The position numbers were made by a program, and so were the translations under genes. Of a DNA stretch of 64,000 nt, positions 1 through 64,000 are shown one piece after another. The stretch lies in IMG/VR virus record IMGVR_UViG_3300033066_001283, positions 1 to 64,000 of that record; one strand, given 5' to 3'. The notes beneath the pieces are model-generated. The model had not been told where the DNA came from. It ran no database searches and saw only the letters and a program-made list of their open reading frames with translations. Within the stretch, counting starts at the first letter, position 1. Each line of letters opens with the position of its first letter. Source of the DNA: a virus (lineage: Duplodnaviria > Caudoviricetes).

Positions 1-108
1 GAGAGACTTACATATGAGAAGTTTCTAGATTTAAGTGATCAGGGTAAGAACTTTGAGGTAGGACAAGCAGAACAAGAGTGCTTGAATGGTGCCTGTCCTG
101 TGCGCTAG
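1..108 (+). CDS. nrdJ: C-terminal fragment of a class II (AdoCbl-dependent, monomeric RTPR-type) ribonucleotide reductase; partial, starts before the window
   Basis: Frame 1 reads ERLTYEKFLDLSDQGKNFEVGQAEQECLNGACPVR*. The terminal CxxGACP(V/I)(R/K) redox tail is typical of monomeric class II RNRs. Not in the supplied ORF track. Confidence 0.75.
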   Translation, partial: ERLTYEKFLDLSDQGKNFEVGQAEQECLNGACPVR

Positions 109-110
109 CC

Positions 111-362
111 ATGAAAGAGTATGAAGTTCAAGAAGCTTATGAGTTGTGTGAGGTCCCTATTGCTTATGCAGAGGGACCTACCTCTTTTTCCTATATCAAA
201 TTAGGAAAGAGAAAGAGAGATGAACCAATCATAGTAAAGTTTAAGAATAAGTTATTGCAGTTAAAGACTGGTAAAGCTTATAAGTTAACTTACGTAGAAG
301 AAATGATTGGAATTGAAGAGATCGGAGATAGCTCATTGGAGTCGTTTACTGATCTTGGTTAA
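111..362 (+). CDS. hypothetical protein (start moved to ATG 111)
   Basis: ATG 2 nt after the RNR stop; the upstream GTG start would overlap the RNR tail. Confidence 0.6.
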   Translation: MKEYEVQEAYELCEVPIAYAEGPTSFSYIKLGKRKRDEPIIVKFKNKLLQLKTGKAYKLTYVEEMIGIEEIGDSSLESFTDLG

Positions 363-394
363 ATGGTGAATAAAAAGGAGCAATAATAAATAAC

Positions 395-679
395 ATGTGG
401 GTAGAAGTAGATTACTACTGCACGCATATTGATAAAGGAAGACTACTACTTAAAATAAACATCCCTTACGATAACGACGATATCAATAGCATAGTACAAG
501 CAGCAAAAGAGACGGCGCAAAACCATATTCCAGAAGTGGTTACAAATCCTAATATAATGTATTGGGAAAAATCTGGAGCTAATTTCGTATTGAAAGGGCT
601 TTATCCTGATAATGGGAATGATGAGCCTGAGTTTGGTTACCCTACTCCTATTGAGGAGGAAAATGGGATTAACAACTGA
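395..679 (+). CDS. hypothetical protein
   Basis: ORF with upstream AAGGAG. Confidence 0.6.
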   Translation: MWVEVDYYCTHIDKGRLLLKINIPYDNDDINSIVQAAKETAQNHIPEVVTNPNIMYWEKSGANFVLKGLYPDNGNDEPEFGYPTPIEEENGINN

Positions 680-2162
680 ACAAGAAAGAGTAGTATATTG
701 TGATAATAAACTTATAGTCTGTTCAGCTTGTCCAGGATCTGGAAAGACTTATACAATTGTAGAAAGGGCATTAAGACTCTATGAAGAGTTTAGAGAGCCA
801 ATATTAATCTGTACCTTCTCTAAGAAAGCTACTGAAGATATTGAAAGGAAGATTGGTGATAGTTATACCGATCTTATTGAGATTAAGACAATACACAGTC
901 TATGCTATTCTATAGTTAGAGAAAACTGGAATAAATTAGGAAGCTTAATAGGCGGGCGGGGATGGCCTCGTGAGCCTATTTTAGTTTCAAGAGATCAGGA
1001 ATTAAGCTTGGTCGGTGAAGTACTGGTAGCTAAAGGAGGTATGAAGAATTTCGAGACTATTGAAAAGCTTCGTACTTACCCTGTTTCTGCTGATACATTG
1101 ATGAGGTGTGCTAATCGTGGGTTGTACTTTGGTGCATCTTCTAAAAGAGAAGCAGAGATATTTTATACTTATGAAAGAGAAAGACTGAAGAGAGGCTTAA
1201 TCAATTTCAATGATATGATTGATTTGGCCAATGAAGTAGTTGTTCTTCCTGAAGTAAGTTTAAAGCTTAGTAATAAGTGGAGACATATTCTTATTGATGA
1301 AGCACAAGATACTTCTGATACACAGTGGGCAATATTAAAACCTATTGTATTCTCTGCTGATAGTACATTAGCAGTGGGGGATATGAATCAAAGCTTGTAT
1401 GGCTTTAGAAGAGCTAATGGAGTAGTTTTAGAGAATCTACTTCAAAGTAATGATACAGTGGTATTTAGTTTAACACAATCATTCAGATCATCTTCATCTA
1501 TTGCAGATATAGCTAATAACATAGTTTCTGATAAGAGTTCTCAGATAAAAACGTATCGTGGAGCTGGAGAGATAAAGGTTAAGAGCTTTGAATCTAGAGA
1601 AGAGGAAGTAAATTGGTGTATTAAGAAAAAGAAATGTACAATCTTAGCTAGAACAAATTCCTATTTGGAGCAGTTTGAGAGAGAATGTATTAGACAGGGT
1701 ATTCCATATTCTGGTCCTGGGTTTTATAAAGCTCATCATATTAAAGAATTAGCAGAAACATTAAAGAAGTATGAAGCTAATGATGCTATGGATCTAATTA
1801 GGAAAGCTTATTTAGAGAACATACTTTATTCTCCTATTGAGAAAGAGGACTTTAAACTAGTTATTAAGATTGTAACTGAACATGGAATTGATTATTTCTT
1901 AGAACTAGTTAATAAGTCTCAGTTCATATCTAATGATGGTATACTTCTAATGACAGGGCATGCAGCTAAAGGATTAGAATGGAAAGATGTAATTGTAGTT
2001 GGGGCACAGCAAGGGCATATTCCACATAGGCTTTCTCATGATGAAAAAGAAGAGAGAAACATTATGTATGTTATGTGTACACGAGCTAAAGACTCACTAT
2101 CAATAACCTATTCAGGAACGCCTTCTAAGTTTATTCCTGAGGAGTATTTAGAGACAGTATAA
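663..2162 (+). CDS. uvrD: UvrD/PcrA/Rep-family SF1 DNA helicase, compact
   Basis: LTTEQ Q-motif, ACPGSGKT Walker A, TFSKKA, TIHSLC, IDEAQDTS, VGDMNQSLYGFRRA, SFRS, ILARTN, TGHAAKGLEW, EERNIMYVMCTRAK; GAGGAGG upstream of ATG 663. Confidence 0.92.
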   Translation: MGLTTEQERVVYCDNKLIVCSACPGSGKTYTIVERALRLYEEFREPILICTFSKKATEDIERKIGDSYTDLIEIKTIHSLCYSIVRENWNKLGSLIGGRGWPREPILVSRDQELSLVGEVLVAKGGMKNFETIEKLRTYPVSADTLMRCANRGLYFGASSKREAEIFYTYERERLKRGLINFNDMIDLANEVVVLPEVSLKLSNKWRHILIDEAQDTSDTQWAILKPIVFSADSTLAVGDMNQSLYGFRRANGVVLENLLQSNDTVVFSLTQSFRSSSSIADIANNIVSDKSSQIKTYRGAGEIKVKSFESREEEVNWCIKKKKCTILARTNSYLEQFERECIRQGIPYSGPGFYKAHHIKELAETLKKYEANDAMDLIRKAYLENILYSPIEKEDFKLVIKIVTEHGIDYFLELVNKSQFISNDGILLMTGHAAKGLEWKDVIVVGAQQGHIPHRLSHDEKEERNIMYVMCTRAKDSLSITYSGTPSKFIPEEYLETV

Positions 2163-2449
2163 TGAATAACATATGGCAAATTGAGGTACGCTCAGGTCTT
2201 GGTTTAAATTATATCTTTATCACTGGGTATCGTACTAAACTTATTCAGTTAGATTACTTTAACATGACTACTAGTTATTACCTAGATTTTAGACTACCAT
2301 TTTATGGTAATTTAACTTTTGAGCATGTTCTATCAAAAAATAATGTTCATAATAGTATTCCAGTAAATGTTACTACGTTAAATGACCAGTTTCCTAATTG
2401 GTGTAAAGCTTATATTAGAGAGATATTAGAAAGAGAGGAAGAATTGTGA
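2162..2449 (+). CDS. hypothetical protein
   Basis: ORF coupled to the helicase (TAATG overlap). Confidence 0.55.
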   Translation: MNNIWQIEVRSGLGLNYIFITGYRTKLIQLDYFNMTTSYYLDFRLPFYGNLTFEHVLSKNNVHNSIPVNVTTLNDQFPNWCKAYIREILEREEEL

Positions 2450-2718
2450 AATCAAAAATAAAATTAGTAAAATCTGGAACACATATACTTTATATGTACA
2501 AAGCTGCAGTTCTTGCTTCAATGAGTCGAAGCTTTAGTTACTATTGGACTGTGCAATATTTAGGGCATAAAAAGGGAGAAATTACTTACCAACTTTATAA
2601 GGGCAAGTATCCATTTAGGAATTATTATAAGTATGGAAGGTTTACTAAGAATATGCCAGAAGATGGTAAAGAGCTTCTAGAGAAGGTTAAAAGAGAGGTA
2701 GAGCAATTATGTGGTTAA
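2446..2718 (+). CDS. hypothetical basic protein
   Basis: GTGA overlap, GAGG SD. Confidence 0.55.
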   Translation: MKSKIKLVKSGTHILYMYKAAVLASMSRSFSYYWTVQYLGHKKGEITYQLYKGKYPFRNYYKYGRFTKNMPEDGKELLEKVKREVEQLCG

Positions 2719-3008
2719 GTATTCATAAGAATGGTATAATTTATCAAAAACGAAATAGTAGGTTACAAACCTTTTGGCTATATAAAAGTTATCTACAAAC
2801 TAATTTCTATTGTGCATTTAAACATCCATGGGAAAATCCTGTTACCTTTAGTTCAGTTATTAAAAAGAAGAAAGTTAGAAATAAGATTGTTGCTAGTGGA
2901 AGATGGGTTAATTATCTAGATGAAGATTTAGAACTTATTGAAAGACGTAAGAAAGAACTAACTAGTTTGTTTGAAACTAAGTATGATAAGATAAGGACAT
3001 TTGTGTAA
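2709..3008 (+). CDS. hypothetical basic protein
   Basis: overlapping ORF in a co-directional array. Confidence 0.55.
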   Translation: MWLSIHKNGIIYQKRNSRLQTFWLYKSYLQTNFYCAFKHPWENPVTFSSVIKKKKVRNKIVASGRWVNYLDEDLELIERRKKELTSLFETKYDKIRTFV

Positions 3009-3337
3009 TGGGATATAATACATTTTTTAATTTGGATTGGGAGCCAAGAAATCAGATTATTGATAAAGCTATAGGAGACTATATAGAAGCTAATCAGGAT
3101 GGGTTATATGGTATTGACAGAGATGGATACGGTATAGATTGGTATAAGTGGTATGAAGAATATAGAAATCCAGAAATGATAGCTTTATCTAATGCTTTTC
3201 CTCACATATTATTTACTTTATCAGGAGAAGGGGAAGAAAGGGATGATAACTGGAAAATGTATATAATGAATGGAAAGTATCTTATGTCATACGGAAGAAT
3301 AATTTATGATGAAGTTAATTTGGATGATTTAATCTAA
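3008..3337 (+). CDS. conserved hypothetical phage protein
   Basis: MGYxT...KWY...M..LS..FP..LF.LSGEGEE..D.W..Y..NG pattern, which I recall from large-phage hypotheticals. Confidence 0.6.
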   Translation: MGYNTFFNLDWEPRNQIIDKAIGDYIEANQDGLYGIDRDGYGIDWYKWYEEYRNPEMIALSNAFPHILFTLSGEGEERDDNWKMYIMNGKYLMSYGRIIYDEVNLDDLI

Positions 3338-3567
3338 TGAAAATAGAAATCTTAGGCTCGCATTTAAATGCCAGTGTGAAATCATATTATATTTATACTT
3401 TTAGTGAAAGCTTTGCCTTTTGGATAAACTACGGTTGTTGTACCTATTTTCATAACTTAGAGTTTGGGCAAGTAATAAAGAATGGCGTATACGTAAAATC
3501 AAAGTTAACTAATAGGGAGAAGGAACATTGGCGAAACAATCTATTAGACCTTTGCAATTTAAAATAG
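3337..3567 (+). CDS. hypothetical protein
   Basis: TAATG coupling. Confidence 0.5.
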   Translation: MKIEILGSHLNASVKSYYIYTFSESFAFWINYGCCTYFHNLEFGQVIKNGVYVKSKLTNREKEHWRNNLLDLCNLK

Positions 3568-3836
3568 TAAAAATAACCCCTATAACCTTTTATAATATCT
3601 ATCGTTTAGATGGCGAGAAAGAGAAAGCAGTATACACTATAACCTCTCATTTTAACAATATTTCAATTAAGTGGGGTCCAAGTGATGAGAAAATTTTGCT
3701 TAGATACAATTTATTTTTGTCAGAAATAAAAACTTTCCACGAAAATATTGCTTACAACCATAGTCCCGAAAGTGATCGTACTCTTATTAAAACTATTAAA
3801 AGTATGAAAAAGTATTATAAAGCTCTACTTTATTAA
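3528..3836 (+). CDS. hypothetical protein
   Basis: ORF filling the gap before rmlD; TTG start uncertain. Confidence 0.45.
   Translation: MAKQSIRPLQFKIVKITPITFYNIYRLDGEKEKAVYTITSHFNNISIKWGPSDEKILLRYNLFLSEIKTFHENIAYNHSPESDRTLIKTIKSMKKYYKALLY
3823..3830 (+). promoter_or_regulatory. CTCTAYTT motif upstream of rmlD (candidate phage promoter)
   Basis: CTCTACTT 8 nt before ATG 3839; no SD. Confidence 0.35.
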
Positions 3837-3838
3837 TA

Positions 3839-4603
3839 ATGAGAATATTACTCTTAGGCAATGGATTGCTAGGAAAAGAGATTGATAAGCTGGGAGTAGA
3901 TTTAATGATGAATCGCTCTCAGCTTAATATTTATGATCTTAATACTATACCTTTAAAAGAGTATGACATCTGTATCAACTGTATAGCTTATACTAATGTT
4001 GAAGGTTGTGAGGAAGAAACTGATGAAATGAAATATGTGAATCATGTTTTCCCAATGCTTCTTGCTTCCCAAAGTAAGTGTAAAATCATACACTTTAGTT
4101 CTGATTACGTATTTGATGGTATGAAGAGAACTAAGTATACTGAGGATGATAAAACTGGCCCATTGAATGCTTATGGTAAGTATAAGTTATTAGGCGAGCA
4201 GAAGGTTTTACAGAATAAGAATAATTTAGTTATTAGAACCTCATGGTTATTTGGTAAGACTGGATTCCCTACTACTATTTTTCAGAGACTTATTAATGGA
4301 ATTCCTGTTAACGTGGTTAGCACCCAAGTAGGAACTCCAACATACGCACCTTATCTTGCTGTAGAAGTGATGAATTGCCTAGACAGAAATGGCATTTTAC
4401 ATTTAGCAGGAAGTGAAGAACTTAGCTGGTATGAATTAGCTAAGTTAATAGGGAAGAAGATCAATAGAGAGTCTCTTGTTCATTCCCTAGATAGTATTAG
4501 TCAAAAAGCAGAAAGACCCAAGTATTCTTCACTTGGGTCTAATAAGTACTTCAGAACTATGCCTGATTTAAATTCTGCTTTTACTGATCTATTTGAGTTT
4601 TAA
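3839..4603 (+). CDS. rmlD: dTDP-4-dehydrorhamnose reductase-like extended SDR
   Basis: GxNGLLG, NCIAYTNVE, HFSSDYVFDG, PLNAYGKYKLLGE (YxxxK), RTSWLFG, QVGTPT, RPKYSSL. Confidence 0.92.
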   Translation: MRILLLGNGLLGKEIDKLGVDLMMNRSQLNIYDLNTIPLKEYDICINCIAYTNVEGCEEETDEMKYVNHVFPMLLASQSKCKIIHFSSDYVFDGMKRTKYTEDDKTGPLNAYGKYKLLGEQKVLQNKNNLVIRTSWLFGKTGFPTTIFQRLINGIPVNVVSTQVGTPTYAPYLAVEVMNCLDRNGILHLAGSEELSWYELAKLIGKKINRESLVHSLDSISQKAERPKYSSLGSNKYFRTMPDLNSAFTDLFEF

Positions 4604-4905
4604 ACTACTGGAACGAAGTCCAACTCGAAGGTTGTTGCTTCACCAGGAACTAACTCAAGATCTACTGATGCTACATGTTCCACACCATGAAGTGTTACCT
4701 TACCAGTAATAGTTCCAGTTGCTCCTGCTGCACCAGGGTTAAATACCCAGTTTGTACCGTCATTGGTTAATGTACCAAAATCACCAACAGGGTTGGTAAT
4801 CTCAAGTGTTACATCAGTGTGGGGTAGAGGAACTGCATTGCCCTCTGAGTCCTTACCCTTTAGATCAATATCTACAAGTGTAGTTGCATCTAATTTCATT
4901 GCCAT
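4600..4905 (-). CDS. small beta-rich (Ig-like) protein, possibly virion-associated; probable start MAMKLD (ORF open to 5013)
   Basis: AAGGAG upstream of ATG 4905; T/V/G-rich beta-strand pattern. Confidence 0.5.
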   Translation of the reverse strand: MAMKLDATTLVDIDLKGKDSEGNAVPLPHTDVTLEITNPVGDFGTLTNDGTNWVFNPGAAGATGTITGKVTLHGVEHVASVDLELVPGEATTFELDFVPVV

Positions 4906-5021
4906 AATTAATGTTATCTCCTTTGGTCTTAATAGTGTTGCTAGCATTTTAGCTAATCCTACATTGAGTGACGAACTGAGAATGAGAAGAACTGTAGTAA
5001 GGTTCACTCTCACCTCCTACC

Positions 5022-5351
5022 TTATTTTAAGCTAAATGTGATATCAGAGACTGATACACCTCTAATAGAAAATCCTGGAGCTTTCAGAGATTTACCCTTA
5101 ACCACCTCAGTAAGTTTCTCAGAAAAAGTGTACAAAGGAAATCCTTGATAGACTGCTGAGAAATTCAATGTGCCATCTTTAACACCAACAACTAGATCCA
5201 TTGGACCGGGTATATCAATAGGCTTATTGAAGTTTAACTGAGCGTCTTTAACAGGTATATCCTGGCTAACTGTTCCAGATTCTTCTTTGATAGTAATGAA
5301 CCAAATCTTGATTCTTGGTGTTTTATAGTTAAAAGTTACGTTAACGTTCAT
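5022..5351 (-). CDS. hypothetical protein
   Basis: ORF with GAGGA SD. Confidence 0.55.
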   Translation of the reverse strand: MNVNVTFNYKTPRIKIWFITIKEESGTVSQDIPVKDAQLNFNKPIDIPGPMDLVVGVKDGTLNFSAVYQGFPLYTFSEKLTEVVKGKSLKAPGFSIRGVSVSDITFSLK

Positions 5352-5944
5352 AATTGTTCCTCATATTCGAAATACTCTCTTACCTTCTCCCTAAGTTCAT
5401 CCGTGACTTCAACTTTCTTCCCATCTAAGATATTGGACACCATAATCCATTCTTCTTCAGTGAGAGTATCCATGAAGATGTCGAAATTAATGGTTTCATT
5501 GTAATCAAATGTTATGCTAGAAGCGGTGTCCACATCGGCCCACGATATATGCTTTTCATCTTTAATTAACTTATAGATTAAGTCTTTAAAGCATACTACT
5601 ATAGTAGAGGCGAGATTAGTCTCACATCTTTCTATAGCTTCTAGAATAGCTAATTGACCAGTAATAAATAGCTCTTTTGCATCGTAATCTTTAAGATTAG
5701 CCTTCAGCATTTGTGCTACTGCTAGTAATGGTGTACTAGCTGATGAAAACATACGTAAGAATGTTTTCTGATAAGAAGAAAATGGATTGGGCCTCCCCGT
5801 TACACAAACGTTAACGAGGGAGGATGCCAATCTTTGAAATCTAAACAATAGCTCATCACGAGCGACAATATCCCCAGCCTTAGCGGCATCTACAAGACCT
5901 TGCACCTCAGAGGCAGCAAAATTAGGTCTTTTGGGATTTGCCAT
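5348..5944 (-). CDS. sigma-70-like RNA polymerase sigma factor (divergent)
   Basis: LVDAAKAGDIVARDELLFRFQRLASSL resembles sigma region 1.2/2.1; ELFITGQLAILEAIER resembles region 2.2; LTEEE start of region 4. Confidence 0.55.
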   Translation of the reverse strand: MANPKRPNFAASEVQGLVDAAKAGDIVARDELLFRFQRLASSLVNVCVTGRPNPFSSYQKTFLRMFSSASTPLLAVAQMLKANLKDYDAKELFITGQLAILEAIERCETNLASTIVVCFKDLIYKLIKDEKHISWADVDTASSITFDYNETINFDIFMDTLTEEEWIMVSNILDGKKVEVTDELREKVREYFEYEEQL

Positions 5945-6959
5945 TCTTCTTTATGTCCTTCTGAGACATTGCAAAATAATTCCCAGTAATCTTCATATTA
6001 TCTCCTAAGAGTCTTCTTTCTTCTGGCCTCAGAATACCGCCAGATAGAATTGTATCAACAGACTCAGCTATGAATGGATGTACACAAACAGTTGTGAAAT
6101 CCAATATCTCAATAACTACATCAAATGTAGAGTCTGTGGTTCTTTCTTGAATTGTCTTCTGTGTGCCTCGCTGAAGAGCCATTTCGTCAGAGAGGGTTAC
6201 AGTTGACACTCCACCAATTAAGGGGCTGAGAATAGGGTTTCTGACGATATCAGCTAGTGATCTGCCGTGGGCAGTAGCTATTAATCTTACACCTCTTTGT
6301 CCAATGGTTAATGCAGCATCAACTTCAGCCTTAGTTGAAATCTCGTCTACTATACATGTTTCCATAGTATGCGATTCTAACGCAGCTAACATTGTTCTGC
6401 TTTGATCTTGAAATGCTGGAACTCTAAATCGTCTAGCTAGGCCGATTGAATTATGTGGAATTGCTCCTTCTCCACCAATCTCTCCTGATTTATCTACCAC
6501 TATAACTCTTTTATAGTCTGATAGAAAATTAGCTATACTCCTAATTATACTAGTTTTACCAGCTCCTGGAGGGCCAACAAATAGTATTGATTTATTATCA
6601 TTTACTATGTCAGCTACTAATGAGATTGGTCCCATTACTTCTTTACCAATTCTCATAGTGTATCCAGCTACTTCATTTCTTTTACCAAATACTGCGGTAA
6701 TTCTATGAAGTGTTCCATCAATTCCCACACGGCCATCAGGGCCTAATTCTTCCAATCTTGATTCTATATCTGTTAGATGTTTTTGAGTAATAGTTAAATC
6801 TGTGAAAATAGATTTGAAATTATCAATGCGATATTCAAATAATCTTCCTAGGTCTAATACTAACTCGGTTAGTCTATCTACATGTTCAAGCTTAATAAAG
6901 CTTTTTACTTCGAAGGGTAGAATGTCCAGAAGTAGATCAATTTCTTGGCTTGGACTCAT
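5922..6959 (-). CDS. Ycf45/SpoIIIAA-family AAA+ ATPase (no C-terminal R3H seen)
   Basis: ELVLDLGR, RVGIDGTLHRI, GPPGAGKT, VIVVDKSGEIGGEG..PH, VDEIST, GQRGVRLIATAHG, NP.L..LIGG...VTLSD. Confidence 0.85.
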   Translation of the reverse strand: MSPSQEIDLLLDILPFEVKSFIKLEHVDRLTELVLDLGRLFEYRIDNFKSIFTDLTITQKHLTDIESRLEELGPDGRVGIDGTLHRITAVFGKRNEVAGYTMRIGKEVMGPISLVADIVNDNKSILFVGPPGAGKTSIIRSIANFLSDYKRVIVVDKSGEIGGEGAIPHNSIGLARRFRVPAFQDQSRTMLAALESHTMETCIVDEISTKAEVDAALTIGQRGVRLIATAHGRSLADIVRNPILSPLIGGVSTVTLSDEMALQRGTQKTIQERTTDSTFDVVIEILDFTTVCVHPFIAESVDTILSGGILRPEERRLLGDNMKITGNYFAMSQKDIKKNGKSQKT

Positions 6960-6989
6960 TATTGTTTGTTTTAACTCCTTAAATTAAAT

Positions 6990-7168
6990 GGGGACGAAAG
7001 ACTCTATAGGTATTGTAGCTAGTTCATAGAGATCACCTCTTTAAGAGAGCGTTTTGTGGGGTACGAACGAATTGATCGTTCGTTAGGTAAGGTATTTAAA
7101 TTACTCTTTAGACCCCACATCATGTATCAGAAGACAGGATACAACTCTAATAGAGGATTGCTCTATTT
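6990..7168. other. structured divergent intergenic region (multiple inverted repeats; ncRNA, cis-regulatory or origin candidate)
   Basis: TGTGGGGT(7055-7062)/ACCCCACA(7112-7119) enclosing ACGAACGA(7063-7070)/TCGTTCGT(7076-7083); CTCTAT(7002-7007)/ATAGAG(7026-7031); TGTATC(7123-7128)/GATACA(7138-7143). Confidence 0.5.
7161..7168 (+). promoter_or_regulatory. CTCTAYTT motif (candidate phage promoter)
   Basis: CTCTATTT 4 nt before ATG 7173. Confidence 0.4.
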
Positions 7169-7172
7169 CTAT

Positions 7173-7352
7173 ATGAGAAAACTGTCTATCATACTTGCTC
7201 TTGCTCTATTACTTCTAATGGCCTCTTGTTCTTCGTGTAAAGCTAACACTGAAAGAATAAAGATTAGGCATGCAGATCCAGCTCTAATTTTTAGGCTATT
7301 GAAAGGTATGAATCCTACACAGCCAGAATTTTCTACTCTTGTCCGTAAATAA
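7173..7352 (+). CDS. small exported protein or lipoprotein
   Basis: MRKLSIILALALLLLMASC signal peptide with a lipobox-like Cys; start moved from 7056. Confidence 0.6.
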   Translation: MRKLSIILALALLLLMASCSSCKANTERIKIRHADPALIFRLLKGMNPTQPEFSTLVRK

Positions 7353-7362
7353 GGAGTTTTTA

Positions 7363-8085
7363 ATGCACTCTCAAAATATTCAAATACAGAGATACTCTAA
7401 AAATCTCTCAGATTATACCCTCTATGCAGTTAGTGGAACACCTACTATAAATCTTAATGCTAGAGATTCATTAGGTACAATTCTTGCTTCCACTACTATA
7501 ACAGTAACTGGCACTACAGATGCATCTACCGGAGCAAGTACAAATTCTCTTACTAACTTATGGCTATTAGCTGCTGGAAGTTCTATTCCTGCCCCAACTG
7601 TTGCTGTAGAGGGTAGGATACTTACTGGTACTCCTTCTGTAGGATTCTGTGCTCCTGAGTATTTAAGAAATCAAACTGCAAGAGTAATTTGTTATGACTC
7701 AGTTATTTATTTTGGTCAAGAGCTTCCTGCTAATTTACTTTATGAACCAAATATTACTGCTGGAACATTAAACTATAGTGTTTATGCTGGATCTTCTTCC
7801 ACTTTACTATTAGAATTATACGATGAGAACAAAAGAATTTTGTGGGGAGGTTCCACTACAGTTACATCTACCGCTAGCAGCCTCTATTCTTTGGCTTTAC
7901 TAGCTGGAGTTAGCACTACAGTATGGAGACAATCCGCTATTGGATTAGTAAGAGTTTCTAGTGGAGGTCCTATATACGTTAATACTGGAGCTAATGAGGA
8001 TGGTTCCTTGTTTTTACCGGCTAGCGTATCCTCTGTTACCCAATGGACAACTACTGGAAGTCCATATCAAATTGGAGCATTTTAA
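7363..8085 (+). CDS. putative virion adaptor protein A1, paralog of 10157..10897
   Basis: AAGGAG SD; shares IQR.SKNL..YTLYAVSG.PTI, GTTDASTGAS.NSLTNLW, VGFCAPEYLR.QTARV.C and GGPIYVNTGA with A2. Confidence 0.7.
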   Translation: MHSQNIQIQRYSKNLSDYTLYAVSGTPTINLNARDSLGTILASTTITVTGTTDASTGASTNSLTNLWLLAAGSSIPAPTVAVEGRILTGTPSVGFCAPEYLRNQTARVICYDSVIYFGQELPANLLYEPNITAGTLNYSVYAGSSSTLLLELYDENKRILWGGSTTVTSTASSLYSLALLAGVSTTVWRQSAIGLVRVSSGGPIYVNTGANEDGSLFLPASVSSVTQWTTTGSPYQIGAF

Positions 8086-10154
8086 TGATTAGTAAATCCT
8101 TAGCCGATTCAACGGTAGTATCTTCACAAGGTATACCAACTAACTTAGCAGGAAGTACTTCTAGTCTTCTTTCTAGCACATTATCAGTAGGTCCTAGAGA
8201 CACTACTGATTTTATGTATAGAATGAGAACTAATAATCCCAATAGCACCAATATTGGAAATCCTTTCACATATGGAACTCTTTTAGATCCATGTGAGAAT
8301 ATTACAGCTGGAGTAACTGGATGGAGTAACGTTGCTAATGCTACAGTATCTTTTTCTAATACGCATAAAATCAGTGGAGCTGGATGTGTAAAAGTAGTAA
8401 ATACTAATGCAGGAGCTGGAAACGTAGCTATTCAACGTACTATAACTTCTACAGATGTCTCTAGTGCCTTTACTGTGTCATTTTGGGTATATGTTGAAGC
8501 TCCTACAGATCCAAGTTATATTTCTTGGAAGTTTACTTTATCTACTACTACTGATGGTGCTGGGAATGCTACTGGAAATGGTAAATCATTCCAAGGTAAT
8601 ATGACCTCTAAATCTGGTTGGAACTTTGTTGAAATTCCAATAGGAAGATTTAATGGAACAATTGGAACTGGAGCTTGGGCAGATTTTACTACTATTACTT
8701 ATTTACAATTTCAAGCTGCTTCATTTGTTGGGGGAGCTGGAGCTCTAGTATTCTATTTAGATGATATAAGATTTAATACTTATCATAAACCTGTAGTAGT
8801 TCCCTGGTTTGATGATCAATGGGGCTCTGCTTATAATATTGCTTTTCCTGTTATGCAGTCGTATAATATTAAAGGTACAATGGCTGTTATTAGCAATAAC
8901 GTAGGAACAGCTAATTATTGTACTACAGGAATGCTTCAGAATATGTATAATGCTGGCTGGGATATGGTTAATCATAGTTGGCATCATATACATACTATGA
9001 CTACTAGTGCCACGGGAGCTGGATTTACAAATGATGGATGGCAATTGCTTTTATTTTCTGGAAGTTTATCAGGAGGTAAGTTTAAATTAACTGGAAGTGG
9101 AATAACTACTGCTAATATTGCTTATGCAAGCAGTACTTCATTAGCAACTAATATTGCTTCGGCTATACAAGCTTCAGGAATAGCATGGACAGGTTCAACA
9201 ACTATAACATCTGCTGGAACATACGCTGCTAGTGCTACTATTGCTGTAGCTTCAACTACTAATATGATTGTTGGTAGAAAAGTGGGAATAGGAGAAAATA
9301 CACATAACTGTATTACTGCTACTCTACTCTCCGCTGCTGGAGGTAATATAACATTAGATACTGCTATTACTGTTGTTGCAGGACAAAGAATACGTGGATG
9401 GATGGTTACATCAACAACAGCAACAACAAACTCTGTAGGTTACTGTCATATTAATACATGGGAATCCTCTTACCCTCTTATGACTTTATCAGCAGGATCT
9501 AGTAATGATATTTCTACCTTAGGATCTAATAATCCTGGTATGAGTTTTGCTACTATGTTAACAGAATATCAAACCTGTCATGATTATTTAGTTGCAAGAG
9601 GATGGACAAGAAATAACTGCCACAAATTTATAGCATACCCTTACGGAGAATTTGCTAGTGATGGTTCAAGTAGCTCATGGGCGCCAGATCCTAGAATAAA
9701 ATATATGTTTAATCAACTAGGATGTTTAGCAGCTAGAACCATAAGTACATCTACAGGAACTACTCCTAAATGTTCTCACGGAGGACAAGCAGAAATTGGT
9801 GGCCATATAAATATGTTAACAGTATTTGCTGGCTCTACCGATGGAAATAGGTTATATTCTAGTACAGTTATGAATAATGTTAGAACTAATATGCTTGCTG
9901 GAGCTGGAGTTATTCCAATAATGTTTCATAGAGTTTATCCAGATACTATTGCAGCTGGAGGTCTAGATGTTACAAATACTTGTACAGTTGATGGGCAAGG
10001 ATGGGCGACATCTGGAACAGGAGGAACTAATATTCATTTATCTGATTTTACTGAAATAATGAAAGAACTGGCAGCAATGAGAGATGCTGGATTGATTGAA
10101 ATCAAAACTGTTAGTGAATGGTATGCAGGACTTAATTATAGTACAATGGTTTAA
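8085..10154 (+). CDS. NodB/CE4-type polysaccharide deacetylase with N-terminal beta-sandwich and internal insertion; putative virion appendage enzyme
   Basis: WFDD motif 1, NHSWHH motif 2, AYPYGE motif 3, IMFH motif 5; TAATG-coupled start at 8085. Confidence 0.75.
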   Translation: MISKSLADSTVVSSQGIPTNLAGSTSSLLSSTLSVGPRDTTDFMYRMRTNNPNSTNIGNPFTYGTLLDPCENITAGVTGWSNVANATVSFSNTHKISGAGCVKVVNTNAGAGNVAIQRTITSTDVSSAFTVSFWVYVEAPTDPSYISWKFTLSTTTDGAGNATGNGKSFQGNMTSKSGWNFVEIPIGRFNGTIGTGAWADFTTITYLQFQAASFVGGAGALVFYLDDIRFNTYHKPVVVPWFDDQWGSAYNIAFPVMQSYNIKGTMAVISNNVGTANYCTTGMLQNMYNAGWDMVNHSWHHIHTMTTSATGAGFTNDGWQLLLFSGSLSGGKFKLTGSGITTANIAYASSTSLATNIASAIQASGIAWTGSTTITSAGTYAASATIAVASTTNMIVGRKVGIGENTHNCITATLLSAAGGNITLDTAITVVAGQRIRGWMVTSTTATTNSVGYCHINTWESSYPLMTLSAGSSNDISTLGSNNPGMSFATMLTEYQTCHDYLVARGWTRNNCHKFIAYPYGEFASDGSSSSWAPDPRIKYMFNQLGCLAARTISTSTGTTPKCSHGGQAEIGGHINMLTVFAGSTDGNRLYSSTVMNNVRTNMLAGAGVIPIMFHRVYPDTIAAGGLDVTNTCTVDGQGWATSGTGGTNIHLSDFTEIMKELAAMRDAGLIEIKTVSEWYAGLNYSTMV

Positions 10155-10156
10155 CT

Positions 10157-10897
10157 ATGGATATTCAAACTTCTAAAATTCAACGATTTTCTAAAAACTT
10201 ATATGAGTATACTTTATACGCTGTAAGTGGATCACCTACTATTCTTGCTAATGCTAGGAATAGTTTTGGTGAAATTTTATCTACTGTAACTTTATCAGTT
10301 ACAGGAACTACTGATGCTTCTACTGGAGCTTCATTAAATTCTCTTACTAATCTCTGGGCTAATACTGGTGCAGGATTTCCTGCTGGTGCTTATGTAGTTG
10401 ATGGTATTATCGCTAATGGTACTGTATCAGTTGGTTTTTGTGCTCCTGAGTACTTAAGAGGGCAGACTGCTAGAGTTACTTGTTCTCAGAATACAATTGT
10501 TTTAGGTGGAGATATCTCTAAAGATTTACTTCCTGAGACATTTGCTTTCATGGATACCAGTAAAGTGAATGGATCAACAATGAAGTATTGTTGCTATTCT
10601 TCTACTGCTTCTTCAACTGTTTATACTGAACTGATGAATTATGATAAGGAGCTTTTGTGGCAGGGAACGATCTCTGTTGTTAATACAGCTTCAAGTCTAC
10701 AGACATTAGCTATTAACGCTGGTTGTTCAGTAGCTAACTGGAATAATGCCGTAAGAGGAGCAGTAAGAATTATAACTGGTGGACCTATTTATGTTAATAC
10801 TGGTGCAGATAGCTTTGGTGCAGTAACTTTTGCGCCCACTGTCAATTCTGCTATGTATTGGGTAGCTGGTAATACTTATGGATTGGGGGTTGTTTAA
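10157..10897 (+). CDS. putative virion adaptor protein A2, paralog of 7363..8085
   Basis: extensive visible identity to A1. Confidence 0.7.
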   Translation: MDIQTSKIQRFSKNLYEYTLYAVSGSPTILANARNSFGEILSTVTLSVTGTTDASTGASLNSLTNLWANTGAGFPAGAYVVDGIIANGTVSVGFCAPEYLRGQTARVTCSQNTIVLGGDISKDLLPETFAFMDTSKVNGSTMKYCCYSSTASSTVYTELMNYDKELLWQGTISVVNTASSLQTLAINAGCSVANWNNAVRGAVRIITGGPIYVNTGADSFGAVTFAPTVNSAMYWVAGNTYGLGVV

Positions 10898-12282
10898 TGA
10901 TTTCTCAAACATTGCAAACAGCAATACAACCTGCTGTTAAAAAGGAAAGACGGGTTGCTAGAGTAGCTTGGTCAGGAACTTCACTAGTTAATGCTCCTAC
11001 AGGTCAAACAGGATCAGGAGGATCAACTGTAACTCCATACAACTCTGATTATAGAGCATGTCAAATTGGTATGGGACCATTAACATCTGGTATCGCTGCA
11101 GCTGCTAATGGTAAGTTCAGAACATGTGCTAATTTGGGCGTAGGTGGCTCATACACGAAGAATACTATAGGTATTGGTATAAATGGTGCCTCTAACTATG
11201 ACTGGTATGATTGGCAACTTCCTAGGCTGAAAGCACAGAAGGCTGATTTCGCTCCAATTTGTATTGGCACTAATGATGTTAAATATACTTCAATTCTAAC
11301 ATCTACACAAATAGCACAGTATATGTCTTATATTGAGGATGGATGTAATCAACTATTATCAGTAGGAACTCTTCCTATGTTGATTAACTTGCCTCCATTA
11401 AGGTATAATGCAACATATAAGGCTACTCATACTGCTAATGTTATTCAATGGAATTATGCTTTAAGAAAATTAGCAGAAAGAATTGGTGTTCCTTATATTG
11501 ATGTATACTCTTTATTTGCATTAACTACTTATGAATGGGTGGCTAATACAACTACTGATAGTATTCATTGGAATTATGCAAGCAATAACATTTGGCCTAA
11601 GATTTGGGCACAAATGAGCCCATACTTTACATCTTCTACAGGTAATATGTCTTGTGCGGCTTTACCTAGAGATTTTGGATACTATGATAGTTATATTCAA
11701 GGATGGTTAAACTATCCATCTGAGCCTTATGGTTGGAATAACGTTTATATTAATAACGTTCAATCAGCTAATGCTGCAGCTAGTTCAAATGGTGTATATA
11801 CATCAGTATATTCTGCCTGGAACCCAACTAACTTTGGTGCTGCCGGACAAAGCTTTATAGGACCTGGTATAAAAGATACAGTAACATCTTCAGCTTCAGC
11901 TGCTTCAAACAGTTGTTATGTTTCTTGTGGTGCATATACAGGTGGAAACTTAACTCTTCCTACTGCTGGAACTAGAATGCTACTTAGTGGTTGGTTTGAA
12001 ATTACTTCTAACTCAACACCAGGTAATATGGGTGTATACCATAGATTTGTTTATACACTATCTAACTCTACAACTCACACTGTTGAGTTATTTAATACAG
12101 GTGCTGCTGCGGCTGCTACATCTGGACCATTCTACTTAGAAACTGAATTTGTAGTTCCCGATATGGGATTATCAAGTTTAGGCCCATTCTATCTTGGCAC
12201 AAGTTCAGGATGTGGCGGAGCTACCACTTTAGTACATTGTATGGCACAAGTGTCCGTACAGACATTAGATGCTATTTATTAA
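10897..12282 (+). CDS. SGNH/GDSL-family esterase with C-terminal beta domain; putative virion appendage enzyme
   Basis: block I GTSL, block II NLGVGG, block III IGTND, block V DSIHWN. Confidence 0.75.
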   Translation: MISQTLQTAIQPAVKKERRVARVAWSGTSLVNAPTGQTGSGGSTVTPYNSDYRACQIGMGPLTSGIAAAANGKFRTCANLGVGGSYTKNTIGIGINGASNYDWYDWQLPRLKAQKADFAPICIGTNDVKYTSILTSTQIAQYMSYIEDGCNQLLSVGTLPMLINLPPLRYNATYKATHTANVIQWNYALRKLAERIGVPYIDVYSLFALTTYEWVANTTTDSIHWNYASNNIWPKIWAQMSPYFTSSTGNMSCAALPRDFGYYDSYIQGWLNYPSEPYGWNNVYINNVQSANAAASSNGVYTSVYSAWNPTNFGAAGQSFIGPGIKDTVTSSASAASNSCYVSCGAYTGGNLTLPTAGTRMLLSGWFEITSNSTPGNMGVYHRFVYTLSNSTTHTVELFNTGAAAAATSGPFYLETEFVVPDMGLSSLGPFYLGTSSGCGGATTLVHCMAQVSVQTLDAIY

Positions 12283-12335
12283 CTCTTAATTTCACAGTAG
12301 AGTTCTTTCTATTTAGTTAACAGATAAATAGATTT

Positions 12336-12364
12336 GGGCTAGGAGAATTCTCCTAGCCCTTTTT
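12336..12364 (+). terminator. intrinsic terminator between convergent units
   Basis: perfect 24-bp palindrome GGGCTAGGAGAATTCTCCTAGCCC (12336-12359) followed by TTTTT. Confidence 0.85.
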
Positions 12365-12389
12365 CTTGTCTAAAGGAACAACTTAACCT

Positions 12390-12599
12390 TTAGATTATAC
12401 CAGAGTCATCACTCTCTGGTTGTCCGTCCGTCACAGTAGAAGGATGTAAATTGAAGTTTTGAATTTTACTGATAAAGGATAATGTAAGTTGAATTAGATC
12501 GAGTAGTTCATTACTAGTTGAATTTATTTCAACTGTTTCTTCTACACCATTTCTAGTACAGTTTACAGTTAATCCTGAAGGGTTCTTATTAATAATCAT
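12390..12599 (-). CDS. hypothetical protein
   Basis: ORF overlapping the lysin stop. Confidence 0.5.
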   Translation of the reverse strand: MIINKNPSGLTVNCTRNGVEETVEINSTSNELLDLIQLTLSFISKIQNFNLHPSTVTDGQPESDDSGII

Positions 12600-13092
12600 T
12601 GAACCTTATAAAATGGATGTTAGAACCAGACTTCCAATATCTAATTTTCTTCAAGCCCAGCCACCCTTCTCGAGAACCATCTTCATTAGTATTTCCTTCC
12701 GAAGTTCTAAGCCAATAGATACCTAATGGTAGCTTCTTTACTTCGTTAATAGCAAAGATATGACCAGTAAGAGTTCTAGGATCTAGATAGTATCCTAAAT
12801 CTCCTCTTTTAGCTTCACTTGCATCAGTAAATAGTCTACCCTTTCTATTAAAGAAATCTCTCCAATTTCTAACTGCTGCTGCAGGAAATGGTAGATCAGT
12901 TTTCTTATAAAGTCCCGTAGCCATACACATAGCGTATAAAAATGCGCTACACCACGGATTTCCGGGGTCTACTCCAGCTAATTCGAGATATTTATCAACA
13001 TAAGGTCCACGATTACTACCTTTTGGAACCTCAACAGCTCTACCTTTTAGAATTTCGTCACTTACACGTAATAAAAATTGCTCAGATCGCAT
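12589..13092 (-). CDS. CHAP-domain cysteine peptidoglycan hydrolase (putative endolysin)
   Basis: E.PKGSNRGP.VD.YL, PWCSAF (catalytic Cys), GHI (catalytic His), EGNTN; AAGGAG SD inside the upstream gene. Confidence 0.8.
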   Translation of the reverse strand: MRSEQFLLRVSDEILKGRAVEVPKGSNRGPYVDKYLELAGVDPGNPWCSAFLYAMCMATGLYKKTDLPFPAAAVRNWRDFFNRKGRLFTDASEAKRGDLGYYLDPRTLTGHIFAINEVKKLPLGIYWLRTSEGNTNEDGSREGWLGLKKIRYWKSGSNIHFIRFNDY

Positions 13093-13849
13093 TAGATTGC
13101 TCCTTTTTCTTTTTCCACCATTCTAGTTTTGCTTTTCTCATTTTCTCTTTAGCTTCTTCTGTTTTAAGAATACCCTTTCTTTTTATAGACATTTTTAATT
13201 TAGCTTCATCAGAATGCTTACGACCTAACTGAGCTTTTCTATTTAGTTCTGCAAGTTCTTTACGTCTCTCATCAGAATAATTTGCAATGGTTGCAGCTCT
13301 TTTATCCTTTTGCTCTTGAGACGTAGGTTTGCCAAAATTAGGATTTAAAGGCCCAGATAATTTAAGTCTCATCTTTTCTTTGGCCTCCTCAGAGTGATGC
13401 CTACCGTAGAAAGGATTGTCTTTCCCATATTTCTTGTGGGTGGGAGGTTTATCAGCAACAAAGTTAGAATTTAAGTACAGATCTTTGTTACTTTCATCAA
13501 GTAACTTTTGCTCTATTAACAGAAGATTGTCACTATCTGGCACTTCACAAATTATAGAACAAGTAAAATCTCCTTCTCCATATTTATTCCAGGCACTTTG
13601 GAATAAAGGGGAATGATGAGCATTACGTCTTAATGCTTGAAAATGATCCATAAGTCTATTTCTTATTTGCCTAGATGATCCAATGTAATATCTATTCATA
13701 GAAGCACATTTAATAATATAACAGCCACTTAACTTATTAATTTCTCTGGGAATGGAGGTAGGTAAATACCAATCAGAATAGTCAGATTCTTTAGCTCTTC
13801 CAGATGTTATCTCATCTGATAATTTTAATAAAAATTGTTCTGATCTCAT
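13082..13849 (-). mobile_element. free-standing GIY-YIG homing endonuclease with NUMOD3 repeats, fused in frame to a copy of the lysin's first 21 codons
   Basis: GCYII...YYIGSS...R...H...L, KYGE..F, EQ, YLN; NPFYGRHHSEEAKEKMR and GRKHSDEAKLKMS repeats. Confidence 0.9.
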
Positions 13850-13856
13850 TTAACCT

Positions 13857-14504
13857 CTATAGTATTAAAGCTTCTTTATCTAAAATAGAGCTTTCTTTAA
13901 CAGGATGAAGTGGAATAATAGACTCAGCTTTAAAATATGCTTTTATTGAAGTTCCTATATCATTAAAAGTGTGTCCTCTACTGATACTTGTTAACTCTAA
14001 TCCTAAAATAGATTCCGTAGTAGCAAAGCCTTGTTTATTTTTCTGAATCATAGTCAAATTATGTTTCCCTTTAAATATCTCTGTTGGATCATTTAAATAC
14101 TGGGATAGAATGATGTATCCTGAAATAGACTTGGGATATATGTACTCATCATACATTATTTCTTCAACATTCCCTAATCTGGTATTATCGAGATAATACA
14201 TTTTATCAGCACCTGTAAAGCAGGCAGCACCTACTGATGAATGACTAGATAAGAAAGAAAGTCCAACTAAACCACCGCCCTCTTGCATACGAACTAATTG
14301 ACAATCAAATAAGTAAACAGTAGAATCTTCTTCTTGAACTTTGATTGTATGAAGCTTATTGCCGAAGTAATATTGATTATATAAAGTTTCTGGAAGAACT
14401 AAAGATCCAAGTATTATAGGCATACTTCCTTCTTTAGCAGATGATAGTGCATAAGTAATATCTATATTTCCACAATCAATTTCGTCTATATATATTTGTT
14501 TCAT
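13857..14504 (-). CDS. hypothetical protein with two-fold internal repeat, weakly tail-tube-like
   Basis: YIDEIDCGNI...ILGSLVL versus YLDNTRLGNV...ISGYIIL. Confidence 0.35.
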   Translation of the reverse strand: MKQIYIDEIDCGNIDITYALSSAKEGSMPIILGSLVLPETLYNQYYFGNKLHTIKVQEEDSTVYLFDCQLVRMQEGGGLVGLSFLSSHSSVGAACFTGADKMYYLDNTRLGNVEEIMYDEYIYPKSISGYIILSQYLNDPTEIFKGKHNLTMIQKNKQGFATTESILGLELTSISRGHTFNDIGTSIKAYFKAESIIPLHPVKESSILDKEALIL

Positions 14505-14505
14505 C

Positions 14506-15108
14506 TTACTTGAATAGGTTCATATCAGCTGCTGTAGCTGCCTGTATCTTCTGGCTCTGTTCAGAGACTGTATTGATCATCTGAAGGAAGAAGAATAGTA
14601 ATCTCTTCTCATTCATGGTTGGTAGAATAGGATAGCCCTTGGATCTTAAATTAGCTGTAAATCCAATACTCTGATCCCATGATTCTAGAAAGCTCTGCTG
14701 CTTCATATTGTAAGTGATCAATCTAACATATACTAAACCTGGGTCAATATCTTGATCTGGAACTGCTAAATTATCTGCTGTAGCAACTTTAACTGTAATT
14801 GTCTTACAGAAATCAGAGAAGTCTTTTTCAACCTGTTCTCTAGTTACACCTGACTGCTCAGGGAAATCTGCTGGTAGGGTAGCTTCATTAAGAGCTGTAT
14901 TAACTGCTGAATAGAGCTCATCAATAGTGATGATATCTTCCACTCTATCTTCAGTCATTGAAATCTGAATAACCTTAGGAAGAATAAACTCCTTAACCCA
15001 AACTACTTTATCCTCTTCACTCTTCTGTAGGACTGTCCAATTCTGGAGAGTTTGGTTGTTTCTTTCTTCTACGGCTTCTGCGCTGTTGTCTATTACTGTT
15101 TCGGGCAT
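14506..15108 (-). CDS. hypothetical acidic protein
   Basis: 200-aa ORF, AAGGA SD. Confidence 0.65.
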   Translation of the reverse strand: MPETVIDNSAEAVEERNNQTLQNWTVLQKSEEDKVVWVKEFILPKVIQISMTEDRVEDIITIDELYSAVNTALNEATLPADFPEQSGVTREQVEKDFSDFCKTITVKVATADNLAVPDQDIDPGLVYVRLITYNMKQQSFLESWDQSIGFTANLRSKGYPILPTMNEKRLLFFFLQMINTVSEQSQKIQAATAADMNLFK

Positions 15109-15220
15109 TTTCTTTTGTTTCCTTGATTTGATTTTTTATATCTTGATCGAGTTTCTCTATTGGAGTGTACTCGCCATTTACGTCTAAAATGTAGATCTGT
15201 TCATCCATTATAATTCCCAT
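15017..15220 (-). CDS. hypothetical protein
   Basis: fills the gap; 3' end overlaps the next gene. Confidence 0.4.
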   Translation of the reverse strand: MGIIMDEQIYILDVNGEYTPIEKLDQDIKNQIKETKENARNSNRQQRRSRRRKKQPNSPELDSPTEE

Positions 15221-15648
15221 CCTGCAACAGGTTTTGATTTAGTAAAGTCAGGAACCCATATTCCCTTCTTTATTTCTGCTACTTGATTATTAATTTCTAG
15301 CTTAAGAGGAAACTTAGACCCTGTTGAAGTAAGTGTACATTTAATTTCTCCTAAGGATTTAACTTCTTCTAGAAAACTGATAAATAGATTATGATCTGAA
15401 CCATTGAATTCGATTAGGTACTTTTGATCAGATTCATGATATTGACCTTGATACGCCCATGATTTGGGATCATTGGTGTAAAGCTCATTTCCATCTTCAT
15501 CTACCAGTTTAGAATGTATATCTATTCTTACTGAAGAAGACAATGGAATTTTACCAATAATATCTGTAACCTTATTCTTATCTCCCCATCCTCCATCTAG
15601 AAGAAGATGACCTGACCAATTATAGGGTTTAATATATGTGTTATTCAT
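15208..15648 (-). CDS. hypothetical protein
   Basis: ORF with GGAG SD. Confidence 0.55.
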   Translation of the reverse strand: MNNTYIKPYNWSGHLLLDGGWGDKNKVTDIIGKIPLSSSVRIDIHSKLVDEDGNELYTNDPKSWAYQGQYHESDQKYLIEFNGSDHNLFISFLEEVKSLGEIKCTLTSTGSKFPLKLEINNQVAEIKKGIWVPDFTKSKPVAGWEL

Positions 15649-15837
15649 TTAATCTCCAAGTATGAAATCTTTATTGATAAAGAAGATTCTTTTAGGATAT
15701 TCTTTCTCAGATACCCATCCTGTACTATTTCTAAACCCTGTTCTAATTTCATTAAACTGCCTATTATATTTATTGTACTCAATAACCTTAGGGTTTATAA
15801 TACCATATTTAGTTTCTTTCCAGTCTTTAAATTCCAT
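15649..15837 (-). CDS. hypothetical protein
   Basis: small coupled ORF. Confidence 0.45.
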   Translation of the reverse strand: MEFKDWKETKYGIINPKVIEYNKYNRQFNEIRTGFRNSTGWVSEKEYPKRIFFINKDFILGD

Positions 15838-16435
15838 TACGCCATGTGTATAAAAATCTGCAACATTTAAATGCAGTAAAGTGATAACTTGTAAGTTCTA
15901 TTGGATTCCATTCCCATTCTTCAGTTTCCTTATTCAAATGAAGAATACCAGCTAATTCAATCTCTTCAGGTTTGATAGAACAATCTTCAATCCTAGTAGC
16001 ATTCTTATAAGCTGCTAATTGAAGAGTATAAGAGTCTCTGATACTACGAGAACACTTGAAATCCACAAGAACTAGCTTTCCATTTTTAAATTTAGCTATT
16101 GAATCCAAGGTTCCTGCATACATTAAATCATCATGGTAGCATGCTTTCTCAAATGCTAGCCATTCATCTACGTTCTCATATGACCACTTTCTAAAGTTAT
16201 TGATTACCTTCTTAATAGAATGATCAGGCTTTATATCTAAGCCTGTTTCTATAAACTCAATAGTGTTGTGAACCAAGCTACCATAGGTGGCAGCATCATT
16301 CTTCTGTTTATTGGCCTCTGAGAGCCCCAGACGCCCATACCACTCTGCCAAGCCTGGTTTATCTAGTATATTAAGAATGGTGGTCACAGAAGGCACTTCA
16401 ATACCCTTTATTTCATATCGGCTAAATTTCTTCAT
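15827..16435 (-). CDS. PD-(D/E)XK (RecB-like) phage exonuclease
   Basis: PSVTTIL, GSLVH..IE, YAGTLD, VDFK, QLAAY. Confidence 0.85.
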   Translation of the reverse strand: MKKFSRYEIKGIEVPSVTTILNILDKPGLAEWYGRLGLSEANKQKNDAATYGSLVHNTIEFIETGLDIKPDHSIKKVINNFRKWSYENVDEWLAFEKACYHDDLMYAGTLDSIAKFKNGKLVLVDFKCSRSIRDSYTLQLAAYKNATRIEDCSIKPEEIELAGILHLNKETEEWEWNPIELTSYHFTAFKCCRFLYTWRNGI

Positions 16436-17347
16436 TTAGTATATTGGTAAGTACTTAGAGAGTATTTCTACAAAAGCATTAATGTTAAAGTTAATTCTCT
16501 TCTTAAGTACTTGGTATTCTTTACTGTAGAAATCATTATGTGCAGTTAATAATGCACAGTTATAAGCATCATCAGGAGAGATTAAGTTGATCTTATTCTT
16601 CCATAGCTTCTTCTTATTCACAGCTTTAATAAATGGATCTAGATTAAGTCCTAAGTTTTCTGCTTGATTGAATAGTTGTTCCGATTGAGCTATTCCTAAT
16701 TCTTCTGATAAAGAGATTACTAGTCCTCTGCGTTGGTTAATCTCATCTCTAGTTAAGAAATCTGAATTAGTATCTCTAATTACAACTGGGTGGATATAGT
16801 TAGATAGTTTATTTATAAAGCTATAATCAAAGTTACCCATCTGTCTACCATCTAATACCTTTGATCCAGTAGGAACTGTACAGAAAGTAGGAGAGAAGTC
16901 TTCATACTTAGCTAGTGTTTCCTGAATATAATTAATATTCGTATCATGAATACTCACTCCTAGTACAATATTAGGTGATAGTATTCTAGCATATTTCATT
17001 GCTGAAAGAGTCTTGAAGATTATTTCATTGGATGATAACTTAGGTGTAAAGAAATCTAAATGAAGAATATCAAATCCTGCTCTGCAATCATACTCTAAAG
17101 TTTTATAACTATCAGTAAGATTAGATTGTATATTACAGTTCTTTCTTGATACATAGACTTGTGCATCAGTATACTGAGCACGTTTAGTATGAATTAAATT
17201 CATAAAATCAAACGTACTTAGGAAGGTAGACTTCTCATAGTCTACCTGGCTTTTAGGGCATGAAATAATAATTGGTTTTTTTGTAATTTGTGAAAACTGG
17301 AATACAGCTTCTACTATCTCATATGAGATTGGTTCAACTTCTAACAT
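16436..17347 (-). CDS. GatZ/KbaZ (tagatose-bisphosphate aldolase subunit)-like TIM barrel, degenerate
   Basis: SQVD, D..AGFDILHLD, V.TGS.V...Q.G.F, NSDFL; expected DHxGP metal motif replaced by RKNCN. Confidence 0.5.
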   Translation of the reverse strand: MLEVEPISYEIVEAVFQFSQITKKPIIISCPKSQVDYEKSTFLSTFDFMNLIHTKRAQYTDAQVYVSRKNCNIQSNLTDSYKTLEYDCRAGFDILHLDFFTPKLSSNEIIFKTLSAMKYARILSPNIVLGVSIHDTNINYIQETLAKYEDFSPTFCTVPTGSKVLDGRQMGNFDYSFINKLSNYIHPVVIRDTNSDFLTRDEINQRRGLVISLSEELGIAQSEQLFNQAENLGLNLDPFIKAVNKKKLWKNKINLISPDDAYNCALLTAHNDFYSKEYQVLKKRINFNINAFVEILSKYLPIY

Positions 17348-17350
17348 AAT

Positions 17351-17986
17351 TTATGGAGGGGTTTCATTTTCCTTTCCTGGAAACCATTTCTTACAGTATT
17401 GTTTATAATTATTCAGATAGGAAATAGAATTTCTTTCTCCTTCTGAAAAGTGTAACATTTTAATATCAACGATTCTATTAGTGTATCCTAATTCCATAGA
17501 GGTATTACAAGCCCAGAGATCCGAGAAATGAATACCTGGAAGCTCATCAGGAAAAAGAATAGGCTTATCTGTAGCCATAAACAAAGAATCTAGATGAAAT
17601 GCTTCAGTGTCTACTGGACCAAACTTAGTATAATCATTAAGATCATGATGATAAATCTGACCACCAATATATGGAGAAGTCCACCAAGATCCATGATTAC
17701 CTATTATATTTCCTGCTACACCAATAAAGCCAGTATTAGGGTAATTTAAGAAAGCGTCTTGGACTCTAGATACAAAATCTAGATCTATTATTTCAACATC
17801 ACTATGTATATAACATCTAATATAGTCTTTATACTTATCTAGAACTGAATTATAAGCTTTAGAAATAGAGTCAAATTCTCTGATTCTAATAGAATCAAGA
17901 TTCAGATTATTAATAGATTTTTGAATATGTTTCTCATACTTTCCATCATTTCTATTATCCCAAGTAATTAAGATCAAAGGCTTCAT
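17351..17986 (-). CDS. GT2-like glycosyltransferase
   Basis: SISKAYN, YIHSDVEI, GFIGVAG, HFSDL. Confidence 0.75.
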   Translation of the reverse strand: MKPLILITWDNRNDGKYEKHIQKSINNLNLDSIRIREFDSISKAYNSVLDKYKDYIRCYIHSDVEIIDLDFVSRVQDAFLNYPNTGFIGVAGNIIGNHGSWWTSPYIGGQIYHHDLNDYTKFGPVDTEAFHLDSLFMATDKPILFPDELPGIHFSDLWACNTSMELGYTNRIVDIKMLHFSEGERNSISYLNNYKQYCKKWFPGKENETPP

Positions 17987-18579
17987 AGATGAGCTCCTAT
18001 AATAGGCTTAATACAATAATAATTAGATCCAAGCTCTACAGCTTTCTCACAAATTTTTCCATCTAAACCTGTATAGACTAGTATCTCTGAGGATAACTGA
18101 GTTAAAACTTTAATTGCTAATTCAGTTTTAATTACGAAGCTCATGAAATCAACATTACAGGTAACGGGTGTAGGATTTAAAACCTGAAATCTTTGTTCCC
18201 ATGCATAATTATGAATAATAGGCATTAAAAGTAATTCAGTTGGATTCTCCTTTAAACTATTTAAAACATCTTCAATAAAGATAGGCATATAAACGTTATC
18301 AGCATTAGTCCAATGAAGATACTCTGTTTGACAATTATTCATTCCTATTATTCTATTAGGATGCCCCCAATAGCCCTTATGTTCAGTTTCAATCCAAGTA
18401 AATCTAGAGTCATTTTGAATGTCTAATTTATCTGTTATATAGGGATCAGGATACACACCATCACAATATATTTGGCAATTCCATTCATCAGATTTATTTT
18501 GACACTGAAGAGAAGATACAAATCTTCTAAGTGTTGGTAAATCGTGCCCTGGCCAAGTAACAGCAATAATAGTTAACAT
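17983..18579 (-). CDS. GT2-family glycosyltransferase
   Basis: SLQCQ, YCDG, GYWGHPNR..G, TNADNVY. Confidence 0.75.
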   Translation of the reverse strand: MLTIIAVTWPGHDLPTLRRFVSSLQCQNKSDEWNCQIYCDGVYPDPYITDKLDIQNDSRFTWIETEHKGYWGHPNRIIGMNNCQTEYLHWTNADNVYMPIFIEDVLNSLKENPTELLLMPIIHNYAWEQRFQVLNPTPVTCNVDFMSFVIKTELAIKVLTQLSSEILVYTGLDGKICEKAVELGSNYYCIKPIIGAHL

Positions 18580-19799
18580 TAATAGACCTTCAATTCTGGT
18601 AATGGAACTACCAGTTTTGTTCCTCTGGATAAGAGATATTGTTCTCTTAAAGCCATCTGTCTAATAAAGTGCCAAGGAAGAACAAAGAGGTAATCTGGTT
18701 TCTTTTCTCTCATTTCTTCTTCAGAGATAATGGGTATACCAGTTCCAGCAGTAAACTTACCAACCTTAGGTCCATACCTTTCAGCAATAAATGGAAGAAG
18801 TTTAGGAGTGATACCAAAGTATTGAAGTAATGTATTGCCTTTAGTAGAACTGCCAAGACCAATTACTAGTTTACCTTCCTCCTTAGCCCTAGTAAGAAAC
18901 TCTAATGTTTGTTTCTTAGCTAATTCTATCCCTTCTGAGAACTTATTAAAATCAAGTGGATTAGCAGATTCATAATCTTGAATACTCTTAACTCTTATTT
19001 TACAGACTTCAACTTCATGCAAAGGCATAGTTGACATATCAGGATTAGGCATTGCATATACTCTAAAGCTACCACCATTAGTTGGATTTAATTGACAATC
19101 TATTATTGTAAAGCCACCTTGATCTAAGACTTGTTTAAGAGTATCAAGTGTATAATAGCATAAATGCTCTTCAGAGATATTACCTAACTCATTCTGAGTA
19201 AACATTAATGGTGTATAACTCATTTGAATTACTAATAAACCATCATCAGTTATACTTTCTTTGACATCCTGAATAAACTTGATTGGGTTATCTAGATCAT
19301 AGAACATAGCTATGATAGTGATAACTTTAGCTTTCTTATTAAACTGAGAGAAGACTTCTTTACTGAAGTAATCATTTATCAGCGTCATTTTATGTTTATC
19401 ATAAAGATCTGAGTTCTTTGCAATATCACAAGGATCGATTCCAACTCTAATTAAATTATTATCCCAGTTCGTAAGTAGTTCACCACTATTAGAAGCTATG
19501 TCTAGTACCAAATCCCCAGGAGAAACTGAAACATAATTATGGCATGAATCCACTATATCTTTCAGTTCTTTCTTCATACTCTCATTAATAGATGAGTTAT
19601 AGAAATATTTCTGATACATTTTATTAGGTGGATAAGAATTAAATAGTTGAAGTAATCCTGTAGGTCCTACTCCTAACTTTAACTCAACTAGATCGCCAGT
19701 GTTAATATTTTCTTTATCAACAAAGCCATTAACACGTTGTGTTCCTAAACTAAATACTTCTTTAAGTGGTTGATTAGTAATTCTGCAATTCAACTCCAA
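18579..19799 (-). CDS. SAM-dependent NDP-hexose C-methyltransferase
   Basis: N-terminal CRI...LG.Q, VLDIASNSG, GIDP, IAMFYDL, EHLCYY, GSSTKGNTLLQ, PDYLFVLPWHF. Confidence 0.88.
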   Translation of the reverse strand: MELNCRITNQPLKEVFSLGTQRVNGFVDKENINTGDLVELKLGVGPTGLLQLFNSYPPNKMYQKYFYNSSINESMKKELKDIVDSCHNYVSVSPGDLVLDIASNSGELLTNWDNNLIRVGIDPCDIAKNSDLYDKHKMTLINDYFSKEVFSQFNKKAKVITIIAMFYDLDNPIKFIQDVKESITDDGLLVIQMSYTPLMFTQNELGNISEEHLCYYTLDTLKQVLDQGGFTIIDCQLNPTNGGSFRVYAMPNPDMSTMPLHEVEVCKIRVKSIQDYESANPLDFNKFSEGIELAKKQTLEFLTRAKEEGKLVIGLGSSTKGNTLLQYFGITPKLLPFIAERYGPKVGKFTAGTGIPIISEEEMREKKPDYLFVLPWHFIRQMALREQYLLSRGTKLVVPLPELKVY

Positions 19800-20515
19800 T
19801 ATTCTCCTAATGTTTCTCTAAGCTCATAACTATAGCATTCTACCGGATATTTTGGCCAATTCATTTTAATTCTAGGAAGGGGTATAAATAGATTATCTCT
19901 AATTTCAAAATCTACTAACATAGCTTCATCTCTACATGGAGCATTATCTACTAAATAGTTAAGAGGATCAGAAATAAACTTATTAACTCTAGAATCATGT
20001 AAAGCATAGTAGTATTTACCTATAGCTGTTTCAGCTCTGTCTATTAGATTATAGTCTACAGGACCAGTATAGGTACAATGAGGAGCAGAGAACAATTTGA
20101 GTAGATTTTCTCTCTTCCCTATAAATAGATGATCTTTAGGATGAAAGGGAAATGTTTTATACATTCCTAAAGTAAAAATAAGATTTGGATTATTCCGATC
20201 AAAAAATTCTTTAATTAATGGAAGATCTAAAATGATTTGATCAGTTCTAGCTTTAATACAAAATTCGGTTTCAGTTCTCTTTATACCCTCTAAAGATGAC
20301 ACCAACTGTTTATTTCTATTACCCACTCCATAAATAGGAGGAGGAGTATTAAAAATCATAGTACAGTTATTTAAAGGATCAGATTGCTCCCAAGTAGATA
20401 CATAAATATTGTTAACCCAATCACATTTTAAGTATTCATCTATAACTTGATTTGTCCAAGAGTATATTGGACCCTGTAAAACAATATCAAATTTCATACT
20501 TATCATTTGGAACAC
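19790..20515 (-). CDS. WavE-like LPS synthesis protein
   Basis: IVLQGPI, VSTWE, NRNKQLVSS.EG, IKARTDQ, FHPKDHLF.G. Confidence 0.7.
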   Translation of the reverse strand: MFQMISMKFDIVLQGPIYSWTNQVIDEYLKCDWVNNIYVSTWEQSDPLNNCTMIFNTPPPIYGVGNRNKQLVSSLEGIKRTETEFCIKARTDQIILDLPLIKEFFDRNNPNLIFTLGMYKTFPFHPKDHLFIGKRENLLKLFSAPHCTYTGPVDYNLIDRAETAIGKYYYALHDSRVNKFISDPLNYLVDNAPCRDEAMLVDFEIRDNLFIPLPRIKMNWPKYPVECYSYELRETLGEYWS

Positions 20516-20813
20516 TAGGCATTTTAACTATTACTAGTTCTGTTTCTTCTAAAAATTCAATATCAGAATGCTCTTCTGGGCGGAAAATGAATATATCAGT
20601 CGGACCTAATATATCTTCTCCAACTTTCATCCTACCTCTGATAATCAAATTTATTTCAGTAGAAATTTTATGAATATGAGGAGCCGCAATATGAGGTTGG
20701 TAGATATGATATGCTACTTCAAAATCAGAGGTTCTAATTATGCTCTTATCAAAAAAGCCAAGGAACCAGCCATTATTGAATTCAGATAGGTTTCTTATTT
20801 CCATATTCTTCAA
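20487..20813 (-). CDS. cupin (RmlC-like) protein
   Basis: GWFLGFF, FEVAY, HIHK..TEIN, VKMPSVPNDKY. Confidence 0.75.
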   Translation of the reverse strand: MKNMEIRNLSEFNNGWFLGFFDKSIIRTSDFEVAYHIYQPHIAAPHIHKISTEINLIIRGRMKVGEDILGPTDIFIFRPEEHSDIEFLEETELVIVKMPSVPNDKYEI

Positions 20814-21948
20814 TTTTCATTAATCTATTTTGATGCCTACCACCTTCAAATTTGTTAGATAAAATAAGTTTAAGGTAAGAAGATAACATTTCCAGTGTAG
20901 CATTATAAGAGGCTATAGAGAAGAAATTAGGTAGGTTATGTTTAATTGCGTATTCAGCAGAATATTCATTATAAATAAGTGCGGATCTAATTCCATCAAT
21001 CTTATTAGCAGTAATATTTATACCTTGACCACTACGGCAGAATCCAAAAGCATAATCTATCATTCCATCATTTATACCTAATGCTGTTTGATAAACATAA
21101 TCACTATAGTCGCTATCTTCAGATGTATAACAACCAAAATCTGTATATTCAAGACCATTTTGAGATAACAACCTCTTAAATATCTCTTTAGCCTGAAATC
21201 CAGAATGATCAGAGCATAGGCCAATTGGCTTATTACCAATCTTAGGAAGTATTTGATCTTTAAAGAAAGTATATTCTTTAGGGGTTCCAAAGAGATATAA
21301 ACTATCAACAGATCGTGCTTTTATTTTCTTACCTTGATCTATAAGAATATTATAGAGTGGAGCAATATAATATTCATTATTAATAAGGTATTTAGAATCA
21401 GAAAGCATTATTCTAGAAGCTTGAATAAAGTCTAAGGTACTTTTAAAGCAATAAATACCTACAGAAGCATCATTACTAATAACTTTCTTTTCAGTAGTCA
21501 TAACTGCGTATCCTTTCTCATCAGTTTTAACATAACTATACAATGGACTATTAGCTTTAAATGTAAGAATTAAACCATCATCTGGAACTGATAAATCAAA
21601 TATTGGAGAGAACATCACATCCAATGTATTTATAATTAAAGGTCTATCTACTTCAAGATCAGGTAACGCTTCCATACAAGTAAATACAGCACCATGTTGA
21701 GGTCTAGATAAAACAATAACCTTTGATCCAGGATATTTATTTTTGAGGATTGTATCTAGCTGATAATTAGATGCAGTATCATCTCTCATTAAGAACACAA
21801 TATCACAGTTAGAATAGTCTATAGAAGACATAGACCAGTCTAATAAAGTCTTATTATCTGCCATAATAAGTTGCTTGGGTATAGTGTACCCCGCATCGAA
21901 AAATCTTTGAGCCTTACCAGCAATAGGAATTAAGAGGAGTGGTCGCAT
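20782..21948 (-). CDS. sugar nucleotidyltransferase fused to an RpiB/LacAB-type sugar-phosphate isomerase
   Basis: N-terminal PIAGKAQRF...PKQLI, EKK.ISN.A..GIY, NEYYIAPLYN, GTPKE; C-terminal SDHSGF..K, DY.DY, CRSGQG..I.ANK, HN, FEGGRH. Confidence 0.88.
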   Translation of the reverse strand: MRPLLLIPIAGKAQRFFDAGYTIPKQLIMADNKTLLDWSMSSIDYSNCDIVFLMRDDTASNYQLDTILKNKYPGSKVIVLSRPQHGAVFTCMEALPDLEVDRPLIINTLDVMFSPIFDLSVPDDGLILTFKANSPLYSYVKTDEKGYAVMTTEKKVISNDASVGIYCFKSTLDFIQASRIMLSDSKYLINNEYYIAPLYNILIDQGKKIKARSVDSLYLFGTPKEYTFFKDQILPKIGNKPIGLCSDHSGFQAKEIFKRLLSQNGLEYTDFGCYTSEDSDYSDYVYQTALGINDGMIDYAFGFCRSGQGINITANKIDGIRSALIYNEYSAEYAIKHNLPNFFSIASYNATLEMLSSYLKLILSNKFEGGRHQNRLMKIEEYGNKKPI

Positions 21949-22640
21949 CGTTCTAGTAATCTAAGTTTAGTTTTTTCATGTACTAATTTTGCTAATTCCA
22001 GAAAATCTATTTCTGTGTCTAAATTGTACGTTTTAATTCCTTTAATCATATTAGCAGCAAATATATCTCCAGCTCCTACCACATCAGTTAGATCTTCAGT
22101 AGGAAAGTTATATTCTCTAATTCTATTTAGGGTACCAATAACAATAGATCTATTAGAGTGTATAAAGAAAGCTTTTTTAGCTTTAATATCAGAAAGAAAA
22201 ACATCATTAGAGAGAAAAACATAGTCTAATAATGGTCCTTCCTTATAATTAATAAAGTCTCCAGAAGTAGTTTTATATATAGTCAAATCCATTTCATTAC
22301 CTGGACAAGTATCAACATATGATATATGAGCCCAATCATTCTTAGGAGTTAAAACTATATTAGGACTTTCTGGAATATTATGTACACTCATCTTAGTGCT
22401 ATTTTGTATAACAGTAGCAGTAGCAGTTCTATCGGAAATAGTCAAAATAGGAGTACAATAATCTTTAATTTCTTTAGAGATTAGATCTCCAAATACATCA
22501 TTTCCAACAACAGAGAAGAGATGATTGTTTTTATCATTTAATTCTCTAGCCACATTAGCAATACCACCAGACTGATATCTAAACTTATTAGGCTCTGTGT
22601 ATATATGGTCCCAAAATAAATTGCCAATTAAATCAAACAT
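21930..22640 (-). CDS. PfkB-family carbohydrate kinase
   Basis: GGIANVA, VGND..G, DVVGAGDIFAA. Confidence 0.82.
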   Translation of the reverse strand: MFDLIGNLFWDHIYTEPNKFRYQSGGIANVARELNDKNNHLFSVVGNDVFGDLISKEIKDYCTPILTISDRTATATVIQNSTKMSVHNIPESPNIVLTPKNDWAHISYVDTCPGNEMDLTIYKTTSGDFINYKEGPLLDYVFLSNDVFLSDIKAKKAFFIHSNRSIVIGTLNRIREYNFPTEDLTDVVGAGDIFAANMIKGIKTYNLDTEIDFLELAKLVHEKTKLRLLERCDHSS

Positions 22641-23548
22641 TATAAATAATCAAATGGGTAGTTATCTGGTAAATCGTATAAACTATACAATTCATCAATA
22701 GCTCCCTTACCCCCATTAGTTTTTAATCTAGTAGCATTAAGAGATAAAGATGCATCAGCAGGACAGTAACTCTTAACTAAATTACATGCTGATAAGTCAT
22801 AATAATCATCACCTACAAATATAAATTGTGAATAAGGTAGTTTGTATTTTTTAGCTAGTTCATTAATAATTAAGTTCTTATCTAATACACCATTTATAGG
22901 TTCAACTATTTTATAGTCCAAATTCCTAGATTTAGCCATTCCCACATTCCATTCATCCCCAGTAAGAAGAAAAACTTTGACACCTGCAGCTTTAAATCTT
23001 TTAATTGCAGTAAAATCTCTATCACAAAAGGATTTAGCTAACTTCTTATGATCTTTATCATAGAGTTTAGTTCCATCTGTTAAAACCCCATCCACATCCA
23101 AAAGTAAGACTCTAAATGGAAGACCTTTAGTATGTTTGGATACATAATCAGTGCAGATACCATAAATATCCTCAGGTACATATTTTTCATATTCTATATG
23201 AGTATAGATAGTATTTTTGATAGGGCCAGCAAGTTGGTGAGCCCAAGACACAAAAGTATTTTTCACAGGAACTATTCTTTCATTAGTCTGTTTAAATACT
23301 TGAGCTCCTAATAATTCTAATTGTATAAGTGCCTGATCATCTTTTGCATGGCACCAAATTCTCGAATCAATAAAGAAGTTTCGATCAACCTCATACAATG
23401 GTTCATCATGGCCAAGTAAGTACCCATTTTTATACCAAACATCTATCTCAACATCATAACCTAAGTTTAAAGCTTGAACAATATACTCAGGATGATTCTC
23501 TTTTTCAGAGGGTCCATTTATATTGCCTCTATGAGCTATATATTTCAT
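22640..23548 (-). CDS. GDPD/PLC-like phosphodiesterase fused to a KdsC-type HAD phosphatase
   Basis: IAHRGN, EN.PEY, DVEIDVW, LGHD, WCHAK, GICTD; LDVDGVLTDG, LTG, VGDDYYD, GGKGA. Confidence 0.85.
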   Translation of the reverse strand: MKYIAHRGNINGPSEKENHPEYIVQALNLGYDVEIDVWYKNGYLLGHDEPLYEVDRNFFIDSRIWCHAKDDQALIQLELLGAQVFKQTNERIVPVKNTFVSWAHQLAGPIKNTIYTHIEYEKYVPEDIYGICTDYVSKHTKGLPFRVLLLDVDGVLTDGTKLYDKDHKKLAKSFCDRDFTAIKRFKAAGVKVFLLTGDEWNVGMAKSRNLDYKIVEPINGVLDKNLIINELAKKYKLPYSQFIFVGDDYYDLSACNLVKSYCPADASLSLNATRLKTNGGKGAIDELYSLYDLPDNYPFDYL

Positions 23549-24227
23549 CTATGCTTACCTGGAATATACCATTCATATGTAATATGATTATACCATTGGT
23601 TACCCTTAATATACCCAAATTGTGACAACCATTTTTCAATCTTATCTACCTCATCTGGACCATATTGATCATTACCAACAGGAGAACTTTCTACAAAAAG
23701 AACTGGAAGATCACGTTCTATTGTTTTTTTAGAGCCTTTTAATGCTTCTAATTCAGGGCCTTCCATATCAAAAATAAGCATGGTAACATCTTTAAGGTCT
23801 TTAGAATCTAGAGATTTTAAAATAGTATCTTTACCTTTTTATTACCGCTAAAAGAAGTACATCCCGGCTCATGATTATGATACTGAACCATTGTAGATTT
23901 TACATCAGAACTCCATAATCCTTCATTATAACATTTAATAGTTGGATACTTTTCAGTATTTTTAACTAATAAAGGATAGGAAATAGGATGAGGTTCAAAA
24001 GCATGTATCTCTTTATGCTCTAAATAATTAGCACAAAATAATGGATGATTACCACAGTGTGCACCAGCATCAACAATAGTTTTATGTGTTGGGTATGTAT
24101 TACGTATATATTCTAGAAGTTCAAATTCATAAAAAGTTCCAGTACTAGAAATATGTTCAGCTATAGAAGATCCATCAGGAAATTCTAACTCTATATTTTT
24201 TTCTAGGTATTCGATATTAACAATCAT
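23545..24227 (-). pseudogene. FkbM-family methyltransferase split by a -1 frameshift (ORFs 23817..24227 and 23545..23781)
   Basis: VDAGAHCGNH and HAFEP in the first ORF; the -1 frame continues KGKDTILKSLDSKDLKDVTMLIFDMEGPELEALKG...PVLFVE; one extra A in the A5 run (23836-23840) restores the frame. Confidence 0.75.
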
Positions 24228-24475
24228 ATTTTTATATCTTTTTCTATATTAAGAATCATTTTATCGATAGCATTCTTCAAAGCTGATCTTTGAGAGTTAA
24301 GTTTTGCCGCTTTTGTTCCCGCCTTTGCTATTTTTACAAGTTCATTCATGTCTAGATTCTCAATATCTTCGGGAGCTGATAGAGTTATATCTACTAACAT
24401 AAAGATCTTAAGATTTACAATAGAGAGCATATCTACTAACTCTCCTATAGAATAATGGGTGTAATCATATACCAT
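24224..24475 (-). CDS. small helical protein (DUF4254-like)
   Basis: SIGELVD.LSI..LKIF...N.QRS.LK..ID. Confidence 0.5.
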   Translation of the reverse strand: MVYDYTHYSIGELVDMLSIVNLKIFMLVDITLSAPEDIENLDMNELVKIAKAGTKAAKLNSQRSALKNAIDKMILNIEKDIKI

Positions 24476-25262
24476 ACTGTAATAATTGTAGCAATTTATC
24501 TTGAACTAAATTAGAATCGCCTCTAATGCAATAATCTCTACCATACCAGCTTAATCCAAAATCGAAATGATTTAGAGATGTAGACTGTTCATAGTAAATA
24601 ACCTGTGGATATTTACAAATATAAGCTAGACAGGAAATTGCACTATAAGTTGTTAGTAGAACCTTATCTTTAAGAGTTTCTACCATATCAGTAAAACTTG
24701 TGGATAAAATAAACTCAGGATTATATTTTAGAAGGCATTGATATTTAGTTTCATCTTCTTCAAACAATGAGATATATAACTTAGTATTAAGATTGGACAT
24801 AACTATATCTGCACACCTTATAACTTCTTCATTAGCATACGGTCTGGAAGATTGAGCCTCAAGTAGTATTCCAGTAGGATTTTTGTACTCAACTTGATCG
24901 ATACAATTCTGGCTTAGCAAATTTATAGAATCTATTGGAACATCTGCTAAAGAAGAGAGTGTAAGATTATTATCTGGAAAGGTTTTATAGCCAAGATGGT
25001 ATACATTTGTCCAATTAGAAGTAAAATACTGTTCTTGATTGAAGTGATAAGGTTGTCCTCCACAGAAGTACTCAGTAACTCCATCTATGCAAAATGCGGT
25101 ATTTACCCATGATTGATTCTGTAAGAGTGGAAGAAGCTTGTAAGAAGCATTATCTAAGCAAAGATCTACTTTACAGTTATTTTGTAAAGAGTATTGGTAT
25201 GCAATAGGAAGTTTGCATAGATTATCTCCTAGTTTTCCTGGAAGAGTAAAAATAGTGTTCAT
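24465..25262 (-). CDS. GT9-like (heptosyltransferase-like) glycosyltransferase
   Basis: PGKLGD.L..LP, L..QSWV. Confidence 0.5.
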   Translation of the reverse strand: MNTIFTLPGKLGDNLCKLPIAYQYSLQNNCKVDLCLDNASYKLLPLLQNQSWVNTAFCIDGVTEYFCGGQPYHFNQEQYFTSNWTNVYHLGYKTFPDNNLTLSSLADVPIDSINLLSQNCIDQVEYKNPTGILLEAQSSRPYANEEVIRCADIVMSNLNTKLYISLFEEDETKYQCLLKYNPEFILSTSFTDMVETLKDKVLLTTYSAISCLAYICKYPQVIYYEQSTSLNHFDFGLSWYGRDYCIRGDSNLVQDKLLQLLQYGI

Positions 25263-26170
25263 ATATTAATAATCTCTAGTATTTGATTGTAAAATACTTT
25301 TGGAGACCATTGATGCTGTAAGTCAAGCACGCTTTGATTTCCTAGAATTAATGCATCCTTTATAGACATAGAAGGGTAACAAGGAAGAAGAGAGTTAACA
25401 TGTTTAAATTGCTCAGAAGGAGTGAGAAGCAGAGGAGCTGAAGATGAAATACAATAGTCTACTGCACTACTTAATCCACGATTTGTATTATGATCATAAA
25501 ATAAACAGTTAATACTATTAGTACCTAGCCAATTAACGCACTCAGAATCGCTCATTCTATGAGTAGTAATATTCAATTGTGTTCCAGGCTTTGTTACTTT
25601 AGACCTGCAGTTATTAATAACTGCGTTTAGTGTTTCTGCACCGTCATTAAAATATGCTTGTGTGATATGGAGATTTATAATAGCTTCTTCAAATTCTGAA
25701 CAGACAGCTTCTACAAGTCTAGGAAAGCCTTTATTATGAAAAGCAAATCCAAACGAGCCTATCGTAGGTATAGAAGGAGGAGTATAGCTACCAAAAGGTA
25801 AAAGAGGTCTGATAGTTTTAACCCATCTAGAATCCTTACCAGTTAAGTCTAATGCATTATTAGCTACTAGCCATAAATCAAAGAAAGGATCAGCAACTCC
25901 ATTAACTGATTCCTGAGTTATTTCATGAAGAAGTCCAATAAATTTTCCTGACTTTTCTAGTGAATGTACCCATGGCATAAGACCAGGATAGTAATTAAAA
26001 ATTACTATATCTGAGGAGGAAATATATGCTTGTGCTTCTTCTTTAGAGTTTGCTTCTAGATATGAAAAGATTTCAGGATTAAAAGAATGTAGAATTTCAA
26101 ACATTCTTTTACCGTGTGCATGCACACCACAGACTTCAGAATGGTTATGATTAACTATTAGAACTTTCAT
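25259..26170 (-). CDS. GT-B fold (GT4-like) glycosyltransferase
   Basis: CGVH, IGSFGF...KGF..LV, LSSAVDY. Confidence 0.65.
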   Translation of the reverse strand: MKVLIVNHNHSEVCGVHAHGKRMFEILHSFNPEIFSYLEANSKEEAQAYISSSDIVIFNYYPGLMPWVHSLEKSGKFIGLLHEITQESVNGVADPFFDLWLVANNALDLTGKDSRWVKTIRPLLPFGSYTPPSIPTIGSFGFAFHNKGFPRLVEAVCSEFEEAIINLHITQAYFNDGAETLNAVINNCRSKVTKPGTQLNITTHRMSDSECVNWLGTNSINCLFYDHNTNRGLSSAVDYCISSSAPLLLTPSEQFKHVNSLLPCYPSMSIKDALILGNQSVLDLQHQWSPKVFYNQILEIINI

Positions 26171-27128
26171 TCTTTAGATCATACTCCACCATAATTTTAA
26201 TTAACTGATTAATGTTTGTTTCTGGTTTCCAGCCTAACACTTTCTCAGCCTTAGAATAGTCTGCTCTTAGTTCATGATGATCAAGAGGTCTAATAAATTG
26301 TGGATCTACCTCAACATATTTCTCCCAATCTAGGCCTACTTCTGAGAATGCTATATTAAGAAAATCTCTAAGTTTAGTACACACTCCTGTACCAATTACA
26401 AATTCATCAGGTTTATCATGCTGAAGAATTAAATGCATTGCCTTAACGTAATCCTTAGCATACCCCCAATCTCTACCAGTATCAAGATTTCCTAGAGATA
26501 ACTTATCTTGTAATCCTAGTTTAATTCTAGCAGCCGCTTTAGTTATTTTACGTGTTACAAAAGTATCAGGTCTACGTGGGCTCTCGTGGTTGAATAAAAT
26601 TCCTTGAGCTACAAACATATTAAAAGCATCTCTATGATGTTTACATTGATAATAGGCTGCAATTTTAGCAACTGAGTATGTTGATGTGGGAGCAAAAGGA
26701 GTATCTTCACCTTGAGGCGCAGGAGCCAAACCAAATATTTCAGAAGTAGTTGCTTGATAAATCTTAGATTCAGGGCAAACTAATCTGGCTGCCTCTAAAA
26801 TTCTAAGAAGTCCTATTGCATTAATATCCATAGTTTCAATTGGCATATCATAGCTAGTTTGAACATGACTTTGGGCTGCAAGACAATAGATTTCTGTAGG
26901 TTTTATCTGAGAAAATAACCCAATTAATTGTTCAGTTGAAGCAAGACTACCAGTATGAAGATGAAGCTTATCTTTAATATGTTCAATATTTTTAAGATTA
27001 TTACCGCCACTAACCTTTCTAACTAAACCATGAACTTCATATCCTAGATCTAATAAATACTCAGCAAGATATGATCCATCTTGTCCAGTGACACCAGTAA
27101 TAAATGCTTTCTTCTGTTTATCTACCAT
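26151..27128 (-). CDS. gmd: GDP-mannose 4,6-dehydratase
   Basis: ITGVTGQDGSYLAE, LAAQSHV, YQATTSE, YSVAK, LFNHESPRR..FVTRKIT, LGNLD..RDWG. Confidence 0.96.
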   Translation of the reverse strand: MVDKQKKAFITGVTGQDGSYLAEYLLDLGYEVHGLVRKVSGGNNLKNIEHIKDKLHLHTGSLASTEQLIGLFSQIKPTEIYCLAAQSHVQTSYDMPIETMDINAIGLLRILEAARLVCPESKIYQATTSEIFGLAPAPQGEDTPFAPTSTYSVAKIAAYYQCKHHRDAFNMFVAQGILFNHESPRRPDTFVTRKITKAAARIKLGLQDKLSLGNLDTGRDWGYAKDYVKAMHLILQHDKPDEFVIGTGVCTKLRDFLNIAFSEVGLDWEKYVEVDPQFIRPLDHHELRADYSKAEKVLGWKPETNINQLIKIMVEYDLKNESSNS

Positions 27129-27268
27129 TCATTATTTCCTCTTTTCTCTGCTAGCAAAGCTCCCATTCCACCAAGCATAGCATCTGGGTCTTTGAGAAGC
27201 CCTAAAGAACCATTAACTATATGCTGTACGATAGATTTACCAACTAAAGCATGCTTAGAGTTAATCAT
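27122..27268 (-). pseudogene. 48-codon orphan duplicate of the C-terminus of glycosyltransferase 27985..28653
   Basis: MINSKHALVGKSIVQHIVNGSLGLLKDPDAMLGGMGALLAEKRGNNEW*; 27/34 aa identical to the GT segment NSRHALVGKSVVQHLTNGSLGLVKDPDQMLAGMG; not in the ORF track. Confidence 0.85.
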
Positions 27269-27998
27269 ATTTAGGTGGAGTGTACACTCCACTCCTTTTC
27301 AAAGAATTTACAATTGTTTTAGATACAACATTATATCTTTCAGCAAGTTCAAGAGGAGAGTACCCCTGCAAAAATAATTCTTTTATCACAGAGTCTTCGG
27401 ACTTTATTTTAGATACTTTTCCCGATTTAGATCTAGATAATCTAAGATTATATCCACCAGTTCTATTTAAAGAATTTCTGATTGATGTGTAACTCACTTT
27501 GAATTTTTCACATAAAGCTTTAATTTGTACTCCTGTATTGTATAAACAACGAACTATATCATCATCTTCAGCCGTAAGTTTACTTCTAGAAAGCTTTTGA
27601 TCCAGTGTCATGGGAATTCCTTTATTACTTGATGGAATTCCTAGCTTTGCTCTACTGCACTTTTTCCTATGTGAGTCAGAATTTTTACACCCTTGTCTAG
27701 ATGCTCTAGCCTCAGTACAAATATTCATAGATAAGATGTCATTTTTATACTCTTGTAATAATTCATACTCAATCTGAATTACTTCTGATTCGTTGCAGTA
27801 CTTAAGTATTTCAAAAACGAAAGACTCTTCCCCATATTTATTATAGCATCTTTGCATATGGAAATTGAAATGTCTATTACATCTAAGACTGCGTAAGTGC
27901 TCATGAAATCTGTTACTAATATTTCTAGATTGGCCAATATAGAACCTATCATTTTTAGTACATGTAATTTTGTACACTCCACAATTATTTTGTATCAT
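27261..27998 (-). mobile_element. free-standing GIY-YIG homing endonuclease (NUMOD3-like plus tandem HTH-like repeats)
   Basis: GVYKI...FYIGQS..I..R...H...L, KYGEESF.F; two LY/LF..G.....L...F/Y.VS...I.NSL.R repeats. Confidence 0.9.
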
Positions 27999-28653
27999 AT
28001 TCCTCTCTTACAGTTCTTAATACTTCACCCATTCCCGCTAACATTTGATCTGGATCTTTTACTAATCCTAAGGACCCATTAGTTAGATGTTGAACAACTG
28101 ATTTTCCAACTAGAGCGTGTCTAGAGTTAACACGCTTAAGACAATCTTGCATATGATCATCCGCACACCAGAACAAGAAGCGTTCATCTAATGGTAGTAT
28201 TTTATTTAAACTCTCTCTTTTAAATACTAAATTCCAGCCTGTAAATAAACTTCCTGTTCCGTACCCTTCATGGACCTGATTAGAATCAAGATTAACATGT
28301 TGAAACCAACCTGGATTATATGGTGAAGCAGAATCTAAGTTATGTTCCTGCATTGCCTTGTATATTTCTGTAAACCAATGCTTGTGGAATATTACATCAT
28401 TATTACTGATAATCAAATATGGAGTATCTGAGTACTTAAAGCCAATATTTAAGAAGCGATTATAATTAAACTCTTCATTGGGGATAATGATCTTGGCTGG
28501 ATACTTATGTGAAGTATGGGGATTAGTTTCTACTACTATTGGATTAAACTTGAATTCTGTTTCTGAAGCAAGCAATGTATTAATAGCTTGCATAGTCAAG
28601 TTATAATAATGTTCATTAGCAGTATTAGCTAGAAATATGCAATCTACTTTCAT
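27985..28653 (-). CDS. GT2-family glycosyltransferase (target of the GIY-YIG insertion)
   Basis: IVVETN, FNYNRFLNIG, ISNNDVIF, LDERFLFWCADD. Confidence 0.85.
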   Translation of the reverse strand: MKVDCIFLANTANEHYYNLTMQAINTLLASETEFKFNPIVVETNPHTSHKYPAKIIIPNEEFNYNRFLNIGFKYSDTPYLIISNNDVIFHKHWFTEIYKAMQEHNLDSASPYNPGWFQHVNLDSNQVHEGYGTGSLFTGWNLVFKRESLNKILPLDERFLFWCADDHMQDCLKRVNSRHALVGKSVVQHLTNGSLGLVKDPDQMLAGMGEVLRTVREEYDTK

Positions 28654-28979
28654 GGAATAGGAACTGTGTAAGTGCTAGAAGTATTACTAGTAGTATACGT
28701 AATACTTGTACCATAATAATTATAGTATGGTGAAGCAGTGGTGCTTATATTGATTGGAGAATAAGGCTGGTATTGAATTCTATTAAATGCGGTCATTGGA
28801 ATAACAAAATTCTTCTTTTGCTTAAAATCAATTCTCACTTCTTCACTTAAATAGAGCTTCTTGTGAAGTGTATACATTTCACAATAGTAAGTATAATTCT
28901 CAGTATCTAAGAAAATATACTTATAGGGCATAGTACCAAACTTAGGGTTGATAGGTGTTAAAAATTTAGGTAGTTTCAT
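28650..28979 (-). CDS. hypothetical protein
   Basis: ATGA-coupled ORF. Confidence 0.5.
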   Translation of the reverse strand: MKLPKFLTPINPKFGTMPYKYIFLDTENYTYYCEMYTLHKKLYLSEEVRIDFKQKKNFVIPMTAFNRIQYQPYSPINISTTASPYYNYYGTSITYTTSNTSSTYTVPIP

Positions 28980-29728
28980 AGTTCTTGATAAATTGGGTTG
29001 TTTCTATTAACTACCCTTTCATTCTCCTTAATATAACCAGCAACATCTTCTCCGTGTATAGAACTGATAAATTCATTTATGGGATTTAGTGGAGGATTAG
29101 TTTTCTTCCAGTTATAATCTATGTCTATGGTGTAGATATATTTCTCAACCTCAATTGGTGCAAGATATTTACCATTAGGTGTTAATCCTGCTGCATGTGC
29201 CCTCATAGAGTATTCAGCATGTTCAAAACCATATGTGCCAAACTCTTTATTATATCCTCCAATTGTATCCACCACTCTTTTAGAGAAGAATAGGCATACT
29301 CCCATACAATTATCAAACATCTTAATTCCAAGGGAACTATTTCTAGCAAGTTCATGAAGATCACCAATAACTGTTAAATACATTAGATGTTCATTCTTAC
29401 TCTTTCTAGCTGTTTGAATAAATAAATTTTCCCAACCTTTTCTCATTGGAAAAGCATCATCATCAAATGAGAAGATATAATCACAATCTTTAAGATGCTC
29501 TAAGCAAACATTCTTATTCTTAGCTATACCTAATCTTGAATCAGATTTAAAGTAACTATCTTCTAGACCATACTTCTGTATAACTGGTAGATTGTTCTTA
29601 TCTTCATCAGAGTTATCATCAGCAATACAATACTTAATATCATAACTAGAGTATGTCTTAAAATGGTTTAATGCCATATCTAAAACATCTGGTCTATTTC
29701 TAGTTGTTATTCCTACTCCTATCTTCAT
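28976..29728 (-). CDS. GT2-family glycosyltransferase
   Basis: GITTRNRP, ADDNS, GIAKNKN, FDDD, GGY...FG.YGFEH. Confidence 0.85.
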   Translation of the reverse strand: MKIGVGITTRNRPDVLDMALNHFKTYSSYDIKYCIADDNSDEDKNNLPVIQKYGLEDSYFKSDSRLGIAKNKNVCLEHLKDCDYIFSFDDDAFPMRKGWENLFIQTARKSKNEHLMYLTVIGDLHELARNSSLGIKMFDNCMGVCLFFSKRVVDTIGGYNKEFGTYGFEHAEYSMRAHAAGLTPNGKYLAPIEVEKYIYTIDIDYNWKKTNPPLNPINEFISSIHGEDVAGYIKENERVVNRNNPIYQEL

Positions 29729-30393
29729 AAATCCTTCTTCTTCATAAACATATCTGCTGTAAATACTACTGAATAATTTATTGGGAGCTTATACTTCTTC
29801 GAAGCGTGTTCAGCAATAGTTCTTACAGTATTATTTAGGTTAACATGGTAGTAATCTGAGGTCTGATTGCAATCAACAATAATTGTATCTTTACCTCCTT
29901 TCAACATACAGAATTTTACTGAATGTTCAAATCTAGGTGTAAGATTCATTTTAATTGTTTTAAAATTATCTTGCGTCAGATTGCTATTAATAATATAGCC
30001 AATATCTGGAGTTTCTATTCCTCTAACCATAGTTTCATATGTAGAATAGGGAAAATCTAAACAACTATTCCAGATCTTATAAGCTAAGGCATAGTTGGTT
30101 ACAATAACCGGACCTTTATTCCTAAGGCTATCTATCTCATCTACGTGCTCTAGCATGTGCGCCCCATAAATATGTGCCCACCAATGTGGAAAGGCCTCTA
30201 CGGAGCTTGTAGAGGCAAATAAACTACTATACAGTAATCGACCAGTGTTTGTAGAGAAAGATGGGAGCTCGATCCATGAGCCACTTAACATAGAAGCTAA
30301 TGCTGGAGCAATAATTCTCTTGCCACAATCAATAGGACCTAAGACTTCTATTAAAGGAAATCTACTCTTCCGTTTCTTCAGTCCCACTATCAT
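29725..30393 (-). CDS. thymidylate kinase-like P-loop protein (divergent)
   Basis: IEVLGPIDCGK, P...T.TG, V..NY (in place of DRY), PD..Y. Confidence 0.55.
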   Translation of the reverse strand: MIVGLKKRKSRFPLIEVLGPIDCGKRIIAPALASMLSGSWIELPSFSTNTGRLLYSSLFASTSSVEAFPHWWAHIYGAHMLEHVDEIDSLRNKGPVIVTNYALAYKIWNSCLDFPYSTYETMVRGIETPDIGYIINSNLTQDNFKTIKMNLTPRFEHSVKFCMLKGGKDTIIVDCNQTSDYYHVNLNNTVRTIAEHASKKYKLPINYSVVFTADMFMKKKDL

Positions 30394-30733
30394 GTACTTC
30401 TGGAGAATCAGTAACTTTTAATACTGTCCTAGTTTTCCTTCTAGGTCCTGGTTTATTCTTAGGAATACGTCTAGTTGGTACGTATTCAATGTGAACCACT
30501 CTTCCAACAATCCATTGTCTATGAACAGGAGACAAAATATATCTATCTCCTGTTAGACAAATGAGAGTTAAGGCAGCTTTTCCATCAGTAATATCAAGAA
30601 TAGCCCGTGGCCTTTCTTTTCTAGTATCTCTGATAAACTTCTTAATAGTTCTAGAAGTTGAATCTAAGATAGCAAGAACTTGTTCAGTTAAAACGTAGTT
30701 CTCAAAACCTACGTGTAGAGTCGGTGTGATCAT
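30362..30733 (-). CDS. remA: RemA/DUF370-like DNA-binding regulator
   Basis: LHVGFENYV....LAIL...S..IKK.I......ILD.T.GK...TLI......ILSPV matches the RemA pattern IGFGN.V..RI.AI...SAPIKR...LIDAT.GR..R.VI...VILSA. Confidence 0.75.
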   Translation of the reverse strand: MITPTLHVGFENYVLTEQVLAILDSTSRTIKKFIRDTRKERPRAILDITDGKAALTLICLTGDRYILSPVHRQWIVGRVVHIEYVPTRRIPKNKPGPRRKTRTVLKVTDSPEVHDSGTEETEE

Positions 30734-31164
30734 TCAATACGACCAAGTAACTCCTTCATTTCTGGATTAACTGCAATCTGTTCAATGGTCTCTTCTAATT
30801 GGAGCTTGCCCATTGATGAGAAGTTAGCAAGTTGCTCAATTGCTTTATGAATATTATTATGCTTTTGAGTAACATTATCAATATCGATAGACTGTCCTTC
30901 AGCATCCGGATGAGCAAAAGAAGTTCTTTTAATTTGCTGAATAGAAACCACAGCGTGCTGTAGATCAGGTTGAAACTCGGCTTCAGGTATATATCCTCCT
31001 ATGTTGTAATTGGGTGAAACTCTATTTTCACACACCTCACATTCTAAACTGTGTGGGTCATATAATTGACATTTCTTTGTAAGAATGCATAAATGACAGC
31101 GAGGGCATTTAGAAATTCTAGAACTATCGTAGAAAGTTCCCTTTAATAAATTAGGAGTCTCCAT
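30730..31164 (-). CDS. hypothetical Cys-rich (putative Zn-binding) protein
   Basis: CPRCHLC....C........CEVC. Confidence 0.55.
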   Translation of the reverse strand: METPNLLKGTFYDSSRISKCPRCHLCILTKKCQLYDPHSLECEVCENRVSPNYNIGGYIPEAEFQPDLQHAVVSIQQIKRTSFAHPDAEGQSIDIDNVTQKHNNIHKAIEQLANFSSMGKLQLEETIEQIAVNPEMKELLGRIE

Positions 31165-31590
31165 TTAAAGTTCCTGTGTTTCACCAGTATCTAAAATATG
31201 TTCAATCTTATTATTAAGTTCTGATAATTCTATCAGTCTTTCTCTAATACGATCTGATAACCATAAATAGTCTACTGCCAATGTATCAAGCATTTCTACA
31301 GGTACTCGATCTAGTTCATCTCTATACCCCATCAATGTTTCTACTTCACCTGTAATAAACTGCTCAAGCACTTTCCAGTGCAACAAGGATTTATTCTCAA
31401 TAGTAGTATCTAGTATCTCTTTAACAAACTCTTCAGTTTTCTCTGATAGCTCTGAACAGATTGCTCTAGTACTAACAAGCTTTTCATCACGATTTTCTTT
31501 AGTCCATGTAGAAGGGTCTAAAGCTTCTGAGAATCTTTCACGGAAGTAATCTTGTGCCTTTTCTGTTAACAAATCATCTAATGATCTCAT
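31165..31590 (-). CDS. hypothetical acidic helical protein
   Basis: ORF in a co-directional array. Confidence 0.55.
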   Translation of the reverse strand: MRSLDDLLTEKAQDYFRERFSEALDPSTWTKENRDEKLVSTRAICSELSEKTEEFVKEILDTTIENKSLLHWKVLEQFITGEVETLMGYRDELDRVPVEMLDTLAVDYLWLSDRIRERLIELSELNNKIEHILDTGETQEL

Positions 31591-32195
31591 AATTCAACTC
31601 CATTAATTTTAGCAAGAAGATTAGCCTGCATTATAATTGTTCTCTGTTCATTAATACCTAGGCCTGCTAGATCAATGATCATAGTCTTATAGGGTTCATA
31701 AGCTACTATATCACCTTCTGCAACTTGAAATGGAATCTTATTACCACTCATACTTGAGTATCCTAAGCCTACCTTTTTGACTCGAGCAATATTTGGAGCA
31801 GACCTAACTGTCTCAGTAAGTATAATTCCACCCTTTGATTCTGTAGGAGGATCAATCTTTTCTATTTCAACATAACTACCCAAAGGCTGTAATTCCATTT
31901 TATCCATATCCATTTTTGCAAGTAAATCTAAGAACGATGCAGTATTAATAGTCTCTTCTTTAACAGTGTCCATATCAATAGCATAATTACCATGTGCCAT
32001 TACATAAACAGTGTCACCCTCTTTAACATCAGGTGGAATTAAGTTACCATCAATATCGTATGCACCTGGGCCAGCAGAGATAACAGTACCCCATCTAGGA
32101 GTCTTTTCTAGAATCTCAGTAATAAGAATTCCATCTTTCTCTGGGGGCTTTATCATCTCAAAAACTACGTAATTATTTAGTGCTTCAACTTTCAT
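31587..32195 (-). CDS. groES: co-chaperonin with two tandem GroES domains
   Basis: domain 1 ALNNYVV..GILI..GTVISAGPG..PPDVKEGDTV..DLLAK; domain 2 QPLGSYV..SKGGIIL..VKKVGLG..QVAEGDIV..NLLAK. Confidence 0.88.
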   Translation of the reverse strand: MKVEALNNYVVFEMIKPPEKDGILITEILEKTPRWGTVISAGPGAYDIDGNLIPPDVKEGDTVYVMAHGNYAIDMDTVKEETINTASFLDLLAKMDMDKMELQPLGSYVEIEKIDPPTESKGGIILTETVRSAPNIARVKKVGLGYSSMSGNKIPFQVAEGDIVAYEPYKTMIIDLAGLGINEQRTIIMQANLLAKINGVEL

Positions 32196-32466
32196 TATTT
32201 AAATTGTAGCTATAAATATCAAAAACTCTTGAACCAGATTCCATCTTGACTTTATTCTTAAGAGGCTTGGAGAATAGAGAGTAGTTAGTGAAAGATAAAT
32301 AGGTATACGATAAACTAGTATCAAACACCATAGATTTATTTATATTAGTAATAAAAAGCCTTAGTTGATTAGAATGTGTAAGTAACTTAGTTAACGCATT
32401 CATATTACTAATATTATACTGCTTTGAATATGGTTTATTATTCCTGCTCTGTATCTGTATTATCAC
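32185..32466 (-). CDS. hypothetical protein
   Basis: ORF in array. Confidence 0.45.
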   Translation of the reverse strand: MIIQIQSRNNKPYSKQYNISNMNALTKLLTHSNQLRLFITNINKSMVFDTSLSYTYLSFTNYSLFSKPLKNKVKMESGSRVFDIYSYNLNNES

Positions 32467-32731
32467 GTTTCTTCTTTGGTCGTGCTGGCTGCATAAGATG
32501 CCTATTATATAGAAAGCCAGATAGTAAAATTAAAGTCTCTTTAGGTAATGAGGTAGATAAAATAACTTCTAATAATGCTGCATCTCTATACGGAGAGTGT
32601 TCAGCTGTATTAGTAACCATAACCATCTGTGGAGATTTTCTATCTCCTCTGATAATACAAGTATCAGCTAAAGGAAACTTAGGTGTATCATCATCCGGGA
32701 AATCAGATAACATCTCATCAAATTCTTCCAT
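32438..32731 (-). CDS. hypothetical protein
   Basis: GGAG SD, TAATG coupling. Confidence 0.55.
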   Translation of the reverse strand: MEEFDEMLSDFPDDDTPKFPLADTCIIRGDRKSPQMVMVTNTAEHSPYRDAALLEVILSTSLPKETLILLSGFLYNRHLMQPARPKKKRDNTDTEQE

Positions 32732-33078
32732 TAGATCTCCGTATAGGAAAAATTCCTACCACCTGCCATAACAATAGCCTTAATCTGTAAAGCTACTCCA
32801 TCTGGAAGCTCAATCAAATCTCGCCAACTATCAAATCCATATCTCTGATCATCCCTTTCAAAGAAGGGTGAATCTGGAAGCCAATCAGTAATTTCTTCCT
32901 CAGATGCATATTTTTTCTTATCTGGATCGTAGGTAGAGAAATTAAGCCATAGCTGTGGTTTTCTTACATCATTGTACTTAATTTTAAGACTAATTGAGTC
33001 ACCAATTGAGGTACGTTCACTAACGAGATTATTAACGATTTCTAACCAACTTCTTTGGTCAAACGTATGTTTCTTCAT
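32731..33078 (-). CDS. hypothetical protein
   Basis: ORF in array. Confidence 0.55.
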   Translation of the reverse strand: MKKHTFDQRSWLEIVNNLVSERTSIGDSISLKIKYNDVRKPQLWLNFSTYDPDKKKYASEEEITDWLPDSPFFERDDQRYGFDSWRDLIELPDGVALQIKAIVMAGGRNFSYTEI

Positions 33079-33562
33079 AATAATTCTTAATCTGATTTAC
33101 ACTATCTAAATATTCTTTTTTGGTCAAGTTAAGATGCTTACAGATATCAGACTTCTTTTCTCCCCTACTGAGGAGGGATGCAACTTGATTAGCAGTCTTA
33201 CTTCCAAAGTCTGTGGGAATATCTGAATGATCTTTAATGGGTAATTCGACTCGATCACGATCCATATATCTACCCACTCTCTTAGTATGATCTAACAATC
33301 TTCCTCTAATACAGATCTTCAAGTAATTAAAGATCCTTTTATTAGAAGGATTATCGATCTTCTGTTTAAGACGTGAGAAACACATCAATCGCAAGTCCTG
33401 AATCAAATCATCTTTTTCTTCAGTACGATAATAGATTGGCAAGGTCTTAAATTTCTGCATAGAGAAATAGATAATTTTATCTATCATATTTCTCATCTCT
33501 TCATCATACTCTTTAGGATTCTCGTGCCATTTTGTATATAAGTGAAATAAATCTTCTCTCAT
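33059..33562 (-). CDS. sigma-factor-like transcription protein with C-terminal HTH
   Basis: DDLIQDL (region 2.2-like), FNYLKICIRGRLLDH (region 2.4-like), GEKKSDICKHLNLT HTH. Confidence 0.55.
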   Translation of the reverse strand: MREDLFHLYTKWHENPKEYDEEMRNMIDKIIYFSMQKFKTLPIYYRTEEKDDLIQDLRLMCFSRLKQKIDNPSNKRIFNYLKICIRGRLLDHTKRVGRYMDRDRVELPIKDHSDIPTDFGSKTANQVASLLSRGEKKSDICKHLNLTKKEYLDSVNQIKNYYEETYV

Positions 33563-33579
33563 AGAAATAAATACACACC

Positions 33580-34671
33580 TTAACTGACAGATATAACAGA
33601 ACCAGTAATTAATGGGCTATTTGTTGCATTTGTTGAAGTTAAAGTAATGGTAGCTTTATTACCAACCTTACTAATATTAAGTAAAGAAAGGTCTGAGGGA
33701 TCTTTACCTCTTAAAAATACATTACCTAATGTTCTATTGTAGGGATCTTTCAACACTAGAGTCGCAGTATTACCAAATTCATAATGATAAAGCTTTACTC
33801 TTTTAACCCCAACATAGTTAGCAGAAGAAGGTTTAAGACCAAAGCATAGTTGAGATATTGGATCTCCTGATAACATCAATCTAATTGGTCCAGCTTTCTT
33901 TACCGTTAGTGATGAAGTATCATACCCTGGTAAATAGCTTAAATCTAAGCTATACCAAGTTCCTGTATTAGAGTCACCTAACTTCTGGTACCAAACACCC
34001 TTAAGCTCACAATCAAATGCAGGGAATGGCCAAATCTCTAATATGTTAGGATTGAGGCCTCTAAATTGCAAAGGAACCTTAATCTTAAACCAAGAGGTTG
34101 AACTAGTACTCCCAGGCTGAATAAATAACTGCTCCTCTTTCAACATATATACTCCATCATCATTAGCCTGGAATGTATCAATACTAATAGATGAAGGAGA
34201 AGTAGCAGTAGATTGAGCATAGCTTACTTCTATCTCTGGAGATACAATCTTATTCCCATAAACATCTGTCTGAACAATTAGATCAGTAGAGGATGAAATA
34301 GGTAGTAATGCTTGACCAAAGATCTGACTAATATCAGCTGTAGAAGTATTATCCACATAATTAGAGCTATGTATTGAAGCTAGTATCTGAGTATATCCTG
34401 AAGCTGCATCAACTCTAGTAGATAAACTAGTCAGTGTTGCATTTAGGGCTCCTGATTGTGCAATAGCTGCATTCTCAATTCTTAATGATCTTGTAGCTAA
34501 AATATTAGATCTTGTAGCAAGAAGACTAATATCACCACTCACAGCATTAAAGAATCTATTTAGTACATTACTATTACTAGATCCTCCCGCTTTAATCTTA
34601 GGAGTGTCAGCACTTTCAACTAAGAAGTTTGCACTCTGAAATGAAATTCTATCAAATCTGTTTATATTCAT
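33580..34671 (-). CDS. putative virion structural protein
   Basis: N-terminal helix plus S/T-rich beta region; end of the structural operon. Confidence 0.5.
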   Translation of the reverse strand: MNINRFDRISFQSANFLVESADTPKIKAGGSSNSNVLNRFFNAVSGDISLLATRSNILATRSLRIENAAIAQSGALNATLTSLSTRVDAASGYTQILASIHSSNYVDNTSTADISQIFGQALLPISSSTDLIVQTDVYGNKIVSPEIEVSYAQSTATSPSSISIDTFQANDDGVYMLKEEQLFIQPGSTSSTSWFKIKVPLQFRGLNPNILEIWPFPAFDCELKGVWYQKLGDSNTGTWYSLDLSYLPGYDTSSLTVKKAGPIRLMLSGDPISQLCFGLKPSSANYVGVKRVKLYHYEFGNTATLVLKDPYNRTLGNVFLRGKDPSDLSLLNISKVGNKATITLTSTNATNSPLITGSVISVS

Positions 34672-35234
34672 TCATACCACCTCACATCAATACCTTTTAT
34701 TAATAACCATTCTTTAAACTCAATTTGTTCTCTTATGTAATTATACAAGATAATATCAGCAGATGTTGGATAGATATCTGCTTCAGCAATAGCTAAATAA
34801 TTCCAAGATGTTAACAATGTTTGAAATAGACTGTTACAATTAACAATAGTTTGCTGCATTAAATAGTTAAATTTTGTAGATTCTCTATGGCCATTATATC
34901 TATGATTCCAACGAACAAAAGTATTACGTAAGCTGTTGTCTCTAGTACTTTGCTGATAATTTAAATACTGAAGACTTGCAGAATACCTAGTTAATGTGTC
35001 AGGAAGAACTGGGCCACCATCTAGACCGGCAGATCCCTTTCCCCCACCTGAACCAGTTCCATCACTAGAACCAGTTCCTGCACTAGCTCCTCCACCAATA
35101 GAGTTAGTTCCTCCAAATCCTCCACCACCAAATAATGATCCACCAATCAGTGTTCCAGAACCTAAATCATTCTGAAAGCCTACGGCTGTTACTGGGTCTG
35201 CTCCATAATCAACTGGGGTTTCTTCGTATGGCAT
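34668..35234 (-). CDS. Gly-rich putative virion protein
   Basis: G/S/T low-complexity linker; YNGHRES.KFN motif. Confidence 0.5.
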   Translation of the reverse strand: MPYEETPVDYGADPVTAVGFQNDLGSGTLIGGSLFGGGGFGGTNSIGGGASAGTGSSDGTGSGGGKGSAGLDGGPVLPDTLTRYSASLQYLNYQQSTRDNSLRNTFVRWNHRYNGHRESTKFNYLMQQTIVNCNSLFQTLLTSWNYLAIAEADIYPTSADIILYNYIREQIEFKEWLLIKGIDVRWYE

Positions 35235-35238
35235 TAAT

Positions 35239-37464
35239 TTACCTCGTCATTACATTATACTCATCTAGAATTGGTGAAGATGAGGTTTGGTTAGATTTAA
35301 ACATTTCAGTTTTAATAAAGAGATTTGAAGGCTCTAAAACTGAGGGTTTAAAGATTAACAAGCTTGATGGATCAGCTCCACTAAAGTATCCATCAATTAC
35401 ATTCTTTGATTTCACATTATATAGAATAGTATCTAGTGTTTTATTCCATGCCCAGAATTGAGAATCATAGGGTAAGTTCCATGTTAGGTCAAATTCTGTA
35501 ACTGGTTTAAATTCACCTGATCCTACTATTCTAGTTATTTCATGCTCAGAAGAATTCCTAAAGTTCCAGTCAAATATTGATGGAGAAATTAAAAGCTGAC
35601 AATAGGGATCAGAATCATAAGTATCAGTACCAAATTGAGCAGGATCAGTGATTGTAAACATCAATTCAACTGTATTCCAACCTGCTTGGAATGAAAGGGG
35701 GAAGGTTATTCCATTTCTACCATTAGTCTCAATTGAGTCATCCTGATATATTGTATAAGGTTTATCGTCATTTAACACTGCTGAGCCGTTTATATACAGT
35801 GAGAAGGCCACAAATGATTTACCAATTTCTCTATATGACCTAGCTCCCGCAGCTCGATATCCTTGTAAGAACCAGTACTTAGATTCATTATAGAAAAACG
35901 GAGTTGGGCAATAAACATTAAATTTTAGTTTATAGTTAAAACCATACTGCATTCTTTGTAATGCTTTGTCACCAACTAGAGGAATTATACATAACTGCTT
36001 ATAGCTAGCTAATGCTCCTAATTCTGTATATGTGGCATACCTATTAAATAACATTGCTTGGCCATTTCTATTAATAGCATTACTAAGAGGGTAAATAGTT
36101 TTAGCATAATCTTGAATTTGAAGGGAGTCATTACGAAGATCAGTATCAACCACATTGGACCAAGATCTTAATAAGTTCGAGAAATCTTTAGTATCTGGAA
36201 TATGACTAGTTTCACCATCTTCTCTCCAATCCTTTTTAAAAGCTGTAACTTCTACCTGGTCCTCTCCTAAGTGAAGAACACCTTCTCCAACATTAGTGGT
36301 AGTTAGTCCGCCTAATGATACACCATATAAGCCTCCTAAACTATCTGTACCTACTGCTGCAGTAAATGGAACATTTATTGAGGCTAGTGATGCATCATCA
36401 ACTGATGTCCAAGAATCTGGTGATACCAAGTTCCATGGTCCAGTAATATCTGTAGCGTAGTAGAATTTAACAGAAGAGCCTGATGGAATAGTTCCTTTAT
36501 ACCCAATTTTTATCTCAGAAAAAGGATTATCAGGTTTTAAAAGATTACTATATATTACGCAAGAATCATTACTACTACTGGTATAAAGAGTTATATCTCT
36601 AAATCCAGCTATCTTTGGAAGAGTAGATGATGAAGACTTGAAAACAATCTTCATACCTACAGCATCTGTAAATGTTAATGAATAGGTAGATTTACTATAA
36701 ATAATACTTTTACTAACACTCTTAAATCCAGTACCATTATCTAAGAGTAGTTCAAACTCCACACCAAAGCCAACTGGATCTAAACATATAGAAGTTATAT
36801 TAGTCTTAGGAAAGCTGATACTAATATTAGCAGTTTCCTCTGTAAAGAACATAACTCTCCAGTTAGTAGTATTTCTACCATCAAATGCAAAGCTAGCTTG
36901 GGATCCTGTTTGATTTGCTGATAAGGGAATATTGACTGAGGTTATAGTAATTTCTTGTGGTAAGATTGTTCTATTAGAATCGAGTGAAGGGATAAAAGCA
37001 ATACCTTCAGATGTATCAAACCATGCAGTAGAAGCAGATGAAACGTTAGTAATAGAATTAAATGTTTCAGTAAATATCCAAGAAGCTAAGGTACTAGTTC
37101 TCAGCTTTTCATTCTCAATCTTAGATTTGATATCCTTACTCTTATTTTTCACAAGCTGAGATCTATTCCAAATCTCTAAGTTAATAGAGTTAAGATTGGA
37201 CTCAAGAGTATTAAGACTCATGTTAAGAACACTTAGATCTCTCTGTACCCCAACAAAGTACTTAGCCATTCTGCTAATCTCAATTGGATTACCTGTCTGT
37301 GCCTTATAAACAGGCATTGTAGGACTCCCATAAGGTGACCTACCAACATCTGAAACACCTAGTATTTCCTGAAATATCTCAGGAATTCTTTGTATCGAGG
37401 ATGTTTTAATACCCTTCATTGAAGCTTCTTCAAATAAAGCTACTTTCTGAATTCGTTCAATCAT
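35239..37464 (-). CDS. putative baseplate/tail structural protein with discoidin-like domain
   Basis: coiled coil, FTETFN, AFDGRNTTNW; architecture shared with the two adjacent large genes. Confidence 0.55.
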   Translation of the reverse strand: MIERIQKVALFEEASMKGIKTSSIQRIPEIFQEILGVSDVGRSPYGSPTMPVYKAQTGNPIEISRMAKYFVGVQRDLSVLNMSLNTLESNLNSINLEIWNRSQLVKNKSKDIKSKIENEKLRTSTLASWIFTETFNSITNVSSASTAWFDTSEGIAFIPSLDSNRTILPQEITITSVNIPLSANQTGSQASFAFDGRNTTNWRVMFFTEETANISISFPKTNITSICLDPVGFGVEFELLLDNGTGFKSVSKSIIYSKSTYSLTFTDAVGMKIVFKSSSSTLPKIAGFRDITLYTSSSNDSCVIYSNLLKPDNPFSEIKIGYKGTIPSGSSVKFYYATDITGPWNLVSPDSWTSVDDASLASINVPFTAAVGTDSLGGLYGVSLGGLTTTNVGEGVLHLGEDQVEVTAFKKDWREDGETSHIPDTKDFSNLLRSWSNVVDTDLRNDSLQIQDYAKTIYPLSNAINRNGQAMLFNRYATYTELGALASYKQLCIIPLVGDKALQRMQYGFNYKLKFNVYCPTPFFYNESKYWFLQGYRAAGARSYREIGKSFVAFSLYINGSAVLNDDKPYTIYQDDSIETNGRNGITFPLSFQAGWNTVELMFTITDPAQFGTDTYDSDPYCQLLISPSIFDWNFRNSSEHEITRIVGSGEFKPVTEFDLTWNLPYDSQFWAWNKTLDTILYNVKSKNVIDGYFSGADPSSLLIFKPSVLEPSNLFIKTEMFKSNQTSSSPILDEYNVMTR

Positions 37465-39437
37465 TATAATCCTTGCAATGCATAGTTCTTAAGACTTGCA
37501 GTATGGTATATATCCTTAGGGTTACCTTTAATTATAGCTTTAAAATACACACTACTAGTAGGGGAATCAAAGGTATATAAATTCTCACCATTTGATCCAA
37601 GCTTATTAATTAGTTCCCACTTAGCTCCATCTTTAGAGATGAAATAAGTAATCCATGTATCTTGTCCCCATTCATCAGGAACATCTTCAGTTACAAACAA
37701 TCCAACTGATTTAACTGGAACAGTAAATTCTCTTTTAACACTTTGAATTATACCAGTAGAGTCATACTGCATTTTCATGACAGTAACATCTTTTAACCCA
37801 ACAGCAGCTCTCCAACCTTTGAATATATCGAAGTCAACCTTATTAGGATCTCTTACATCTGTAAGAACAGTGGAATCATGGCTATACGATCCAATTCCAC
37901 CTACCAAATCATTCAGTAAAAATGCTGCTCCAATATATGGCATAGCTTTACCAAGCCAAGAAGCTGCTTTACCTAAGATAGGAGCTGCTGACCCAAATAC
38001 TTGAACAGGAGATGGAGTTTGTCCCTTTGTTAAAATATTAGTTTGGTTTACATTGTTATAAACATCGGTAACAGCAATACCAGTCTTTAGAATTCCACCA
38101 ATAGCACCCACTATTGAAGATTGTTTATTCTCAAACTTAAGAGGAGGTGGTTTCTCATTCACTGGGAATCTTTGATATTTAATCCATTTATCTACAGACT
38201 TCCAGAATAGTCCACCTCTAACACTTCTTTCCTGTGTAACTTGTTCCTTATATGGATGCGCTAACCCTTTAGCTTGTAAAACTGGTTCTCCTCTTAAAGA
38301 AACATTAATACTTTTAATCTTTCTATTAGTTGGAATGAAGTAAACAGAGCCAACTGATGCGGAGCCTGTTCTCTTAATGATCTGCTGTTGAAGAACTGTA
38401 ACTACTTTATCTGAACCTAGAATAACATTCTCAGCAATTAGGATAGTAGAGTTATCATCTAGGGTAGCTAATACCTTATCAATATAGATTGGAGAATCAT
38501 CTCTAGTAAAAGGTATAAGCTTAATAGCTGAAAGCTCTTGAGGTATTGTAAAATTCAATACGAATGACAAGTTAACATTACTAGGTGTGTCAGTAAAATC
38601 AGCCAAGTCTACTTCTTGGGTTGAGCCATCAGGCCATTCTAATTTAGCTTTCCAATCAAAATTAGAAGTAATCTCTTTAACATTCTTAGTTGTAGCTACT
38701 GAATCTGAGAATACAAATGATCTACCAAACATGGCTACTTTCTGATTTGGTGAAATTGCATTTCTCTCATATTCAAACCAAGTAGTTGTATCATTATCAA
38801 ATACCTTAGCGAAGTTACGGCTATCTGAAGTATCTAATGTTACAGTAGGCTCTTTATCTGAACCATTTAACTGAGAATTAATAACAATTAAGTTAGCACC
38901 TGGAATACCATTAGAGTTTGGATCAAAGGTAACTGAATAATCTGATATAATATTAAGAGAAACTGGAGATAATGTTGCTACTCCATAATCAGTATCAACT
39001 AAAGCAGTAGTATTATTCTTATCAATAAAAGTAGTGTTATTGAAAGTATCAGATACCCAATAAAACTTAGCACTCTCATCAAATGGTACTGCTGTTATAG
39101 ATTGATAGGAATCTACAGCTTCAGATAATAATTTCTCAGTAGCTTCAAGCTCAGCTTTTAAGTTATTATTAGTTTCAGAAATATTAGAATAGATAGTTTC
39201 TAATCTATTACTACCTGAAATAACATGATCAGAAGAAAGCTTGAAGTTATTTCCAACTAGATCATCAAGATTAATTGGATCAGCTAATGGAGCAATAGCT
39301 TCTAAATTAGAATTATTATGTTTAAGGGCCCTAAACACACTCCTTTCTATCTCTAAAATATTAGCATTTTGAGAGTCTATATCTTGAATATGTTTAATTA
39401 AATCTTGTGAAGATCTATTCTGATCAAAATTATCCAA
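37464..39437 (-). CDS. putative baseplate/tail structural protein
   Basis: coiled coil, VSDTFNN, VFDNDTTTWF; internal G/A-rich hydrophobic stretch. Confidence 0.55.
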   Translation of the reverse strand: MDNFDQNRSSQDLIKHIQDIDSQNANILEIERSVFRALKHNNSNLEAIAPLADPINLDDLVGNNFKLSSDHVISGSNRLETIYSNISETNNNLKAELEATEKLLSEAVDSYQSITAVPFDESAKFYWVSDTFNNTTFIDKNNTTALVDTDYGVATLSPVSLNIISDYSVTFDPNSNGIPGANLIVINSQLNGSDKEPTVTLDTSDSRNFAKVFDNDTTTWFEYERNAISPNQKVAMFGRSFVFSDSVATTKNVKEITSNFDWKAKLEWPDGSTQEVDLADFTDTPSNVNLSFVLNFTIPQELSAIKLIPFTRDDSPIYIDKVLATLDDNSTILIAENVILGSDKVVTVLQQQIIKRTGSASVGSVYFIPTNRKIKSINVSLRGEPVLQAKGLAHPYKEQVTQERSVRGGLFWKSVDKWIKYQRFPVNEKPPPLKFENKQSSIVGAIGGILKTGIAVTDVYNNVNQTNILTKGQTPSPVQVFGSAAPILGKAASWLGKAMPYIGAAFLLNDLVGGIGSYSHDSTVLTDVRDPNKVDFDIFKGWRAAVGLKDVTVMKMQYDSTGIIQSVKREFTVPVKSVGLFVTEDVPDEWGQDTWITYFISKDGAKWELINKLGSNGENLYTFDSPTSSVYFKAIIKGNPKDIYHTASLKNYALQGL

Positions 39438-42374
39438 TTAATTGCTCCTAATAGGTGTAGAGGATCCCTCTTGCACTTTAAGTGTAAGCGTATGAATATT
39501 AGGTGTAGCTGCAGAAGAAGATGTTCTTATAATTTCTACAGCCATTCTTGGAGAAATATTTAAAGATTCATACTCAACAGTAATTTGTGCAGGTATATCT
39601 CCATATTTAAAGAAGTCTTTAGCAAAGACTACATCTCCAAGACTGGTGATATAATACTCCACAATTGGATAATACTTCTTACTAAGTTTGTTAAACTCTG
39701 GAGGAGTAAGCGTAGGTACCTCACCCGTAATATAGTTAGTTTTATTCCTAGTAATAAATGGAGTTTTAGAACTGGCAATTATCTGTCCCCTTAGATCAGA
39801 TAAGCTTGAACCACTAGGAACAATGCTACTGATAAGTGTATTAGATAGTGTGTTACCCATACTTTCATCTATAGCACAATATTCAGCTAAAAGTTGAGTA
39901 TAAGATGAGGGAGCAGTAGTTAAAACTGTGATCAATCCTTTACTGGGATCAGTAACCTCAAATTCAGAAGGAAGAAGTGGAGTATACCTATTTAAACTAG
40001 AACTATACCAGTATAATCTAAGTAATGATCCATTAATACCTGGAATAATTGGATAAAACTTAGTTGCGTAGCTATTAGTTTTGAAAACATCTGCTGAGAA
40101 TTGAGAACTACTAGTTAATTGCTGAGTGGTATCAGTATTAATAATAGTATCACTATTCTTAATTGCAGCTGGTACCGAGGTAAGAACTTCACCAACAATT
40201 GGTCGTATCTTAGATACATCAGGAGTTCCATAGGTATCTGGATATGCTATAAAGGTGTCTCCCTCTACTGTAACTCTAACTGGAATGTACCCTGACTTTG
40301 ATGAAATAGAATTAAAGTCAGAAGTTATTGCTGTATTTCCTCTAATCCTATCTTTAACATCTCCATTAGTTGTACCATATAATAACTGAGCATTAGGATC
40401 AAAGTTAGTTGGCCAAATACTATTATCATTCAACCAGCTAGTTATACTCTTAACTCTAACCTTTCTTAGATGAAGTGGTGAAGACAATGTAACTTTACCA
40501 TCTCTATCAGTTCCATCAAACACCTCTTTAATAGGAATAGGTGTAGTTATATAGAAAATTTCATCCTGTTTTGGCCAGCCAGCATCCCTTTCTTCATCAG
40601 TATAGAAGTAAAGAATTTTACCATCTTGTATGGGTGATGTTGCGTTATTAAATGGTGAGCCAATAAAGAATGGAACAATGTTAATAGACTTAGCTACATC
40701 ATCTGCATATGGATAAATCTTAAATCCAATCTGGGATCCATCTTGTCCATCAACTTCAGTAGTAACCCAAGCTTGTCTAATTTCTCTCTTACTTTTAAGA
40801 GGCAGGGAAACTACTGATCCTCTTGGAAGATGTTCTCTATATCTTAGATCTAATTCTTTAATTCCAAATCTGTAACTGAATAAAGATACTCCAGGGCCCT
40901 TAGATTCTAGAAGATCAACATTATCTTTAATCAATGCATTAACAGTTGAATCTATGTTTAGTTTAGGAACAGGTGTATTAACACCTGGTTTAACTAATGT
41001 CTCTCTTCTAGGATTAATCTGAGAAATAACAAATGTGAATCTATTAGATAGAACTGTCTTATCTAGAGAAACAGTAGTGGGAGATGAAATAGTTTTACTA
41101 ATCTGACTGGATTCTTCACCTAGAAGTAAAGAAGGTGATGCAAAGTATGCTGATGCATTACTTGTTGAAGTAAATATACCCAGATCTAAATACCCAGATG
41201 CTGCATTTGTAGGTATAAAATCTATTAACTTATAACCTGAGAAGAATCCTGGTGGAAAATCTTCTTTAAGTTTATAGTTAATAACTCTAGAAGAACTATC
41301 AATCCATACTAATCTAGCTCCAGAGTATAGATTACCTAACCCCTTCATAGAATAATTTACTTCAGCTCTTCTACCAATTGGTAAGCCAGTTTCTCCAGAG
41401 ACTGAAGCTGTAGATGATGGAATAGCAAATGTGTATCTAACATATCCTGTTGGAGCAGAAACTACAGCACCCACATCACCAGCAATACCATATGCAGTTC
41501 CAGTTAATACTGTTCCTGATGTTCTCCAGTATGAGAATGAAGAAGCTATAGATGTAGTTAAGGAAGCTGGGGTCCAAGATACTGATACAAGATCAAATGG
41601 TTCAGTAGTAACAGGATCAATGAATACTTCAGTAGCTAGAGTTGGTCTATCTAAATAGTATGTTACTTGAATAGCCATGCCCTGTTTATATGAATCTGGT
41701 AACCAAGCTATATCATTATTGTTAGCACGAATCAAATTAGGAGAATATGTTATTGCAGACCAGAAACTGTTTCTATCCCCGTCAACTATATCATAAATGC
41801 TACCACTCTCAAAGATCTGTGTAAGAGTATTTTCAACTACAACTCTTCCTGCAAATCCACCTAATGATCTAATAGAACTGAAGAAGCCTGTATCCTTAAG
41901 TCTAAAGACATGCTCCTCATCCACATTCTCAAGTGGAGGATAATCAATATAGTATTTATCAGAAGATTCAATTAAATCAGTAGATCCACCTTTAATTCCA
42001 ATAGATGTTGAAGCACTATACTTAGTGCCTGTCTGTATAATCTTTAGACCATTCTCTATCTCTTTTAATCTTTTCTCAGATTCAATTAACCGAGCATTTA
42101 ATTGGGTATAGAGACCAGAAATATAAGAATCTGCTTGATCAATCGATTTATAAATAGCCCCAACATTTGAGTATAAGTAGTTAGAAGCATTATTCCATTC
42201 TGTGCTTGTATTTATAAAGGATGGTAGTACACCTAGGTTATTAACTATTGGAGACGTCAGCTGGTCTAGATTAATATTTACACTTACATCAGTACTAAGA
42301 TTATTCAGCATATAATTGTATGCTTGCTTAGCCCAGGTAAATGGTTTTAGATAAGCTTCTGTATACTCTAACAT
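39438..42374 (-). CDS. large putative baseplate/tail structural protein
   Basis: 978 aa; coiled coil, IVDGDRNSFW. Confidence 0.55.
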   Translation of the reverse strand: MLEYTEAYLKPFTWAKQAYNYMLNNLSTDVSVNINLDQLTSPIVNNLGVLPSFINTSTEWNNASNYLYSNVGAIYKSIDQADSYISGLYTQLNARLIESEKRLKEIENGLKIIQTGTKYSASTSIGIKGGSTDLIESSDKYYIDYPPLENVDEEHVFRLKDTGFFSSIRSLGGFAGRVVVENTLTQIFESGSIYDIVDGDRNSFWSAITYSPNLIRANNNDIAWLPDSYKQGMAIQVTYYLDRPTLATEVFIDPVTTEPFDLVSVSWTPASLTTSIASSFSYWRTSGTVLTGTAYGIAGDVGAVVSAPTGYVRYTFAIPSSTASVSGETGLPIGRRAEVNYSMKGLGNLYSGARLVWIDSSSRVINYKLKEDFPPGFFSGYKLIDFIPTNAASGYLDLGIFTSTSNASAYFASPSLLLGEESSQISKTISSPTTVSLDKTVLSNRFTFVISQINPRRETLVKPGVNTPVPKLNIDSTVNALIKDNVDLLESKGPGVSLFSYRFGIKELDLRYREHLPRGSVVSLPLKSKREIRQAWVTTEVDGQDGSQIGFKIYPYADDVAKSINIVPFFIGSPFNNATSPIQDGKILYFYTDEERDAGWPKQDEIFYITTPIPIKEVFDGTDRDGKVTLSSPLHLRKVRVKSITSWLNDNSIWPTNFDPNAQLLYGTTNGDVKDRIRGNTAITSDFNSISSKSGYIPVRVTVEGDTFIAYPDTYGTPDVSKIRPIVGEVLTSVPAAIKNSDTIINTDTTQQLTSSSQFSADVFKTNSYATKFYPIIPGINGSLLRLYWYSSSLNRYTPLLPSEFEVTDPSKGLITVLTTAPSSYTQLLAEYCAIDESMGNTLSNTLISSIVPSGSSLSDLRGQIIASSKTPFITRNKTNYITGEVPTLTPPEFNKLSKKYYPIVEYYITSLGDVVFAKDFFKYGDIPAQITVEYESLNISPRMAVEIIRTSSSAATPNIHTLTLKVQEGSSTPIRSN

Positions 42375-43943
42375 TTAAATACTCACTGAAACAAGGGGAT
42401 CTGGTGTAACTTTAGCATATAGAACTTTAACTTGTACTGGGTAGTTGTCTACTGATGCAACAATATTTCTAATTTGTACATTAGGTCCAATTAACATTCC
42501 TCTAGACATTCCATTATTTGAGTTTTGGCCTCTTACAAAGAAACCATGTTGGCCCGCACCAGTAATTGGTGAAGAACTGTCTACAGCACTATAAATAGAG
42601 GTCCATGCAGTTCCATTATGGCTAATAGATACACTAACAGTGTTTCCTTGTACTGATAACTTGAAATATGAAGCACCTGCAGCTACATAAGCTGCCATAT
42701 CGTATGTAGCTAACTCTGTTAGTGTTCCTCCTAATATTGCTGAGCTCCAAGATGTACTTGTATGATCATTAGATAGAGAGTTATCATCTAACTTAGGATG
42801 CCACAACGGCACATTAACTGCCTTAATTATTCTAATCCAATTGTGCGCAGTATCATCACCATTAGGGTTTCCTGCACCGTAATAATCACCAAAGGCTATT
42901 CCATAGAAACTAGCACTAGTTAATGAACCTTGGAATCTTACACAAGGACCAAATCTACCTACATATTGTGCAATAGTTGAAGGAGTATTTTGAGTATGGC
43001 ATAAACATAATTTACCAGTATAACTATGATTGGTATAAATAGACTGGAAGATAACTTCTCCATCAGGTGAAGGATCTAAGTTTGCAACTAGATAGCCTCC
43101 TCCACCAGTATTACTCACACCGCTTTGAAGTTGCATCAGCCCCCAGTTTCCAGCATATGTGAAACTCTTATCTATCCATGGAGTTATATTAGTATACAAG
43201 AATTCAGCACTTGTAGTATTTCCAGTATAGTTTATTTGGAGAATAGGAGCAGCCGTTCTATTAGTAGCAATAGTATGGCCTGTCTGATATGAAACAACAT
43301 CCCATTGGCCATTATCGTTAGCATTAAAATTGAAAGCGTAATTCCAACTATTACCATCTACAGCTGTATAGAATAGATCAGTTAAGCTTTGATAATAACT
43401 ATAAGGTCTATAGTCTTTTCTATAAACAGTAATCTGATAATTTCTTCCAGTGGTTGGAGCAAAAGAAGTAAAGAACTGAGGTTGAATAATACACTTATTA
43501 AATGGTTCAGGTGCTGCATAATTATTGTTAGCCCACACACCTTGAACCATAGCTCCACCAGAAGCAGCAGCTACAAAGTAGGTAGAGTGCTTTATTGCAA
43601 ATCCATTATCAGCAAAAGGTGCAGACCCAAATATAGCTGGAACTGTAGCACTAATTACTGCAGAACTTCCTGAGATTGTGGTACTATAGGTCTCAGTTGA
43701 GAATATAACATCAGTACCTCTTAATGAGCTACTAGTTGATGTAACACCGTAGATTGGTCCGCCCAATCTACCATACAAATATCTCTCAATGTTAAAGCAT
43801 GCATCAAAATAATGATTCCAATGACTGTCTTTAATCATTGCAGTTGGTAATTGGGTACCTCCTGAAGAAAATGCTGTTTTAATTACAAATTGATCTAGGG
43901 ACCCAGGAAATACAGATGTTGATCCGGTTCTGTATAAGTTCAT
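42375..43943 (-). CDS. putative tail fibre / receptor-binding protein with lectin-like C-terminus
   Basis: FPGSLD...HWN...D..FNIE anchor; FKLSVQGNTVSV...ITGAGQHGF. Confidence 0.5.
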   Translation of the reverse strand: MNLYRTGSTSVFPGSLDQFVIKTAFSSGGTQLPTAMIKDSHWNHYFDACFNIERYLYGRLGGPIYGVTSTSSSLRGTDVIFSTETYSTTISGSSAVISATVPAIFGSAPFADNGFAIKHSTYFVAAASGGAMVQGVWANNNYAAPEPFNKCIIQPQFFTSFAPTTGRNYQITVYRKDYRPYSYYQSLTDLFYTAVDGNSWNYAFNFNANDNGQWDVVSYQTGHTIATNRTAAPILQINYTGNTTSAEFLYTNITPWIDKSFTYAGNWGLMQLQSGVSNTGGGGYLVANLDPSPDGEVIFQSIYTNHSYTGKLCLCHTQNTPSTIAQYVGRFGPCVRFQGSLTSASFYGIAFGDYYGAGNPNGDDTAHNWIRIIKAVNVPLWHPKLDDNSLSNDHTSTSWSSAILGGTLTELATYDMAAYVAAGASYFKLSVQGNTVSVSISHNGTAWTSIYSAVDSSSPITGAGQHGFFVRGQNSNNGMSRGMLIGPNVQIRNIVASVDNYPVQVKVLYAKVTPDPLVSVSI

Positions 43944-45100
43944 ACTCCACCTCTAGCTATTCCCATTAATTTCACTGTAACTATTCCTGAAGCTATATTT
44001 GATACTGTATTAATCTTTACTCCTTGATACCCTGAAACTGTATTAGTAGTATTATCATTTATCCAGTCAGATTTCATAGCTATAAATCCAATATTATAGC
44101 TTAACTCTCCAGAATTATTAACACTGTATCTAAGAGAATAAGGCTGCACCCAAAGAGGATAATTAGTTCCACCATTAGTAACCCATCCTATTGCTGAGAC
44201 ATTATAACAATTCAACGTTACATTAGGAGCTAAGATTGGGTCAGGACTTCTCTTTGTTGCTGAAAGATTATTAATAGTTTGATGCGTAACTTCTCTTCCA
44301 TATGCTAACCATTTAACATTTTGCTGATAGACAATACTAGACGCGCCAGTAGTAGTTCCAGTTACCGTAATAGTAAACACATAGTTATTAGTTCTAAGAG
44401 GTGCTCCACCTGCTGATACTATTCCTGATGATGTTAATCCATGAATAACATTCTCAGTTTGATATAAACAGTCTCCTAACTTATTAACATCCTCTGATTT
44501 AACCTGGTGTATTAATCCATGACCATTATAAACTGGATTAAGATTATTCAAAGAAGTATTAGCAGAATAAAGAACATCTCTTAAGTTATTTGATCGTGAA
44601 GAAAATAATGATCTAGTACCAGTTAGATAAGTTTGGGTAGTGTAATAAATTCTGAGTATTACATAATCTAAATAGTAAGTTTTATTAGAAGTTGTAGTAG
44701 TTAACAGGACACCTAGGTTAGCATTATCATAAAGTTCATAATAAAGGGGTGATGTTCCCCACATATCAGTAAAACTACCAGCAGTACCAGTTGATAAAGA
44801 TGTGGTAAAACTTAAAGTCTTAGTATTTCCAGTAGCAGTTGGTACATCTCTACCAGTCATAAGTCTTAGATTCATACTAGCTGAGGCTGAAGCTTTGCCA
44901 GCTACTTCTACTTCAAATCCAGTAATTACTATGTTCTTTGGGAGAGAGGTGGATTGGAATCCTAAGATATAGAGATTGTCATTACCTAATGAGGAAGCTT
45001 TAGTAGCATAGCTTCCAACCTCTGATAAAACTGCTGCATTGCCAACCCAATACCCTTGGTCTGAATACATGTATGTGGGGTAAATAGAAAGTGATGCCAT
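43940..45100 (-). CDS. putative tail/virion protein
   Basis: FQSTSLP...ITGFEVEV...DMWG...YLDYV.LRIYY; DVNKLGD..YQTE. Confidence 0.5.
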   Translation of the reverse strand: MASLSIYPTYMYSDQGYWVGNAAVLSEVGSYATKASSLGNDNLYILGFQSTSLPKNIVITGFEVEVAGKASASASMNLRLMTGRDVPTATGNTKTLSFTTSLSTGTAGSFTDMWGTSPLYYELYDNANLGVLLTTTTSNKTYYLDYVILRIYYTTQTYLTGTRSLFSSRSNNLRDVLYSANTSLNNLNPVYNGHGLIHQVKSEDVNKLGDCLYQTENVIHGLTSSGIVSAGGAPLRTNNYVFTITVTGTTTGASSIVYQQNVKWLAYGREVTHQTINNLSATKRSPDPILAPNVTLNCYNVSAIGWVTNGGTNYPLWVQPYSLRYSVNNSGELSYNIGFIAMKSDWINDNTTNTVSGYQGVKINTVSNIASGIVTVKLMGIARGGV

Positions 45101-45774
45101 TATCCAACTCCTGTAAGTGTAACTCTAAGATAGACTCTAGTATCCCCACTAAATATAGTACTAAGATTAGGTAGAGTTGCTCCTAAGCCACTAATTCTTA
45201 TATCTATTAATGAGCCTCTAATTAGTAGACATCCTGATGAAGGAATAGCATGTACATTTACTGCCCATCTAGTTAAATCTAAAGTTTCATCATCAGAGTA
45301 TAGAGATCCAGAAACTAATGGATAGTTATCAATTCTATTAAAATACCCTAAAGCATAGTTAATAGTATTAGGATGATCTATATAGATCATATTCTTTCTA
45401 CTAACATTACTGGTCCAATTATTATAATTTACATCTGTATTTGAAGTTATAACACACTCAAAAGGTATAACATGTGAGGCTGGAGATTTACCTTGATTTA
45501 AAGCACCTAAGGATGAGAATGCTAAAATTTCATTCATTGATATTGGAGGTAAATGATAGGTATAGGCTATAGTATTTAGAGAGTTATCTCCACTAGCACT
45601 TGCTGTAACTAAATTAAACTGAACAACGTCAATAAGATTTCTAACTTTATTGAATCTTCCAGCATAAAGTTTAGTATAAGAATCATATCCTGGAGCAGTT
45701 CCAAAATCATATAAAGATTCCCAGTTATCTAAAGCATATGGAAACTGTATTGTGCTAATAATAGGATCTGCCAT
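45100..45774 (-). CDS. putative tail/virion protein
   Basis: FPYALD...FNKVRN.I..VQ anchor motif. Confidence 0.5.
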   Translation of the reverse strand: MADPIISTIQFPYALDNWESLYDFGTAPGYDSYTKLYAGRFNKVRNLIDVVQFNLVTASASGDNSLNTIAYTYHLPPISMNEILAFSSLGALNQGKSPASHVIPFECVITSNTDVNYNNWTSNVSRKNMIYIDHPNTINYALGYFNRIDNYPLVSGSLYSDDETLDLTRWAVNVHAIPSSGCLLIRGSLIDIRISGLGATLPNLSTIFSGDTRVYLRVTLTGVG

Positions 45775-45778
45775 TTAA

Positions 45779-47344
45779 TTACACCGTATCAAAAATAATT
45801 TCAAATTCAATTCCTGGAGGCATTTGACTTTTAACAATCTCATAAATCTGTGAATATGTAAAGGTTGTTGGGTCTGGATCATCCTCACTGTCTTTAAGTA
45901 GTGAAGGATCAATCTTGACTTCTACAACTCCACCTTCTTTAACTACTTCTCCTTCCCAAATACCTTGATCCCAGAATCCTTTAAGGGTATCAATACCATC
46001 AGTATTTGTATCGATTGCAGTATAAGAATAATCTTCAGGAACTCCACCACCCCTATTTCTAATGTCTGCAATAGAGGTAGAATTAATAGAGGCTGGTGCT
46101 GCTAATACAAACTTTCCTAATGGAAGCATTGAGGGAATTTCTTCTGAGAAAATATCACTGAAGAATGTACCTACTTCATCATAATAGTTTCTACCTGAAA
46201 TAGCATATCCCCAAGTAGAAGCTGTTGATCCACCAAATCTACTACCAATATTTTCAGTTCGTTCTCCTGAAATTAAATGCCTGACAAAATGTGTTTCACC
46301 ATAGTTGATGGCTCTAACAAATGTCATCACATATCTTCCATCAGTAAAAGGATCTTGTTCAACCTTTAGATAAGCACTCGGAAGAGCATAGATTGTTACT
46401 TGCTCTAGAAGTACATCAGAAGCAGGTCTTAGTTGATGTGTAGAATCATCAGTAATTAAATGTCCATACTCAGGATTAGAATCGAATGAATACCACAAAT
46501 TATTCTTATCTCTGAATCCTGTATAATTGTAGTAATCATTATAAGCTAAATAGGTAATTTCTACATACTCATCAGGACCTAGGCTCTTAGTAAGAGTAAT
46601 AGTTTTATTGACCTTATCAATAGATTTAATTAAGGAATGACTCTCAGTACCTGTAAAGTAAAGAGTATCAGAGTATGGAAGAGTTCCATTTACTCTTACT
46701 TCAGTTAGTATTTCAAGATTCTGAGTATACTTTAAAGTATTAGGACTAGTAATAGCTGGTAATTCTTTAACAGTTTTATATTGAATAGTGGCAGGGAAAT
46801 CAGGATGTGTACCAGTAGTTGTATTATATCTAGTCTCAGGAACTGTATAAATTAAGATAACAGTATCTTCTTCAACTAGACCACTTGCTCTTAACCAAGA
46901 ATCTGTTGGTTCAGTAGAGGGAACAGTATATTTTCTCCAAACTGTACCAGGCTTAATAATAGGTTGCCAGGTATTAGCTGGTGTAATATTAATACCTAAA
47001 ACCTTGATTGGATTATTAAGAATCTTTGGGGACCAGAATGTGTCACCTACTGTAACTGATACATTTCCTACTGATGAATAATTAGCGGGATCATCAGTAG
47101 TAAACATTGTATTCTTAACTGCTGGAATAAACAGAGAAAGATCAATAGTTGATCCTAATTGAATATCCTGTATTAATTCCCAGTTATAATCAATATGAGG
47201 GTAGTTCTCTTTAGCATACCTTTCAGCAGATAAAGAAGCTACAGCTGAATCAGGATGGAGAATTGGAGCAGCAATAAATGTTAATCCAACTAAGTCTAAT
47301 TCTACAGGAAGCTTTGGTCCAAAGTATAGATTTAATGAATTCAT
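45779..47344 (-). CDS. putative baseplate protein
   Basis: C-terminal DIRNRGGG...V.....PPG; position in the structural operon. Confidence 0.5.
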   Translation of the reverse strand: MNSLNLYFGPKLPVELDLVGLTFIAAPILHPDSAVASLSAERYAKENYPHIDYNWELIQDIQLGSTIDLSLFIPAVKNTMFTTDDPANYSSVGNVSVTVGDTFWSPKILNNPIKVLGINITPANTWQPIIKPGTVWRKYTVPSTEPTDSWLRASGLVEEDTVILIYTVPETRYNTTTGTHPDFPATIQYKTVKELPAITSPNTLKYTQNLEILTEVRVNGTLPYSDTLYFTGTESHSLIKSIDKVNKTITLTKSLGPDEYVEITYLAYNDYYNYTGFRDKNNLWYSFDSNPEYGHLITDDSTHQLRPASDVLLEQVTIYALPSAYLKVEQDPFTDGRYVMTFVRAINYGETHFVRHLISGERTENIGSRFGGSTASTWGYAISGRNYYDEVGTFFSDIFSEEIPSMLPLGKFVLAAPASINSTSIADIRNRGGGVPEDYSYTAIDTNTDGIDTLKGFWDQGIWEGEVVKEGGVVEVKIDPSLLKDSEDDPDPTTFTYSQIYEIVKSQMPPGIEFEIIFDTV

Positions 47345-49026
47345 AGTACTATCCTCTCAGTTTGTGCGTCTCCATCTTCACCATAAAGAATTTCTCCACC
47401 TTGTGGAAGCATATTAAACTCTAGAATTGATGTAAAGTTAGGAGCATAAGCATCTTGAACTAATCTAATACTTCCTACTTTTGGAACCTTATCTTGGCCA
47501 ATAAATATAGTTGATTTATCAGAATGAAGTGTATAGATATAACTCCTAGGAATTCCATCTAAGGATATAGCATTAGCAAAGCATCTAATATATCCATCGT
47601 TATTAACCTGATTAGTTTGTATAGTATTTAGCCATCCTGAGGTCCATTTAGCCATAGTAACCATATTACCAAAGGTATCAACTGTTATGGTTAAGTTCCC
47701 TGAAACTGAAGTGGTTAATGAGGATGCAGTTAAGGTAAACAGTATACTACTCATAGAACTAGCAGGAGATAAAAGAATATGGAATTCTCCTCTGCCATCA
47801 GTTACACTTCCAGTAGGAGATGTAGATACTGCGGACGCTCCTGTAGTATAACTATAGACTATTGGGTAGTATGGAATTGGTAGTTGATTCTCATCATACA
47901 AAGCAGCTGATATAAATACAGGCTCGTTGTATGTTCCACACACTACAGATTTATCAGCTTGTAATCTTAAGAATGAAGGTTTCCAATAACTACTTATACT
48001 AGAAGCAGGATTAGAATGGAATAAATATCCAGCTCTTACTGAATCACTGAAAATGGGATTATAGTTTAGAGTAGTACCATTTTGAATCGTAGCTGATTGT
48101 ATAATATCCGGAACTGAAGATTCATAATCTACTATAAAGTTATCATATGCATTCAATCCAATAAAGTACTGAAGCTGATTATGATCAGTTAATACATATG
48201 ATTTAGTAACGTAGTACTCTAAGGCTACCCAATCTCCTAATGCACACCCTGTAAGTGTATGAGATATATAGTTACTACCAGTTACAGCCCCAGTAACAGT
48301 GTATACTTGATCACCTCTATACACTTTTACATTTTCAATATTACGGTAGCTAGCCCTTACTCCTCCACTTTCCTGGAATGTTAATTCCCTTACTCTCAAC
48401 TTTGGAACCGTGTAGAGTATATCTGCCCACGCTTGTGGTGATGTAGTACTTTTTATCCAAACTTGATTATTAGTTTGATCATACCAATATAGTTTATTGG
48501 AAAGTAGATCTCCAGTAGACGCTACTGCTCCAAAATATAGATTTGTCAGATCCCTTATATTCAGTAATAGAGAAGAAGACGGTAACGTTGCTACATAGCA
48601 CGTACCACTTAAGGCCCACGTTAGCGATACAGCAGGGTAAAAGCAGTTATGGTGAATTGTGTAGGGTTCTTTAGTAGAAGAGCTGTACACAAGAACTGGG
48701 CCCCAAGAAGGCCTAAATGAAATTGACTCAGAGATGATACCTGAAACTGATGATGTGGTTGTGTACCCACCTGATGCTATACCAACACTACCTGAGACTG
48801 CAGCAATAAGTTTAGTCGCTTTTACTGAATAATTATATTGCTCAAAGTTATCGTGATAATACCAACCAGTATTAATATATCCGGTCCATTTTCCAGTATT
48901 AGAAATAACTGGTTGAAATGCTAAATCTTGAAGGTCACCAATACCACTTCTGGGATAGTTTACAGTTTCAAGAAAATTAGGTAATAGATTTTTTAGCCAT
49001 GTCGGCCAACTACTTCTTTCTAACAT
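47341..49026 (-). CDS. putative virion protein with Ig-like domain
   Basis: LYDENQLPI...VTDGRGE Big-1-like pattern. Confidence 0.5.
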   Translation of the reverse strand: MLERSSWPTWLKNLLPNFLETVNYPRSGIGDLQDLAFQPVISNTGKWTGYINTGWYYHDNFEQYNYSVKATKLIAAVSGSVGIASGGYTTTSSVSGIISESISFRPSWGPVLVYSSSTKEPYTIHHNCFYPAVSLTWALSGTCYVATLPSSSLLLNIRDLTNLYFGAVASTGDLLSNKLYWYDQTNNQVWIKSTTSPQAWADILYTVPKLRVRELTFQESGGVRASYRNIENVKVYRGDQVYTVTGAVTGSNYISHTLTGCALGDWVALEYYVTKSYVLTDHNQLQYFIGLNAYDNFIVDYESSVPDIIQSATIQNGTTLNYNPIFSDSVRAGYLFHSNPASSISSYWKPSFLRLQADKSVVCGTYNEPVFISAALYDENQLPIPYYPIVYSYTTGASAVSTSPTGSVTDGRGEFHILLSPASSMSSILFTLTASSLTTSVSGNLTITVDTFGNMVTMAKWTSGWLNTIQTNQVNNDGYIRCFANAISLDGIPRSYIYTLHSDKSTIFIGQDKVPKVGSIRLVQDAYAPNFTSILEFNMLPQGGEILYGEDGDAQTERIVL

Positions 49027-50429
49027 TAATTAAATGTGGATCCTCCCACTGTAATCCCTTCTTCTTTCTCCCAGTACCATTTTCTAATATGCTTAGAAAC
49101 TTCTTGAACCTGAACCTTACTGAAACATACCATGTTAAAGTGTTTCTTTAGACTAGAGCTTTGAGAAACTGTTGTGGAACTTTTAGTATACACAACTCTT
49201 GAGTATCTAACTGATACATCTTCCTGATGGGCATTGATAAGTCTCTCTGATAAACTAGTAATTACATTTCCTGATACAGAATATTCTGTGGTTTGGAGGA
49301 TAGTATTATTCACTCTTATTTCAACAAGATCAGGAATATTTAATAAGTACCAGTTATTCCCATTCTTTATTGGCTGTTCAGTTAAATAGACTGTAGGCTT
49401 TTGATCCCAAACATTAAAATCTACTGTTCCTGTAGGAAGCGTATAGGGTGTGTCATCAGTTCCCCAAAGAATAGCTACACCTTTTCCTAGGCTAGCAGAT
49501 ATTCTTTCTTCAACAGTATTAGCAACAGTAATGAAGTGATTCCTAGCCTGAAGTGTTACATTAGTTTCAGATTTATTTCTCTTCAGTTGATTATACTTAG
49601 CAAATGTATCCCAAGTATTCTCAATATAGTATGGCTCTAGAAATATTTTCTGACCATCTATTTTCAGATAGATGGCTTCACTAAGGACATTAGCATGATT
49701 AAGATCAGATAGGAATGAAACTACATACGTTCCAGCTAATCCTAAGTAGATTTTATTTCCAACTATTCTATTATCCTTAGCGTCTAGATAAATCGTATCA
49801 TTAAAAGGATCAGTAATAATAATTAGCGAATCAGCTATCGGAGGATCAAATGCAACAATAGGTCCTATATCTATATATCCAGAGCTACCATCTACTACGT
49901 AAGAAACTATAGCTAAGTTCTTAAAGTAAATCCCTTTACTGGTAATGGCAAAGCTAGGAGATAACTTTTCTGATAATAGAGAGCCTATAGAATCTTTATA
50001 AACTAAAGGTATTTCTATCGATCCTGAAGCAAGCACAACTGTAGGAATATAGTTCTTTGGTTGAATATACTTAGCAAAGTAAAGAACTCTCTCTTCACTT
50101 ATCTCACCAAAGAACTTAGGTACTATAGATTGTGTAAATCTATGAAACAGATCATTCTGATTAGCTAGTGCTATCCCATAAAACTTTCTTAAAGTAGAAC
50201 TAGAGCTGTAATTAGCTTCTAACCATCTAGGAATCCAAGGTACTCTAGGTAAATACTGAAAGTTTTCAACGAATGGGTAAAGAAAGTCTGTAGAAAATCC
50301 TGTAGCTGTAACAGAATAAACACCAAGAACAGCCGATCTTGTAAAAGTATCAATCGACCCAATAGGGGTTAAAATATTCCAGGGATCTAGAAAAGCTGCT
50401 TCCCTTTTACGCTCAACACTAATTGGCAT
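49026..50429 (-). CDS. putative baseplate wedge-like protein, paralog of 60075..61490
   Basis: IPRWLEAN and NTWDTFA....L.R..SETN.TL shared with 60075..61490. Confidence 0.5.
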   Translation of the reverse strand: MPISVERKREAAFLDPWNILTPIGSIDTFTRSAVLGVYSVTATGFSTDFLYPFVENFQYLPRVPWIPRWLEANYSSSSTLRKFYGIALANQNDLFHRFTQSIVPKFFGEISEERVLYFAKYIQPKNYIPTVVLASGSIEIPLVYKDSIGSLLSEKLSPSFAITSKGIYFKNLAIVSYVVDGSSGYIDIGPIVAFDPPIADSLIIITDPFNDTIYLDAKDNRIVGNKIYLGLAGTYVVSFLSDLNHANVLSEAIYLKIDGQKIFLEPYYIENTWDTFAKYNQLKRNKSETNVTLQARNHFITVANTVEERISASLGKGVAILWGTDDTPYTLPTGTVDFNVWDQKPTVYLTEQPIKNGNNWYLLNIPDLVEIRVNNTILQTTEYSVSGNVITSLSERLINAHQEDVSVRYSRVVYTKSSTTVSQSSSLKKHFNMVCFSKVQVQEVSKHIRKWYWEKEEGITVGGSTFN

Positions 50430-51244
50430 TATACATATTCACTTCTGGTAAATACAGAACCTGAATCGTACTTACTAGAAGTTGCTAGAAGAGTAACAGT
50501 ATCATCTCTATACAGATTCTCTGTACTAGTTGTCTGTTCTCTCTTAAATTTGGTAATTGCTAACAACCAACCAAGTATACTATCAACAGTATAAGTAGTT
50601 GGTGCAACAGTTGGATTGGTTACAACAGTCCCAAGTAGATTAGATGAAATCTTATTAGCTGCTGCAGTAGAAACACTGGCTGCAGTAATAGCATCTGTAC
50701 CTAATGTACCAGAGAAAGTAGATCGGCTACTAATTGCCGCATCTAAATAATCAAGATAAGGAGCTCTAGTAGTTGTATATCCTTGAGCTGTCAATCCTGT
50801 TCTCACATCTGTGGCAACATTAGTGTGCTCTGCTGTAGTTAGAACAGCAGTTACAGTTTGAGAAATACTAGTTAAAGTACGTGTTCCAGCAGCCCATACA
50901 TTAGTAGGTACTGAACCAATGGCTGAATCAATTCTAGATAATCCTAGGCTAGTTGCGTCTTCTGGATCAAAAGCAACTATCTGATAAAGGGCATCAACTG
51001 GATCACAACCTGTTCCAGTAACATGTAAAGCTAAGGGCCCCAAAGTATTAGTATCTACAGTTGTGGGGGTAAGTTTATACCACCCATAAGAGAGCTCAGT
51101 AATAGAACCAGCAACTGCAGCAAACCCAGCTCCATTCTTACTAATATATGCAGTAGGAGTTACGCCTGTCTTACCTGTGATATGGCTAGTAGCATCTATC
51201 ATCAAAAAGAGTAATGGTTTTGTTGAAGATTGTTTAATTAACAC
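50429..51244 (-). CDS. putative virion fibre/decoration protein
   Basis: PTAYISKNGA.F...ELSYGWY.L....DT.TLG.L; VWAAGTRTLT; LDAAISSR. Confidence 0.55.
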   Translation of the reverse strand: MLIKQSSTKPLLFLMIDATSHITGKTGVTPTAYISKNGAGFAAVAGSITELSYGWYKLTPTTVDTNTLGPLALHVTGTGCDPVDALYQIVAFDPEDATSLGLSRIDSAIGSVPTNVWAAGTRTLTSISQTVTAVLTTAEHTNVATDVRTGLTAQGYTTTRAPYLDYLDAAISSRSTFSGTLGTDAITAASVSTAAANKISSNLLGTVVTNPTVAPTTYTVDSILGWLLAITKFKREQTTSTENLYRDDTVTLLATSSKYDSGSVFTRSEYV

Positions 51245-51402
51245 TTTTGAATTCCCCTACTAGCTGCTCTCTCATTTCTTGGTGATACTGATCTAAATAA
51301 TGATCCTGCAAATCCTGCTGAAAGTCCTCCAAACCAAAACATGAAGAAGCTTCTTTTACCTGCTGTATTTGAACTTGCACTTCCACCAAATAATAAGATC
51401 AT
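51238..51402 (-). CDS. small hypothetical protein (54 aa)
   Basis: MILLFGG...RSFFMFWFGGLSAG...QKC* fills the gap and overlaps the next start; not in the ORF track. Confidence 0.55.
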   Translation of the reverse strand: MILLFGGSASSNTAGKRSFFMFWFGGLSAGFAGSLFRSVSPRNERAASRGIQKC

Positions 51403-51406
51403 AATA

Positions 51407-51414
51407 AAATAGAG
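51407..51414 (-). promoter_or_regulatory. CTCTAYTT motif (candidate phage promoter)
   Basis: CTCTATTT-TATT-ATG makes up the whole 12-nt intergenic spacer. Confidence 0.45.
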
Positions 51415-53817
51415 CTACCCACTAAATGTTCCTGAGAAAGAAGTATTTCTGGCAGCAGTTACTTGCGATGGTCCATTATAAACTGGATCACTATAAGTAG
51501 AATTAGAATCATAACTATTATCAGTGAAATAAAGATCATACCCAAATCTACCACCATTTTGTGTCAAGACATTTTGTACATATGGATATGACCAAGCCGA
51601 GTACCCTGAAGTAGTACCAGTGTAATACTTTACATAATTATTTTCAAAGTTTTTCCAATCCTGAATTCTCTGTCCATAGAATGGAATATCTGTAAATGAA
51701 CACCCACCAGTAACATTATTGAAAATAAAGGTACTAATACCATTAGAATTTGTTACAATTGCTGAGGATGATAAGGTACCTGTAACTACAAATCCAGTAG
51801 TTACTGCATTAAGTGCTGTTTGTAATCCAGCTGTTCCAGTACTTGTATTAATAGTAGCAGTAGTTCCAGCAGGCAATGTTATGTTGTAAGTACCAGAACT
51901 ATTGATTCTAAATCTTTTTATTGTGTCTTGATACACACTAGATGGAAGCTCATAGGCAGTAGCACCTCCACCATTGACTATTGAGAATGTGGACATTCCA
52001 TATCCATTCACTAAAACAAACTCTGTAGTATTTACTCCAGTAGTATCATAGACACAGTAAATATTTGGATCTGGATAGGATCCTAAGTAATGCATAGCTA
52101 AAGCATACTTAATAGTAAATACATAATCACTAAGAGGAACTGCAGTGGATAAAGGCCCTACCGTAAATCCATCTACTACAATACTATGAGTTCCCACAGT
52201 TGTTGGAACACACCATTTTCTTTCATACGTACTATTATTAGAGAAAGCGTCAAATCTTCCAATTCCAGCTTGATATACCCAGACAATATCTTGAGTACTA
52301 TAGAATACATTTCCTGAAGCAATATTTCCATGCCCAGTAGTTAGCATGATTCCTCTAGATGCTCCAGACACTGTATTACTTGTTACTATATTCCCTGGAG
52401 CCTGATCATCTAGATATATTCCAGTAATGAAAGCTCCTGTAGACCCTGGAAAATAAGAAGCATTTAGAGTTACATTCTCAATATAGTTGTTTTTAATTAC
52501 ATTATTAGCAAAGTCCCAGTTTCTACCATACACATAGATTGCTCCAGCATCTGACATTTGATAGCAACTATTCTTAATATAGTTACCTGAAATAGTATTA
52601 TCGTTACCCCTTAAAGCAATACCTTGCCCAGGAGTATTCATAATTACATTATCTTTTATCAGTGAGTTTTTAACTCCACCAAAGTAGTAAACATTACCTA
52701 CTCCATAAATTCTGGTATTATTATCTGAGATATTACAGTTGATTATATTAAACTTCTGATCAAATAAAATAGCTCTAGCTTTTGTATTGTTTCCACCACC
52801 TGTAGAAAGAACAACACCACCATACCCACACTGTCTGAATACACAGTTTATATAGCTAATATTCTGGGATATAGTTTTATCAGTATCATCACTTAATTGA
52901 GCTCCATAAGTTGTAGCTCCATCAAATAAGCAGTTAACAACTGAAGTATTTTGGCACTTATTTATTCTAGTACCTCTTCGTCTAGAATAGTAAAAGTTAA
53001 GATTTTTGATTGTGGTATTAGCACAAGTATCTAGGTAAAGAAGATAATCATAGCAGATTGGAATGTATGCATCATATCCAGTAGTATCTGGTAGAAAGTA
53101 TAAATCAAAAGCTGTACCACTTTGATTTAAGTAATAATTACCTACATCAAATTCTTCTGGTACATTGACTATACGAAATCTTCCATTAACTGTTAAAGTT
53201 GATGAAGTGCCTAATCCTGGACTTCCCCATGTAATAGTATTTCCAGCTGCAGTTATATTAGCTACTCTTACATCACTATAAGTAGTACCCATAAATGCAT
53301 GCACAAATGCACTAGAAGTATCAGAATAAGTGAATGTTTTACCAGTTACTGTGAATGACGTACTTCCTATAGTATCAACAAAAGCCCAATCAGATCTTGG
53401 CCATTGAGGTAAAGTCTGTTTTACACCATTATAATAAAGCTCCATATACCTTGGCTCATTATTTAATAGAGTTTCATTAGCAGGTGTATCAAAAGAGCTA
53501 GGTGTAATACCAAAATCTCTAAGATTAACTTTAACAATACTAGCTCTTAAAGACGAAGGTAATCTACTCCATAGCACATCAGAGGAGTTTATAGCTGTCC
53601 ATGCTGACCACGGTATTTTAACTCCTCCAATAATGTTAGCTCCATTACCCTCTACATACACTCCTGAAGCTGTGACAGATAATTGAGTTGTGATAAAGTA
53701 ATCACCAGGCATAAACTCAATTCTGGTATTGCTAGTATTTAATGCAGCTGTAATTGTAGCTTGTGAATCACCAGGACGAAGTATCGTATTTGGTGTAAGC
53801 TTGGCTTTAATACGCAT
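51415..53817 (-). CDS. right-handed parallel beta-helix protein, putative polysaccharide depolymerase/tailspike
   Basis: FMPGDY, ELYYNG..Q....WP, EEFD.G.YY, GNDNTI..N.I, DAGAIY, GIYLDD. Confidence 0.8.
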   Translation of the reverse strand: MRIKAKLTPNTILRPGDSQATITAALNTSNTRIEFMPGDYFITTQLSVTASGVYVEGNGANIIGGVKIPWSAWTAINSSDVLWSRLPSSLRASIVKVNLRDFGITPSSFDTPANETLLNNEPRYMELYYNGVKQTLPQWPRSDWAFVDTIGSTSFTVTGKTFTYSDTSSAFVHAFMGTTYSDVRVANITAAGNTITWGSPGLGTSSTLTVNGRFRIVNVPEEFDVGNYYLNQSGTAFDLYFLPDTTGYDAYIPICYDYLLYLDTCANTTIKNLNFYYSRRRGTRINKCQNTSVVNCLFDGATTYGAQLSDDTDKTISQNISYINCVFRQCGYGGVVLSTGGGNNTKARAILFDQKFNIINCNISDNNTRIYGVGNVYYFGGVKNSLIKDNVIMNTPGQGIALRGNDNTISGNYIKNSCYQMSDAGAIYVYGRNWDFANNVIKNNYIENVTLNASYFPGSTGAFITGIYLDDQAPGNIVTSNTVSGASRGIMLTTGHGNIASGNVFYSTQDIVWVYQAGIGRFDAFSNNSTYERKWCVPTTVGTHSIVVDGFTVGPLSTAVPLSDYVFTIKYALAMHYLGSYPDPNIYCVYDTTGVNTTEFVLVNGYGMSTFSIVNGGGATAYELPSSVYQDTIKRFRINSSGTYNITLPAGTTATINTSTGTAGLQTALNAVTTGFVVTGTLSSSAIVTNSNGISTFIFNNVTGGCSFTDIPFYGQRIQDWKNFENNYVKYYTGTTSGYSAWSYPYVQNVLTQNGGRFGYDLYFTDNSYDSNSTYSDPVYNGPSQVTAARNTSFSGTFSG

Positions 53818-54923
53818 TAGGTTTTATATGTATCAAGTGTTACACGAACAGCTCCAAAGTTACTTGTATTAGCCGAGACAACATAGTAATAGTACCCAGT
53901 ATCTAATCTATAAGAAAATGCTATAGCTTGGCCAACACCAGATGCAATTAAACCTGAATCATAAAATGAGACTGTATCAGCAAGAGTACCAACATAGTTA
54001 AAGAGTTGCAATCTAAGTGTTCCAGGAGTAGATATAGCACCAGAGCTGTCTACTTGAACAACACCGAATCTAGCAGCTGTTACATCTAAATATCCAGTAG
54101 AGTTAACAGTAGTGGTTAATAATCCAGAAGCTTTAATATTACCTTGGGAACCAGCAGTTCTGACCACATCGCCGGTTGTCCATAAAGCTCCTCTAGAGTT
54201 AGTTCTAAAGACTGTGTAATCTCCTTCTGCATTAACAGTCCAAGCTTCTGATCCACCTAATGCATCATCTCTTACTGAGAATACTGAAACTCCAGTGTCA
54301 GCATTTACAAAGGCTGCATCCTCAGCTTTACCTAAGTTTGTAGCAGATGTTCCTGGAACTACTGAGAGTATATCAAATGATCCACCAATTGTAGTGGGTT
54401 GCCCTATTACTAACCCTAATGTTTGACCAACATATACTATATCTGATCCTGTAGTTGGTACATCCGATGTTACTGAGGAAGCTACAGAAGCAGCAGAGTT
54501 AAGGCCTGCATTATTAAAGTAAATATTACCAGCACCGGATAATGCTATAACTTTAGCCCCCACCCAGGTAGCTGACCAACCAGAGTTAAGCAAATATCTA
54601 GCACCAGTACCTGTAGCAGTTGGAGTTAAGGTTTTAACAGCTACTGTTGAACCAGAAGCATCATACATTTCTAATGTTGCAATTCTAGATCCATCAGTAA
54701 TAAAAGCATATGTATAGATTGCTGGAGATAGAGGTTTAGTAGGTAAAGTTATAGAGTCTTTAACCTGAACATACAAACCACTAGTGGCATCACCAGGAAT
54801 AGCAGCAGTACTATCTAGTGTGCCATCAACTAGTTTAACACGTTGATAGTGTGCGCCACCAGCGTCATCTGTTGCAATTGTACTTCCTGATACAGGATTG
54901 TTATAATTAAGATTATCTGCCAT
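53817..54923 (-). CDS. putative virion fibre protein
   Basis: IATDD.GG.HYQRVKL.DG N-terminus; PGTSATNLGKAEDAA...DTGV. Confidence 0.55.
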   Translation of the reverse strand: MADNLNYNNPVSGSTIATDDAGGAHYQRVKLVDGTLDSTAAIPGDATSGLYVQVKDSITLPTKPLSPAIYTYAFITDGSRIATLEMYDASGSTVAVKTLTPTATGTGARYLLNSGWSATWVGAKVIALSGAGNIYFNNAGLNSAASVASSVTSDVPTTGSDIVYVGQTLGLVIGQPTTIGGSFDILSVVPGTSATNLGKAEDAAFVNADTGVSVFSVRDDALGGSEAWTVNAEGDYTVFRTNSRGALWTTGDVVRTAGSQGNIKASGLLTTTVNSTGYLDVTAARFGVVQVDSSGAISTPGTLRLQLFNYVGTLADTVSFYDSGLIASGVGQAIAFSYRLDTGYYYYVVSANTSNFGAVRVTLDTYKT

Positions 54924-54927
54924 GATA

Positions 54928-55455
54928 TTATGTGGTTGGGTCTACGGTAATTATTGGAGCCGCAGCAGCATTCGTTGTAACATCTGCCCTCCAAGCTTCA
55001 GTTGTGTCATCTTCTTTAGTAATAATAATTTGACCTGAGGAAGCATCAACCTTATTTCTTAATACTCTCAATGCATTTCTAACTGATCTTACATTAGTAT
55101 CTGATCCAGTTGCTAGTGAAGTATCTAATAGTGCTGTAGCTACTGCTGTTAAACTAGTAAATATTTGTTCTGGATATACAATTTGGGTATATGGCACCAT
55201 TCCAGTCTTCTGCGCTTTCAAAATAATAACATTACTAGCCATATCAGTAGTATTAACATCTACGTACCAATGGCCTGAAGCAATGTTAGTAACAGTATAT
55301 TGTGTAGGTGCAGGAGAGTTAGATCTAGTAGTAAAAGCAGCTCCATTCTTAGAGATTGTTACAGTAGGTGCAGTTGCAGTATCTGTATCCAAGCCTCCTA
55401 AGGAGTCCCTCATTTCAAACACAAATCTAGTTTCAGTTCCGTAAATAATAGGCAT
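54928..55455 (-). CDS. putative virion protein, partial paralog of 50429..51244
   Basis: PTVTISKNGAAF...G.WY; VRNALR.LRNK...KEDDTT.AW. Confidence 0.55.
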   Translation of the reverse strand: MPIIYGTETRFVFEMRDSLGGLDTDTATAPTVTISKNGAAFTTRSNSPAPTQYTVTNIASGHWYVDVNTTDMASNVIILKAQKTGMVPYTQIVYPEQIFTSLTAVATALLDTSLATGSDTNVRSVRNALRVLRNKVDASSGQIIITKEDDTTEAWRADVTTNAAAAPIITVDPTT

Positions 55456-56069
55456 TAGGCTAATGTATCCGAATCGTATGTCTGCGCTTTACACTCAACT
55501 CTAACTGAGTCCCCAGCTGCATCATCACCGTAATCAAAAACTACTTCAATATAGCTACCACCATCAACCCAGACAGTCCAAGCATCGCACTTATTATAAA
55601 TAGTATCAGCAGCAGCTGAAGTGTGTGTATAAGTTAAGTTTCTATCTAAGAGAAAGGCAGTAGAGCTAGTAACTCTAGCTACTCTAGCATATTCTTCTCT
55701 AGCGCCACCCTGGTTAAAAATAAGGTAATCACCAGCAGCAAAAGAAGTAGTTGAGGCAACTGTAACTACAGCCTGACCTGAGGCAGAATCTGAAGTAGCA
55801 CAAGTAGTAGTTTGAGCTGCAGCATACTGAGTTCTAAAAGTAGCAACAGGGCATGGTTGTGCTATTGCGTTAGCATTTAATGTTCTACGAACTAGAACAT
55901 CAACACCATTTGTCTGTGCATTAGTTCCTGTTCTTCCAACACGAATAAAAAGCCATGCTCCTCGTTTAGATCTTAAATCTATAGTTCCAGATGTAGTAGC
56001 GTTTCTAGCTAAGGTAGCTGCTGCAACTACTGAAACATTATCTGTAAAAGTGGGTGTTAGTGTTGGCAT
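55455..56069 (-). CDS. putative virion protein
   Basis: SGQAVVTVASTTSFAAGD...REEY.RV beta-rich insert. Confidence 0.5.
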   Translation of the reverse strand: MPTLTPTFTDNVSVVAAATLARNATTSGTIDLRSKRGAWLFIRVGRTGTNAQTNGVDVLVRRTLNANAIAQPCPVATFRTQYAAAQTTTCATSDSASGQAVVTVASTTSFAAGDYLIFNQGGAREEYARVARVTSSTAFLLDRNLTYTHTSAAADTIYNKCDAWTVWVDGGSYIEVVFDYGDDAAGDSVRVECKAQTYDSDTLA

Positions 56070-56074
56070 TATTT

Positions 56075-56082
56075 AAATAGAG
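56075..56082 (-). promoter_or_regulatory. CTCTAYTT motif (candidate phage promoter)
   Basis: CTCTATTT 5 nt before ATG 56069, in a 16-nt spacer. Confidence 0.45.
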
Positions 56083-56085
56083 GAG

Positions 56086-56907
56086 TTAGAATAGAGTGTT
56101 ACGAATATTTCTACTAACATTAAATCCAGCCCCAATTCCTAATCCAGAGTAATTTGTAAAGTTAAATAAATCGTAAGGTGCATCATGAAGATTTTTCACT
56201 TCATAGGCAGTAAGTTCTTTATTGAAGATATAAAAAGCTAAACATAGATTATTAGTACCAGTGCCTGGTGAAACAGTTTTACCAGTTCCACCAGGATGAA
56301 CTGCAGCTGCAGTTGATGTAATTAATAGACCATCTACATAGAGAGCAGCGGTAGAGGTTTTCAATGTTTGAGCACCTATTCCATGCGTACCACATAAGGT
56401 ATGAAAGCCTGCTCCTGGATTTACTGATCCTTGTAGTAAAGTATCATTAGTTGCTCCAGCAGTTATACCATCAGTGTATTGAAATCTAGGAAATCCTGAA
56501 GATCCAAAGAATAGACTTATACTTGGGTTAGAATACCAAGTATCAAGAGCTATTATAGTAGAGAATGCTCCAGGTGTACCAACACAATTCACTACTGTAA
56601 ACACTGAAAACGGAAGACCAGAAGCAGTTGAAGCTAAAGAAGAATCAACCAATTGCCAGTTAGGGTGTACAATTTGGTTCTGTGCTGCAGCTGCATAATA
56701 AGCCACTCCAGATTTTGTAGGAACCCATCCATTAGCTGAATATGTAATCTGCTTAGTTTTAGTAATAATCTCTGCTGGAGAACCTGCACCTTCTGAGAAA
56801 GGCATAGCTAATACTAAATTCTTAGCCAGTGGATGTCGGTAATTAACTGATATATTCCCTGGGGGTTTTTGCCTTTTATCGACTGAAGTACTATAATTAC
56901 CTAACAT
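56086..56907 (-). CDS. LamG/concanavalin A-like lectin-domain virion protein
   Basis: HPLAKNLV..MPF.EG.G, FHT.CGT, LYVDG, IFNKELT..EV..L...PY. Confidence 0.7.
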   Translation of the reverse strand: MLGNYSTSVDKRQKPPGNISVNYRHPLAKNLVLAMPFSEGAGSPAEIITKTKQITYSANGWVPTKSGVAYYAAAAQNQIVHPNWQLVDSSLASTASGLPFSVFTVVNCVGTPGAFSTIIALDTWYSNPSISLFFGSSGFPRFQYTDGITAGATNDTLLQGSVNPGAGFHTLCGTHGIGAQTLKTSTAALYVDGLLITSTAAAVHPGGTGKTVSPGTGTNNLCLAFYIFNKELTAYEVKNLHDAPYDLFNFTNYSGLGIGAGFNVSRNIRNTLF

Positions 56908-56946
56908 AAAAAAGTAGAGGACGGTCCCTGGATAAAGAACCGTCCT
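56908..56946 (-). terminator. probable intrinsic terminator after groEL
   Basis: AGGACGGT(56918-56925)/ACCGTCCT(56939-56946) stem, then CTAC-TTTTTT on the minus strand. Confidence 0.6.
56912..56919 (-). promoter_or_regulatory. CTCTAYTT motif (candidate phage promoter)
   Basis: CTCTACTT 4 nt before ATG 56907. Confidence 0.4.
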
Positions 56947-56969
56947 GCTTGTAGGAGGAGTAGCGCAAG

Positions 56970-59570
56970 TTAATAATCGTATTGTGGTGGAGGCTTGGGT
57001 TTATCATCTGGTGCATCCACTATCAATGTTTCAGTCATTAGGAAGATTCCAGCGATAGATCCAGCATTCTCAAGTGCTGAGATTTCCACCATTGCAGGAT
57101 CAATAATTCCTGCTTTAAACATATCTACGTATACTTCGTTCTTAGCATCAAAGCCAGTTCCGTACTCTGATTTAGAAACAGTATCTACAACCACATCAGC
57201 GGCTACACCAGCATTGAAAGCAATAGTCTTCATTGGTACTGCTAATGCTCTTTTAACAATCTCAATTCCAGCCTTCTCATCATCACTAGAGTAAGGTAAA
57301 GCTGATAAGGCATCTCTAGCGGCTAAGAGAGTAACTCCACCACCAGGAACGACTCCACCTTCTAGAGCAACCTTAGTAGCATTAATTGAATCTTCATATC
57401 TATACTTCTTCTCAGTCATTTCAGCCTCAGTAAAAGCTCCAAGCTTAATTACTGCAACACCACTAGAGAGTTTAGCAATTCGCTCAACAACCTTCTCTTG
57501 ATCATACTTACTATCTAATACAGCTAGGGATTCTTTAAGAGAAGCAATATGAGCGTCAACTGTTTCCTTAGTTCCTGCGCCTTCAATAATAGTTGTATCA
57601 TCTTTAGTAACAATAACCTTCTTAGCTTGACCAAGTTTATCAGGAGTGACATTCTCCAACTTAGAGCCTAAATCTTCAGAGAAATAAGTACCATTGGTTA
57701 GAATACCAATATCCTTCATCATATTCTTTCTCTGCTCACCAAACCTAGGAGCTCTAATCGCACAAACATTTATTCGACCTTGGATATGATTAACAATTAG
57801 GGTAGAAAGTGCATCTCCTTCAATTTCATCAGCCATAATTAGAAGTGGTCGCTGTGAAGGTGCAATCTTTTCTAGAAGAGGAATAAGTTCTGCAGCTCTA
57901 CTAATCTTTCGCTCCCAAATAAGAATATAAGGATTCTCTAATACAGATTCCATCTTCTCCTGGTTAGAAACAAAGAACTGAGAGAGCCAACCTCGATCAA
58001 AATTAAAACCTTCAACCACATCTAATACAGTTTCAGTATTTTTAGTTACTTCGAAGGTAACAACACCATCAGCTCCAACCTTGATAAAGGCGTCACTAAC
58101 ATGCTTACCTACTTCTTCACTGTTGCCTGAAATAGTTGAAACAAACTTAACTTCATTCTCATCAGTAACACTAATTTTCTTAATCTTACCTTTGATAAAC
58201 TGCACGGTTGCAGAAATAGCATTATCAATACCCTTCTTCAACAGAACAGGGTTTCCACCATTAGATAAGTATCTATTTCCTTCATTAACTAATGCTTGGG
58301 CTAGAATAGTAGCTGTAGAAGTATTGTGAGTAAGAATATAATTATCTGTAAAGTACAGGTTATCAGGATTACTTACCTTAATACATTGCATTTCAGTATA
58401 CTGTCCAGTGGGTGTAATTGAATCTATACTTATACCATATTTATACCCCTTTAATTCAGAAATACAGTATATAGCAGTGTTAGAATATGACCCATTCTCT
58501 TTTCGTTCCTTCTTATACCAAGAGGTAGCTTTACCTAAGCTTCTAAAAAGTTCAAGTACATCTAAACATAATTGCTCACTAATAGTTGAGTAGCTATGTA
58601 AACCACGGGCATTATAATGCCCGTCAGTGTCCATCAACCCCTCAAAAAGACGTTTTCGAGACTCTAAATCTGAATACAGATATTCTTTAGGAATAAATTT
58701 GGTTCCACTTTTTGTTCCAAGTAAGCCTATCTCTCTAACAAGATCATGAGGACTTTTCCCGTCTGGTGTTTTACCTTGAATTTTAACTCTATAATAATTT
58801 TTATTCTCAACCAAAGTTGTCTTTAAATAAAGACCTTCAGGCAACACAATTTTGTCTATAATATAGGAATCGTTTCTACCTAAAGAAAGTTCAATTGATC
58901 CACTGCCACTAAGACTTCCATCACCAATGAGAGCTCCTACTAAATAAGGATCAAGAACAAAGCTTCTAGTATTAAAGTTTGGAACACTAGTTTCAACATA
59001 GTATTTATGTATTTTAAATCCCTTCAAATCAGTAAAAGATACTTTAAGATTCATAAGTTCTTTAGTGGGAAGAATCTTTAATTTCCCTCTACTTTTTGAT
59101 CTAACTGCCCACAAATGGTCCTCACAGCATTCAACCTCTCTTTTATCAGAGAATTTAACTTTATAAATCTCCTTGGAGCCTTTAGGAAAAATTCCTAAAA
59201 CTTTCTGAACTGTTCCATTTGTTCCACAAATTTCATCTCCAACCTGAAGATCTTCCATTTTTACAAATCCATTAGGAGTAAGAACTCTGCTATAAAGAGG
59301 CTGAGGCCCATCACCTGTAACATCATTTGTCTTTGACGCAACCTGTTTGCATAGCTGTGCACCTGAATCTTCTAGTGGGTCCTTAAGACTAATCTCACGA
59401 GCAATGGTAACTCCATCCTTAGTTACAATAGAATTCCACTGCTTCTTAATAACGACATTCCTACCACGAGGCCCAAGTGTAACCTTAACAGCATCAGCAA
59501 TCTTATTGATTCCTTTAACCATGGCTTCTCGAGCCTGCGCACCATAAATAATATCTTTTCCGTTACTCAT
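56970..59570 (-). CDS. groEL: chaperonin GroEL precursor with intein (predicted spliced length 538 aa)
   Basis: VTLGPRGRNV, TKDGVT.A, GDG|TSTAT, FDRGW.S, APRFGE.RK, ERIAKL..GVAVI, GVVPGGG, GIIDP. Confidence 0.97.
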   Translation of the reverse strand: MSNGKDIIYGAQAREAMVKGINKIADAVKVTLGPRGRNVVIKKQWNSIVTKDGVTIAREISLKDPLEDSGAQLCKQVASKTNDVTGDGPQPLYSRVLTPNGFVKMEDLQVGDEICGTNGTVQKVLGIFPKGSKEIYKVKFSDKREVECCEDHLWAVRSKSRGKLKILPTKELMNLKVSFTDLKGFKIHKYYVETSVPNFNTRSFVLDPYLVGALIGDGSLSGSGSIELSLGRNDSYIIDKIVLPEGLYLKTTLVENKNYYRVKIQGKTPDGKSPHDLVREIGLLGTKSGTKFIPKEYLYSDLESRKRLFEGLMDTDGHYNARGLHSYSTISEQLCLDVLELFRSLGKATSWYKKERKENGSYSNTAIYCISELKGYKYGISIDSITPTGQYTEMQCIKVSNPDNLYFTDNYILTHNTSTATILAQALVNEGNRYLSNGGNPVLLKKGIDNAISATVQFIKGKIKKISVTDENEVKFVSTISGNSEEVGKHVSDAFIKVGADGVVTFEVTKNTETVLDVVEGFNFDRGWLSQFFVSNQEKMESVLENPYILIWERKISRAAELIPLLEKIAPSQRPLLIMADEIEGDALSTLIVNHIQGRINVCAIRAPRFGEQRKNMMKDIGILTNGTYFSEDLGSKLENVTPDKLGQAKKVIVTKDDTTIIEGAGTKETVDAHIASLKESLAVLDSKYDQEKVVERIAKLSSGVAVIKLGAFTEAEMTEKKYRYEDSINATKVALEGGVVPGGGVTLLAARDALSALPYSSDDEKAGIEIVKRALAVPMKTIAFNAGVAADVVVDTVSKSEYGTGFDAKNEVYVDMFKAGIIDPAMVEISALENAGSIAGIFLMTETLIVDAPDDKPKPPPQYDY
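58323..59306 (-). mobile_element. class 3 intein (328 aa) with LAGLIDADG endonuclease inside GroEL
   Basis: starts PQPLYSRVLTPNG; block B DHLW, block F MQCIKV, block G ILTHN|T (W-C-T signature); GALIGDG and GLMDTDG motifs. Confidence 0.92.
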
Positions 59571-59595
59571 ATTTGTTTAGAATATATCTCCTAGC

Positions 59596-60078
59596 TTACA
59601 TTGTAGACTGGATATACACAGCAATAGCATCTGAGACTGCAAATTTCTTTTCTTTAGAGAATTTTAAGGTTTTCTCATTAAAATCAGGATACTTCTCAAT
59701 TACTATTTTCTGTAATTCATCCTTCTCAGCATTACGATCAGAAGTTAATCCCTTCTTTACTTCTTTAGCTGTAACGGTTCTAAAGGGAATATTGTAAGCT
59801 ACTGCTAATCCTATAACTAAACCTTTTACAAAAGCTAAGGCTTGATTAGCTCTTGAGCTTTTAGATCCTGCTGCGTGCTCAAAAACAATTTTAGTAGGAT
59901 TATATTTCAGGATTTGTTCTGCAAGTTCCTTACTGATAAACTCTAATCTGTCAGTATCAGAATCGGTAACTCTCTTGGAGGACTTGGAAGTTTTAATACA
60001 ACCACAAGCAATAATATTATTAGCTGAGAGAATAGCCCATCCAAAGGCTCTTAAACTAGGATCAAGTGTTAGTATCAT
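59596..60078 (-). CDS. ruvC: Holliday junction resolvase RuvC-like
   Basis: ILTLDPSL..FGWA, IVFE, EVKK......NAEK, SDAIAV. Confidence 0.88.
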   Translation of the reverse strand: MILTLDPSLRAFGWAILSANNIIACGCIKTSKSSKRVTDSDTDRLEFISKELAEQILKYNPTKIVFEHAAGSKSSRANQALAFVKGLVIGLAVAYNIPFRTVTAKEVKKGLTSDRNAEKDELQKIVIEKYPDFNEKTLKFSKEKKFAVSDAIAVYIQSTM

Positions 60079-61490
60079 AAGAAGGTAGACATACCTACAG
60101 GGACTGTAGATAAATCTTCATTCTGCCAATAATTACTTGGATCTTTCTTATACACTTTTCTTAGTGTGGATGAACTAGGAATCGGAAGATCAACATGCTT
60201 AGCACAAAAGATAATTAAATCTGGTACATTCTCAGGATAGTTATCTGATAGAGTCATTCCTGTAGCTGTGGCAGTCCAATAGGTCAAATACCAACTAGCA
60301 ATAGGTCTGTCTAATTTGTTATGCGTAATATTAAAGTCTAATTCTAATCCAGTAGAATGATCAGTGTACGATACAAATTGATTATTCAGTAGAATAGCAC
60401 CAAAGTCTCTAGTTCCTGTACTACTTTTGTAGAAAGAAGTATTATCAGGATTAGGCATCAAATATTCAGCAACTATTCCATAGCTAGAGACATTTCTAAC
60501 TTGGTATCCTGTAGAAGAAGCTGGAAAACTTATAATGGTGCTAGAAGCAGGCGCAGTCACTATTGCTCCTTGCCTAAGAGCAGAAGAGATATAACTTCTA
60601 GTCTTTCTCTTGGTTTGCCCTCCAAACCAGAAACATCTTTCAACTGCGGTTCCTAATGTACTATTAGTTTCACTAGGTTGTCTTGTTAATCCAGTTAGTA
60701 GAGCTTTCTCATCAACAGAATTCCATAGATTAATCCTATTAGCAGTACTTTTCTGATCATTCAAATACACTATTACACTAGATAAAGCTTTACCTGCAGC
60801 ACTAAGTCTAGATCTTATCTTTGTAGTAGTTGAAGAATTATATCCTAGTAATCCATCAGATCTTATATTATCGGGGTGAATAGGAAAGAAGTTATGCGTA
60901 TTAGGATGTAGAAACCAGGTTAAATACTTATTAAAGGTAGAGTACTTATTATACTGCCAACCACTACCCCTATCTTCTGTATCAGTTTCAATAAGATCCA
61001 AACCATAGATTAATACTGTTGATCCATCTTGTACAAATCTATATTCCCCAGACCAGAACAAATCAAATATACTTGAGGCTTTGGTTACTGATATTCTATT
61101 ACCATTAGAAAGTTCTATTTCAAGCTTATAAACACTTTTATCAAAGGTAACTAACCAAGCATACTCTGGATCAGATGTGTCAAAGTATAAAGCCCTACTC
61201 TTTAGAATAGATCTTAAGATAGGATTAAGAGATTCTTTCTCATTAACGAAGACTTCAAATAATCTTCTGAAAGTATTACCAGTTGTAGAAGCTGGTGAAG
61301 TCAATACCCATGAAGAGGGTAAAGTCGTAGTAGGAGTAGTATAAGAACCAGTAGCTGAGAAGGAAGAGAAAGAGGGTATAGAAACAGACTGGCTAAGAGC
61401 TAAGTAGCTATTAGAAGCAAACCATCTAGGAAGGTTTTCTAACGGTGTAGTCCAATCGTCTACTATTTTGTAGAAGTATCCACGCCACAT
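60075..61490 (-). CDS. putative baseplate wedge-like protein
   Basis: LPRWF, NSVDEKALL.GL.R.PSETN..L; directly downstream of baseplate J. Confidence 0.55.
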   Translation of the reverse strand: MWRGYFYKIVDDWTTPLENLPRWFASNSYLALSQSVSIPSFSSFSATGSYTTPTTTLPSSWVLTSPASTTGNTFRRLFEVFVNEKESLNPILRSILKSRALYFDTSDPEYAWLVTFDKSVYKLEIELSNGNRISVTKASSIFDLFWSGEYRFVQDGSTVLIYGLDLIETDTEDRGSGWQYNKYSTFNKYLTWFLHPNTHNFFPIHPDNIRSDGLLGYNSSTTTKIRSRLSAAGKALSSVIVYLNDQKSTANRINLWNSVDEKALLTGLTRQPSETNSTLGTAVERCFWFGGQTKRKTRSYISSALRQGAIVTAPASSTIISFPASSTGYQVRNVSSYGIVAEYLMPNPDNTSFYKSSTGTRDFGAILLNNQFVSYTDHSTGLELDFNITHNKLDRPIASWYLTYWTATATGMTLSDNYPENVPDLIIFCAKHVDLPIPSSSTLRKVYKKDPSNYWQNEDLSTVPVGMSTFL

Positions 61491-62600
61491 TTATTGTACA
61501 GCTAGGGCTCTAAGAACAAGTCTCTCCCCTATTGCTAGTTTCACTTGACCTTGATCAGAATAGGGTGTTCCATCTATTCCTACTTGAACCACTGCTGATG
61601 CCACATTAGGATCATAGTTTGCTATAGCAGAAATCTGTGAAAGATATAGTGTTCCTATTCCTGTTCCATTTTCAACAACTAGATTATCAATCTTAGAAGA
61701 TATCTGTGCTCTGATGGATTGCCTAATAGACTCCTTATCAGTAACACTAGGAATAAATCTAAGATCAACTCTAATATCCATCTGTCTATAGATTGGGCCT
61801 TTAGCAGTTGCAATTATTCCTACTGGTACATTTTCATCTAACATTGATTGGGCTGCTGAAACTAGAGTAGAAATTTCTGATGAATTATAGGGGACAATTA
61901 CTACATCGAATGTTCCTGCTCCCCTTCTATTATTCAGTAGATAGACATCACGTACACCAGGAATGGAGCGAAGCATTGAAACAACATTAGTCTGATTAAG
62001 AACATTCCTACGCTGAAGCTCATTCAAGATTCTATCTCTATAGGAATCATCACTTTCTTCAAGCTGCCCATTTATAATTGGCAGTATATTGGTAACAGTA
62101 ACAGCAGCATTAGCTAAAGAACTGGCGTTCAAATCCCCTATTCCTACATTGTAAATTGAACCAATATTAGCAGCAGTTACATGAACATCAGTGAAAGCAC
62201 CAGCATTAATATTAGCACCTTCAGTAGTAAAGTAAGCAATAGAAGGATCCGCAGTCTTAAATACACGTGTTCCTACCGGCACTACTAATGAGGCGTTACC
62301 ATTGTTAATAAATCTAACAGATCTGGAACCCCCATTAGTAGTTGAGGATTGAGCACTTTTTCTAGGAACACCAAAGAGAAGTCCAAAATTGTCTAAATAG
62401 GGACCTGAAGCAGTTGTTAAATTAGATTGGGTTTCTATATCAGCAACATACCCCCACAGAGAATCCATTTCCGCAGCTATGATTTTAAGGACTACACCAA
62501 TAATAGAACTATCTAAATCAGCAGTAAGAGGTGTTTCATTCCTAATACGTGTACTAATCCTTTTCAGAATTTCATCTTGTGAGGGTCTCGCTAGCGCCAT
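61491..62600 (-). CDS. baseplate J/gp47-like protein
   Basis: TASGPYLD.FG..FGV.RK, VPVGTRV, A...G..YN, ESDDSYR.RI, IPGV.DV, GAGTFDV. Confidence 0.88.
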   Translation of the reverse strand: MALARPSQDEILKRISTRIRNETPLTADLDSSIIGVVLKIIAAEMDSLWGYVADIETQSNLTTASGPYLDNFGLLFGVPRKSAQSSTTNGGSRSVRFINNGNASLVVPVGTRVFKTADPSIAYFTTEGANINAGAFTDVHVTAANIGSIYNVGIGDLNASSLANAAVTVTNILPIINGQLEESDDSYRDRILNELQRRNVLNQTNVVSMLRSIPGVRDVYLLNNRRGAGTFDVVIVPYNSSEISTLVSAAQSMLDENVPVGIIATAKGPIYRQMDIRVDLRFIPSVTDKESIRQSIRAQISSKIDNLVVENGTGIGTLYLSQISAIANYDPNVASAVVQVGIDGTPYSDQGQVKLAIGERLVLRALAVQ

Positions 62601-62604
62601 ATTA

Positions 62605-62892
62605 TCAAGTAGAGGAAAGTGCTTGAATACTAAATTTTATTTTCATAGGTTCAGTATCTTCAATCTCATACGCCTTTAAGTAGAAGTAACTTAAGCCTTT
62701 AATTCCTTCATATTCGATAGCGTAGTTCTTAGAAGGACTTAACCTGCCTAAATCGGCAATTGCTTCTTCATCAACTAAGAACTCAAATTGCTCTTTATCT
62801 TGTGTTAAGCATTTAGCATTGAATACTAATTTCCTTTCCAGTAAATCTTCTAGTCCTGGAAGACCAGTTACTAATGAAACATATACTTTCAT
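62605..62892 (-). CDS. hypothetical protein (start MKVY, coupled to the upstream stop)
   Basis: TAATG overlap at 62892. Confidence 0.5.
   Translation of the reverse strand: MKVYVSLVTGLPGLEDLLERKLVFNAKCLTQDKEQFEFLVDEEAIADLGRLSPSKNYAIEYEGIKGLSYFYLKAYEIEDTEPMKIKFSIQALSST
62607..62614 (-). promoter_or_regulatory. CTCTAYTT motif upstream of baseplate J (candidate phage promoter)
   Basis: CTCTACTT 6 nt before ATG 62600. Confidence 0.4.
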
Positions 62893-63998
62893 TAGCCAAA
62901 TGCTCCCTCTCCACAACAAGATTTATACTTTCCACCTGAGTCACAAGGGCACGGATCATTTCTTCCCGCAGCGGCATAAGATTTATAGTATCTAGAATCC
63001 TTAATTACATCAGGAGGACCTACTTCCCCTCTAGCCACTTTCTCAGCCATAGCCTTCCAAGCTAGTGGCCAAAGATGGAAATTCTTCTCAAGAGAATACT
63101 GTTCAATGATTAAATCTCGACCCTTCTGCTTCATTGATTCTAACTTATCAGGATTATCAATCAAGAACTGAATAGCCTGTGCCCAAGTTCTAGCACAACC
63201 TTTTCCATTACCAACAGTTATTACCTTTCCTGGATGTTTTCTAGCAAACCTAGCATAGGGTCCAACATGGCTTGCAACCATAGCGGCTCCAGCGGCTGCA
63301 CCTTCTTCTATCTTAAGGCCTGAATTATGCTGTACAAATCCACCACCTAACCACTGTTCACCATCAGGAACAGAGATATCAAACACTTCATTCCTGCTTC
63401 TTTCAATTAAAACAATTGGATCAACAAAAGTAATAGGAACATATGCATTAGAATGGGGTCGAGAAATAATTGTTTTCATTCTCTCATTTTTTCTCTTACT
63501 CACAAAGCCAATTTCTCTATGAAAAATATCAGTATTTGCACGATTTAGATAAACTATACTTGCTTCATGAACACCATCATTTTGACATTTAACTGCTCTT
63601 CTATCAAGCTTAGCTACTATTCCAAATCCCAATAGAATTTCATGGACATCTTGCATTAACTTATGACTACAACTGGATATAGAACAACCACAGTCTTTAG
63701 ATACTGTACCATCTCCTTCAAACATTCCCTTTAAGAAAGCTGCAATTACACTCTTCTTTGATCTCCAGATAACATCAGGAATAGATAGTGTTTCTTTAGC
63801 TAGCTTTTTATTAGACTCAATACCCAATGATTTAAGAAATTCAGCCACAGGCTTAGATTGGACCGAAACATAAAACATATATCGATTGGTCGGTTGGTTT
63901 ATAGTTGGCTCTAATCCAACCATTCTAAGAAGATACACTATTCTATCTTTTACATCTTCATCTTGGCCAGAAACACAGATACTAATCTGTCCATTTTT
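62892..63998 (-). CDS. GT4-like glycosyltransferase C-terminus with intein and SEC-C motif; partial, frame open to the window end
   Basis: C-extein SGLKIEE.AAAG..MVASHVGPY...W...I..LI....; terminal GRNDPCPCDSGGKYKSCCG. Confidence 0.8.
   Translation of the reverse strand, partial: KNGQISICVSGQDEDVKDRIVYLLRMVGLEPTINQPTNRYMFYVSVQSKPVAEFLKSLGIESNKKLAKETLSIPDVIWRSKKSVIAAFLKGMFEGDGTVSKDCGCSISSCSHKLMQDVHEILLGFGIVAKLDRRAVKCQNDGVHEASIVYLNRANTDIFHREIGFVSKRKNERMKTIISRPHSNAYVPITFVDPIVLIERSRNEVFDISVPDGEQWLGGGFVQHNSGLKIEEGAAAGAAMVASHVGPYARFARKHPGKVITVGNGKGCARTWAQAIQFLIDNPDKLESMKQKGRDLIIEQYSLEKNFHLWPLAWKAMAEKVARGEVGPPDVIKDSRYYKSYAAAGRNDPCPCDSGGKYKSCCGEGAFG
63324..63998 (-). mobile_element. intein C-terminal part with LAGLIDADG endonuclease (N-terminus outside the window)
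   Basis: IPDVIW, FLKGMFEGDG, F.REIGF.S.RK, block F VFDISV, block G GFVQHN|S. Confidence 0.9.
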
Positions 63999-64000
63999 CC

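Follow-up and report, generated by a model that had tools for sequence, protein, structure and literature searches.

Two GIY-YIG endonuclease genes of an uncultured freshwater phage, each lying between diverged copies of a host-gene end

Intronless endonuclease ORFs lying within coding genes have been described in fungal mitochondria, where such mobile ORFs (mORFs) form gene hybrids in atp6 of Allomyces macrogynus and in atp6, atp9, cox2 and nad3 of Glomus sp. (PMC3630166). The ORF, which in atp9 encodes a GIY-YIG enzyme, is preceded by an in-frame copy of the C-terminal end of the gene and followed by a displaced copy; the copies share 64-81% DNA identity with the protein well conserved, and the usual reading is the horizontal import of a gene end together with the endonuclease (PMC3630166). 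In T-even phages, the free-standing Seg and Mob homing endonucleases are associated with "intronless homing" (PMC2988022; for SegB, PMC2330249), and the T-even review contains no mention of duplicated gene ends (PMC2988022). In a preprint, mobA of phage T4 and the gene 60 bypass element are seen as one mobile cassette (bioRxiv 10.1101/2022.08.31.505936). Furthermore, Barth et al. (2023) placed nuclease genes at the boundaries of genetic exchange between phages (PMC10448857), a paper whose text was not found to describe duplicated gene ends on either side of an endonuclease gene. Literature searches for phage examples of such duplicates returned only mitochondrial papers.

Here, an uncultured freshwater phage is described in which two GIY-YIG genes each lie inside a working gene that is kept whole by a diverged spare gene end. 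Both loci fall within the window, that is, the whole stretch of 64,000 nucleotides analysed.

Layout of the two interrupted genes

The features of cassette 1, at the 5' end of a lysin gene, are the following:
13857..14504, minus strand: upstream neighbour gene P0001, 215 aa, of no family; the poorly conserved flank of the cassette
13787..13849, minus strand: copy 1, corresponding to codons 1-21 of the lysin 5' end, from which endonuclease 1 now takes its start codon and leader
13082..13849, minus strand: endonuclease ORF 1, 255 aa, GIY-YIG and NUMOD3 by Pfam, fused in frame to copy 1
13030..13092, minus strand: copy 2 of that lysin end, with which the working lysin gene begins
12589..13092, minus strand: CHAP-family lysin, 167 aa, a chimera (PF05257 in 7 of 10 aligned family members)

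Those of cassette 2, at the 3' end of a glycosyltransferase (GT) gene, are:
27985..28653, minus strand: GT2 glycosyltransferase by Pfam, 222 aa, its last 14 nt overlapping the start of endonuclease 2
28130-27985, minus strand: copy A, about the last 45-48 GT codons, in frame with the gene body
27261..27998, minus strand: endonuclease ORF 2, 245 aa, GIY-YIG by Pfam
27122..27268, minus strand: copy B, the displaced GT 3' end, an open mini-ORF of 48 codons that matches copy A and is also called by the JGI gene caller (L009 6731-6877)
26151..27128, minus strand: GDP-mannose 4,6-dehydratase gene (gmd; Pfam E 1e-109), the less conserved flank of the cassette

Every gene of the two cassettes thus lies on the minus strand, and the original prediction, that each GIY-YIG gene sits between two diverged copies of one end of the interrupted gene (the 5' end for the lysin, the 3' end for the glycosyltransferase), was borne out. 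It had also taken all the junctions for overlapping stop/start pairs, which is correct for five of the six, with overlaps of 7-14 nt; the sixth is a 7-nt spacer between the stop of the upstream gene at 13857 and the start of endonuclease 1 at 13849. The stop/start chain is kept through both cassettes, as had been proposed, with no coding-strand terminator inside either of them and no excess of promoter-like sites. When the 150-kb genome was compared with itself by tblastx, local gene-end duplicates adjoining an endonuclease gene were found nowhere but at these two loci, and in both the GIY-YIG gene occupies the space between the copies. The third GIY-YIG gene of the genome (121355-122365) has no duplicate in its flanks.

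The GIY-YIG domain (PF01541) scores 47.5 bits in enzyme 1 (E 2e-12) and 40.1 bits in enzyme 2 (E 4.5e-10) against a cut-off of 22.6, and was also found by the genome scan. Enzyme 1 carries the DNA-binding module NUMOD3 as well (44.4 bits against a cut-off of 20.4; E 2e-11), and the C-terminal half of enzyme 2 gives weak matches, below the Pfam cut-offs, to HTH_23, HTH_7 and similar models at residues 139-236. Both are predicted to be free-standing homing endonucleases of the Seg/I-TevI-like kind and would presumably cleave DNA. Close relatives of either were not found in searches of 5.8 and 1.8 billion proteins and of IMG/VR; the best ones are 47-53% identical and lie in unrelated gene contexts (P0050 and P0046 among them). 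Since these searches gave no second occurrence of either endonuclease, spread is not evidenced.

In cassette 1, a Shine-Dalgarno motif, AGAGG (13858-13854), stands directly upstream of copy 1, and this motif together with the first nine codons matches the uninterrupted allele of relative L006 at 36 of 37 nt, within a 50-nt island of 92% identity. Homologues of enzyme 1 align, from their own residues 2-5, with its residue ~38-41 onward, and no ATG, GTG or TTG occurs between its codons 2 and 50; as read from the sequence, enzyme 1 lacks a separate initiation codon and therefore relies on the old lysin start. The lysin, in turn, has its Shine-Dalgarno motif (AAGGAG) within the 3' end of endonuclease 1, whose stop falls within lysin codons 3-4. 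The original prediction of residues kept in spite of synonymous codon change was upheld for both pairs of copies: copies 1 and 2 (BLASTP E 3e-7) agree at 16 of 21 residues, nine of these 16 codons being synonymously different. A gapped BLASTP extension of copy 1 past codon 21 was rejected, the DNA there matching at chance level (12/36). Copy 2 shares 19 of 21 amino acids with L006 and only 45 of 63 nt (pS 0.83), whereas copy 1 shares 50 of 63 nt and 16 of 21 amino acids, being closer in DNA and further in protein. All the residues of copy 1 are known from natural lysin alleles; K9, L10 and K20, for example, are found in P0011. Within the lysin, codons 22-60 are 51% identical in nucleotides to L006, the nearest relative, and 66% identical to the distant L015, identity to L006 reaching 84% beyond 12918. 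The lysin family profile matched none of the PDB sequences, and no lysin relatives were found in a scan of IMG/VR. On the upstream side, P0001 has been replaced between relatives: only its C-terminal half matches a protein of L006 (119 aa; 50% amino acid identity) and its region shows no DNA similarity to L006 by blastn, the next genes being 90% identical.

In cassette 2, copies A and B (BLASTP E 9e-21) agree at 27 of 36 aligned residues, 13 of these with synonymous codon changes, and are about 71% identical over 104 nt of DNA. The ATG of copy B overlaps the stop of endonuclease 2 and its own stop overlaps the start of gmd (ATGGTAG). The GT body is 91-96% identical to that of relative L007, copy A about 85% and copy B 75%; towards L008 both copies are about 68-70% identical (copy B 68%). 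The GT tail departs from L007 exactly at the overlap with the start of endonuclease 2. The stretch of 3-5 codons ("LHL", also present in L008) by which copy B might reach into the 3' end of that gene is too short for a decision. A scan of JGI metagenomes with copy B (48 aa) gave no relative, and its allele type was found in no intact gene. Among relatives, 3-4 alleles of the GT 3' third, about 70% apart, are found on a backbone of 89-94% identity, and gmd, which likewise occurs as several alleles, is 79-88% identical among three relatives against 89-94% for the GT body. Copy B together with gmd is 63-85% identical to L007, rising to 92-97% beyond 26170.

Relatives without the endonucleases

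Endonuclease-free relatives bear directly on whether the duplicate ends preceded the endonucleases. In L007 and L008 the GT gene is single-copy and uninterrupted and runs directly into gmd, endonuclease 2 being absent, and in L006 and L015-L021 the lysin gene is likewise single-copy and uninterrupted. Thus the search for such relatives returned single-copy alleles at L006, L007 and L008, and none of the screened lysin or GT relatives carries both gene-end copies. These three empty alleles belong to relatives 84-95% identical in the flanks, not to near-identical strains. Among 88 GT-family loci, a partial C-terminal duplicate occurs in one, the phage's own; the 87 others contain neither a GIY-YIG gene nor an extra partial C-terminal copy, L061 having two full-length paralogues. 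No GIY-YIG gene was found among 85 distant metagenomic and viral GT loci screened, nor was a second lysin or GT locus with the duplicated-end layout. [quoted passage not shown]

Within the population, the layout proved fixed throughout the samples containing the phage (three or more studies), and no near-identical endonuclease-free variant was seen there. In four riverine runs, contigs crossed the junctions of copy 1 with endonuclease 1 and of the GT gene with endonuclease 2, the junctions being the same; among these contigs, which are short and shallow, none bridged an empty site. The SNPs that distinguish population variants show no clustering at the cassettes. A blastn search of phage GenBank records with both cassettes gave nothing beyond a conserved gmd stretch, and almost none of the large proteins of the phage were recognised by PHROGs.

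Origin of the cassettes

The two cassettes probably represent independent insertions of free-standing GIY-YIG homing-endonuclease genes, each of which would have arrived with a diverged allele of the gene end it interrupted, so that the host gene stays whole without splicing. As to the route, we infer cleavage, the repair pathway, the resistance of the resident copies to cleavage and present-day mobility. In a mixed infection, the enzyme would cut a naive allele close to the point that became the junction (lysin codon ~21 in one case, GT codon ~174 in the other), and the broken end on the side of the gene body would invade the diverged donor by homology, copying the donor gene end and the endonuclease gene. 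On the other side, the neighbour gene would be too diverged for homologous repair and would be joined by short or micro-homology, leaving the resident gene end stranded; in both cassettes the flank on the side of the stranded copy is the poorly conserved one (P0001 and gmd). Diverged tracts adjoin both endonuclease genes (lysin codons 22-60; copy B and gmd), which, like the 3-4 alleles of the GT 3' third, counts in favour of this reading. In the 5' case, the lysin start left stranded would, along with its ribosome-binding site, become the translation start of endonuclease 1, whose 3' end would supply a new ribosome-binding site for the lysin. In the 3' case, the stranded GT tail would stay as a mini-ORF bridging the stop of endonuclease 2 to the start of gmd. 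From then on, the gene body and the stranded copy would provide homology arms that both lie in one gene, and the cassette could home as one piece regardless of its neighbours.

The alternative that survives best, which we regard as unlikely, is that the duplicates are scars of patchwork (homology-facilitated illegitimate) recombination between diverged phages, the endonuclease being a passenger whose nuclease activity was uninvolved and the cassettes being immobile now. These genomes are indeed mosaic, with the several alleles of the GT 3' third and gmd and the replacement of P0001 already described; the diverged tracts beside both endonuclease genes may reflect general phage mosaicism. Neither endonuclease was found elsewhere and the layout is fixed, which speaks for this alternative and against the preferred reading. 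Also against that reading is the ambiguous polarity of the copies, as judged from their identities to L006 and L007. Against such scars stand the restriction of the duplicates to exactly two places in 150 kb, both gaps being filled by a GIY-YIG gene, and the strong catalytic-domain matches kept in both enzymes. Moreover, in T-even phages double-strand breaks made by such enzymes are known to set off local gene conversion (PMC2988022).

That the gene ends were first duplicated in place, as tandem partial paralogues, with the endonuclease inserted later and the unused copy left to drift, is very improbable and largely refuted by the empty alleles. The copies are in fact tandem and in the same orientation, but no GT relative (87 other loci) or lysin relative has both copies minus the endonuclease. 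Drift also predicts pN close to pS, whereas pS was 0.77 and pN 0.26 between copies 1 and 2, and 0.70 and 0.17 between copies A and B, estimates that are noisy as the duplicated tracts are short (63 nt in cassette 1, ~110-145 nt in cassette 2). With pN/pS at about 0.25-0.33, synonymous sites are near saturation, while the adjoining GT body differs from L007 by a pS of only 0.32, and the differences of copy 1 are residues of natural alleles. Near-saturated synonymous sites with kept amino acids argue that the copies diverged as working alleles and not by in-place decay; to judge from their codons, they are old, separately selected alleles.

Splicing out of the endonuclease regions as group I introns, or their excision as inteins, with an incidental second copy, is hardly credible, even though endonuclease 1 is fused in frame to its upstream "exon" as are many mitochondrial intron ORFs, since cmscan of 12000-29000 at E<=1 gave no Rfam intron family (three chance-level matches, none an intron), the insertions are entirely filled by the endonuclease ORFs, endonuclease 2 and the GT gene are read in different frames, endonuclease 1 is closed by a stop and shows no domains besides GIY-YIG and NUMOD3, and there would be no need for a second, complete gene end equipped with a Shine-Dalgarno motif and an ATG. 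The original prediction that there is no room for an intron therefore stands, and there is none for an intein either.

Implications and comparison with known systems

If the cassettes work as proposed, selfish endonucleases would have, next to introns and inteins, a third way of residing in phage genes that are essential or useful, namely the replacement of the end of the gene. Some chimeric phage genes and "orphan" mini-ORFs would thereby be explained, and annotators may find that an N-terminal extension of an endonuclease, or a tiny ORF behind one, is a stranded gene end. Hypervariable gene termini could then be footprints of endonuclease arms races. Whether gene-end duplication is a general, overlooked route by which phage homing endonucleases spread is a more tentative matter, and we lean towards doubting it. 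Were it general, the spare gene end would put both homology arms in one conserved gene, so that the cassette would not depend on gene order and could pass from one mosaic phage to another without neighbour-gene homology; the 5' form would let an endonuclease take the translation start of its host gene while giving it a new one, and hypervariable gene ends, the 3-4 alleles at the GT 3' third among them, would be accounted for by the process occurring again and again. The locus is a good test case, with both mirror forms in one genome and natural empty alleles in L006, L007 and L008.

In our reading, both cassettes are probable phage counterparts of the fungal mitochondrial mobile-ORF gene hybrids. 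Both show the features of the mORF type, an intronless ORF within a coding gene flanked by two diverged end copies; neither recurrence nor movement as a unit was found for either cassette. The original prediction had pointed to 3'-end replacement in fungal mitochondria, and rightly so, since the layout of cassette 2 is exactly that of the mORFs (PMC3630166). The differences are that the host is a phage and not an organelle, that the displaced copy B is an open, translationally coupled mini-ORF, and that the in-frame copy A, not copy B, is nearer to the closest relative L007, the reverse of the fungal pattern. Cassette 1 is a mirror form, with 5'-end replacement and capture of the host start, which is absent from PMC3630166.

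With the endonuclease genes described by Barth et al., the two loci share a position at the borders of diverged exchanged tracts. With the Seg and Mob genes of T-even phages they share promoter-less GIY-YIG cassettes within operons, presence that is polymorphic between related phages, co-conversion of flanking markers and signals of the downstream gene embedded in the endonuclease ORF. The T4 Seg and Mob genes, however, either occupy the space between genes or divide a gene so that two functional polypeptides result (mobE in nrdA of Aeh1, mobA in gene 60). The T4 mobA endonuclease is reportedly accompanied by an adjacent piece of host gene that keeps the invaded gene working, as here, but that companion is said to be a 50-nt translational bypass insert, and differs from the replacement gene end of the present cassettes.

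Duplicated gene ends around the endonucleases

The 64-kb window opens an IMG/VR virus record of 150,263 bp, whose completeness is about 80%. The cassette region is a single long operon on the minus strand, with glycan-synthesis genes and others, among them:

12589-13092, minus strand: lysin, 167 aa (CHAP, via family members)
13082-13849, minus strand: GIY-YIG endonuclease 1 (Pfam GIY-YIG and NUMOD3 domain)
26151-27128, minus strand: GDP-mannose 4,6-dehydratase, gmd (Pfam)
27261-27998, minus strand: GIY-YIG endonuclease 2 (Pfam GIY-YIG; HTH matches weak)
27985-28653, minus strand: GT2 glycosyltransferase, GT (Pfam)

The lysin gene itself gave zero Pfam matches; CHAP was matched by 7 of 10 aligned members of its family, in whose alignment Cys/His positions are conserved. 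Of ten proteins compared with PHROGs (the lysin and nine large ones), nine have no family there. The lineage is poorly charted. It was found in riverine metagenomes, and an activated-sludge run also contained a small part of the sampled words. Elsewhere in the window, a 703-aa gene (8043-10154), whose near-identical copy on another contig, L012, matches the polysaccharide deacetylase family, is bracketed by two paralogues, each about 240 aa long (7363-8046 and 10157-10861; about 40-65% identical by tblastx), with no endonuclease. A perfect, GC-rich palindromic hairpin of 10 bp (12336-12359), with a T-run 3' on the plus strand only, lies between the minus-strand operon and the plus-strand gene 10897-12282; its 25 nt were found again, with a 100% match, in L006, a relative of the phage.

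The gene-end duplications around both GIY-YIG genes, as originally noted, were confirmed. In cassette 1, lysin codons 1-21 are repeated as the first 21 codons of endonuclease 1 (copies 2 and 1, respectively), with 16 of 21 residues identical (BLASTP E 3e-7). In cassette 2, the last ~45 GT codons (copy A) are repeated immediately after endonuclease 2 (copy B), both copies sharing the starting point TTAACTCT, with about 71% DNA identity and 27 of 36 residues identical (E 9e-21). The further claim, that the protein had been kept despite synonymous codon change, also held, since in cassette 1 seven codons are identical and nine of the 16 conserved ones differ synonymously. Nei-Gojobori estimates between copies were pS 0.77 and pN 0.26 for cassette 1, and pS 0.70 and pN 0.17 for cassette 2, against only pS 0.32 and pN 0.007 for the GT body and its nearest relative; by these values, the copies split long ago and evolved under protein-level selection. 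They are alleles of different lineages, rather than a recent in-place duplicate gone to decay. The 'odd' residues of copy 1 (K9, L10 and K20) are those of other natural lysins.

Such a pattern is what might be expected of a break in a naive allele repaired from a diverged donor, each side in a different way: the gene-body side would be mended by homologous invasion of the donor and the other, where homology is lacking, by a short-homology or illegitimate join. The main rival, that the endonuclease is a passenger at an ordinary mosaic joint, is improbable, given that duplicates adjoining an endonuclease gene occur at two places only in 150 kb, each pair exactly bracketing an intact GIY-YIG gene. 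Moreover, a third GIY-YIG gene (336 aa; genome 121355-122365, beyond the window), situated between genes upstream of a 1069-aa gene, shows no duplicate in its flanks; it is an ordinary intergenic free-standing endonuclease, against which the two cassettes can be set within one genome.

Uninterrupted alleles and diverged tracts

The endonuclease-free alleles to be sought in related phages were found for both genes. The GT of L007, a Logan contig, has 222 aa (97% protein identity) and runs directly into gmd with an overlap of 4 nt, as that of L008 likewise runs directly into gmd. The L006 lysin (167 aa, 75% identical) overlaps the stop of its own upstream gene, and an uninterrupted lysin is also present in five more distant lineages. 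Since these relatives are uninterrupted, both insertions are derived; they are also precise, with 757 bp added behind lysin codon 21 and 866 bp behind GT codon ~174. In addition, a metagenome scan contributed 80 further GT-family loci; among the 88 examined overall, a partial second match to the GT C-terminus was found at the studied phage's own locus only, and GIY-YIG-like sequence in none of the 85 distant GT loci screened. These empty alleles, together with the pN/pS values between copies, contradict a duplication made in place that later drifted.

Diverged tracts lie beside both endonuclease genes. Compared with L006, identity is 90% as far as 14501, and DNA identity is absent over the gene upstream of endonuclease 1 (13857-14504), where 50% protein identity is kept in the C-terminal half only; a 50-nt island at copy 1 follows (92%), then 45-70% over the opening ~175 nt of the lysin, and 84% from 12918 onward. 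Over lysin codons 22-60 the distant lysin locus L015 is the nearer of the two, with 66% nt identity as against 51% for L006. The upstream gene (215 aa) corresponds to two ORFs in L006 (4295-5004; 115 and 119 aa), and a weak match within the protein (E 0.38) hints that the domain of its C-terminal half could recur, in diverged form, in its N-terminal half.

With L007 as the reference, identity is 91-96% over the GT body, about 85% over copy A, 63-77% over copy B and 74-87% over gmd, returning to 92-97% past 26170. For the GT 3' third (window 27985-28220, L007:5436-5669 and L008:1216-1455) there are three or four alleles (A, close to that of L007; B; and L008), with about 70% identity between them, on a backbone which is 89-94% identical over the first 145 codons in the same phages; at codons 146-175 the L008 allele falls to 53-55%. 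This marks a hot spot of recombination or escape where the endonuclease sits. In both cassettes the poorly conserved neighbour lies on the side of the stranded copy (copy 1 or copy B), the working copy being continuous with the well-conserved gene body. Separately, L007 carries a 347-aa gene (L007:1450-2493) with a weak HNH_3 match, the matching gene-order place in the studied phage holding a 144-aa gene (L009:2835-3269, about window 30730-31164); here, too, an endonuclease may be present in one of the two phages and absent from the other.

As regards polarity, in-frame copy A is closer to L007 than displaced copy B, whose allele type was absent from any intact gene in a metagenome scan with copy B, and for cassette 1 DNA similarity and protein similarity to L006 favour opposite copies. 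This conflict would plausibly be explained by a donor in which the entire duplicated cassette was already present, with co-conversion of the flanks.

Reading of the cassettes within the operon

Homologues of endonuclease 1 begin aligning, at their own residues 2-5, around its residue 38-41; since codons 2-50 contain no start codon, it is translated from the old lysin start, whose Shine-Dalgarno and nine first codons (copy 1) share 36 of 37 nt with L006. The lysin now starts at copy 2, with AAGGAG upstream in the last codons of endonuclease 1. In cassette 2, there are 14 nt of overlap between the GT stop and the endonuclease start, the ATG of the copy-B ORF (48 codons) overlaps the stop of the endonuclease, and the stop of this ORF overlaps the gmd start as ATGGTAG, the arrangement that would be expected of a native GT end.

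The predicted splice-free layout was borne out, and an intron or intein is without any support: cmscan against all of Rfam (E<=1) returned no intron, the insertions are filled by the endonuclease ORFs, GT and endonuclease 2 are read in different frames, and endonuclease 1 stops within lysin codons 3-4. Furthermore, no coding-strand terminator was found inside either cassette and promoter-like sites were at chance level; both cassettes are promoter-less within the operon.

Distribution and comparison with known systems

No close relative of either endonuclease was found in 5.8 + 1.8 billion proteins or IMG/VR, the nearest relatives of both lying in unrelated gene contexts. Contigs from three further samples (one JGI metagenome and two Logan runs) were 99.5-100% identical with the same layout, and the junctions were unchanged wherever short riverine contigs reached them. 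Current homing, as well as cleavage and resistance of the resident copies, is putative.

In the open-access literature searched, endonucleases flanked by duplicated gene ends were found in mitochondria only; such duplicates are mentioned neither in a review of T4 mobile elements (PMC2988022) nor in a survey from 2023 that deals with phage nucleases at the boundaries of exchange (PMC10448857). A promoter-less place within an operon, like that of the cassettes, is described in the review (PMC2988022) for several of the seg and mob genes of T4. In fungal mitochondria, mobile endonuclease ORFs make a 'gene hybrid' in atp6, atp9, cox2 and nad3, composed of an inserted C-terminus, the endonuclease ORF and the displaced native C-terminus, with 64-81% DNA identity between the duplicates, which are nearly identical in protein (PMC3630166). 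The layout of cassette 2 is that of the fungal hybrid (PMC3630166), and cassette 1 is its mirror image, in which the endonuclease has additionally captured the translation start of the host gene. In result, the phage cassettes equal the fungal 'gene hybrid'. They are a clean example from a phage: a single genome contains both mirror forms, and natural empty alleles are available.

Follow-up and report, generated by a model that had tools for sequence, protein, structure and literature searches.

A free-standing endonuclease gene of the GIY-YIG/NUMOD3 type has probably entered the lysin gene of a bacteriophage, some 21 codons after its start, and brought along a replacement for that start. We put the probability of this reading at roughly 0.78. 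The phage is large and uncultivated, with 150 kb recovered and an estimated completeness of 80%. The window is the whole stretch of DNA that was analysed, the first 64,000 nucleotides of this record, and positions are counted from its first letter. The relevant features are these:

13857-14504, minus strand: upstream gene of 215 aa in a variable locus; it stops with TAG (13859-13857), 7 nt ahead of the endonuclease ATG
13808-13857, minus strand: probable resident lysin translation-initiation region (GAGG, the shared context aggttaa-ATG, codons 1-14), which now starts the endonuclease ORF
13082-13849, minus strand: endonuclease ORF, GIY-YIG/NUMOD3, 255 aa, opening MRSEQFLL
13787-13849, minus strand: leader, endonuclease codons 1-21, apparently derived from the lysin
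13730-13786, minus strand: linker, codons 22-40, with low pLDDT and no similarity to the lysin or to other endonucleases
13082-13729, minus strand: endonuclease body, with the GIY-YIG domain (about 13484-13726), NUMOD3 repeats and a basic helical tail
13105-13100, minus strand: lysin Shine-Dalgarno (SD) AAGGAG, 7 nt before the lysin ATG and within the last endonuclease codons
13082-13084, minus strand: TGA stop of the endonuclease, inside lysin codons 3-4
12589-13092, minus strand: lysin ORF, CHAP-type, 167 aa, also opening MRSEQFLL
12919-13092, minus strand: lysin codons 1-58, a diverged and probably foreign allele that includes the catalytic Cys48
12589-12918, minus strand: lysin codons 59-167, resident-type, with His111 and the conserved C-terminal strands
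12336-12359, both strands: bidirectional hairpin terminator (10-bp stem, 7 GC pairs) that ends the minus-strand operon of endonuclease and lysin

The endonuclease ORF begins with MRSEQFLLKLSDEITSGRAKE (13849-13787) and the lysin ORF with MRSEQFLLRVSDEILKGRAVE (13092-13030). These two starts share 16 of 21 residues and 40 of 63 nucleotides. Nine of the 16 codons for identical residues (2, 3, 4, 11, 12, 13, 14, 17 and 21) differ synonymously. The likeness stops at codon 21, just before the block that is invariant in an alignment of the lysin family (E21 P23 G25 S26 N27 G29 P30). The ORFs overlap by 11 nt (13082-13092). The initial annotation had reported the near-identical starts, the end of the likeness just before a conserved motif, the AAGGAG in the last endonuclease codons and the overlap, and all of this was confirmed. 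SD-like motifs precede 42% of the ORFs in this phage genome, against 11% of random positions; for strong SD 5-mers the figures are 24% and 3%.

The likeness of the two starts exceeds chance. When the phage's own 150-kb record is searched in six frames with the endonuclease as query, the lysin start comes up at E = 0.003; the same procedure on the flanks gives E = 1e-6. Synonymous divergence between the two copies is high (pS 0.77-0.93). Since they differ mostly synonymously, both copies evolved as working genes, and neither is a neutral relic. The TGA stop of the nuclease is built from the lysin copy's own synonymous codons, TCT-GAG, and the resident spelling TCA-GAA would leave the nuclease frame open. 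This suggests that the nuclease and the present lysin 5' end are long-standing neighbours.

An assembly artefact was rejected because the same arrangement is found in three further independent assemblies (L048, L049 and L050, at 99.5-100% identity). A blastn search with 12300-14600 against 50,697 phage records gave no match. On the minus strand, from the upstream gene to the lysin, a promoter and terminator scan found no terminator-like site, and it found nothing specific within the cassette.

There is also a syntenic relative, L001, that has no endonuclease. Its DNA is 90% identical upstream and 84% identical downstream, and its lysin gene directly follows the upstream gene with an ATGA overlap. 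Further, more distant relatives (L002-L010) likewise lack the endonuclease. At the loci of six lysin relatives (P0002-P0007), no called gene with a GIY-YIG match adjoins the lysin, and tblastn with the nuclease body found no match in 43 related loci. At the same site, the nuclease is thus absent in L001 and present in four assemblies.

The upstream gene has no Pfam or PHROG match. Its C-terminal half is 50% identical to a 119-aa gene of L001, its N-terminal half is unrelated to a 115-aa gene of L001, and in relatives its position is held by different genes. As a whole, this gene too is highly diverged from L001.

Which of the two lysin starts is the resident one? The ribosome binding site and lysin codons 1-14 of L001 (L001:5993-6042) are identical to the fused copy at 46 of 50 positions (92%), and this match is an island: blastn aligns neither of the adjoining stretches with L001. 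An expected identity as high as the 74% of the lysin copy would still give 46 of 50 a binomial p of 1e-3. Over codons 1-14, L001 agrees with the fused copy at 38 of 42 nucleotides and with the lysin's own copy at 31. The corresponding pS values are 0.25, which equals the background, and 0.91. More distant relatives reach only 20-28 of 39 over codons 2-14, so the match between leader and L001 is not general codon conservation. The initial annotation had proposed looking at the lysin 5' end of a relative without the endonuclease, and at the DNA level L001 does side with the fused copy. The proposed in-frame insertion at about codon 21 is supported as well.

The last part of the leader is less clear. 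Codons 15-21 agree with L001 at 12 of 21 nucleotides and with the lysin copy at 11 of 21 (heterogeneity p = 0.006). They match no available allele, and only codons 1-14 are clearly resident. Either the leader of a third allele came in with a pre-existing cassette, or this is a scarred junction.

The amino acids point the other way. Compared with the close relative P0002, which is the L001 protein, the lysin's own first 21 residues agree at 19 and the fused leader at 16. R9, V10 and L15 are common to the lysin's own copy and this relative, whereas K9 and L10 of the leader are the consensus of distant relatives. The polarity, in which the fused leader would be resident and the lysin 5' end foreign, is therefore supported by nucleotide evidence from one close relative, L001.

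The reverse polarity would make the present 5' end of the lysin the resident one, and the leader a passenger, a fossil of the first lysin allele that was invaded. The residues just listed fit this, as do leader codons 15-21 with their lack of a matching allele. It would also agree with a second endonuclease cassette in this genome (27.1-28.1 kb), which shows a similar duplication of opposite polarity; there, the diverged copy is the non-functional one, so that taking the remnant for the resident is no rule in this genome. We nevertheless consider this explanation unlikely. The 46/50 island to L001 spans the non-coding aggttaa before the ATG, and the pS of 0.25 for the leader against 0.91 for the lysin copy is hard to reconcile with it. 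In addition, the saturation relative to L001 extends to lysin codons 22-58, outside the duplicated part, and these are nearest to a distant relative, which argues that the present lysin 5' end is not resident. L001 was also considered as a crossover chimera that lost the nuclease between the repeats; this was rejected because its leader-like and lysin-like sites are interleaved.

The divergence of the lysin gene extends well past the repeat. Codons 1-58 are 57.5% identical to L001, and 34.5% at third positions, and have no blastn match to it. The match resumes exactly at 12918, from where it runs for 2.8 kb at 83.8%. The pS relative to L001 is 0.84 for codons 1-58 and 0.58 for codons 59-167, where neighbouring genes have 0.25-0.50. 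Where residues are identical, the codon is identical too in 13 of 41 cases within codons 1-58, and in 52 of 84 beyond them (Fisher p = 0.002). For residues 22-58, identity is 59% with the close relative and 73% with a distant one, P0004, which is the closest. By contrast, codons 59-167 encode 77% amino acid identity to P0002 and 53-58% to the other relatives.

These numbers support lysin codons 1-58 as a foreign allele that arrived with the endonuclease, with mosaic amino-acid affinities. The initial annotation had the lysin rebuilt with a foreign 5' end. This holds up, with the qualification that the foreign tract exceeds the 21 duplicated codons and extends to about codon 58. It is possible that a single long donor tract spans the upstream gene as well, a version opposed only by the 92% island.

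A simpler explanation needs nothing foreign: the insertion could have doubled 63 bp of the resident lysin, after which the copies diverged in place. The copies do lie in direct orientation on either side of the inserted gene, just as a target duplication would. We think this is very improbable. The pS between the two copies (0.77-0.93) is higher than that between the leader and L001 (only 0.25-0.44), which speaks against any duplication in situ. The divergence also continues for 37 codons beyond the duplicated part, and the largely synonymous differences between the copies are not what this explanation leads one to expect.

The body of the endonuclease matches Pfam GIY-YIG (PF01541, 2e-12) and NUMOD3 (PF07460, 2e-11), as well as the catalytic domain of I-TevI (1mk0, 3e-9). 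Its PHROG matches are homing endonucleases. In an alignment of 30 sequences, Y44, G57, R65, E113 and N127 never vary, and Y55 and H69 hardly do. The predicted model has a pLDDT above 90 from residue 42 on, with helical repeats at 154-254. The nuclease looks active, judging by the conservation of Y44, Y55, R65, H69, E113 and N127. Its best homologue is 33% identical, an IMG/VR scan with the nuclease gave no relatives, and neither a donor allele nor another copy of this cassette in a different phage lineage was found.

The leader is not a property of this nuclease family. A MRSEQ-type leader, which the initial annotation saw as damaging if shared, occurs in none of 119 homologous endonucleases. 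In these homologues the GIY motif starts at median residue 6 (n = 119) and here at residue 42; residue 3 of I-TevI aligns with residue 41. An internal start, the other such circumstance, finds no support either. No in-frame ATG, GTG or TTG lies in codons 2-50 of the endonuclease ORF, and none follows codon 1 before the GIY motif. The leader ATG would then be the only plausible start. From its position, the nuclease appears to be fused to the lysin leader and to use the lysin's native start and expression timing. The leader is predicted as a helix at 4-15, with moderate confidence. The linker may be donor DNA that once lay upstream of the original endonuclease start; it has ATT-AAT-AAG at codons 37-39, the position where homologues start. 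Its 19 codons were compared by eye with the C-termini of upstream genes, read in other frames, which gave nothing convincing.

The nuclease might also be a decaying relic that is not expressed, in which case the in-frame fusion would be an accident. The chance of that accident is about 0.1, the product of one in three for the frame and about 0.26 for 19 codons staying open with the base composition found here. The gene has no start codon or SD of its own and no close homologues elsewhere, and the SD at the resident start is weakened (GAGG, where L001 has AAGGAGG). All of this fits a relic, but we consider it improbable. The ORF of 255 codons is unbroken, it keeps all catalytic residues, and the fold prediction is confident. 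The protein is moreover identical in the four assemblies, with zero SNPs across 12919-13849, while the flanks do contain SNPs.

Group I introns that contain endonuclease ORFs are known from the lysin genes of Staphylococcus and Streptococcus phages. Here too, the nuclease could sit inside a self-splicing group I intron (or an intein), the leader being lysin exon 1, spliced to codon 22. Leader codon 21 joined to lysin codon 22 would indeed give a complete lysin, and many nuclease homologues carry the JGI label 'group I intron endonuclease'. However, 12200-14700 has no match to group I or group II covariance models, Intron_gpI included, at E up to 10. A ribozyme core would have no space, as the interval is nearly filled by the nuclease ORF and the duplicated lysin start. 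The downstream copy comes with an SD and an ATG of its own, and it keeps 19 of 21 residues of the close relative despite saturated synonymous change, which argues that it is translated and under purifying selection. An intein is impossible given that the nuclease ORF ends in a TGA, after which the lysin restarts at its own ATG. Splicing is, all told, extremely unlikely here.

The lysin protein itself has no Pfam match at E up to 1. CHAP (PF05257) is matched by 8 of the 10 proteins in the lysin alignment (best 1.7e-13). Relatives at 55-59% identity have CHAP matches as well, and tblastn with the lysin finds proteins of Microcystis phages that are annotated as CHAP. The alignment shows no variation at C48 and H111. 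The AlphaFold model (pLDDT 87.5) resembles NlpC/P60/CHAP hydrolases, with P60 domains, the CHAP endolysin Ly7917, RipA and Tse1 as the best matches, though all weak (E from 3e-3, TM about 0.5). Model and invariant residues fit a papain-like fold with a Cys-His dyad. An IMG/VR scan with the lysin alone found no relatives; with the lysin alignment, it found only distant lysins of at most 42% identity, none beside a GIY-YIG gene. As read from the ORF, a full-length hybrid lysin is still encoded.

The insertion that we favour can be described as follows. The inserted tract would run from about 13807/13786 down to 12919, and contain the short linker, the endonuclease body, and then a diverged lysin 5' end with AAGGAG, ATG and codons 1-58. 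This replacement would have been joined in frame to the resident gene near codon 59. What stayed upstream would be the resident ribosome site, the ATG and the lysin's first 14-21 codons, and these would have become the endonuclease start. The nuclease would then be a fusion protein, extended by 40 residues at its N-terminus and made from the same operon as the lysin.

Most likely, this began with a double-strand break near codon 21 and a one-sided repair. On the lysin side, the broken end could have used homology to a donor genome whose nuclease gene was immediately upstream of its own lysin allele. The other end of the break would have been closed by illegitimate joining. One-sided homing with illegitimate joining at the non-homologous side is described for T4 (Parker et al. 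1999, as cited in PMC2988022). Alternatively, a composite cassette may have formed elsewhere and homed in, with the short leader as its left homology arm. The target would be nuclease-free lysin alleles, cut near codons 15-30, and the hybrid allele would be protected by its different spelling.

It is tempting to generalise this to phage homing endonucleases as a whole, which would colonise coding sequence without splicing by means of differently spelled replacement gene ends. We hold this only tentatively, and rather doubt it. If true, the replacement end would both restore the host gene and make it uncuttable. The displaced leader would be the translation start of the nuclease, and perhaps the left homology arm and an operator-like half site for homing. 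That this 150-kb genome has two cassettes, at a 5' end in one case and at a 3' end in the other, would then come from a recurrent mechanism and not from two accidents. A third GIY-YIG gene of this phage (about 121355-122365) has no flanking duplication.

Set against the nuclease-free relative L001 as a control, the cassette suggests that a homing endonuclease which carries a replacement gene start can occupy an essential phage coding sequence with no need of an intron or intein. This may help explain the short patches of saturated synonymous change beside nuclease genes in mosaic phage genes. For annotation, it would mean that the N-terminal extension of the nuclease is host-gene sequence, and that the lysin is a hybrid. 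A candidate target of the nuclease is the lysin gene at about codons 15-30, beside the family's most conserved motif. Going by position, nuclease expression would be tied to the lysis operon.

Several known systems are related. As in I-TevI, from the T4 td intron, the catalytic residues are kept and NUMOD-type modules follow the catalytic domain, which aligns as noted above. Unlike I-TevI, there is no intron here, the N-terminal extension derives from the host gene, and identity is low.

Free-standing GIY-YIG and HNH endonucleases of T4-type phages (SegA-G, MobA-E) home without introns and co-convert flanking markers (PMC2988022, PMC2330249, PMC2790892). Our gene shares their GIY-YIG family and GIY-YIG plus NUMOD3 layout, its presence or absence between close relatives, and the diverged flanking tract next to it. 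Its ORF also overlaps its neighbours, suggesting coupled and limited translation. The T4 genes however lie in intergenic positions or divide a gene into two parts that both work, PMC2988022 mentions no duplicated gene end or leader fusion, and here the nuclease is without its own initiation region. In Aeromonas phage Aeh1, mobE is inserted in nrdA, giving 'genes in pieces' (Friedrich et al. 2007, as cited in PMC2988022). As summarised there, this too is a free-standing endonuclease in phage coding sequence, without intron or intein and with host function retained. The Aeh1 host gene, by that account, yields two polypeptides that reassemble, whereas our hybrid gene encodes a complete lysin.

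In the literature that was covered, which is incomplete, no description was found of a duplicated phage gene end around a homing endonuclease. In fungi, a hybrid atp6 gene with a mobile endonuclease ORF was reportedly found in Allomyces macrogynus by Paquin, Laforest and Lang in 1994. The mORFs of fungal mitochondria create such hybrid genes, in Glomus sp. for atp6, atp9, cox2 and nad3 (PMC3630166). As in our phage, one end of the host gene is present in two diverged copies, with an endonuclease ORF and no intron between them. The displaced copy is judged resident and the working copy foreign, from the higher nucleotide identity of the displaced copy to a relative without the element. The protein is conserved all the same, and the host gene and the endonuclease ORF can share one reading frame. 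There are differences. All described mitochondrial cases replace the 3' (C-terminal) end; here it is the 5' end, so the cassette must also supply a ribosome site and a start codon. The nuclease here is fused to the displaced resident piece and not to the inserted one, and the host is a phage and not an organelle. The layout is thus known from fungal mitochondria and hardly described in phages. The lysin cassette is a variant of the mORF hybrid-gene type that falls outside the described set, and this type is its closest known kind.

The lysin operon is a run of minus-strand genes that closes at a bidirectional terminator at 12336-12359. Its last four genes are:

13857-14504, minus strand: upstream gene, ORF of 215 aa with no Pfam or PHROG match
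13082-13849, minus strand: GIY-YIG nuclease, ORF of 255 aa
12589-13092, minus strand: lysin, ORF of 167 aa
last gene of the run, minus strand: ORF of 69 aa

Lying between the lysin operon and a convergent GDSL-lipase gene, the terminator forms a perfect GC-rich hairpin of 10 bp. It is kept in L001, a syntenic contig from a relative (L001:6733-6757, 25/25).

The nuclease starts with what looks like the beginning of the lysin. The initial annotation reported this from the sequence, and its observations hold up: 16 of the first 21 residues are identical (13849-13787 and 13092-13030), nine of these shared residues are spelled by differing codons, and the likeness stops just ahead of the invariant E-x-P-x-G-S-N-x-G-P block of the lysin family. 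AAGGAG lies 7 nt ahead of the lysin ATG, and 11 nt are shared by the two ORFs. When the phage's own 150-kb record was searched in six frames with the nuclease as query, the lysin start came up as well (E = 0.003). Shine-Dalgarno (SD)-like motifs precede 42% of ORFs in this genome versus 11% of random sites, so they are a genuine feature of it.

The arrangement is not an assembly artefact, since it is found in three further assemblies from other samples at 99.5-100% identity. The nuclease protein is identical in all four, and SNPs occur in the flanks, 4-5 of them in the upstream gene, whereas 12919-13849 has none. One of the assemblies, L048 (99.5% identical), has 12 mismatches packed into 28 nt at 12604-12631, at the lysin 3' end and the start of the 69-aa ORF, and 12632 is where both Logan assemblies (L049 and L050) break. 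The population seems to have a second small allelic patch here.

L001 has no endonuclease at its lysin, where the ATG overlaps the stop codon of the gene upstream. It aligns to the window at 90.4% (L001:2420-5262) and 83.8% (L001:6175-8912) by blastn. The loci of more distant lysin relatives (P0003-P0007) likewise have no endonuclease at the lysin. When 43 related loci were searched by tblastn with the nuclease, nothing but the 21-residue leader matched, and it did so where the lysin begins in L001 and in a distant locus, L002. The C-terminal half of the upstream gene is 50% identical in amino acids to its L001 counterpart, and the N-terminal half is unrelated. At this position L001 has two genes (115 and 119 aa), the second alone being related, at 50% aa identity, and in other relatives the gene here measures 174, 197, 208 or 687 aa. 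The locus is hypervariable and differs in all relatives.

Which of the two copies is resident can be judged from L001. Between its two long blastn matches, the only match to the window is L001:5993-6042, the ribosome site plus lysin codons 1-14, and it aligns not to the lysin but to the start of the nuclease ORF (window 13857-13808, 46/50). Over codons 1-14 the leader agrees with L001 at 38/42 nucleotides, with a synonymous-site difference (pS) of 0.25, where neighbouring genes have 0.25-0.50. The lysin's own copy agrees at 31/42, with a pS of 0.91. Over codons 2-14 distant relatives agree at just 20-28/39, so general codon conservation does not explain the match. Lysin codons 22-58, past the duplicated part, are also saturated with respect to L001; codons 1-58 together have a pS of 0.84 and third-position identity of 34.5%. 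At identical residues, identical codons number 13/41 in codons 1-58 versus 52/84 in codons 59-167 (p = 0.002). The protein is a mosaic too: residues 22-58 are 59% identical to P0002, the L001 lysin, and 73% to the distant P0004, and residues 59-167 have 77% identity with P0002 and 53-58% with other relatives.

The L001 match, the pS contrast and the mosaic affinities together argue that the leader is the resident lysin start, and that codons 1-58 of the working lysin come from an allele of a more distantly related lineage, which meets the resident gene around 12918. In-situ duplication is rejected, the two copies differing more from each other than the leader does from L001. This supports the initial annotation's idea of an in-frame insertion at about codon 21 that gave the lysin a foreign 5' end, except that the foreign tract runs to about codon 58.

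The polarity call is based on one close relative, from which the upstream gene itself is very diverged. At the protein level some residues point the other way: R9, V10 and L15 of the lysin's own copy are shared with P0002, and K9 and L10 of the leader agree with distant relatives. Leader codons 15-21 match L001 at 12/21 and the lysin copy at 11/21, and the heterogeneity inside the leader has p = 0.006. A composite cassette may have existed already and recombined inside the leader around codon 14/15; junction scarring plus relaxed constraint may also be responsible.

The lysin itself has no Pfam match, and of the 10 proteins in its alignment 8 match CHAP. In the family, Cys48 and His111 do not vary. 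The structure model (pLDDT 87.5) weakly matches P60/CHAP/Tse1 cell-wall hydrolases best. P0002 is 75% identical, and P0003-P0007 are 55-59%.

The nuclease matches PHROG homing endonucleases, GIY-YIG (PF01541, 2e-12, residues 42-122), NUMOD3 (PF07460, 2e-11) and the I-TevI catalytic domain (1mk0, 3e-9), whose residue 3 aligns with nuclease residue 41. A 30-sequence alignment shows Y44, G57, R65, E113 and N127 as invariant, with Y55 and H69 almost invariant. AlphaFold gives a pLDDT >90 from residue 42 and 58-81 for residues 1-40. The intact ORF, the conserved catalytic residues and the identical protein in four assemblies speak against a dead relic.

None of 119 nuclease homologues has the MRSE leader. 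Where a GIY motif is recognisable in them, it begins at median residue 6 (10th-90th percentile 4-17); here it begins at residue 42. The initial annotation had the nuclease take over the native lysin start. No in-frame ATG, GTG or TTG occurs between codon 1 and Met51, which sits within the first strands of the fold, and the only start with an SD-like motif (GAGG, 4 nt spacer) is the resident lysin start, 7 nt past the stop of the upstream gene. The nuclease is therefore best taken to be translated as a leader fusion. Homologues start at the position of codons 37-39 (ATT AAT AAG); the linker of codons 22-40 may therefore, speculatively, be former upstream sequence of the donor. Synonymous codons 3-4 of the lysin copy (TCT GAG) create the nuclease's TGA stop, within 13082-13092; were they spelled TCA GAA, the resident form seen in the leader and L001, the frame would stay open for about ten further codons. 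This is consistent with the nuclease and this lysin 5' end having long been together.

That the nuclease sits inside an intron is very unlikely. Group I and II models find no match in the nuclease/lysin region at E up to 10, and the downstream copy, equipped with an SD and an ATG of its own, has kept its protein sequence under saturated synonymous change, which argues that it is translated. An intein is excluded by the nuclease stop codon and the lysin restart.

A second GIY-YIG gene (27261-27998, 245 aa, ordinary short N-terminus) is flanked by a gene for a 222-aa glycosyltransferase and by an ORF of 56 codons at 27122-27292 (region 27122-28653). This ORF repeats the transferase's C-terminal 34-45 codons, with 27/34 residues and about 73% of 103 nt identical. 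The ATG of this nuclease overlaps the last codons of the transferase, and the nuclease ends in a TAA among the first codons of the orphan copy. L015, a contig from the same sample as L001 and 87% identical, lacks this nuclease, and the transferase is followed directly by an epimerase gene. Of the two copies, the working one resembles L015 and the orphan downstream is diverged, chiefly in its distal two-thirds and tail, which contradicts the nuclease having supplied a new transferase C-terminus. The polarity is opposite to that of the lysin cassette; common to both, the gene piece directly 3' of the nuclease is foreign. Conversely, L015:3190-4233 holds a 347-aa HNH_3 gene precisely absent from the window, where blastn matches abut at 31160/31156 and no flanking duplication is found. 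Endonuclease genes evidently come and go both ways between these two phages. A third GIY-YIG gene (336 aa), outside the window at about 121355-122365 of the record (L013:784-1794, minus strand), has no duplicated flank by tblastn and blastn of 900-nt flanks.

The insertion point adjoins the most conserved motif of the lysin family, as is typical of how homing sites are chosen. Nuclease-free lysin alleles would be cut near codons 15-30, and the hybrid allele would be protected by its differing spelling. Directly 3' of the nuclease comes a foreign piece, and on the 5' side the junction falls within the resident gene, with no homology past it. This is what one-sided double-strand-break repair predicts. 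The lysin-side end would invade a donor whose own lysin allele has the nuclease just ahead of it, the donor lysin 5' end and the nuclease would be copied by synthesis, and illegitimate joining would close the other break end. For T4 intron homing, one-sided events joined illegitimately at microhomologies have been shown (Parker et al. 1999, as summarised in PMC2988022).

Mobile endonuclease ORFs of mitochondria make hybrid genes in Allomyces atp6 and in Glomus atp6, atp9, cox2 and nad3; the displaced copy is 91-98% identical to an element-free relative and the inserted copy 64-81%, with the protein conserved (PMC3630166). The lysin cassette has the same architecture. The mitochondrial cases are all 3' ends, however, while here a 5' end is replaced, in a phage, and so the cassette brings a ribosome site and start codon. 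The nuclease is moreover fused to the displaced resident leader. With T4-type Seg/Mob genes the cassette has the enzyme family, the presence/absence pattern and co-conversion in common; duplicated gene ends do not figure in what a review says of those genes (PMC2988022). Aeh1 mobE splits its host gene, whereas the lysin cassette rebuilds the lysin gene. A literature search, incomplete in coverage, found no phage description of gene-end duplication around a homing endonuclease. The lysin cassette is a 5'-end, leader-fused phage form of a known mobile-element architecture.

Follow-up and report, generated by a model that had tools for sequence, protein, structure and literature searches.

In a phage genome recovered from environmental DNA, a homing endonuclease gene (HEG) lies between two copies of the 3′ end of one and the same glycosyltransferase (GT) gene, and the locus therefore raises the question of which of the two gene ends belongs to this lineage, which is foreign, and how a free-standing endonuclease came to sit there while the GT gene stayed whole. 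The window, that is, the whole stretch of DNA analysed, is taken from an IMG/VR phage record of 150 kb, of which it covers the first 64 kb. In the part of interest its genes are tightly packed and all lie on the minus strand, in the order GT2 (28976-29728), a 109-aa open reading frame (ORF), a second GT2 (27985-28653), a GIY-YIG endonuclease (27261-27998), a 48-codon ORF and gmd. The features to which we refer below are the following.

27985-28653, minus strand: glycosyltransferase gene of the GT2 type (predicted GT-A fold), full length with 222 aa (Pfam PF00535)
28000-28130, minus strand: upstream repeat copy, the working and resident-like 3′ end of the GT gene, running from TTAACTCTA to GAGGAA and collinear with the GT body
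27261-27998, minus strand: free-standing GIY-YIG HEG, 245 aa (Pfam PF01541)
27122-27268, minus strand: 48-codon orphan ORF that repeats the GT 3′ end in diverged form (ATG at 27268, TAG at 27122)
27136-27264, minus strand: downstream repeat copy, likewise running from TTAACTCTA to GAGGAA and 2 nt shorter than the upstream copy
27025-27264, minus strand: patch right of the HEG that was probably imported by co-conversion, made up of the orphan and the initial ~100 nt of gmd
26151-27128, minus strand: gmd, encoding a GDP-mannose 4,6-dehydratase of 325 aa (Pfam PF16363, E 1e-109)

The last ~131 nt of the GT gene recur directly after the HEG, as an earlier note on this DNA had proposed, and a repeat search over 3.8 kb returned a single direct repeat of 103 nt (27162-27264 and 28028-28130, 73% identity), all remaining repeats being 20 nt or shorter. 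Within a core of 34 codons, 27 of the 34 residues are identical at a DNA identity of 71.6%, the codon differences comprising 13 synonymous and 7 non-synonymous ones; the common start of both copies at TTAACTCTA was confirmed, and BLASTP aligns the orphan with the GT at E 7e-21. The downstream copy is an intact ORF whose overlaps with its neighbours are exactly as had been described, the ATG overlapping the HEG stop (TATGATTAA) and the TAG overlapping the gmd ATG (ATGGTAG). At the other end of the cassette the HEG and the GT gene share 14 nt, and the HEG ATG stands 1 nt past the upstream GAGGAA, which, located just before the HEG start, could act as the ribosome-binding site of the HEG. The longest run identical between the two copies measures only 9 nt, and for this reason excision of the element by recombination between them, which had also been suggested, is unlikely.

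The upstream gene matches the GT2 profile PF00535 with 27.2 bits against a cut-off of 23.3, and its AlphaFold model (pLDDT 91.9) finds GT-A enzymes in Foldseek, among them RmlT, ppGalNAc-Ts, TarP and SpsA, at E about 1e-8, so that by profile and by modelled fold alike the product is predicted to be a family 2 glycosyltransferase with a GT-A fold. The repeat begins 3 codons before a strand that carries a conserved His179 and an invariant His189, and the upstream copy holds this strand; the position just before it is a typical choice of target for a HEG. Given the confidence of the GT-A fold model, the tail of the GT would be needed for its function. At 222 aa the GT has the same length as the GT of HEG-free relatives, and only its last four codons (YDTK) have been overwritten by the 5′ end of the HEG, where the relatives have DKNL or DKSL. 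The endonuclease had been thought to supply the GT with a new C-terminus, but it contributes none of substance, because the upstream GT differs from the tails of its relatives in these last four codons only.

The endonuclease itself scores 40.1 bits with the GIY-YIG domain PF01541, against a cut-off of 22.6 (E 4.5e-10). The structures 1mk0 and 1ln0 align over residues 6-93, where both the GIY and the YIG motif are present, with a match to the I-TevI catalytic domain (1mk0) at E 8.5e-7, and the homing endonuclease family phrog_314 matches residues 2-196 at E 5e-25. In the C-terminal half, residues 139-236 give weak matches to helix-turn-helix families, all of them below the Pfam cut-offs, and PDB 2lvs is matched at E 5.5e-4. 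Judged from its sequence, the HEG is intact, I-TevI-like and free-standing, and it combines presence/absence polymorphism at one locus with flanking co-conversion, as a homing endonuclease should. No close relative of the protein was found, the best match having 53% identity over one third of its length; IMG/VR yielded no relatives, and in cultured phages identity does not exceed 29%.

The state of the locus without the endonuclease can be read from three independent HEG-free relatives, all of which are metagenome contigs. L014/L015, reached via a member of the window's gmd cluster, is the nearest relative with 91% nucleotide identity on both sides, and it encodes a 222-aa GT that overlaps gmd (by ATGA in L014) without a HEG. 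The Logan contig L006, with 87% nucleotide identity to the window, also carries a 222-aa GT (P0001, 97% identical) that overlaps gmd by ATGA without an endonuclease, and in L007, which carries P0002, the GT stop lies 3 nt before gmd, again without a HEG. Each of these empty sites aligns collinearly to both copies in the window, the duplicated stretch amounting to 134 nt, and the window equals an empty site plus 866 nt, namely the HEG and the second, diverged copy of the GT end. These relatives bear out the view that an endonuclease has inserted at the GT/gmd junction and is flanked by diverged copies of the GT 3′ end. Further GT relatives in IMG/VR (L001-L005, at most 52% identical) were set aside as too distant and in another gene context. 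Megablast of the region against GenBank phages gave no match, and the GT protein met only actinophage proteins of 27-35% identity. The HEG-bearing contigs L011-L013 represent the same phage (99.9-100% identical) and show no differences in the cassette, all HEG-bearing contigs being this one phage.

The tails of the empty alleles bear directly on the origin of the two copies. The earlier note took the orphan to be the native, ancestral tail that was kept open for coupling to gmd. With the polarity known from Allomyces, the element would on this model consist of a foreign GT 3′ end plus the HEG, inserted at TTAACTCTA; an empty allele should accordingly end in ...ALLAEKRGNNEW directly before gmd. 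This prediction fails, since L006 ends in ...EVLRIAREEDKNL and L014 in ...EVLRIAREEDKSL, both of the upstream type (...EVLRIAREED..), L007 has a third and very different type, and the orphan-type tail occurs at none of the three independent empty sites. Relatives whose empty site ends in the upstream type had been named in advance as the finding that would refute the model, and L006 and L014/L015 are such relatives. The idea that the empty sites themselves arose by deletion between the repeats was rejected as well, for it predicts an orphan-type tail together with a window-type gmd 5′ end, neither of which was found.

The same conclusion follows from the identities in a 105-nt core, where the upstream copy is 85.7% identical to L014 and 84.8% to L006, the orphan is 76.2% identical to each of them, and the two copies of the window are 71.4% identical to one another. 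The orphan is thus the outlier, about 10 points less similar to its nearest relatives than the upstream copy. We further counted, per 60 nt, window-specific substitutions, that is, positions at which the window departs from a state common to L014 and L006. The GT gene holds 0-4 of them over its first 480 nt and 3, 5 and 4 over its last 177 nt, the orphan and the 5′ end of gmd hold 6, 20, 17 and 8, and the rest of gmd holds mostly 1-3, which gives 51/243 for the patch as opposed to 33/874 for the remainder of gmd (odds ratio 6.8, p 7e-16). L014, L006 and L007 mutually differ by 12-15%, yet they have one common state in the first ~20 codons of gmd, and the window alone deviates there, which indicates that the block from the orphan to the gmd 5′ end is derived in this lineage. 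Since the divergence of the orphan extends some 100 nt into gmd and forms a bounded patch, the orphan would have been imported, and its assignment as the ancestral 3′ end of this lineage did not hold.

There are nevertheless observations that agree with a native orphan. The polarity it implies is the one documented in fungal mitochondria (PMC3630166), the orphan is physically continuous with gmd through a normal stop/start overlap, and window-specific changes are modestly enriched in the last 177 nt of the GT (odds ratio 3.1, p 0.008); moreover, the upstream copy has two unique synonymous changes (CAC and CTA) just after TTAACTCTA, at positions where the other four of the five compared sequences are constant. 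Set against the tails of the empty sites, the lower similarity of the orphan and the derived state of its block, these observations leave the native orphan quite unlikely. On account of the modest excess in the GT end, the donor may have contributed part of the upstream copy as well.

The substitutions also tell something of the history of the patch. Compared with L014, codons 7-35 of gmd contain 9 synonymous and 0 non-synonymous differences, including a TCA/AGC switch of serine at which L014, L006 and L007 all have the other state, and the non-synonymous differences of the patch within gmd are confined to its first six codons. Among the orphan-specific nucleotide changes 5 of 14 are non-synonymous, against 72% expected (binomial p 0.005), and so low a share suggests that the divergence arose inside a working gene. 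Read in this way, the gmd patch bears the signature of imported, long-diverged, functional sequence and not of decay, and the overlap between the orphan tail and the gmd start is apparently a genuine GT/gmd junction of another lineage. A tandem duplication formed in situ when the HEG inserted, with subsequent decay of the redundant copy, would account for the direct-repeat geometry, which resembles a long target-site duplication. However, the copies differ by 28%, mostly synonymously, where the GT body is 92-100% identical to L014, the divergence reaches into the functional 5′ end of gmd, where codons 7-35 are without any amino-acid change, and neutral decay would not yield such a pattern, all of which makes an origin in situ highly improbable.

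We therefore favour, with a probability of roughly 0.65, a reading in which homing with co-conversion brought the HEG, the orphan and the gmd 5′ end together from a diverged donor phage into the GT2/gmd junction of a phage glycan operon, the upstream GT end is of the resident type, and the orphan is the displaced tail of an earlier host; the joint import is what the bounded patch of window-specific substitutions argues for. The block would have been copied from the donor via double-strand-break repair, with one crossover to the left, within the GT 3′ end, and another to the right, in gmd near 27025-27060. In the earlier host, the endonuclease would have entered the GT just before the conserved His179/His189 motif, the GT surviving thanks to a replacement gene end upstream of the HEG, and the orphan would be the GT tail of that host. 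Mobile ORFs of fungal mitochondria are described as having taken this route (PMC3630166). The junction between the GT end and the HEG could have been created by illegitimate one-sided break repair at microhomology, a process documented for T4 (PMC2988022), after which the whole unit would have homed into an L014-like phage, carrying the old displaced tail along. Several consequences can be expected from such a history. The orphan would provide homology right beside the HEG, and it would bring with it the donor's junction of GT stop and gmd start, with GAGGAA 7 nt before the gmd ATG, so that gmd keeps its start context; the divergence between the copies, with so short a longest identical run, would protect the cassette from deletion. 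The step in the earlier host we can only infer, because neither a donor nor a full-length GT with an orphan-type tail was found in a word-indexed search for longer proteins. Scans of IMG/VR and the JGI metagenomes with orphan peptides gave no match, nor did a search of the same two collections for the conserved NS(K/R)HALVGKS motif, written as a degenerate DNA pattern.

A further question is whether the 48-codon ORF is under selection now, either as a coupling ORF that passes ribosomes from the HEG to gmd or as a small protein, such as a free C-terminal module of the GT. The ORF is intact, with an in-frame ATG at the HEG stop and a TAG overlapping the gmd ATG, its specific changes are mostly synonymous, and the ATGA overlap of GT and gmd in the empty sites L006 and L014 implies that coupling is the native state. 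The synonymous bias is, however, equally expected if the divergence predates the displacement; no Shine-Dalgarno sequence precedes the orphan ATG, and gmd has its own GAGGAA. Compared with the other alleles, the tail has a net 2-nt and a 1-nt length change and crosses GAGGAA in another frame. HMMER against 1.84 billion representatives returned the orphan alone, with no homologue as an independent protein, the RNA fold of the region spanning the HEG end, the orphan and the gmd start is not distinctive (z -1.0), and the promoter and terminator scans were at or below chance. We consider it unlikely, on these grounds, that the ORF is maintained by selection at present; selection for translational coupling via the orphan is possible.

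Among known systems, the closest in kind is the mobile-ORF (mORF) gene hybrid of fungal mitochondria, reported for atp6 of Allomyces macrogynus and for atp6, atp9, cox2 and nad3 of Glomus sp., in which an endonuclease ORF (GIY-YIG in Glomus atp9) is located between two diverged copies of the host-gene 3′ end that have about 63-72% DNA identity and differ mostly synonymously, one copy being foreign (PMC3630166). The phage cassette shares with these hybrids a HEG between two diverged direct copies of a 3′ end, the upstream copy completing the gene in frame. It differs from them in polarity, since in the fungal mORFs it is the upstream copy that is foreign, the downstream one being native, whereas here the downstream copy and the start of the next gene appear imported, the upstream copy being 85-86% identical to relatives and the downstream copy, within the imported patch, 76%. 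The host is also different, namely a phage operon with overlapping genes, and where the downstream copy of the fungal mORFs is an untranscribed pseudogene, the orphan is an intact ORF with start and stop overlaps. The twist on the fungal theme lies in the displaced tail, which here travels with the element instead of being native.

The free-standing Seg and Mob endonucleases of T4 are known for intronless homing, co-conversion and marker exclusion, and the starts of segC, segF, mobA and mobC overlap the upstream gene by 11-24 nt (PMC2988022). Like them, the present enzyme is a GIY-YIG protein encoded between genes with a start that overlaps the upstream ORF, its 14 nt falling in the T4 range; close relatives differ in whether they carry it, and its flank is co-converted with a sharp boundary. 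C-terminal DNA-binding modules, another trait of the T4 enzymes, may also be present, the matches here being weak ones to helix-turn-helix families. Unlike this cassette, the T4 HEGs are flanked by intact genes, with no spare gene end present, and a review of T4 mobile elements makes no mention of duplicated gene ends beside them, the string "duplicat" being absent from it (PMC2988022).

For phages, our survey of the literature found no published description of such a cassette, the precedent being fungal only. In having a HEG placed within phage coding sequence, without intron or intein, the locus resembles Aeromonas phage Aeh1, in which nrdA is reportedly split by mobE into two required polypeptides (genes-in-pieces). 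The present case is unlike Aeh1 in that the upstream GT has the full length seen in HEG-free relatives and retains its His179/His189 strand, so that the downstream piece is redundant.

For the empty alleles we predict a putative cleavage site near TTAACTCTA/CATGC.TTAG, and the CAC and CTA changes of the upstream copy are candidate immunity changes. One might go further and regard the arrangement of gene end, HEG and second gene end as a splice-free mobile unit, complete in itself and of general occurrence among phages, in which a recoded upstream end would keep the gene working and immune to cleavage, and a downstream end would both act as a homology arm at the cut site and, translated as a coupling ORF, restore expression of the gene behind it. 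In this general form the proposal is speculative, and we hold it to be doubtful; if true, such cassettes would open conserved coding sequence to colonisation by free-standing endonucleases with no need for an intron or intein.

A mirror image of the GT cassette occurs at a lysin gene within the same window, at 12589-13849. There the CHAP lysin gene is preceded by a second GIY-YIG gene, HEG2 (13082-13849), whose start repeats, in diverged form, the first 21 codons of the lysin gene. No relatives of the lysin cassette were found in IMG/VR, and its protein clusters hold the same phage only.

With regard to phage biology, the GT cassette shows a free-standing HEG seated in a conserved phage gene end without intron or intein, accompanied by a spare gene end, and the presence of two mirror-image cassettes in one genome suggests that large environmental phages commonly use this strategy. 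A small orphan ORF behind the endonuclease gene of a phage can be the relic of a gene end, not to be annotated as a new gene, and cassettes of this kind mark sharp mosaic boundaries, here within gmd. A displaced tail can travel with the element between hosts, and position alone therefore does not tell “native” from “foreign.”

The C-terminal third of the glycosyltransferase (GT) gene is a recombination hot spot even where the homing endonuclease gene (HEG) is absent. L007, a HEG-free metagenome contig, follows the window at 94.7% identity as far as 28216, from where, reading leftwards, it carries a strongly different allele that spans the last ~90 GT codons and brings the whole-GT identity down to 73%, and beyond this divergent end identity is back at 90% in gmd. 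A 14-nt block, CATATAGTTAATGG, coding for H-I-V-N-G, is common to the empty-site allele of L014 (~2860-2875) and the orphan ORF that follows the HEG in the window (~27210-27225), and is absent from both the upstream copy and the empty-site relative L006; this sharing hints that, within the population, gene conversion has acted patchily among the tail alleles.

The HEG itself has an exact 12-nt repeat, GTGGAGTGTACA, at either end (window 27971-27982 and 27281-27292), read as codons CGVY and SGVY, with the 3′ copy enclosed in a perfect 14-nt palindrome, GGAGTGTACACTCC.

A second cassette (12589-13849) in the same window is the mirror image of the GT cassette:

13082-13849, minus strand, second GIY-YIG gene, 255 aa
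12589-13092, minus strand, CHAP lysin gene, following the second GIY-YIG gene

Here it is the start of the endonuclease gene that duplicates its neighbor, as a diverged copy of the lysin N-terminus matching it in 16 of 21 residues, and the AAGGAG ribosome-binding site of the lysin gene is located within the endonuclease 3′ end.

Outside the window, the genome has a third GIY-YIG gene, of 336 aa, adjoined by two repeats that are 93% identical to each other:

L010 2265-2358 and 3024-3117 (G000 about 122.9 and 123.6 kb), 94-nt repeats, core CTGATGAG

One of them matches Hammerhead type II below threshold (27.7 bits against a gathering score of 37).

Two further ORFs in the window derive from one FkbM-type methyltransferase (PF05050):

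23545-23781, minus strand, 78-aa ORF
23817-24227, minus strand, 136-aa ORF

Compared with the same-phage contigs L011 and L012, one A is missing at 23841, and this breaks the 227-aa protein into the two ORFs. The missing base is a genuine frameshift or else an artefact of assembly.

L006 also carries an insertion, placed exactly between the genes for 141-aa and 144-aa proteins:

L006 2450-3493 (corresponding to window ~31160), 1043-nt insertion coding for a 347-aa protein with a weak HNH_3 match

The protein contains repeated CxCGC motifs, and the insertion is a further endonuclease polymorphism of the presence/absence kind among these phages.

Follow-up and report, generated by a model that had tools for sequence, protein, structure and literature searches.

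A GroEL gene interrupted in its ATP-binding loop

The window, i.e. the whole stretch of 64,000 nucleotides analyzed here (positions 1 to 64,000 of the Caudoviricetes virus record IMGVR_UViG_3300033066_001283), contains on its minus strand an ORF encoding a GroEL precursor with a large insert (Table 1). The ORF scored 641.9 bits against the TIGR02348 GroEL equivalog model, reaching the cut-off of 582.1 bits despite the insert, and the match falls into two stretches, which cover model positions 1 to about 86 and 86-525, respectively. GroELs of solved structure in the PDB likewise align to the ORF in two stretches (E=1e-162), with the break point between GDG and T[TS]T, which corresponds to G88/T89 of E. 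coli GroEL (here and below a slash within a motif marks the insertion point). The insert starts with PQPLYS and ends with ILTHN, after which the GroEL sequence resumes with TSTAT. In natural intein-free alleles, which are 537 and 538 aa long, GDG is directly followed by STT, and this fixes the boundary of the insert. The alignments further showed that the nucleotide-binding motifs of GroEL are kept in the ORF, namely GDG (Asp87), D52, ED...AT (D727) and GGG. A sequence-only reading of this DNA had proposed that a 328-aa insertion interrupts the ATP-binding loop of a phage GroEL and that its removal gives a 538-aa protein. The two-stretch TIGR02348 match, the PDB alignments and the empty-site alleles bear out this interruption, and the coordinates agree with the arithmetic (866 - 328 = 538 aa). 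The same reading had named the site GDGTTT, which is right in position (GDG/T) and wrong in its letters, as the motif predicted for the window GroEL after splicing is GDGTST. The same phage also encodes a double GroES-like gene alongside its own GroEL.

Table 1. Features of the interrupted groEL gene (window coordinates; intein residues are numbered from Pro1 unless marked as protein residues)
Feature	Position	Strand	Remarks
GroEL precursor ORF	56970..59570	minus	866 aa, span includes stop codon; TIGR02348 and PDB GroEL alignments
N-extein, aa 1-88, ending in GDG (G86-D87-G88, 59307-59315)	59307..59570	minus	GDG invariant in 115/115 carriers
C-extein, aa 417-866 and stop codon	56970..58322	minus	Aligns with GroEL residues 87-522; 97% identical to intein-free P0140
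Intein with LAGLIDADG endonuclease domain, aa 89-416, 328 aa	58323..59306	minus	Flanked by Gly88 and Thr417; relatives, fold, PDB alignments
Intein N-terminus PQPL, Pro1 (protein Pro89), no N-terminal nucleophile	59295..59306	minus	Pro1 in 113/115 carriers, Cys1 in 2/115
Block B His64-Leu65-Trp66 (protein H152-L153-W154); Trp provides W of the WCT triplet	59109..59117	minus	His and Trp invariant, 115/115
LAGLIDADG motif 1, LVGALIGDGSL, catalytic Asp129 of intein	58911..58943	minus	Asp kept in 113/115 carriers
LAGLIDADG motif 2, LFEGLMDTDGH, catalytic Asp228 of intein	58617..58649	minus	Asp kept in 113/115 carriers
Block F Cys308 (protein C396), predicted initiating nucleophile	58383..58385	minus	Invariant, 115/115
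Block G Thr326-His327-Asn328, intein C-terminus	58323..58331	minus	Invariant, 115/115
Thr+1 (protein T417), first C-extein residue, predicted acyl acceptor	58320..58322	minus	Thr in 115/115
Hyper-divergent flanks, about 43 nt upstream and 12 nt downstream (spliced gene)	58311..59349, including intein	minus	Relative to the intein-free allele

Splicing signature

To classify the insert we used the sequence criteria for class 3 (WCT) inteins of Tori et al. 2010 (PMC2807308), and residue conservation was scored over 115 carriers. The insert displays each of the defining elements: 1) Pro1 at the N-terminus; 2) His64-x-Trp66, with the Trp at position 12 of block B, two residues past the block B His; 3) Cys308 at position 4 of block F, in the context EMQCIKV; 4) Thr326-His327-Asn328 at the C-terminus, with Thr326 at position 5 of block G; and 5) Thr+1. 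In alignments with the class 3 intein MchDnaB-1, the HLW of block B pairs with HQW and Cys308 with the block F Cys (VRC); the gp41-1 variants F65W and D107C show the corresponding HLW and block F Cys, respectively. Pro1, His-x-Trp, Cys, Thr-x-Asn and Thr+1 are all common to the prototype class 3 intein, MP-Be DnaB of mycobacteriophage Bethlehem (PMC2807308), where the residues corresponding to 64/66/308/326/328 of the GroEL intein are 65/67/320/339/341, with Cys320 as the counterpart of Cys308. As Pro1 is also the state of the prototype, its presence here is no oddity. Both inteins are phage-borne and they have lengths of 341 aa (MP-Be DnaB) and 328 aa, but the prototype resides in a DnaB-type helicase, whereas the GroEL intein resides at GDG/T of a chaperonin. 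Pro1 and the Trp, Cys and Thr of blocks B, F and G, which the sequence-only reading had singled out, are hence all present, the WCT triplet is invariant in the 115 relatives, and the class 3 assignment is supported, with a splicing chemistry predicted from these signature residues.

A different splicing route, for instance a direct class 2-like attack of Thr+1 on the N-terminal junction with a purely structural role for Cys308, seems very unlikely to us. It could be entertained in that the mechanism is read from signature residues only, in that the N-terminal residue can vary (the Cys1 relatives of Table 1), and in that the use of the class 3 route by WCT inteins with Ser1 or Cys1 was still being studied when the prototype was described (PMC2807308). 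However, class 3 is defined by the very combination of co-varying residues found here (Pro1, the complete, invariant WCT triplet and Thr+1), the prototype strictly needs its block F Cys (PMC2807308), and in alignments Cys308 coincides with the catalytic Cys in class 3 inteins of solved structure.

Fold and endonuclease domain

An AlphaFold2 model of the intein (pLDDT 96.8, pTM 0.92) recovered PI-SceI as its best Foldseek match (E=1e-16), followed by TliVMA and PI-PfuI; the matches also include the Hedgehog autoprocessing domain, pointing to a HINT fold in the predicted model, i.e. the beta horseshoe built from both splicing regions, N- and C-terminal. For the HINT part, the class 3 inteins MchDnaB-1 (6rix/6riy) and M. 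smegmatis DnaB-1 (6bs8) gave a TMt of about 0.8. These share the fold, the aligned His-x-Trp and the block F Cys with the GroEL intein, but are mini-inteins of about 130-145 aa that lack an endonuclease and reside in bacterial replicative helicases. The best two-domain structural matches are PI-SceI (yeast VMA1) and TliVMA/PhoVMA (E=1e-16, TMq about 0.7), which likewise combine HINT and LAGLIDADG domains and reside in the catalytic nucleotide-binding subunit of an ATPase; they differ in being class 1 inteins with a Cys1 nucleophile, with just 12-17% identity to the GroEL intein, and PI-SceI is longer (454 aa). The endonuclease part of the model matches PI-SceI, PI-PfuI and I-DmoI. The LAGLIDADG nuclease that had been proposed within the insert is thus corroborated by two motifs with both catalytic Asp residues and by a PI-SceI-type predicted fold. 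We take it to be a two-motif single-chain LAGLIDADG endonuclease of the alpha-beta-beta-alpha-beta-beta-alpha pseudo-dimer type, which would be expected to cleave the intein-free allele in a site-specific manner.

PF14528 scored 19.6 bits in the protein scan, below its cut-off of 22.5 bits, and 23.4 bits, above the cut-off, in a six-frame search, while the Hom_end_hint, LAGLIDADG_3, intein_Nterm and Pfam Hint models all remained below their curated cut-offs in the whole-protein scan. Hence, the insert was identified from its homologues, the alignments to PDB entries and the predicted fold.

Distribution

The same intein occurs at the same GroEL site in at least 115 metagenomic GroELs and in at least 236 confirmed IMG/VR stretches, on viral contigs of up to 390 kb. 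Full-length relatives of the intein are present in 646 phage records, and the best 120 matches, nearly all of them GroELs, are 51-66% identical within the intein. Among the deposited phages of INPHARED none has the GroEL intein, the best intein match being 34% identical. A search of the 185,579 prokaryote species genomes of GTDB recovered only 4 short MAG contigs with the GroEL intein; one apparent cellular carrier has terminase and portal genes flanking the intein-bearing gene and is therefore a phage contig, and the neighbors on another are uninformative. No bona fide cellular groEL with the intein was found among these genomes. Across the collections searched, the GroEL intein is restricted to viral GroELs.

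Three IMG/VR copies have decayed, one (L012) through an in-frame stop and two (L069 and L077) through a common frameshift, and no other degenerate form or mini-intein was seen among the IMG/VR loci. These copies lend some color to the notion that the window insert is itself dead or domesticated, i.e. that it does not splice, and that GroEL is either a pseudogene or works with a permanent inserted domain. We consider this extremely improbable, given that the reading frame in the window is uninterrupted, that all catalytic residues for splicing and nuclease action are intact, that the exteins share 97% identity with an intein-free allele and attain a full TIGR02348 equivalog score, and that an unspliced insert would split the Asp87 loop.

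In the literature searched we found no publication that names GroEL or any chaperonin as an intein host. Phage AR9 and Staphylococcus jumbo phages are known to encode their own group I chaperonin GroEL (bioRxiv 10.1101/2020.12.14.422802); the Staphylococcus jumbo phages have an intein in gyrA, but no intein is reported in the GroELs of AR9 or the jumbo phages. The suggestion that a chaperonin is an unusual host accordingly stands with respect to the literature and fails with respect to the data, where hundreds of GroELs of uncultivated phages carry the element. By the same token, the search for further GroELs with an intein at this site, on which the novelty of the case was to depend, yielded hundreds of them in metagenomes and no catalogued case in the literature searched.

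Intein-free alleles and mobility

Two intein-free alleles, P0140 and P0141, have exteins that are 96-98% identical to those of the window GroEL. The gene order on the P0140 contigs is that of the window, and the intein-bearing and intein-free phages are about 92% identical at the DNA level. A third candidate, P0142, a 760-aa GroEL that is a top match to the intein-free allele, was considered as another form of the intein and turned out to have an internal duplication instead. Mismatches between the window gene and that of P0140 pile up at the junction (20 of 55 positions as opposed to 107 of 1562 elsewhere; Fisher p=9e-10), and the junction ranks 9th among 1326 intervals for divergence over the 6.8 kb common to both. 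When scored as a target site over the +/-12-nt core, the 92%-identical intein-free allele reached 10.9 bits, as against a minimum of 15.2 bits for occupied sites. This divergence can be read in two ways, either as co-conversion into the window allele or as a resistant or differing homing site in the empty alleles.

Pairwise comparisons of carriers gave a mean identity of 54% for the inteins and 29% for the exteins, in a set that was picked by similarity to the window intein, which inflates intein identity and favors monophyly. In 99.2% of the pairs the inteins resemble each other more closely than the exteins do, and intein and extein identity are only loosely related (Spearman rho 0.21). Some pairs have the appearance of recent transfer, with 97% identity in the intein and 60% in the exteins, or 76% and 40%, respectively. 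No foreign GC signature is seen in the intein (33.4%, compared to 34.8% for the window), and the exteins are GC-richer at 38-42%. Given the intein-free near-twins, the differences at the junction and inteins that are far more alike than the GroELs carrying them, the element is mobile.

The sequence-only reading had further suggested that the nuclease might cut other groEL genes, of competing phages or of the host. The empty alleles and the decoupled histories of intein and extein lend good support to homing between phages, with their groEL genes as targets; cutting or invasion of host groEL genes finds no such backing, with the 4 contigs out of 185,579 genomes noted above. A stronger version, in which the nuclease is a weapon that cuts the host groEL at the GDGTTT-coding site and so knocks out the host chaperonin, while the phage's own occupied gene is immune, is in our view highly improbable. 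Several facts would suit such a role: GDGTTT is universal as a protein motif, the active site of the endonuclease is conserved, and the phage supplies a GroEL of its own along with the double GroES-like gene. Yet there is no bona fide cellular carrier among the species genomes, and the target DNA varies at synonymous positions, to the extent that even the closely related phage allele falls short of the score of every occupied site.

Origin

The nearest relatives outside GroEL are inteins of the form GxGK/AQPLYSKVLTP...VTHN/T in phage P-loop ATPases. The Walker-A inteins of Clostridium phage phi8074-B1, Vibrio phage 1.161.O, Eggerthella phage LE2-3 and Bacteroides phage BS-TP3 are 31-34% identical to the GroEL intein over the full length, and phage helicase and terminase inteins in general share only about 30-34% identity with it. 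The two groups are alike in several respects: 1) an N-terminus of the form A-QPLYSKVLTP in the Walker-A inteins and P-QPLYS[KR]VLTP in the GroEL inteins; 2) CxxHLW in block B, [QM]CI in block F and a VTHN/T end; 3) a LAGLIDADG insert; and 4) a location in a glycine-rich phosphate-binding loop that is followed by Thr. They differ in that the Walker-A inteins have Ala1 (or Ser1/Cys1) after Lys and reside in P-loop NTPases, whereas the GroEL inteins have Pro1 after Gly, reside in a non-P-loop ATPase and form a group of their own. A single branch (SH-aLRT 98) separates the GroEL inteins from those of the P-loop ATPases in a midpoint-rooted, quick-search tree that included just seven P-loop inteins. 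Most likely, the GroEL intein lineage arose once, from class 3 inteins of the Walker-A GK/T loops of phage helicase- or terminase-type proteins.

Proposed mechanism and possible regulatory role

Taken together, the anatomy of the locus, the conservation of catalytic residues, the fold, the presence/absence polymorphism, the decoupling of intein and extein and the viral restriction make it very probable that what is lodged in the GDG/T[TS]T loop, within the equatorial domain of a phage GroEL, is a mobile class 3 intein bearing a two-motif LAGLIDADG endonuclease. The splicing chemistry, endonuclease activity and homing route that we propose are modelled on the prototype MP-Be DnaB intein. The 866-aa precursor would be translated first; with the loop of the catalytic Asp87 interrupted by the intein, it is presumably inactive as a chaperonin. 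The block F Cys308 would then attack the Gly88-Pro89 peptide bond to give a branched thioester, from which the N-extein would pass to the hydroxyl of Thr+1. Cyclization of Asn328 would release the 328-aa intein, and an O-to-N acyl shift would yield a normal 538-aa GroEL reading GDGTST. In homing, the freed intein or the precursor may cut the intein-free groEL of co-infecting phages at the conserved site; the intein-bearing copy would then serve as the repair template, whereby the intein is installed together with a short flanking stretch of extein.

An additional reading, compatible with a selfish element, is that the intein is regulatory, with splicing tuned by temperature, redox state or metal via Cys308, Cys27, Cys60 and Cys61, whereby the phage chaperonin would become active in particular conditions of the infection only. 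The first three of these are invariant and Cys61 is at least 90% conserved (116 aligned sequences). Several mutants of the prototype class 3 intein splice in a temperature-dependent manner (PMC2807308), and class 3 mycobacterial DnaB inteins are reported to undergo reversible inhibition by zinc and under oxidative stress (PMC6195587, PMC7360933). The expected inactivity of a precursor interrupted in its ATP-binding loop points the same way. Nevertheless, we judge such a role unlikely, as the near-identical intein-free phages show that the intein is dispensable and transfer between unrelated GroELs is what one expects of a selfish element. A more elaborate scenario, in which splicing is a post-translational chaperonin switch, the nuclease is directed against the groEL of rival phages or hosts, and the atypical, low-scoring site common to both empty alleles is an evolved immunity allele, is best treated as speculation with a somewhat smaller chance of being right; if true, it would mean that an arms race is ongoing over the chaperonin gene.

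Implications

The splicing and homing mechanism of the mobile class 3 intein is ordinary; it is the chaperonin host that the literature searched does not name. In practical terms, GroELs of about 850-930 aa on viral contigs should be annotated as intein-containing rather than aberrant, and the Pfam and NCBIfam intein models miss the GroEL intein lineage at their curated cut-offs. A compact intein with Pro1, Thr+1 and a THN end might also be of interest to protein engineers, and the natural pair of intein-bearing and intein-free phages offers a test system for homing, co-conversion and target-site immunity. The link to the Walker-A GK/T inteins represents a candidate extein switch between two kinds of phosphate-binding loops. 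With this family a chaperonin joins the hosts of inteins, which according to surveys are mostly proteins of replication, recombination, repair, nucleotide metabolism and packaging, and it fits the rule that inteins favor the nucleotide-binding loops of highly conserved proteins.

The intein-bearing groEL gene and its insertion site

The virus record that contains the window is 150,263 bp long, with an estimated completeness of ~80%, and its groEL gene lies among other phage genes (see table). The precursor matched the GroEL model TIGR02348 at equivalog level (641.9 bits, cut-off 582.1), with the match split into two segments covering model positions 1 to ~86 and 86-525. An alignment with solved GroELs placed the break precisely after GDG and before T(T/S)T, which corresponds to the position between Gly88 and Thr89 of the E. 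coli protein. This is the phosphate-binding loop bearing Asp87, and the roles of the GDGTTT loop and of Asp87 are established. Removal of the insert leaves a GroEL of 538 aa. The sequence-only reading had the site, the 328-aa insertion and this remainder exactly; it left the strand unstated and gave the spliced motif as GDGTTT, which here would read GDGTST.

Features of the phage genome discussed in the text (window positions unless stated; arrows mark predicted splice junctions)
Feature	Position	Strand	Description
Double GroES-like ORF	31587-32195	minus	202 aa; two tandem Cpn10 (GroES) domains in one open frame
GroEL precursor ORF	56970-59570	minus	866 aa
GroEL intein	58323-59306	minus	328 aa; aa 89-416 of the precursor
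RuvC-like resolvase	59596-60078		phage gene; neighbour of groEL
Baseplate wedge subunit	61491-62600		phage gene; neighbour of groEL
Second intein, class 1	62892-64000, on to ~65186 of the virus record (L094:886-3180)	minus	two genes from groEL
Third intein, class 1	~112.3-114.5 kb of the virus record, outside the window (L096)		…RRVGK↓CVAGDT … TVLHN↓SYAL…

The insert as a class 3 intein

Curated Pfam and NCBIfam intein models gave marginal matches to the protein, every one under its cut-off. By tblastn against deposited phage genomes we recovered full-length relatives of the intein in 646 genomes, 293 of them mycobacteriophages, at 30-34% identity and in helicase-, primase- and terminase-type genes. 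In a phmmer search of the PDB, gp41-1 and the class 3 MchDnaB-1 intein aligned with the N-terminal splicing region, HQW falling under His-Leu-Trp; at the C-terminal end EMQCIKV...ILTHN aligned with VRCVEV...PTHN. In class 3 inteins, by definition, residue 1 is non-nucleophilic and co-varies with a Trp/Cys/Thr (WCT) triplet, located at block B 12, block F 4 and block G 5 respectively, and residue +1 is Thr or Ser (PMC2807308). In the prototype, the mycobacteriophage Bethlehem DnaB intein, the relevant residues are Pro1, His65/Trp67, Cys320, Thr339...Asn341 and Thr+1 (PMC2807308), and their counterparts in the GroEL intein are Pro1, His64/Trp66, Cys308, Thr326-His327-Asn328 and Thr+1. From His64 to Thr+1 these residues do not vary among 115 related GroEL inteins, which bears out the earlier class 3 reading from Pro1 and the triplet; residue 1 is Pro in 113 of them. 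The other two have Cys1 with a complete triplet and resemble the Ser1 and Cys1 WCT inteins for which the prototype paper settled no mechanism (PMC2807308).

A very confident AlphaFold2 model built on the 115-relative alignment (pLDDT 96.8, pTM 0.92) was compared with known structures using Foldseek. The predicted whole intein retrieved PI-SceI (E=1e-16), TliVMA/PhoVMA and PI-PfuI, its HINT part the class 3 inteins MchDnaB-1 and M. smegmatis DnaB (TMt ~0.8), and its middle domain I-DmoI. The two LAGLIDADG motifs read LVGALIGDGSL and LFEGLMDTDGH, with the catalytic Asp retained in 113/115 relatives. On all sequence criteria the insert is an intein of class 3.

Distribution and novelty

Searched with the intein part, a large protein collection yielded 1,229 matches, the best 120 of which are nearly all proteins of ~800-935 aa with a Cpn60 domain and an intein identity of 51-66%. 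The junctions read GDG↓PQPL...THN↓T in 22/22, and later in 115/115, aligned carriers, and IMG/VR holds 236 confirmed stretches with the GroEL intein on viral contigs of up to 390 kb; GroELs with a Hint domain at the same site, which the sequence-only reading had proposed to seek, are thus plentiful. Among deposited phage genomes in INPHARED none has the GroEL intein, the top intein match being 34%. In 185,579 prokaryote species, each represented by one genome, GroEL with the intein occurs at only four loci (L004, L005, L006 and L008), all short MAG contigs of 2.7-7.9 kb. Gene context was examined at two of them: the neighbours in L006 were uninformative, and L004 has the gene between terminase and portal genes and is therefore a phage contig. 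The latter locus (JAGYLR010000027.1, labelled 'Bacterium isolate M50B98'), phage DNA inside a bacterial MAG, has the order terminase small subunit, terminase-large pieces, GroEL with intein, portal, and its terminase large subunit appears in at least two ORFs, 140 and 326 aa long. The GroEL intein occurs commonly in uncultivated phages, and cells essentially lack it; this distribution does not support the suggested cutting, or an invasion, of host groEL. Cleavage of the host gene without homing might still occur.

Literature searches found no report of GroEL or a chaperonin as an intein host, an absence of evidence only since subscription journals were thinly covered, and papers in which 'extein' occurs alongside GroEL or chaperonin deal with the action of chaperones on inteins or with protein engineering. 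An intein census (PMC4760082) and a mycobacteriophage survey (PMC5050341) list no chaperonin host, nor is one listed among the 19 host genes, only 4 of them with class 3 inteins, of a 2025 actinobacteriophage survey. By type the element is an ordinary LAGLIDADG intein of class 3 whose host protein and site are unreported in the literature searched.

Empty-site alleles and mobility

P0140, a 537-aa GroEL from two sequencing runs, falls in the same cluster as the window's protein; both exteins match it at 97% identity, and it lacks precisely the insert. Its contigs share the gene order of the window (RuvC, GroEL, ORFs of 273, 204 and 175 aa), and P0141 (538 aa) is a second intein-free allele. 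Between the window and P0140, groEL DNA differs at 7.9% of sites overall but, close to the insertion point, at 20 of 55 nt (Fisher p=9e-10). In a comparison over the entire shared 6.8 kb, the junction interval (34%) ranks 9 of 1,326 intervals (mean 9.7%) and is the most divergent spot within groEL. The empty site common to P0140 and P0141 is KQAASTTNDVCGDG-STTGT, and the occupied site in the window, KQVASKTNDVTGDG↓TSTAT, is near the general GroEL consensus and other carriers. With a matrix derived from 55 occupied sites, the +/-12-nt core of the empty site reaches 10.9 bits against 28.5 +/- 4.2 (minimum 15.2) for occupied sites and 24.3 for the window, a gap that partly reflects the requirement for Thr at +1. 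The divergence fits co-conversion of the flanking extein on arrival of the intein, and it also fits empty alleles that bear a cleavage-resistant site. Another GroEL, the 760-aa P0142 from an ENA contig of 291,908 bp, has a ~220-aa internal duplication in the apical/intermediate region, either real or an assembly artefact.

Across 6,555 pairs of carriers, chosen by similarity to the window's intein, mean identity is 54% for inteins against 29% for exteins, the intein being the more similar in 99.2%. The two identities are weakly correlated (rho=0.21), and intein identity is ~54% at both 15% and 50% extein identity. The pairs P0105/P0113 (intein 97%, extein 60%), P0050/P0052 (98%, 73%) and P0050/P0092 (76%, 40%) show recent transfer. 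Judging from the empty alleles, the divergence spike at the junction and the decoupled intein and extein histories, the GroEL intein is mobile, and homing into groEL of other phages is well supported. Three of the 59 IMG/VR loci for which one script located the two junctions look decayed: L012 through a single in-frame stop, which might instead be a recoded codon, and L069 and L077 through a common frameshift (intein span 1003 nt). With a looser pattern 67 copies proved intact, and none of the IMG/VR loci searched had a mini-intein.

Origin

Outside GroEL, the nearest relatives are class 3 inteins that occupy the Walker-A loop, both in phage helicase/terminase-type ATPases and in DnaB-like helicases. 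The Walker-A inteins read GxGK↓AQPLYSKVLTP...VTHN↓T and the GroEL inteins G-D-G↓PQPLYS(K/R)VLTP...THN↓T. Each site is a glycine-rich phosphate-binding loop with Thr next to it. A quick maximum-likelihood tree places one branch (SH-aLRT 98) between 46 GroEL inteins and 7 P-loop inteins, and midpoint rooting nests the former within the latter. This is consistent with one jump, from a P-loop site to GroEL, with the direction tentative, and such a jump would be of the same kind as the terminase-to-Cas4 'extein switching' via nucleotide-binding sites proposed elsewhere (bioRxiv 10.1101/2025.01.02.630785). Among named matches, the closest cellular relatives of this phage GroEL (exteins of P0140 and P0001) all come from Armatimonadota (Fimbriimonadales/Fimbriimonadaceae), with 55-58% identity, a weak hint as to gene source or host.

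Other inteins and a co-chaperonin

The phage genome is intein-rich. The second intein has junctions …NLAK↓CVVGST … GFVQHN↓SGLK… and matches LAGLIDADG_3 twice, at 53.2 and 28.7 bits; by eye, its 764-aa host protein resembles a glycosyltransferase whose C-terminal tail is Cys-rich. The host of the third looks, likewise by eye, like a terminase-large-subunit-type protein with the insertion in the Walker-A loop. Two weaker LAGLIDADG_3 matches lie at ~85.2 and 88.5 kb of the virus record within a 3,180-aa open frame. Both Cpn10 domains of the 202-aa ORF score above cut-off (52.3 and 41.8 bits), and the phage therefore has a double GroES-like co-chaperonin besides GroEL, in a layout resembling the tandem Cpn10 co-chaperonin of chloroplasts.

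Proposed mechanism

We infer the following course of splicing and DNA cleavage, whereas the intein's anatomy and fold, its conservation, the allelic polymorphism and the pattern of transfer are observed. The precursor should be inactive as translated, because the intein splits its ATP-binding loop. Cys308 would attack the Gly88-Pro89 bond, as in the prototype (PMC2807308), the acyl group would pass to Thr+1, and Asn328 cyclisation followed by an acyl shift would yield mature GroEL. In co-infection the LAGLIDADG domain would cut intein-free phage groEL alleles, whose repair would copy in the intein with a short flank. By analogy, splicing might plausibly be conditional: class 3 DnaB inteins are reported to be sensitive to oxidative stress and zinc (PMC6195587, PMC7360933), and Cys27, Cys60 and Cys308 are invariant in the aligned GroEL inteins. 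As shown by its intein-free sister alleles, the phage can do without the intein. The element is widespread and the window's copy is one example of it, to which the window adds matched empty-site alleles.
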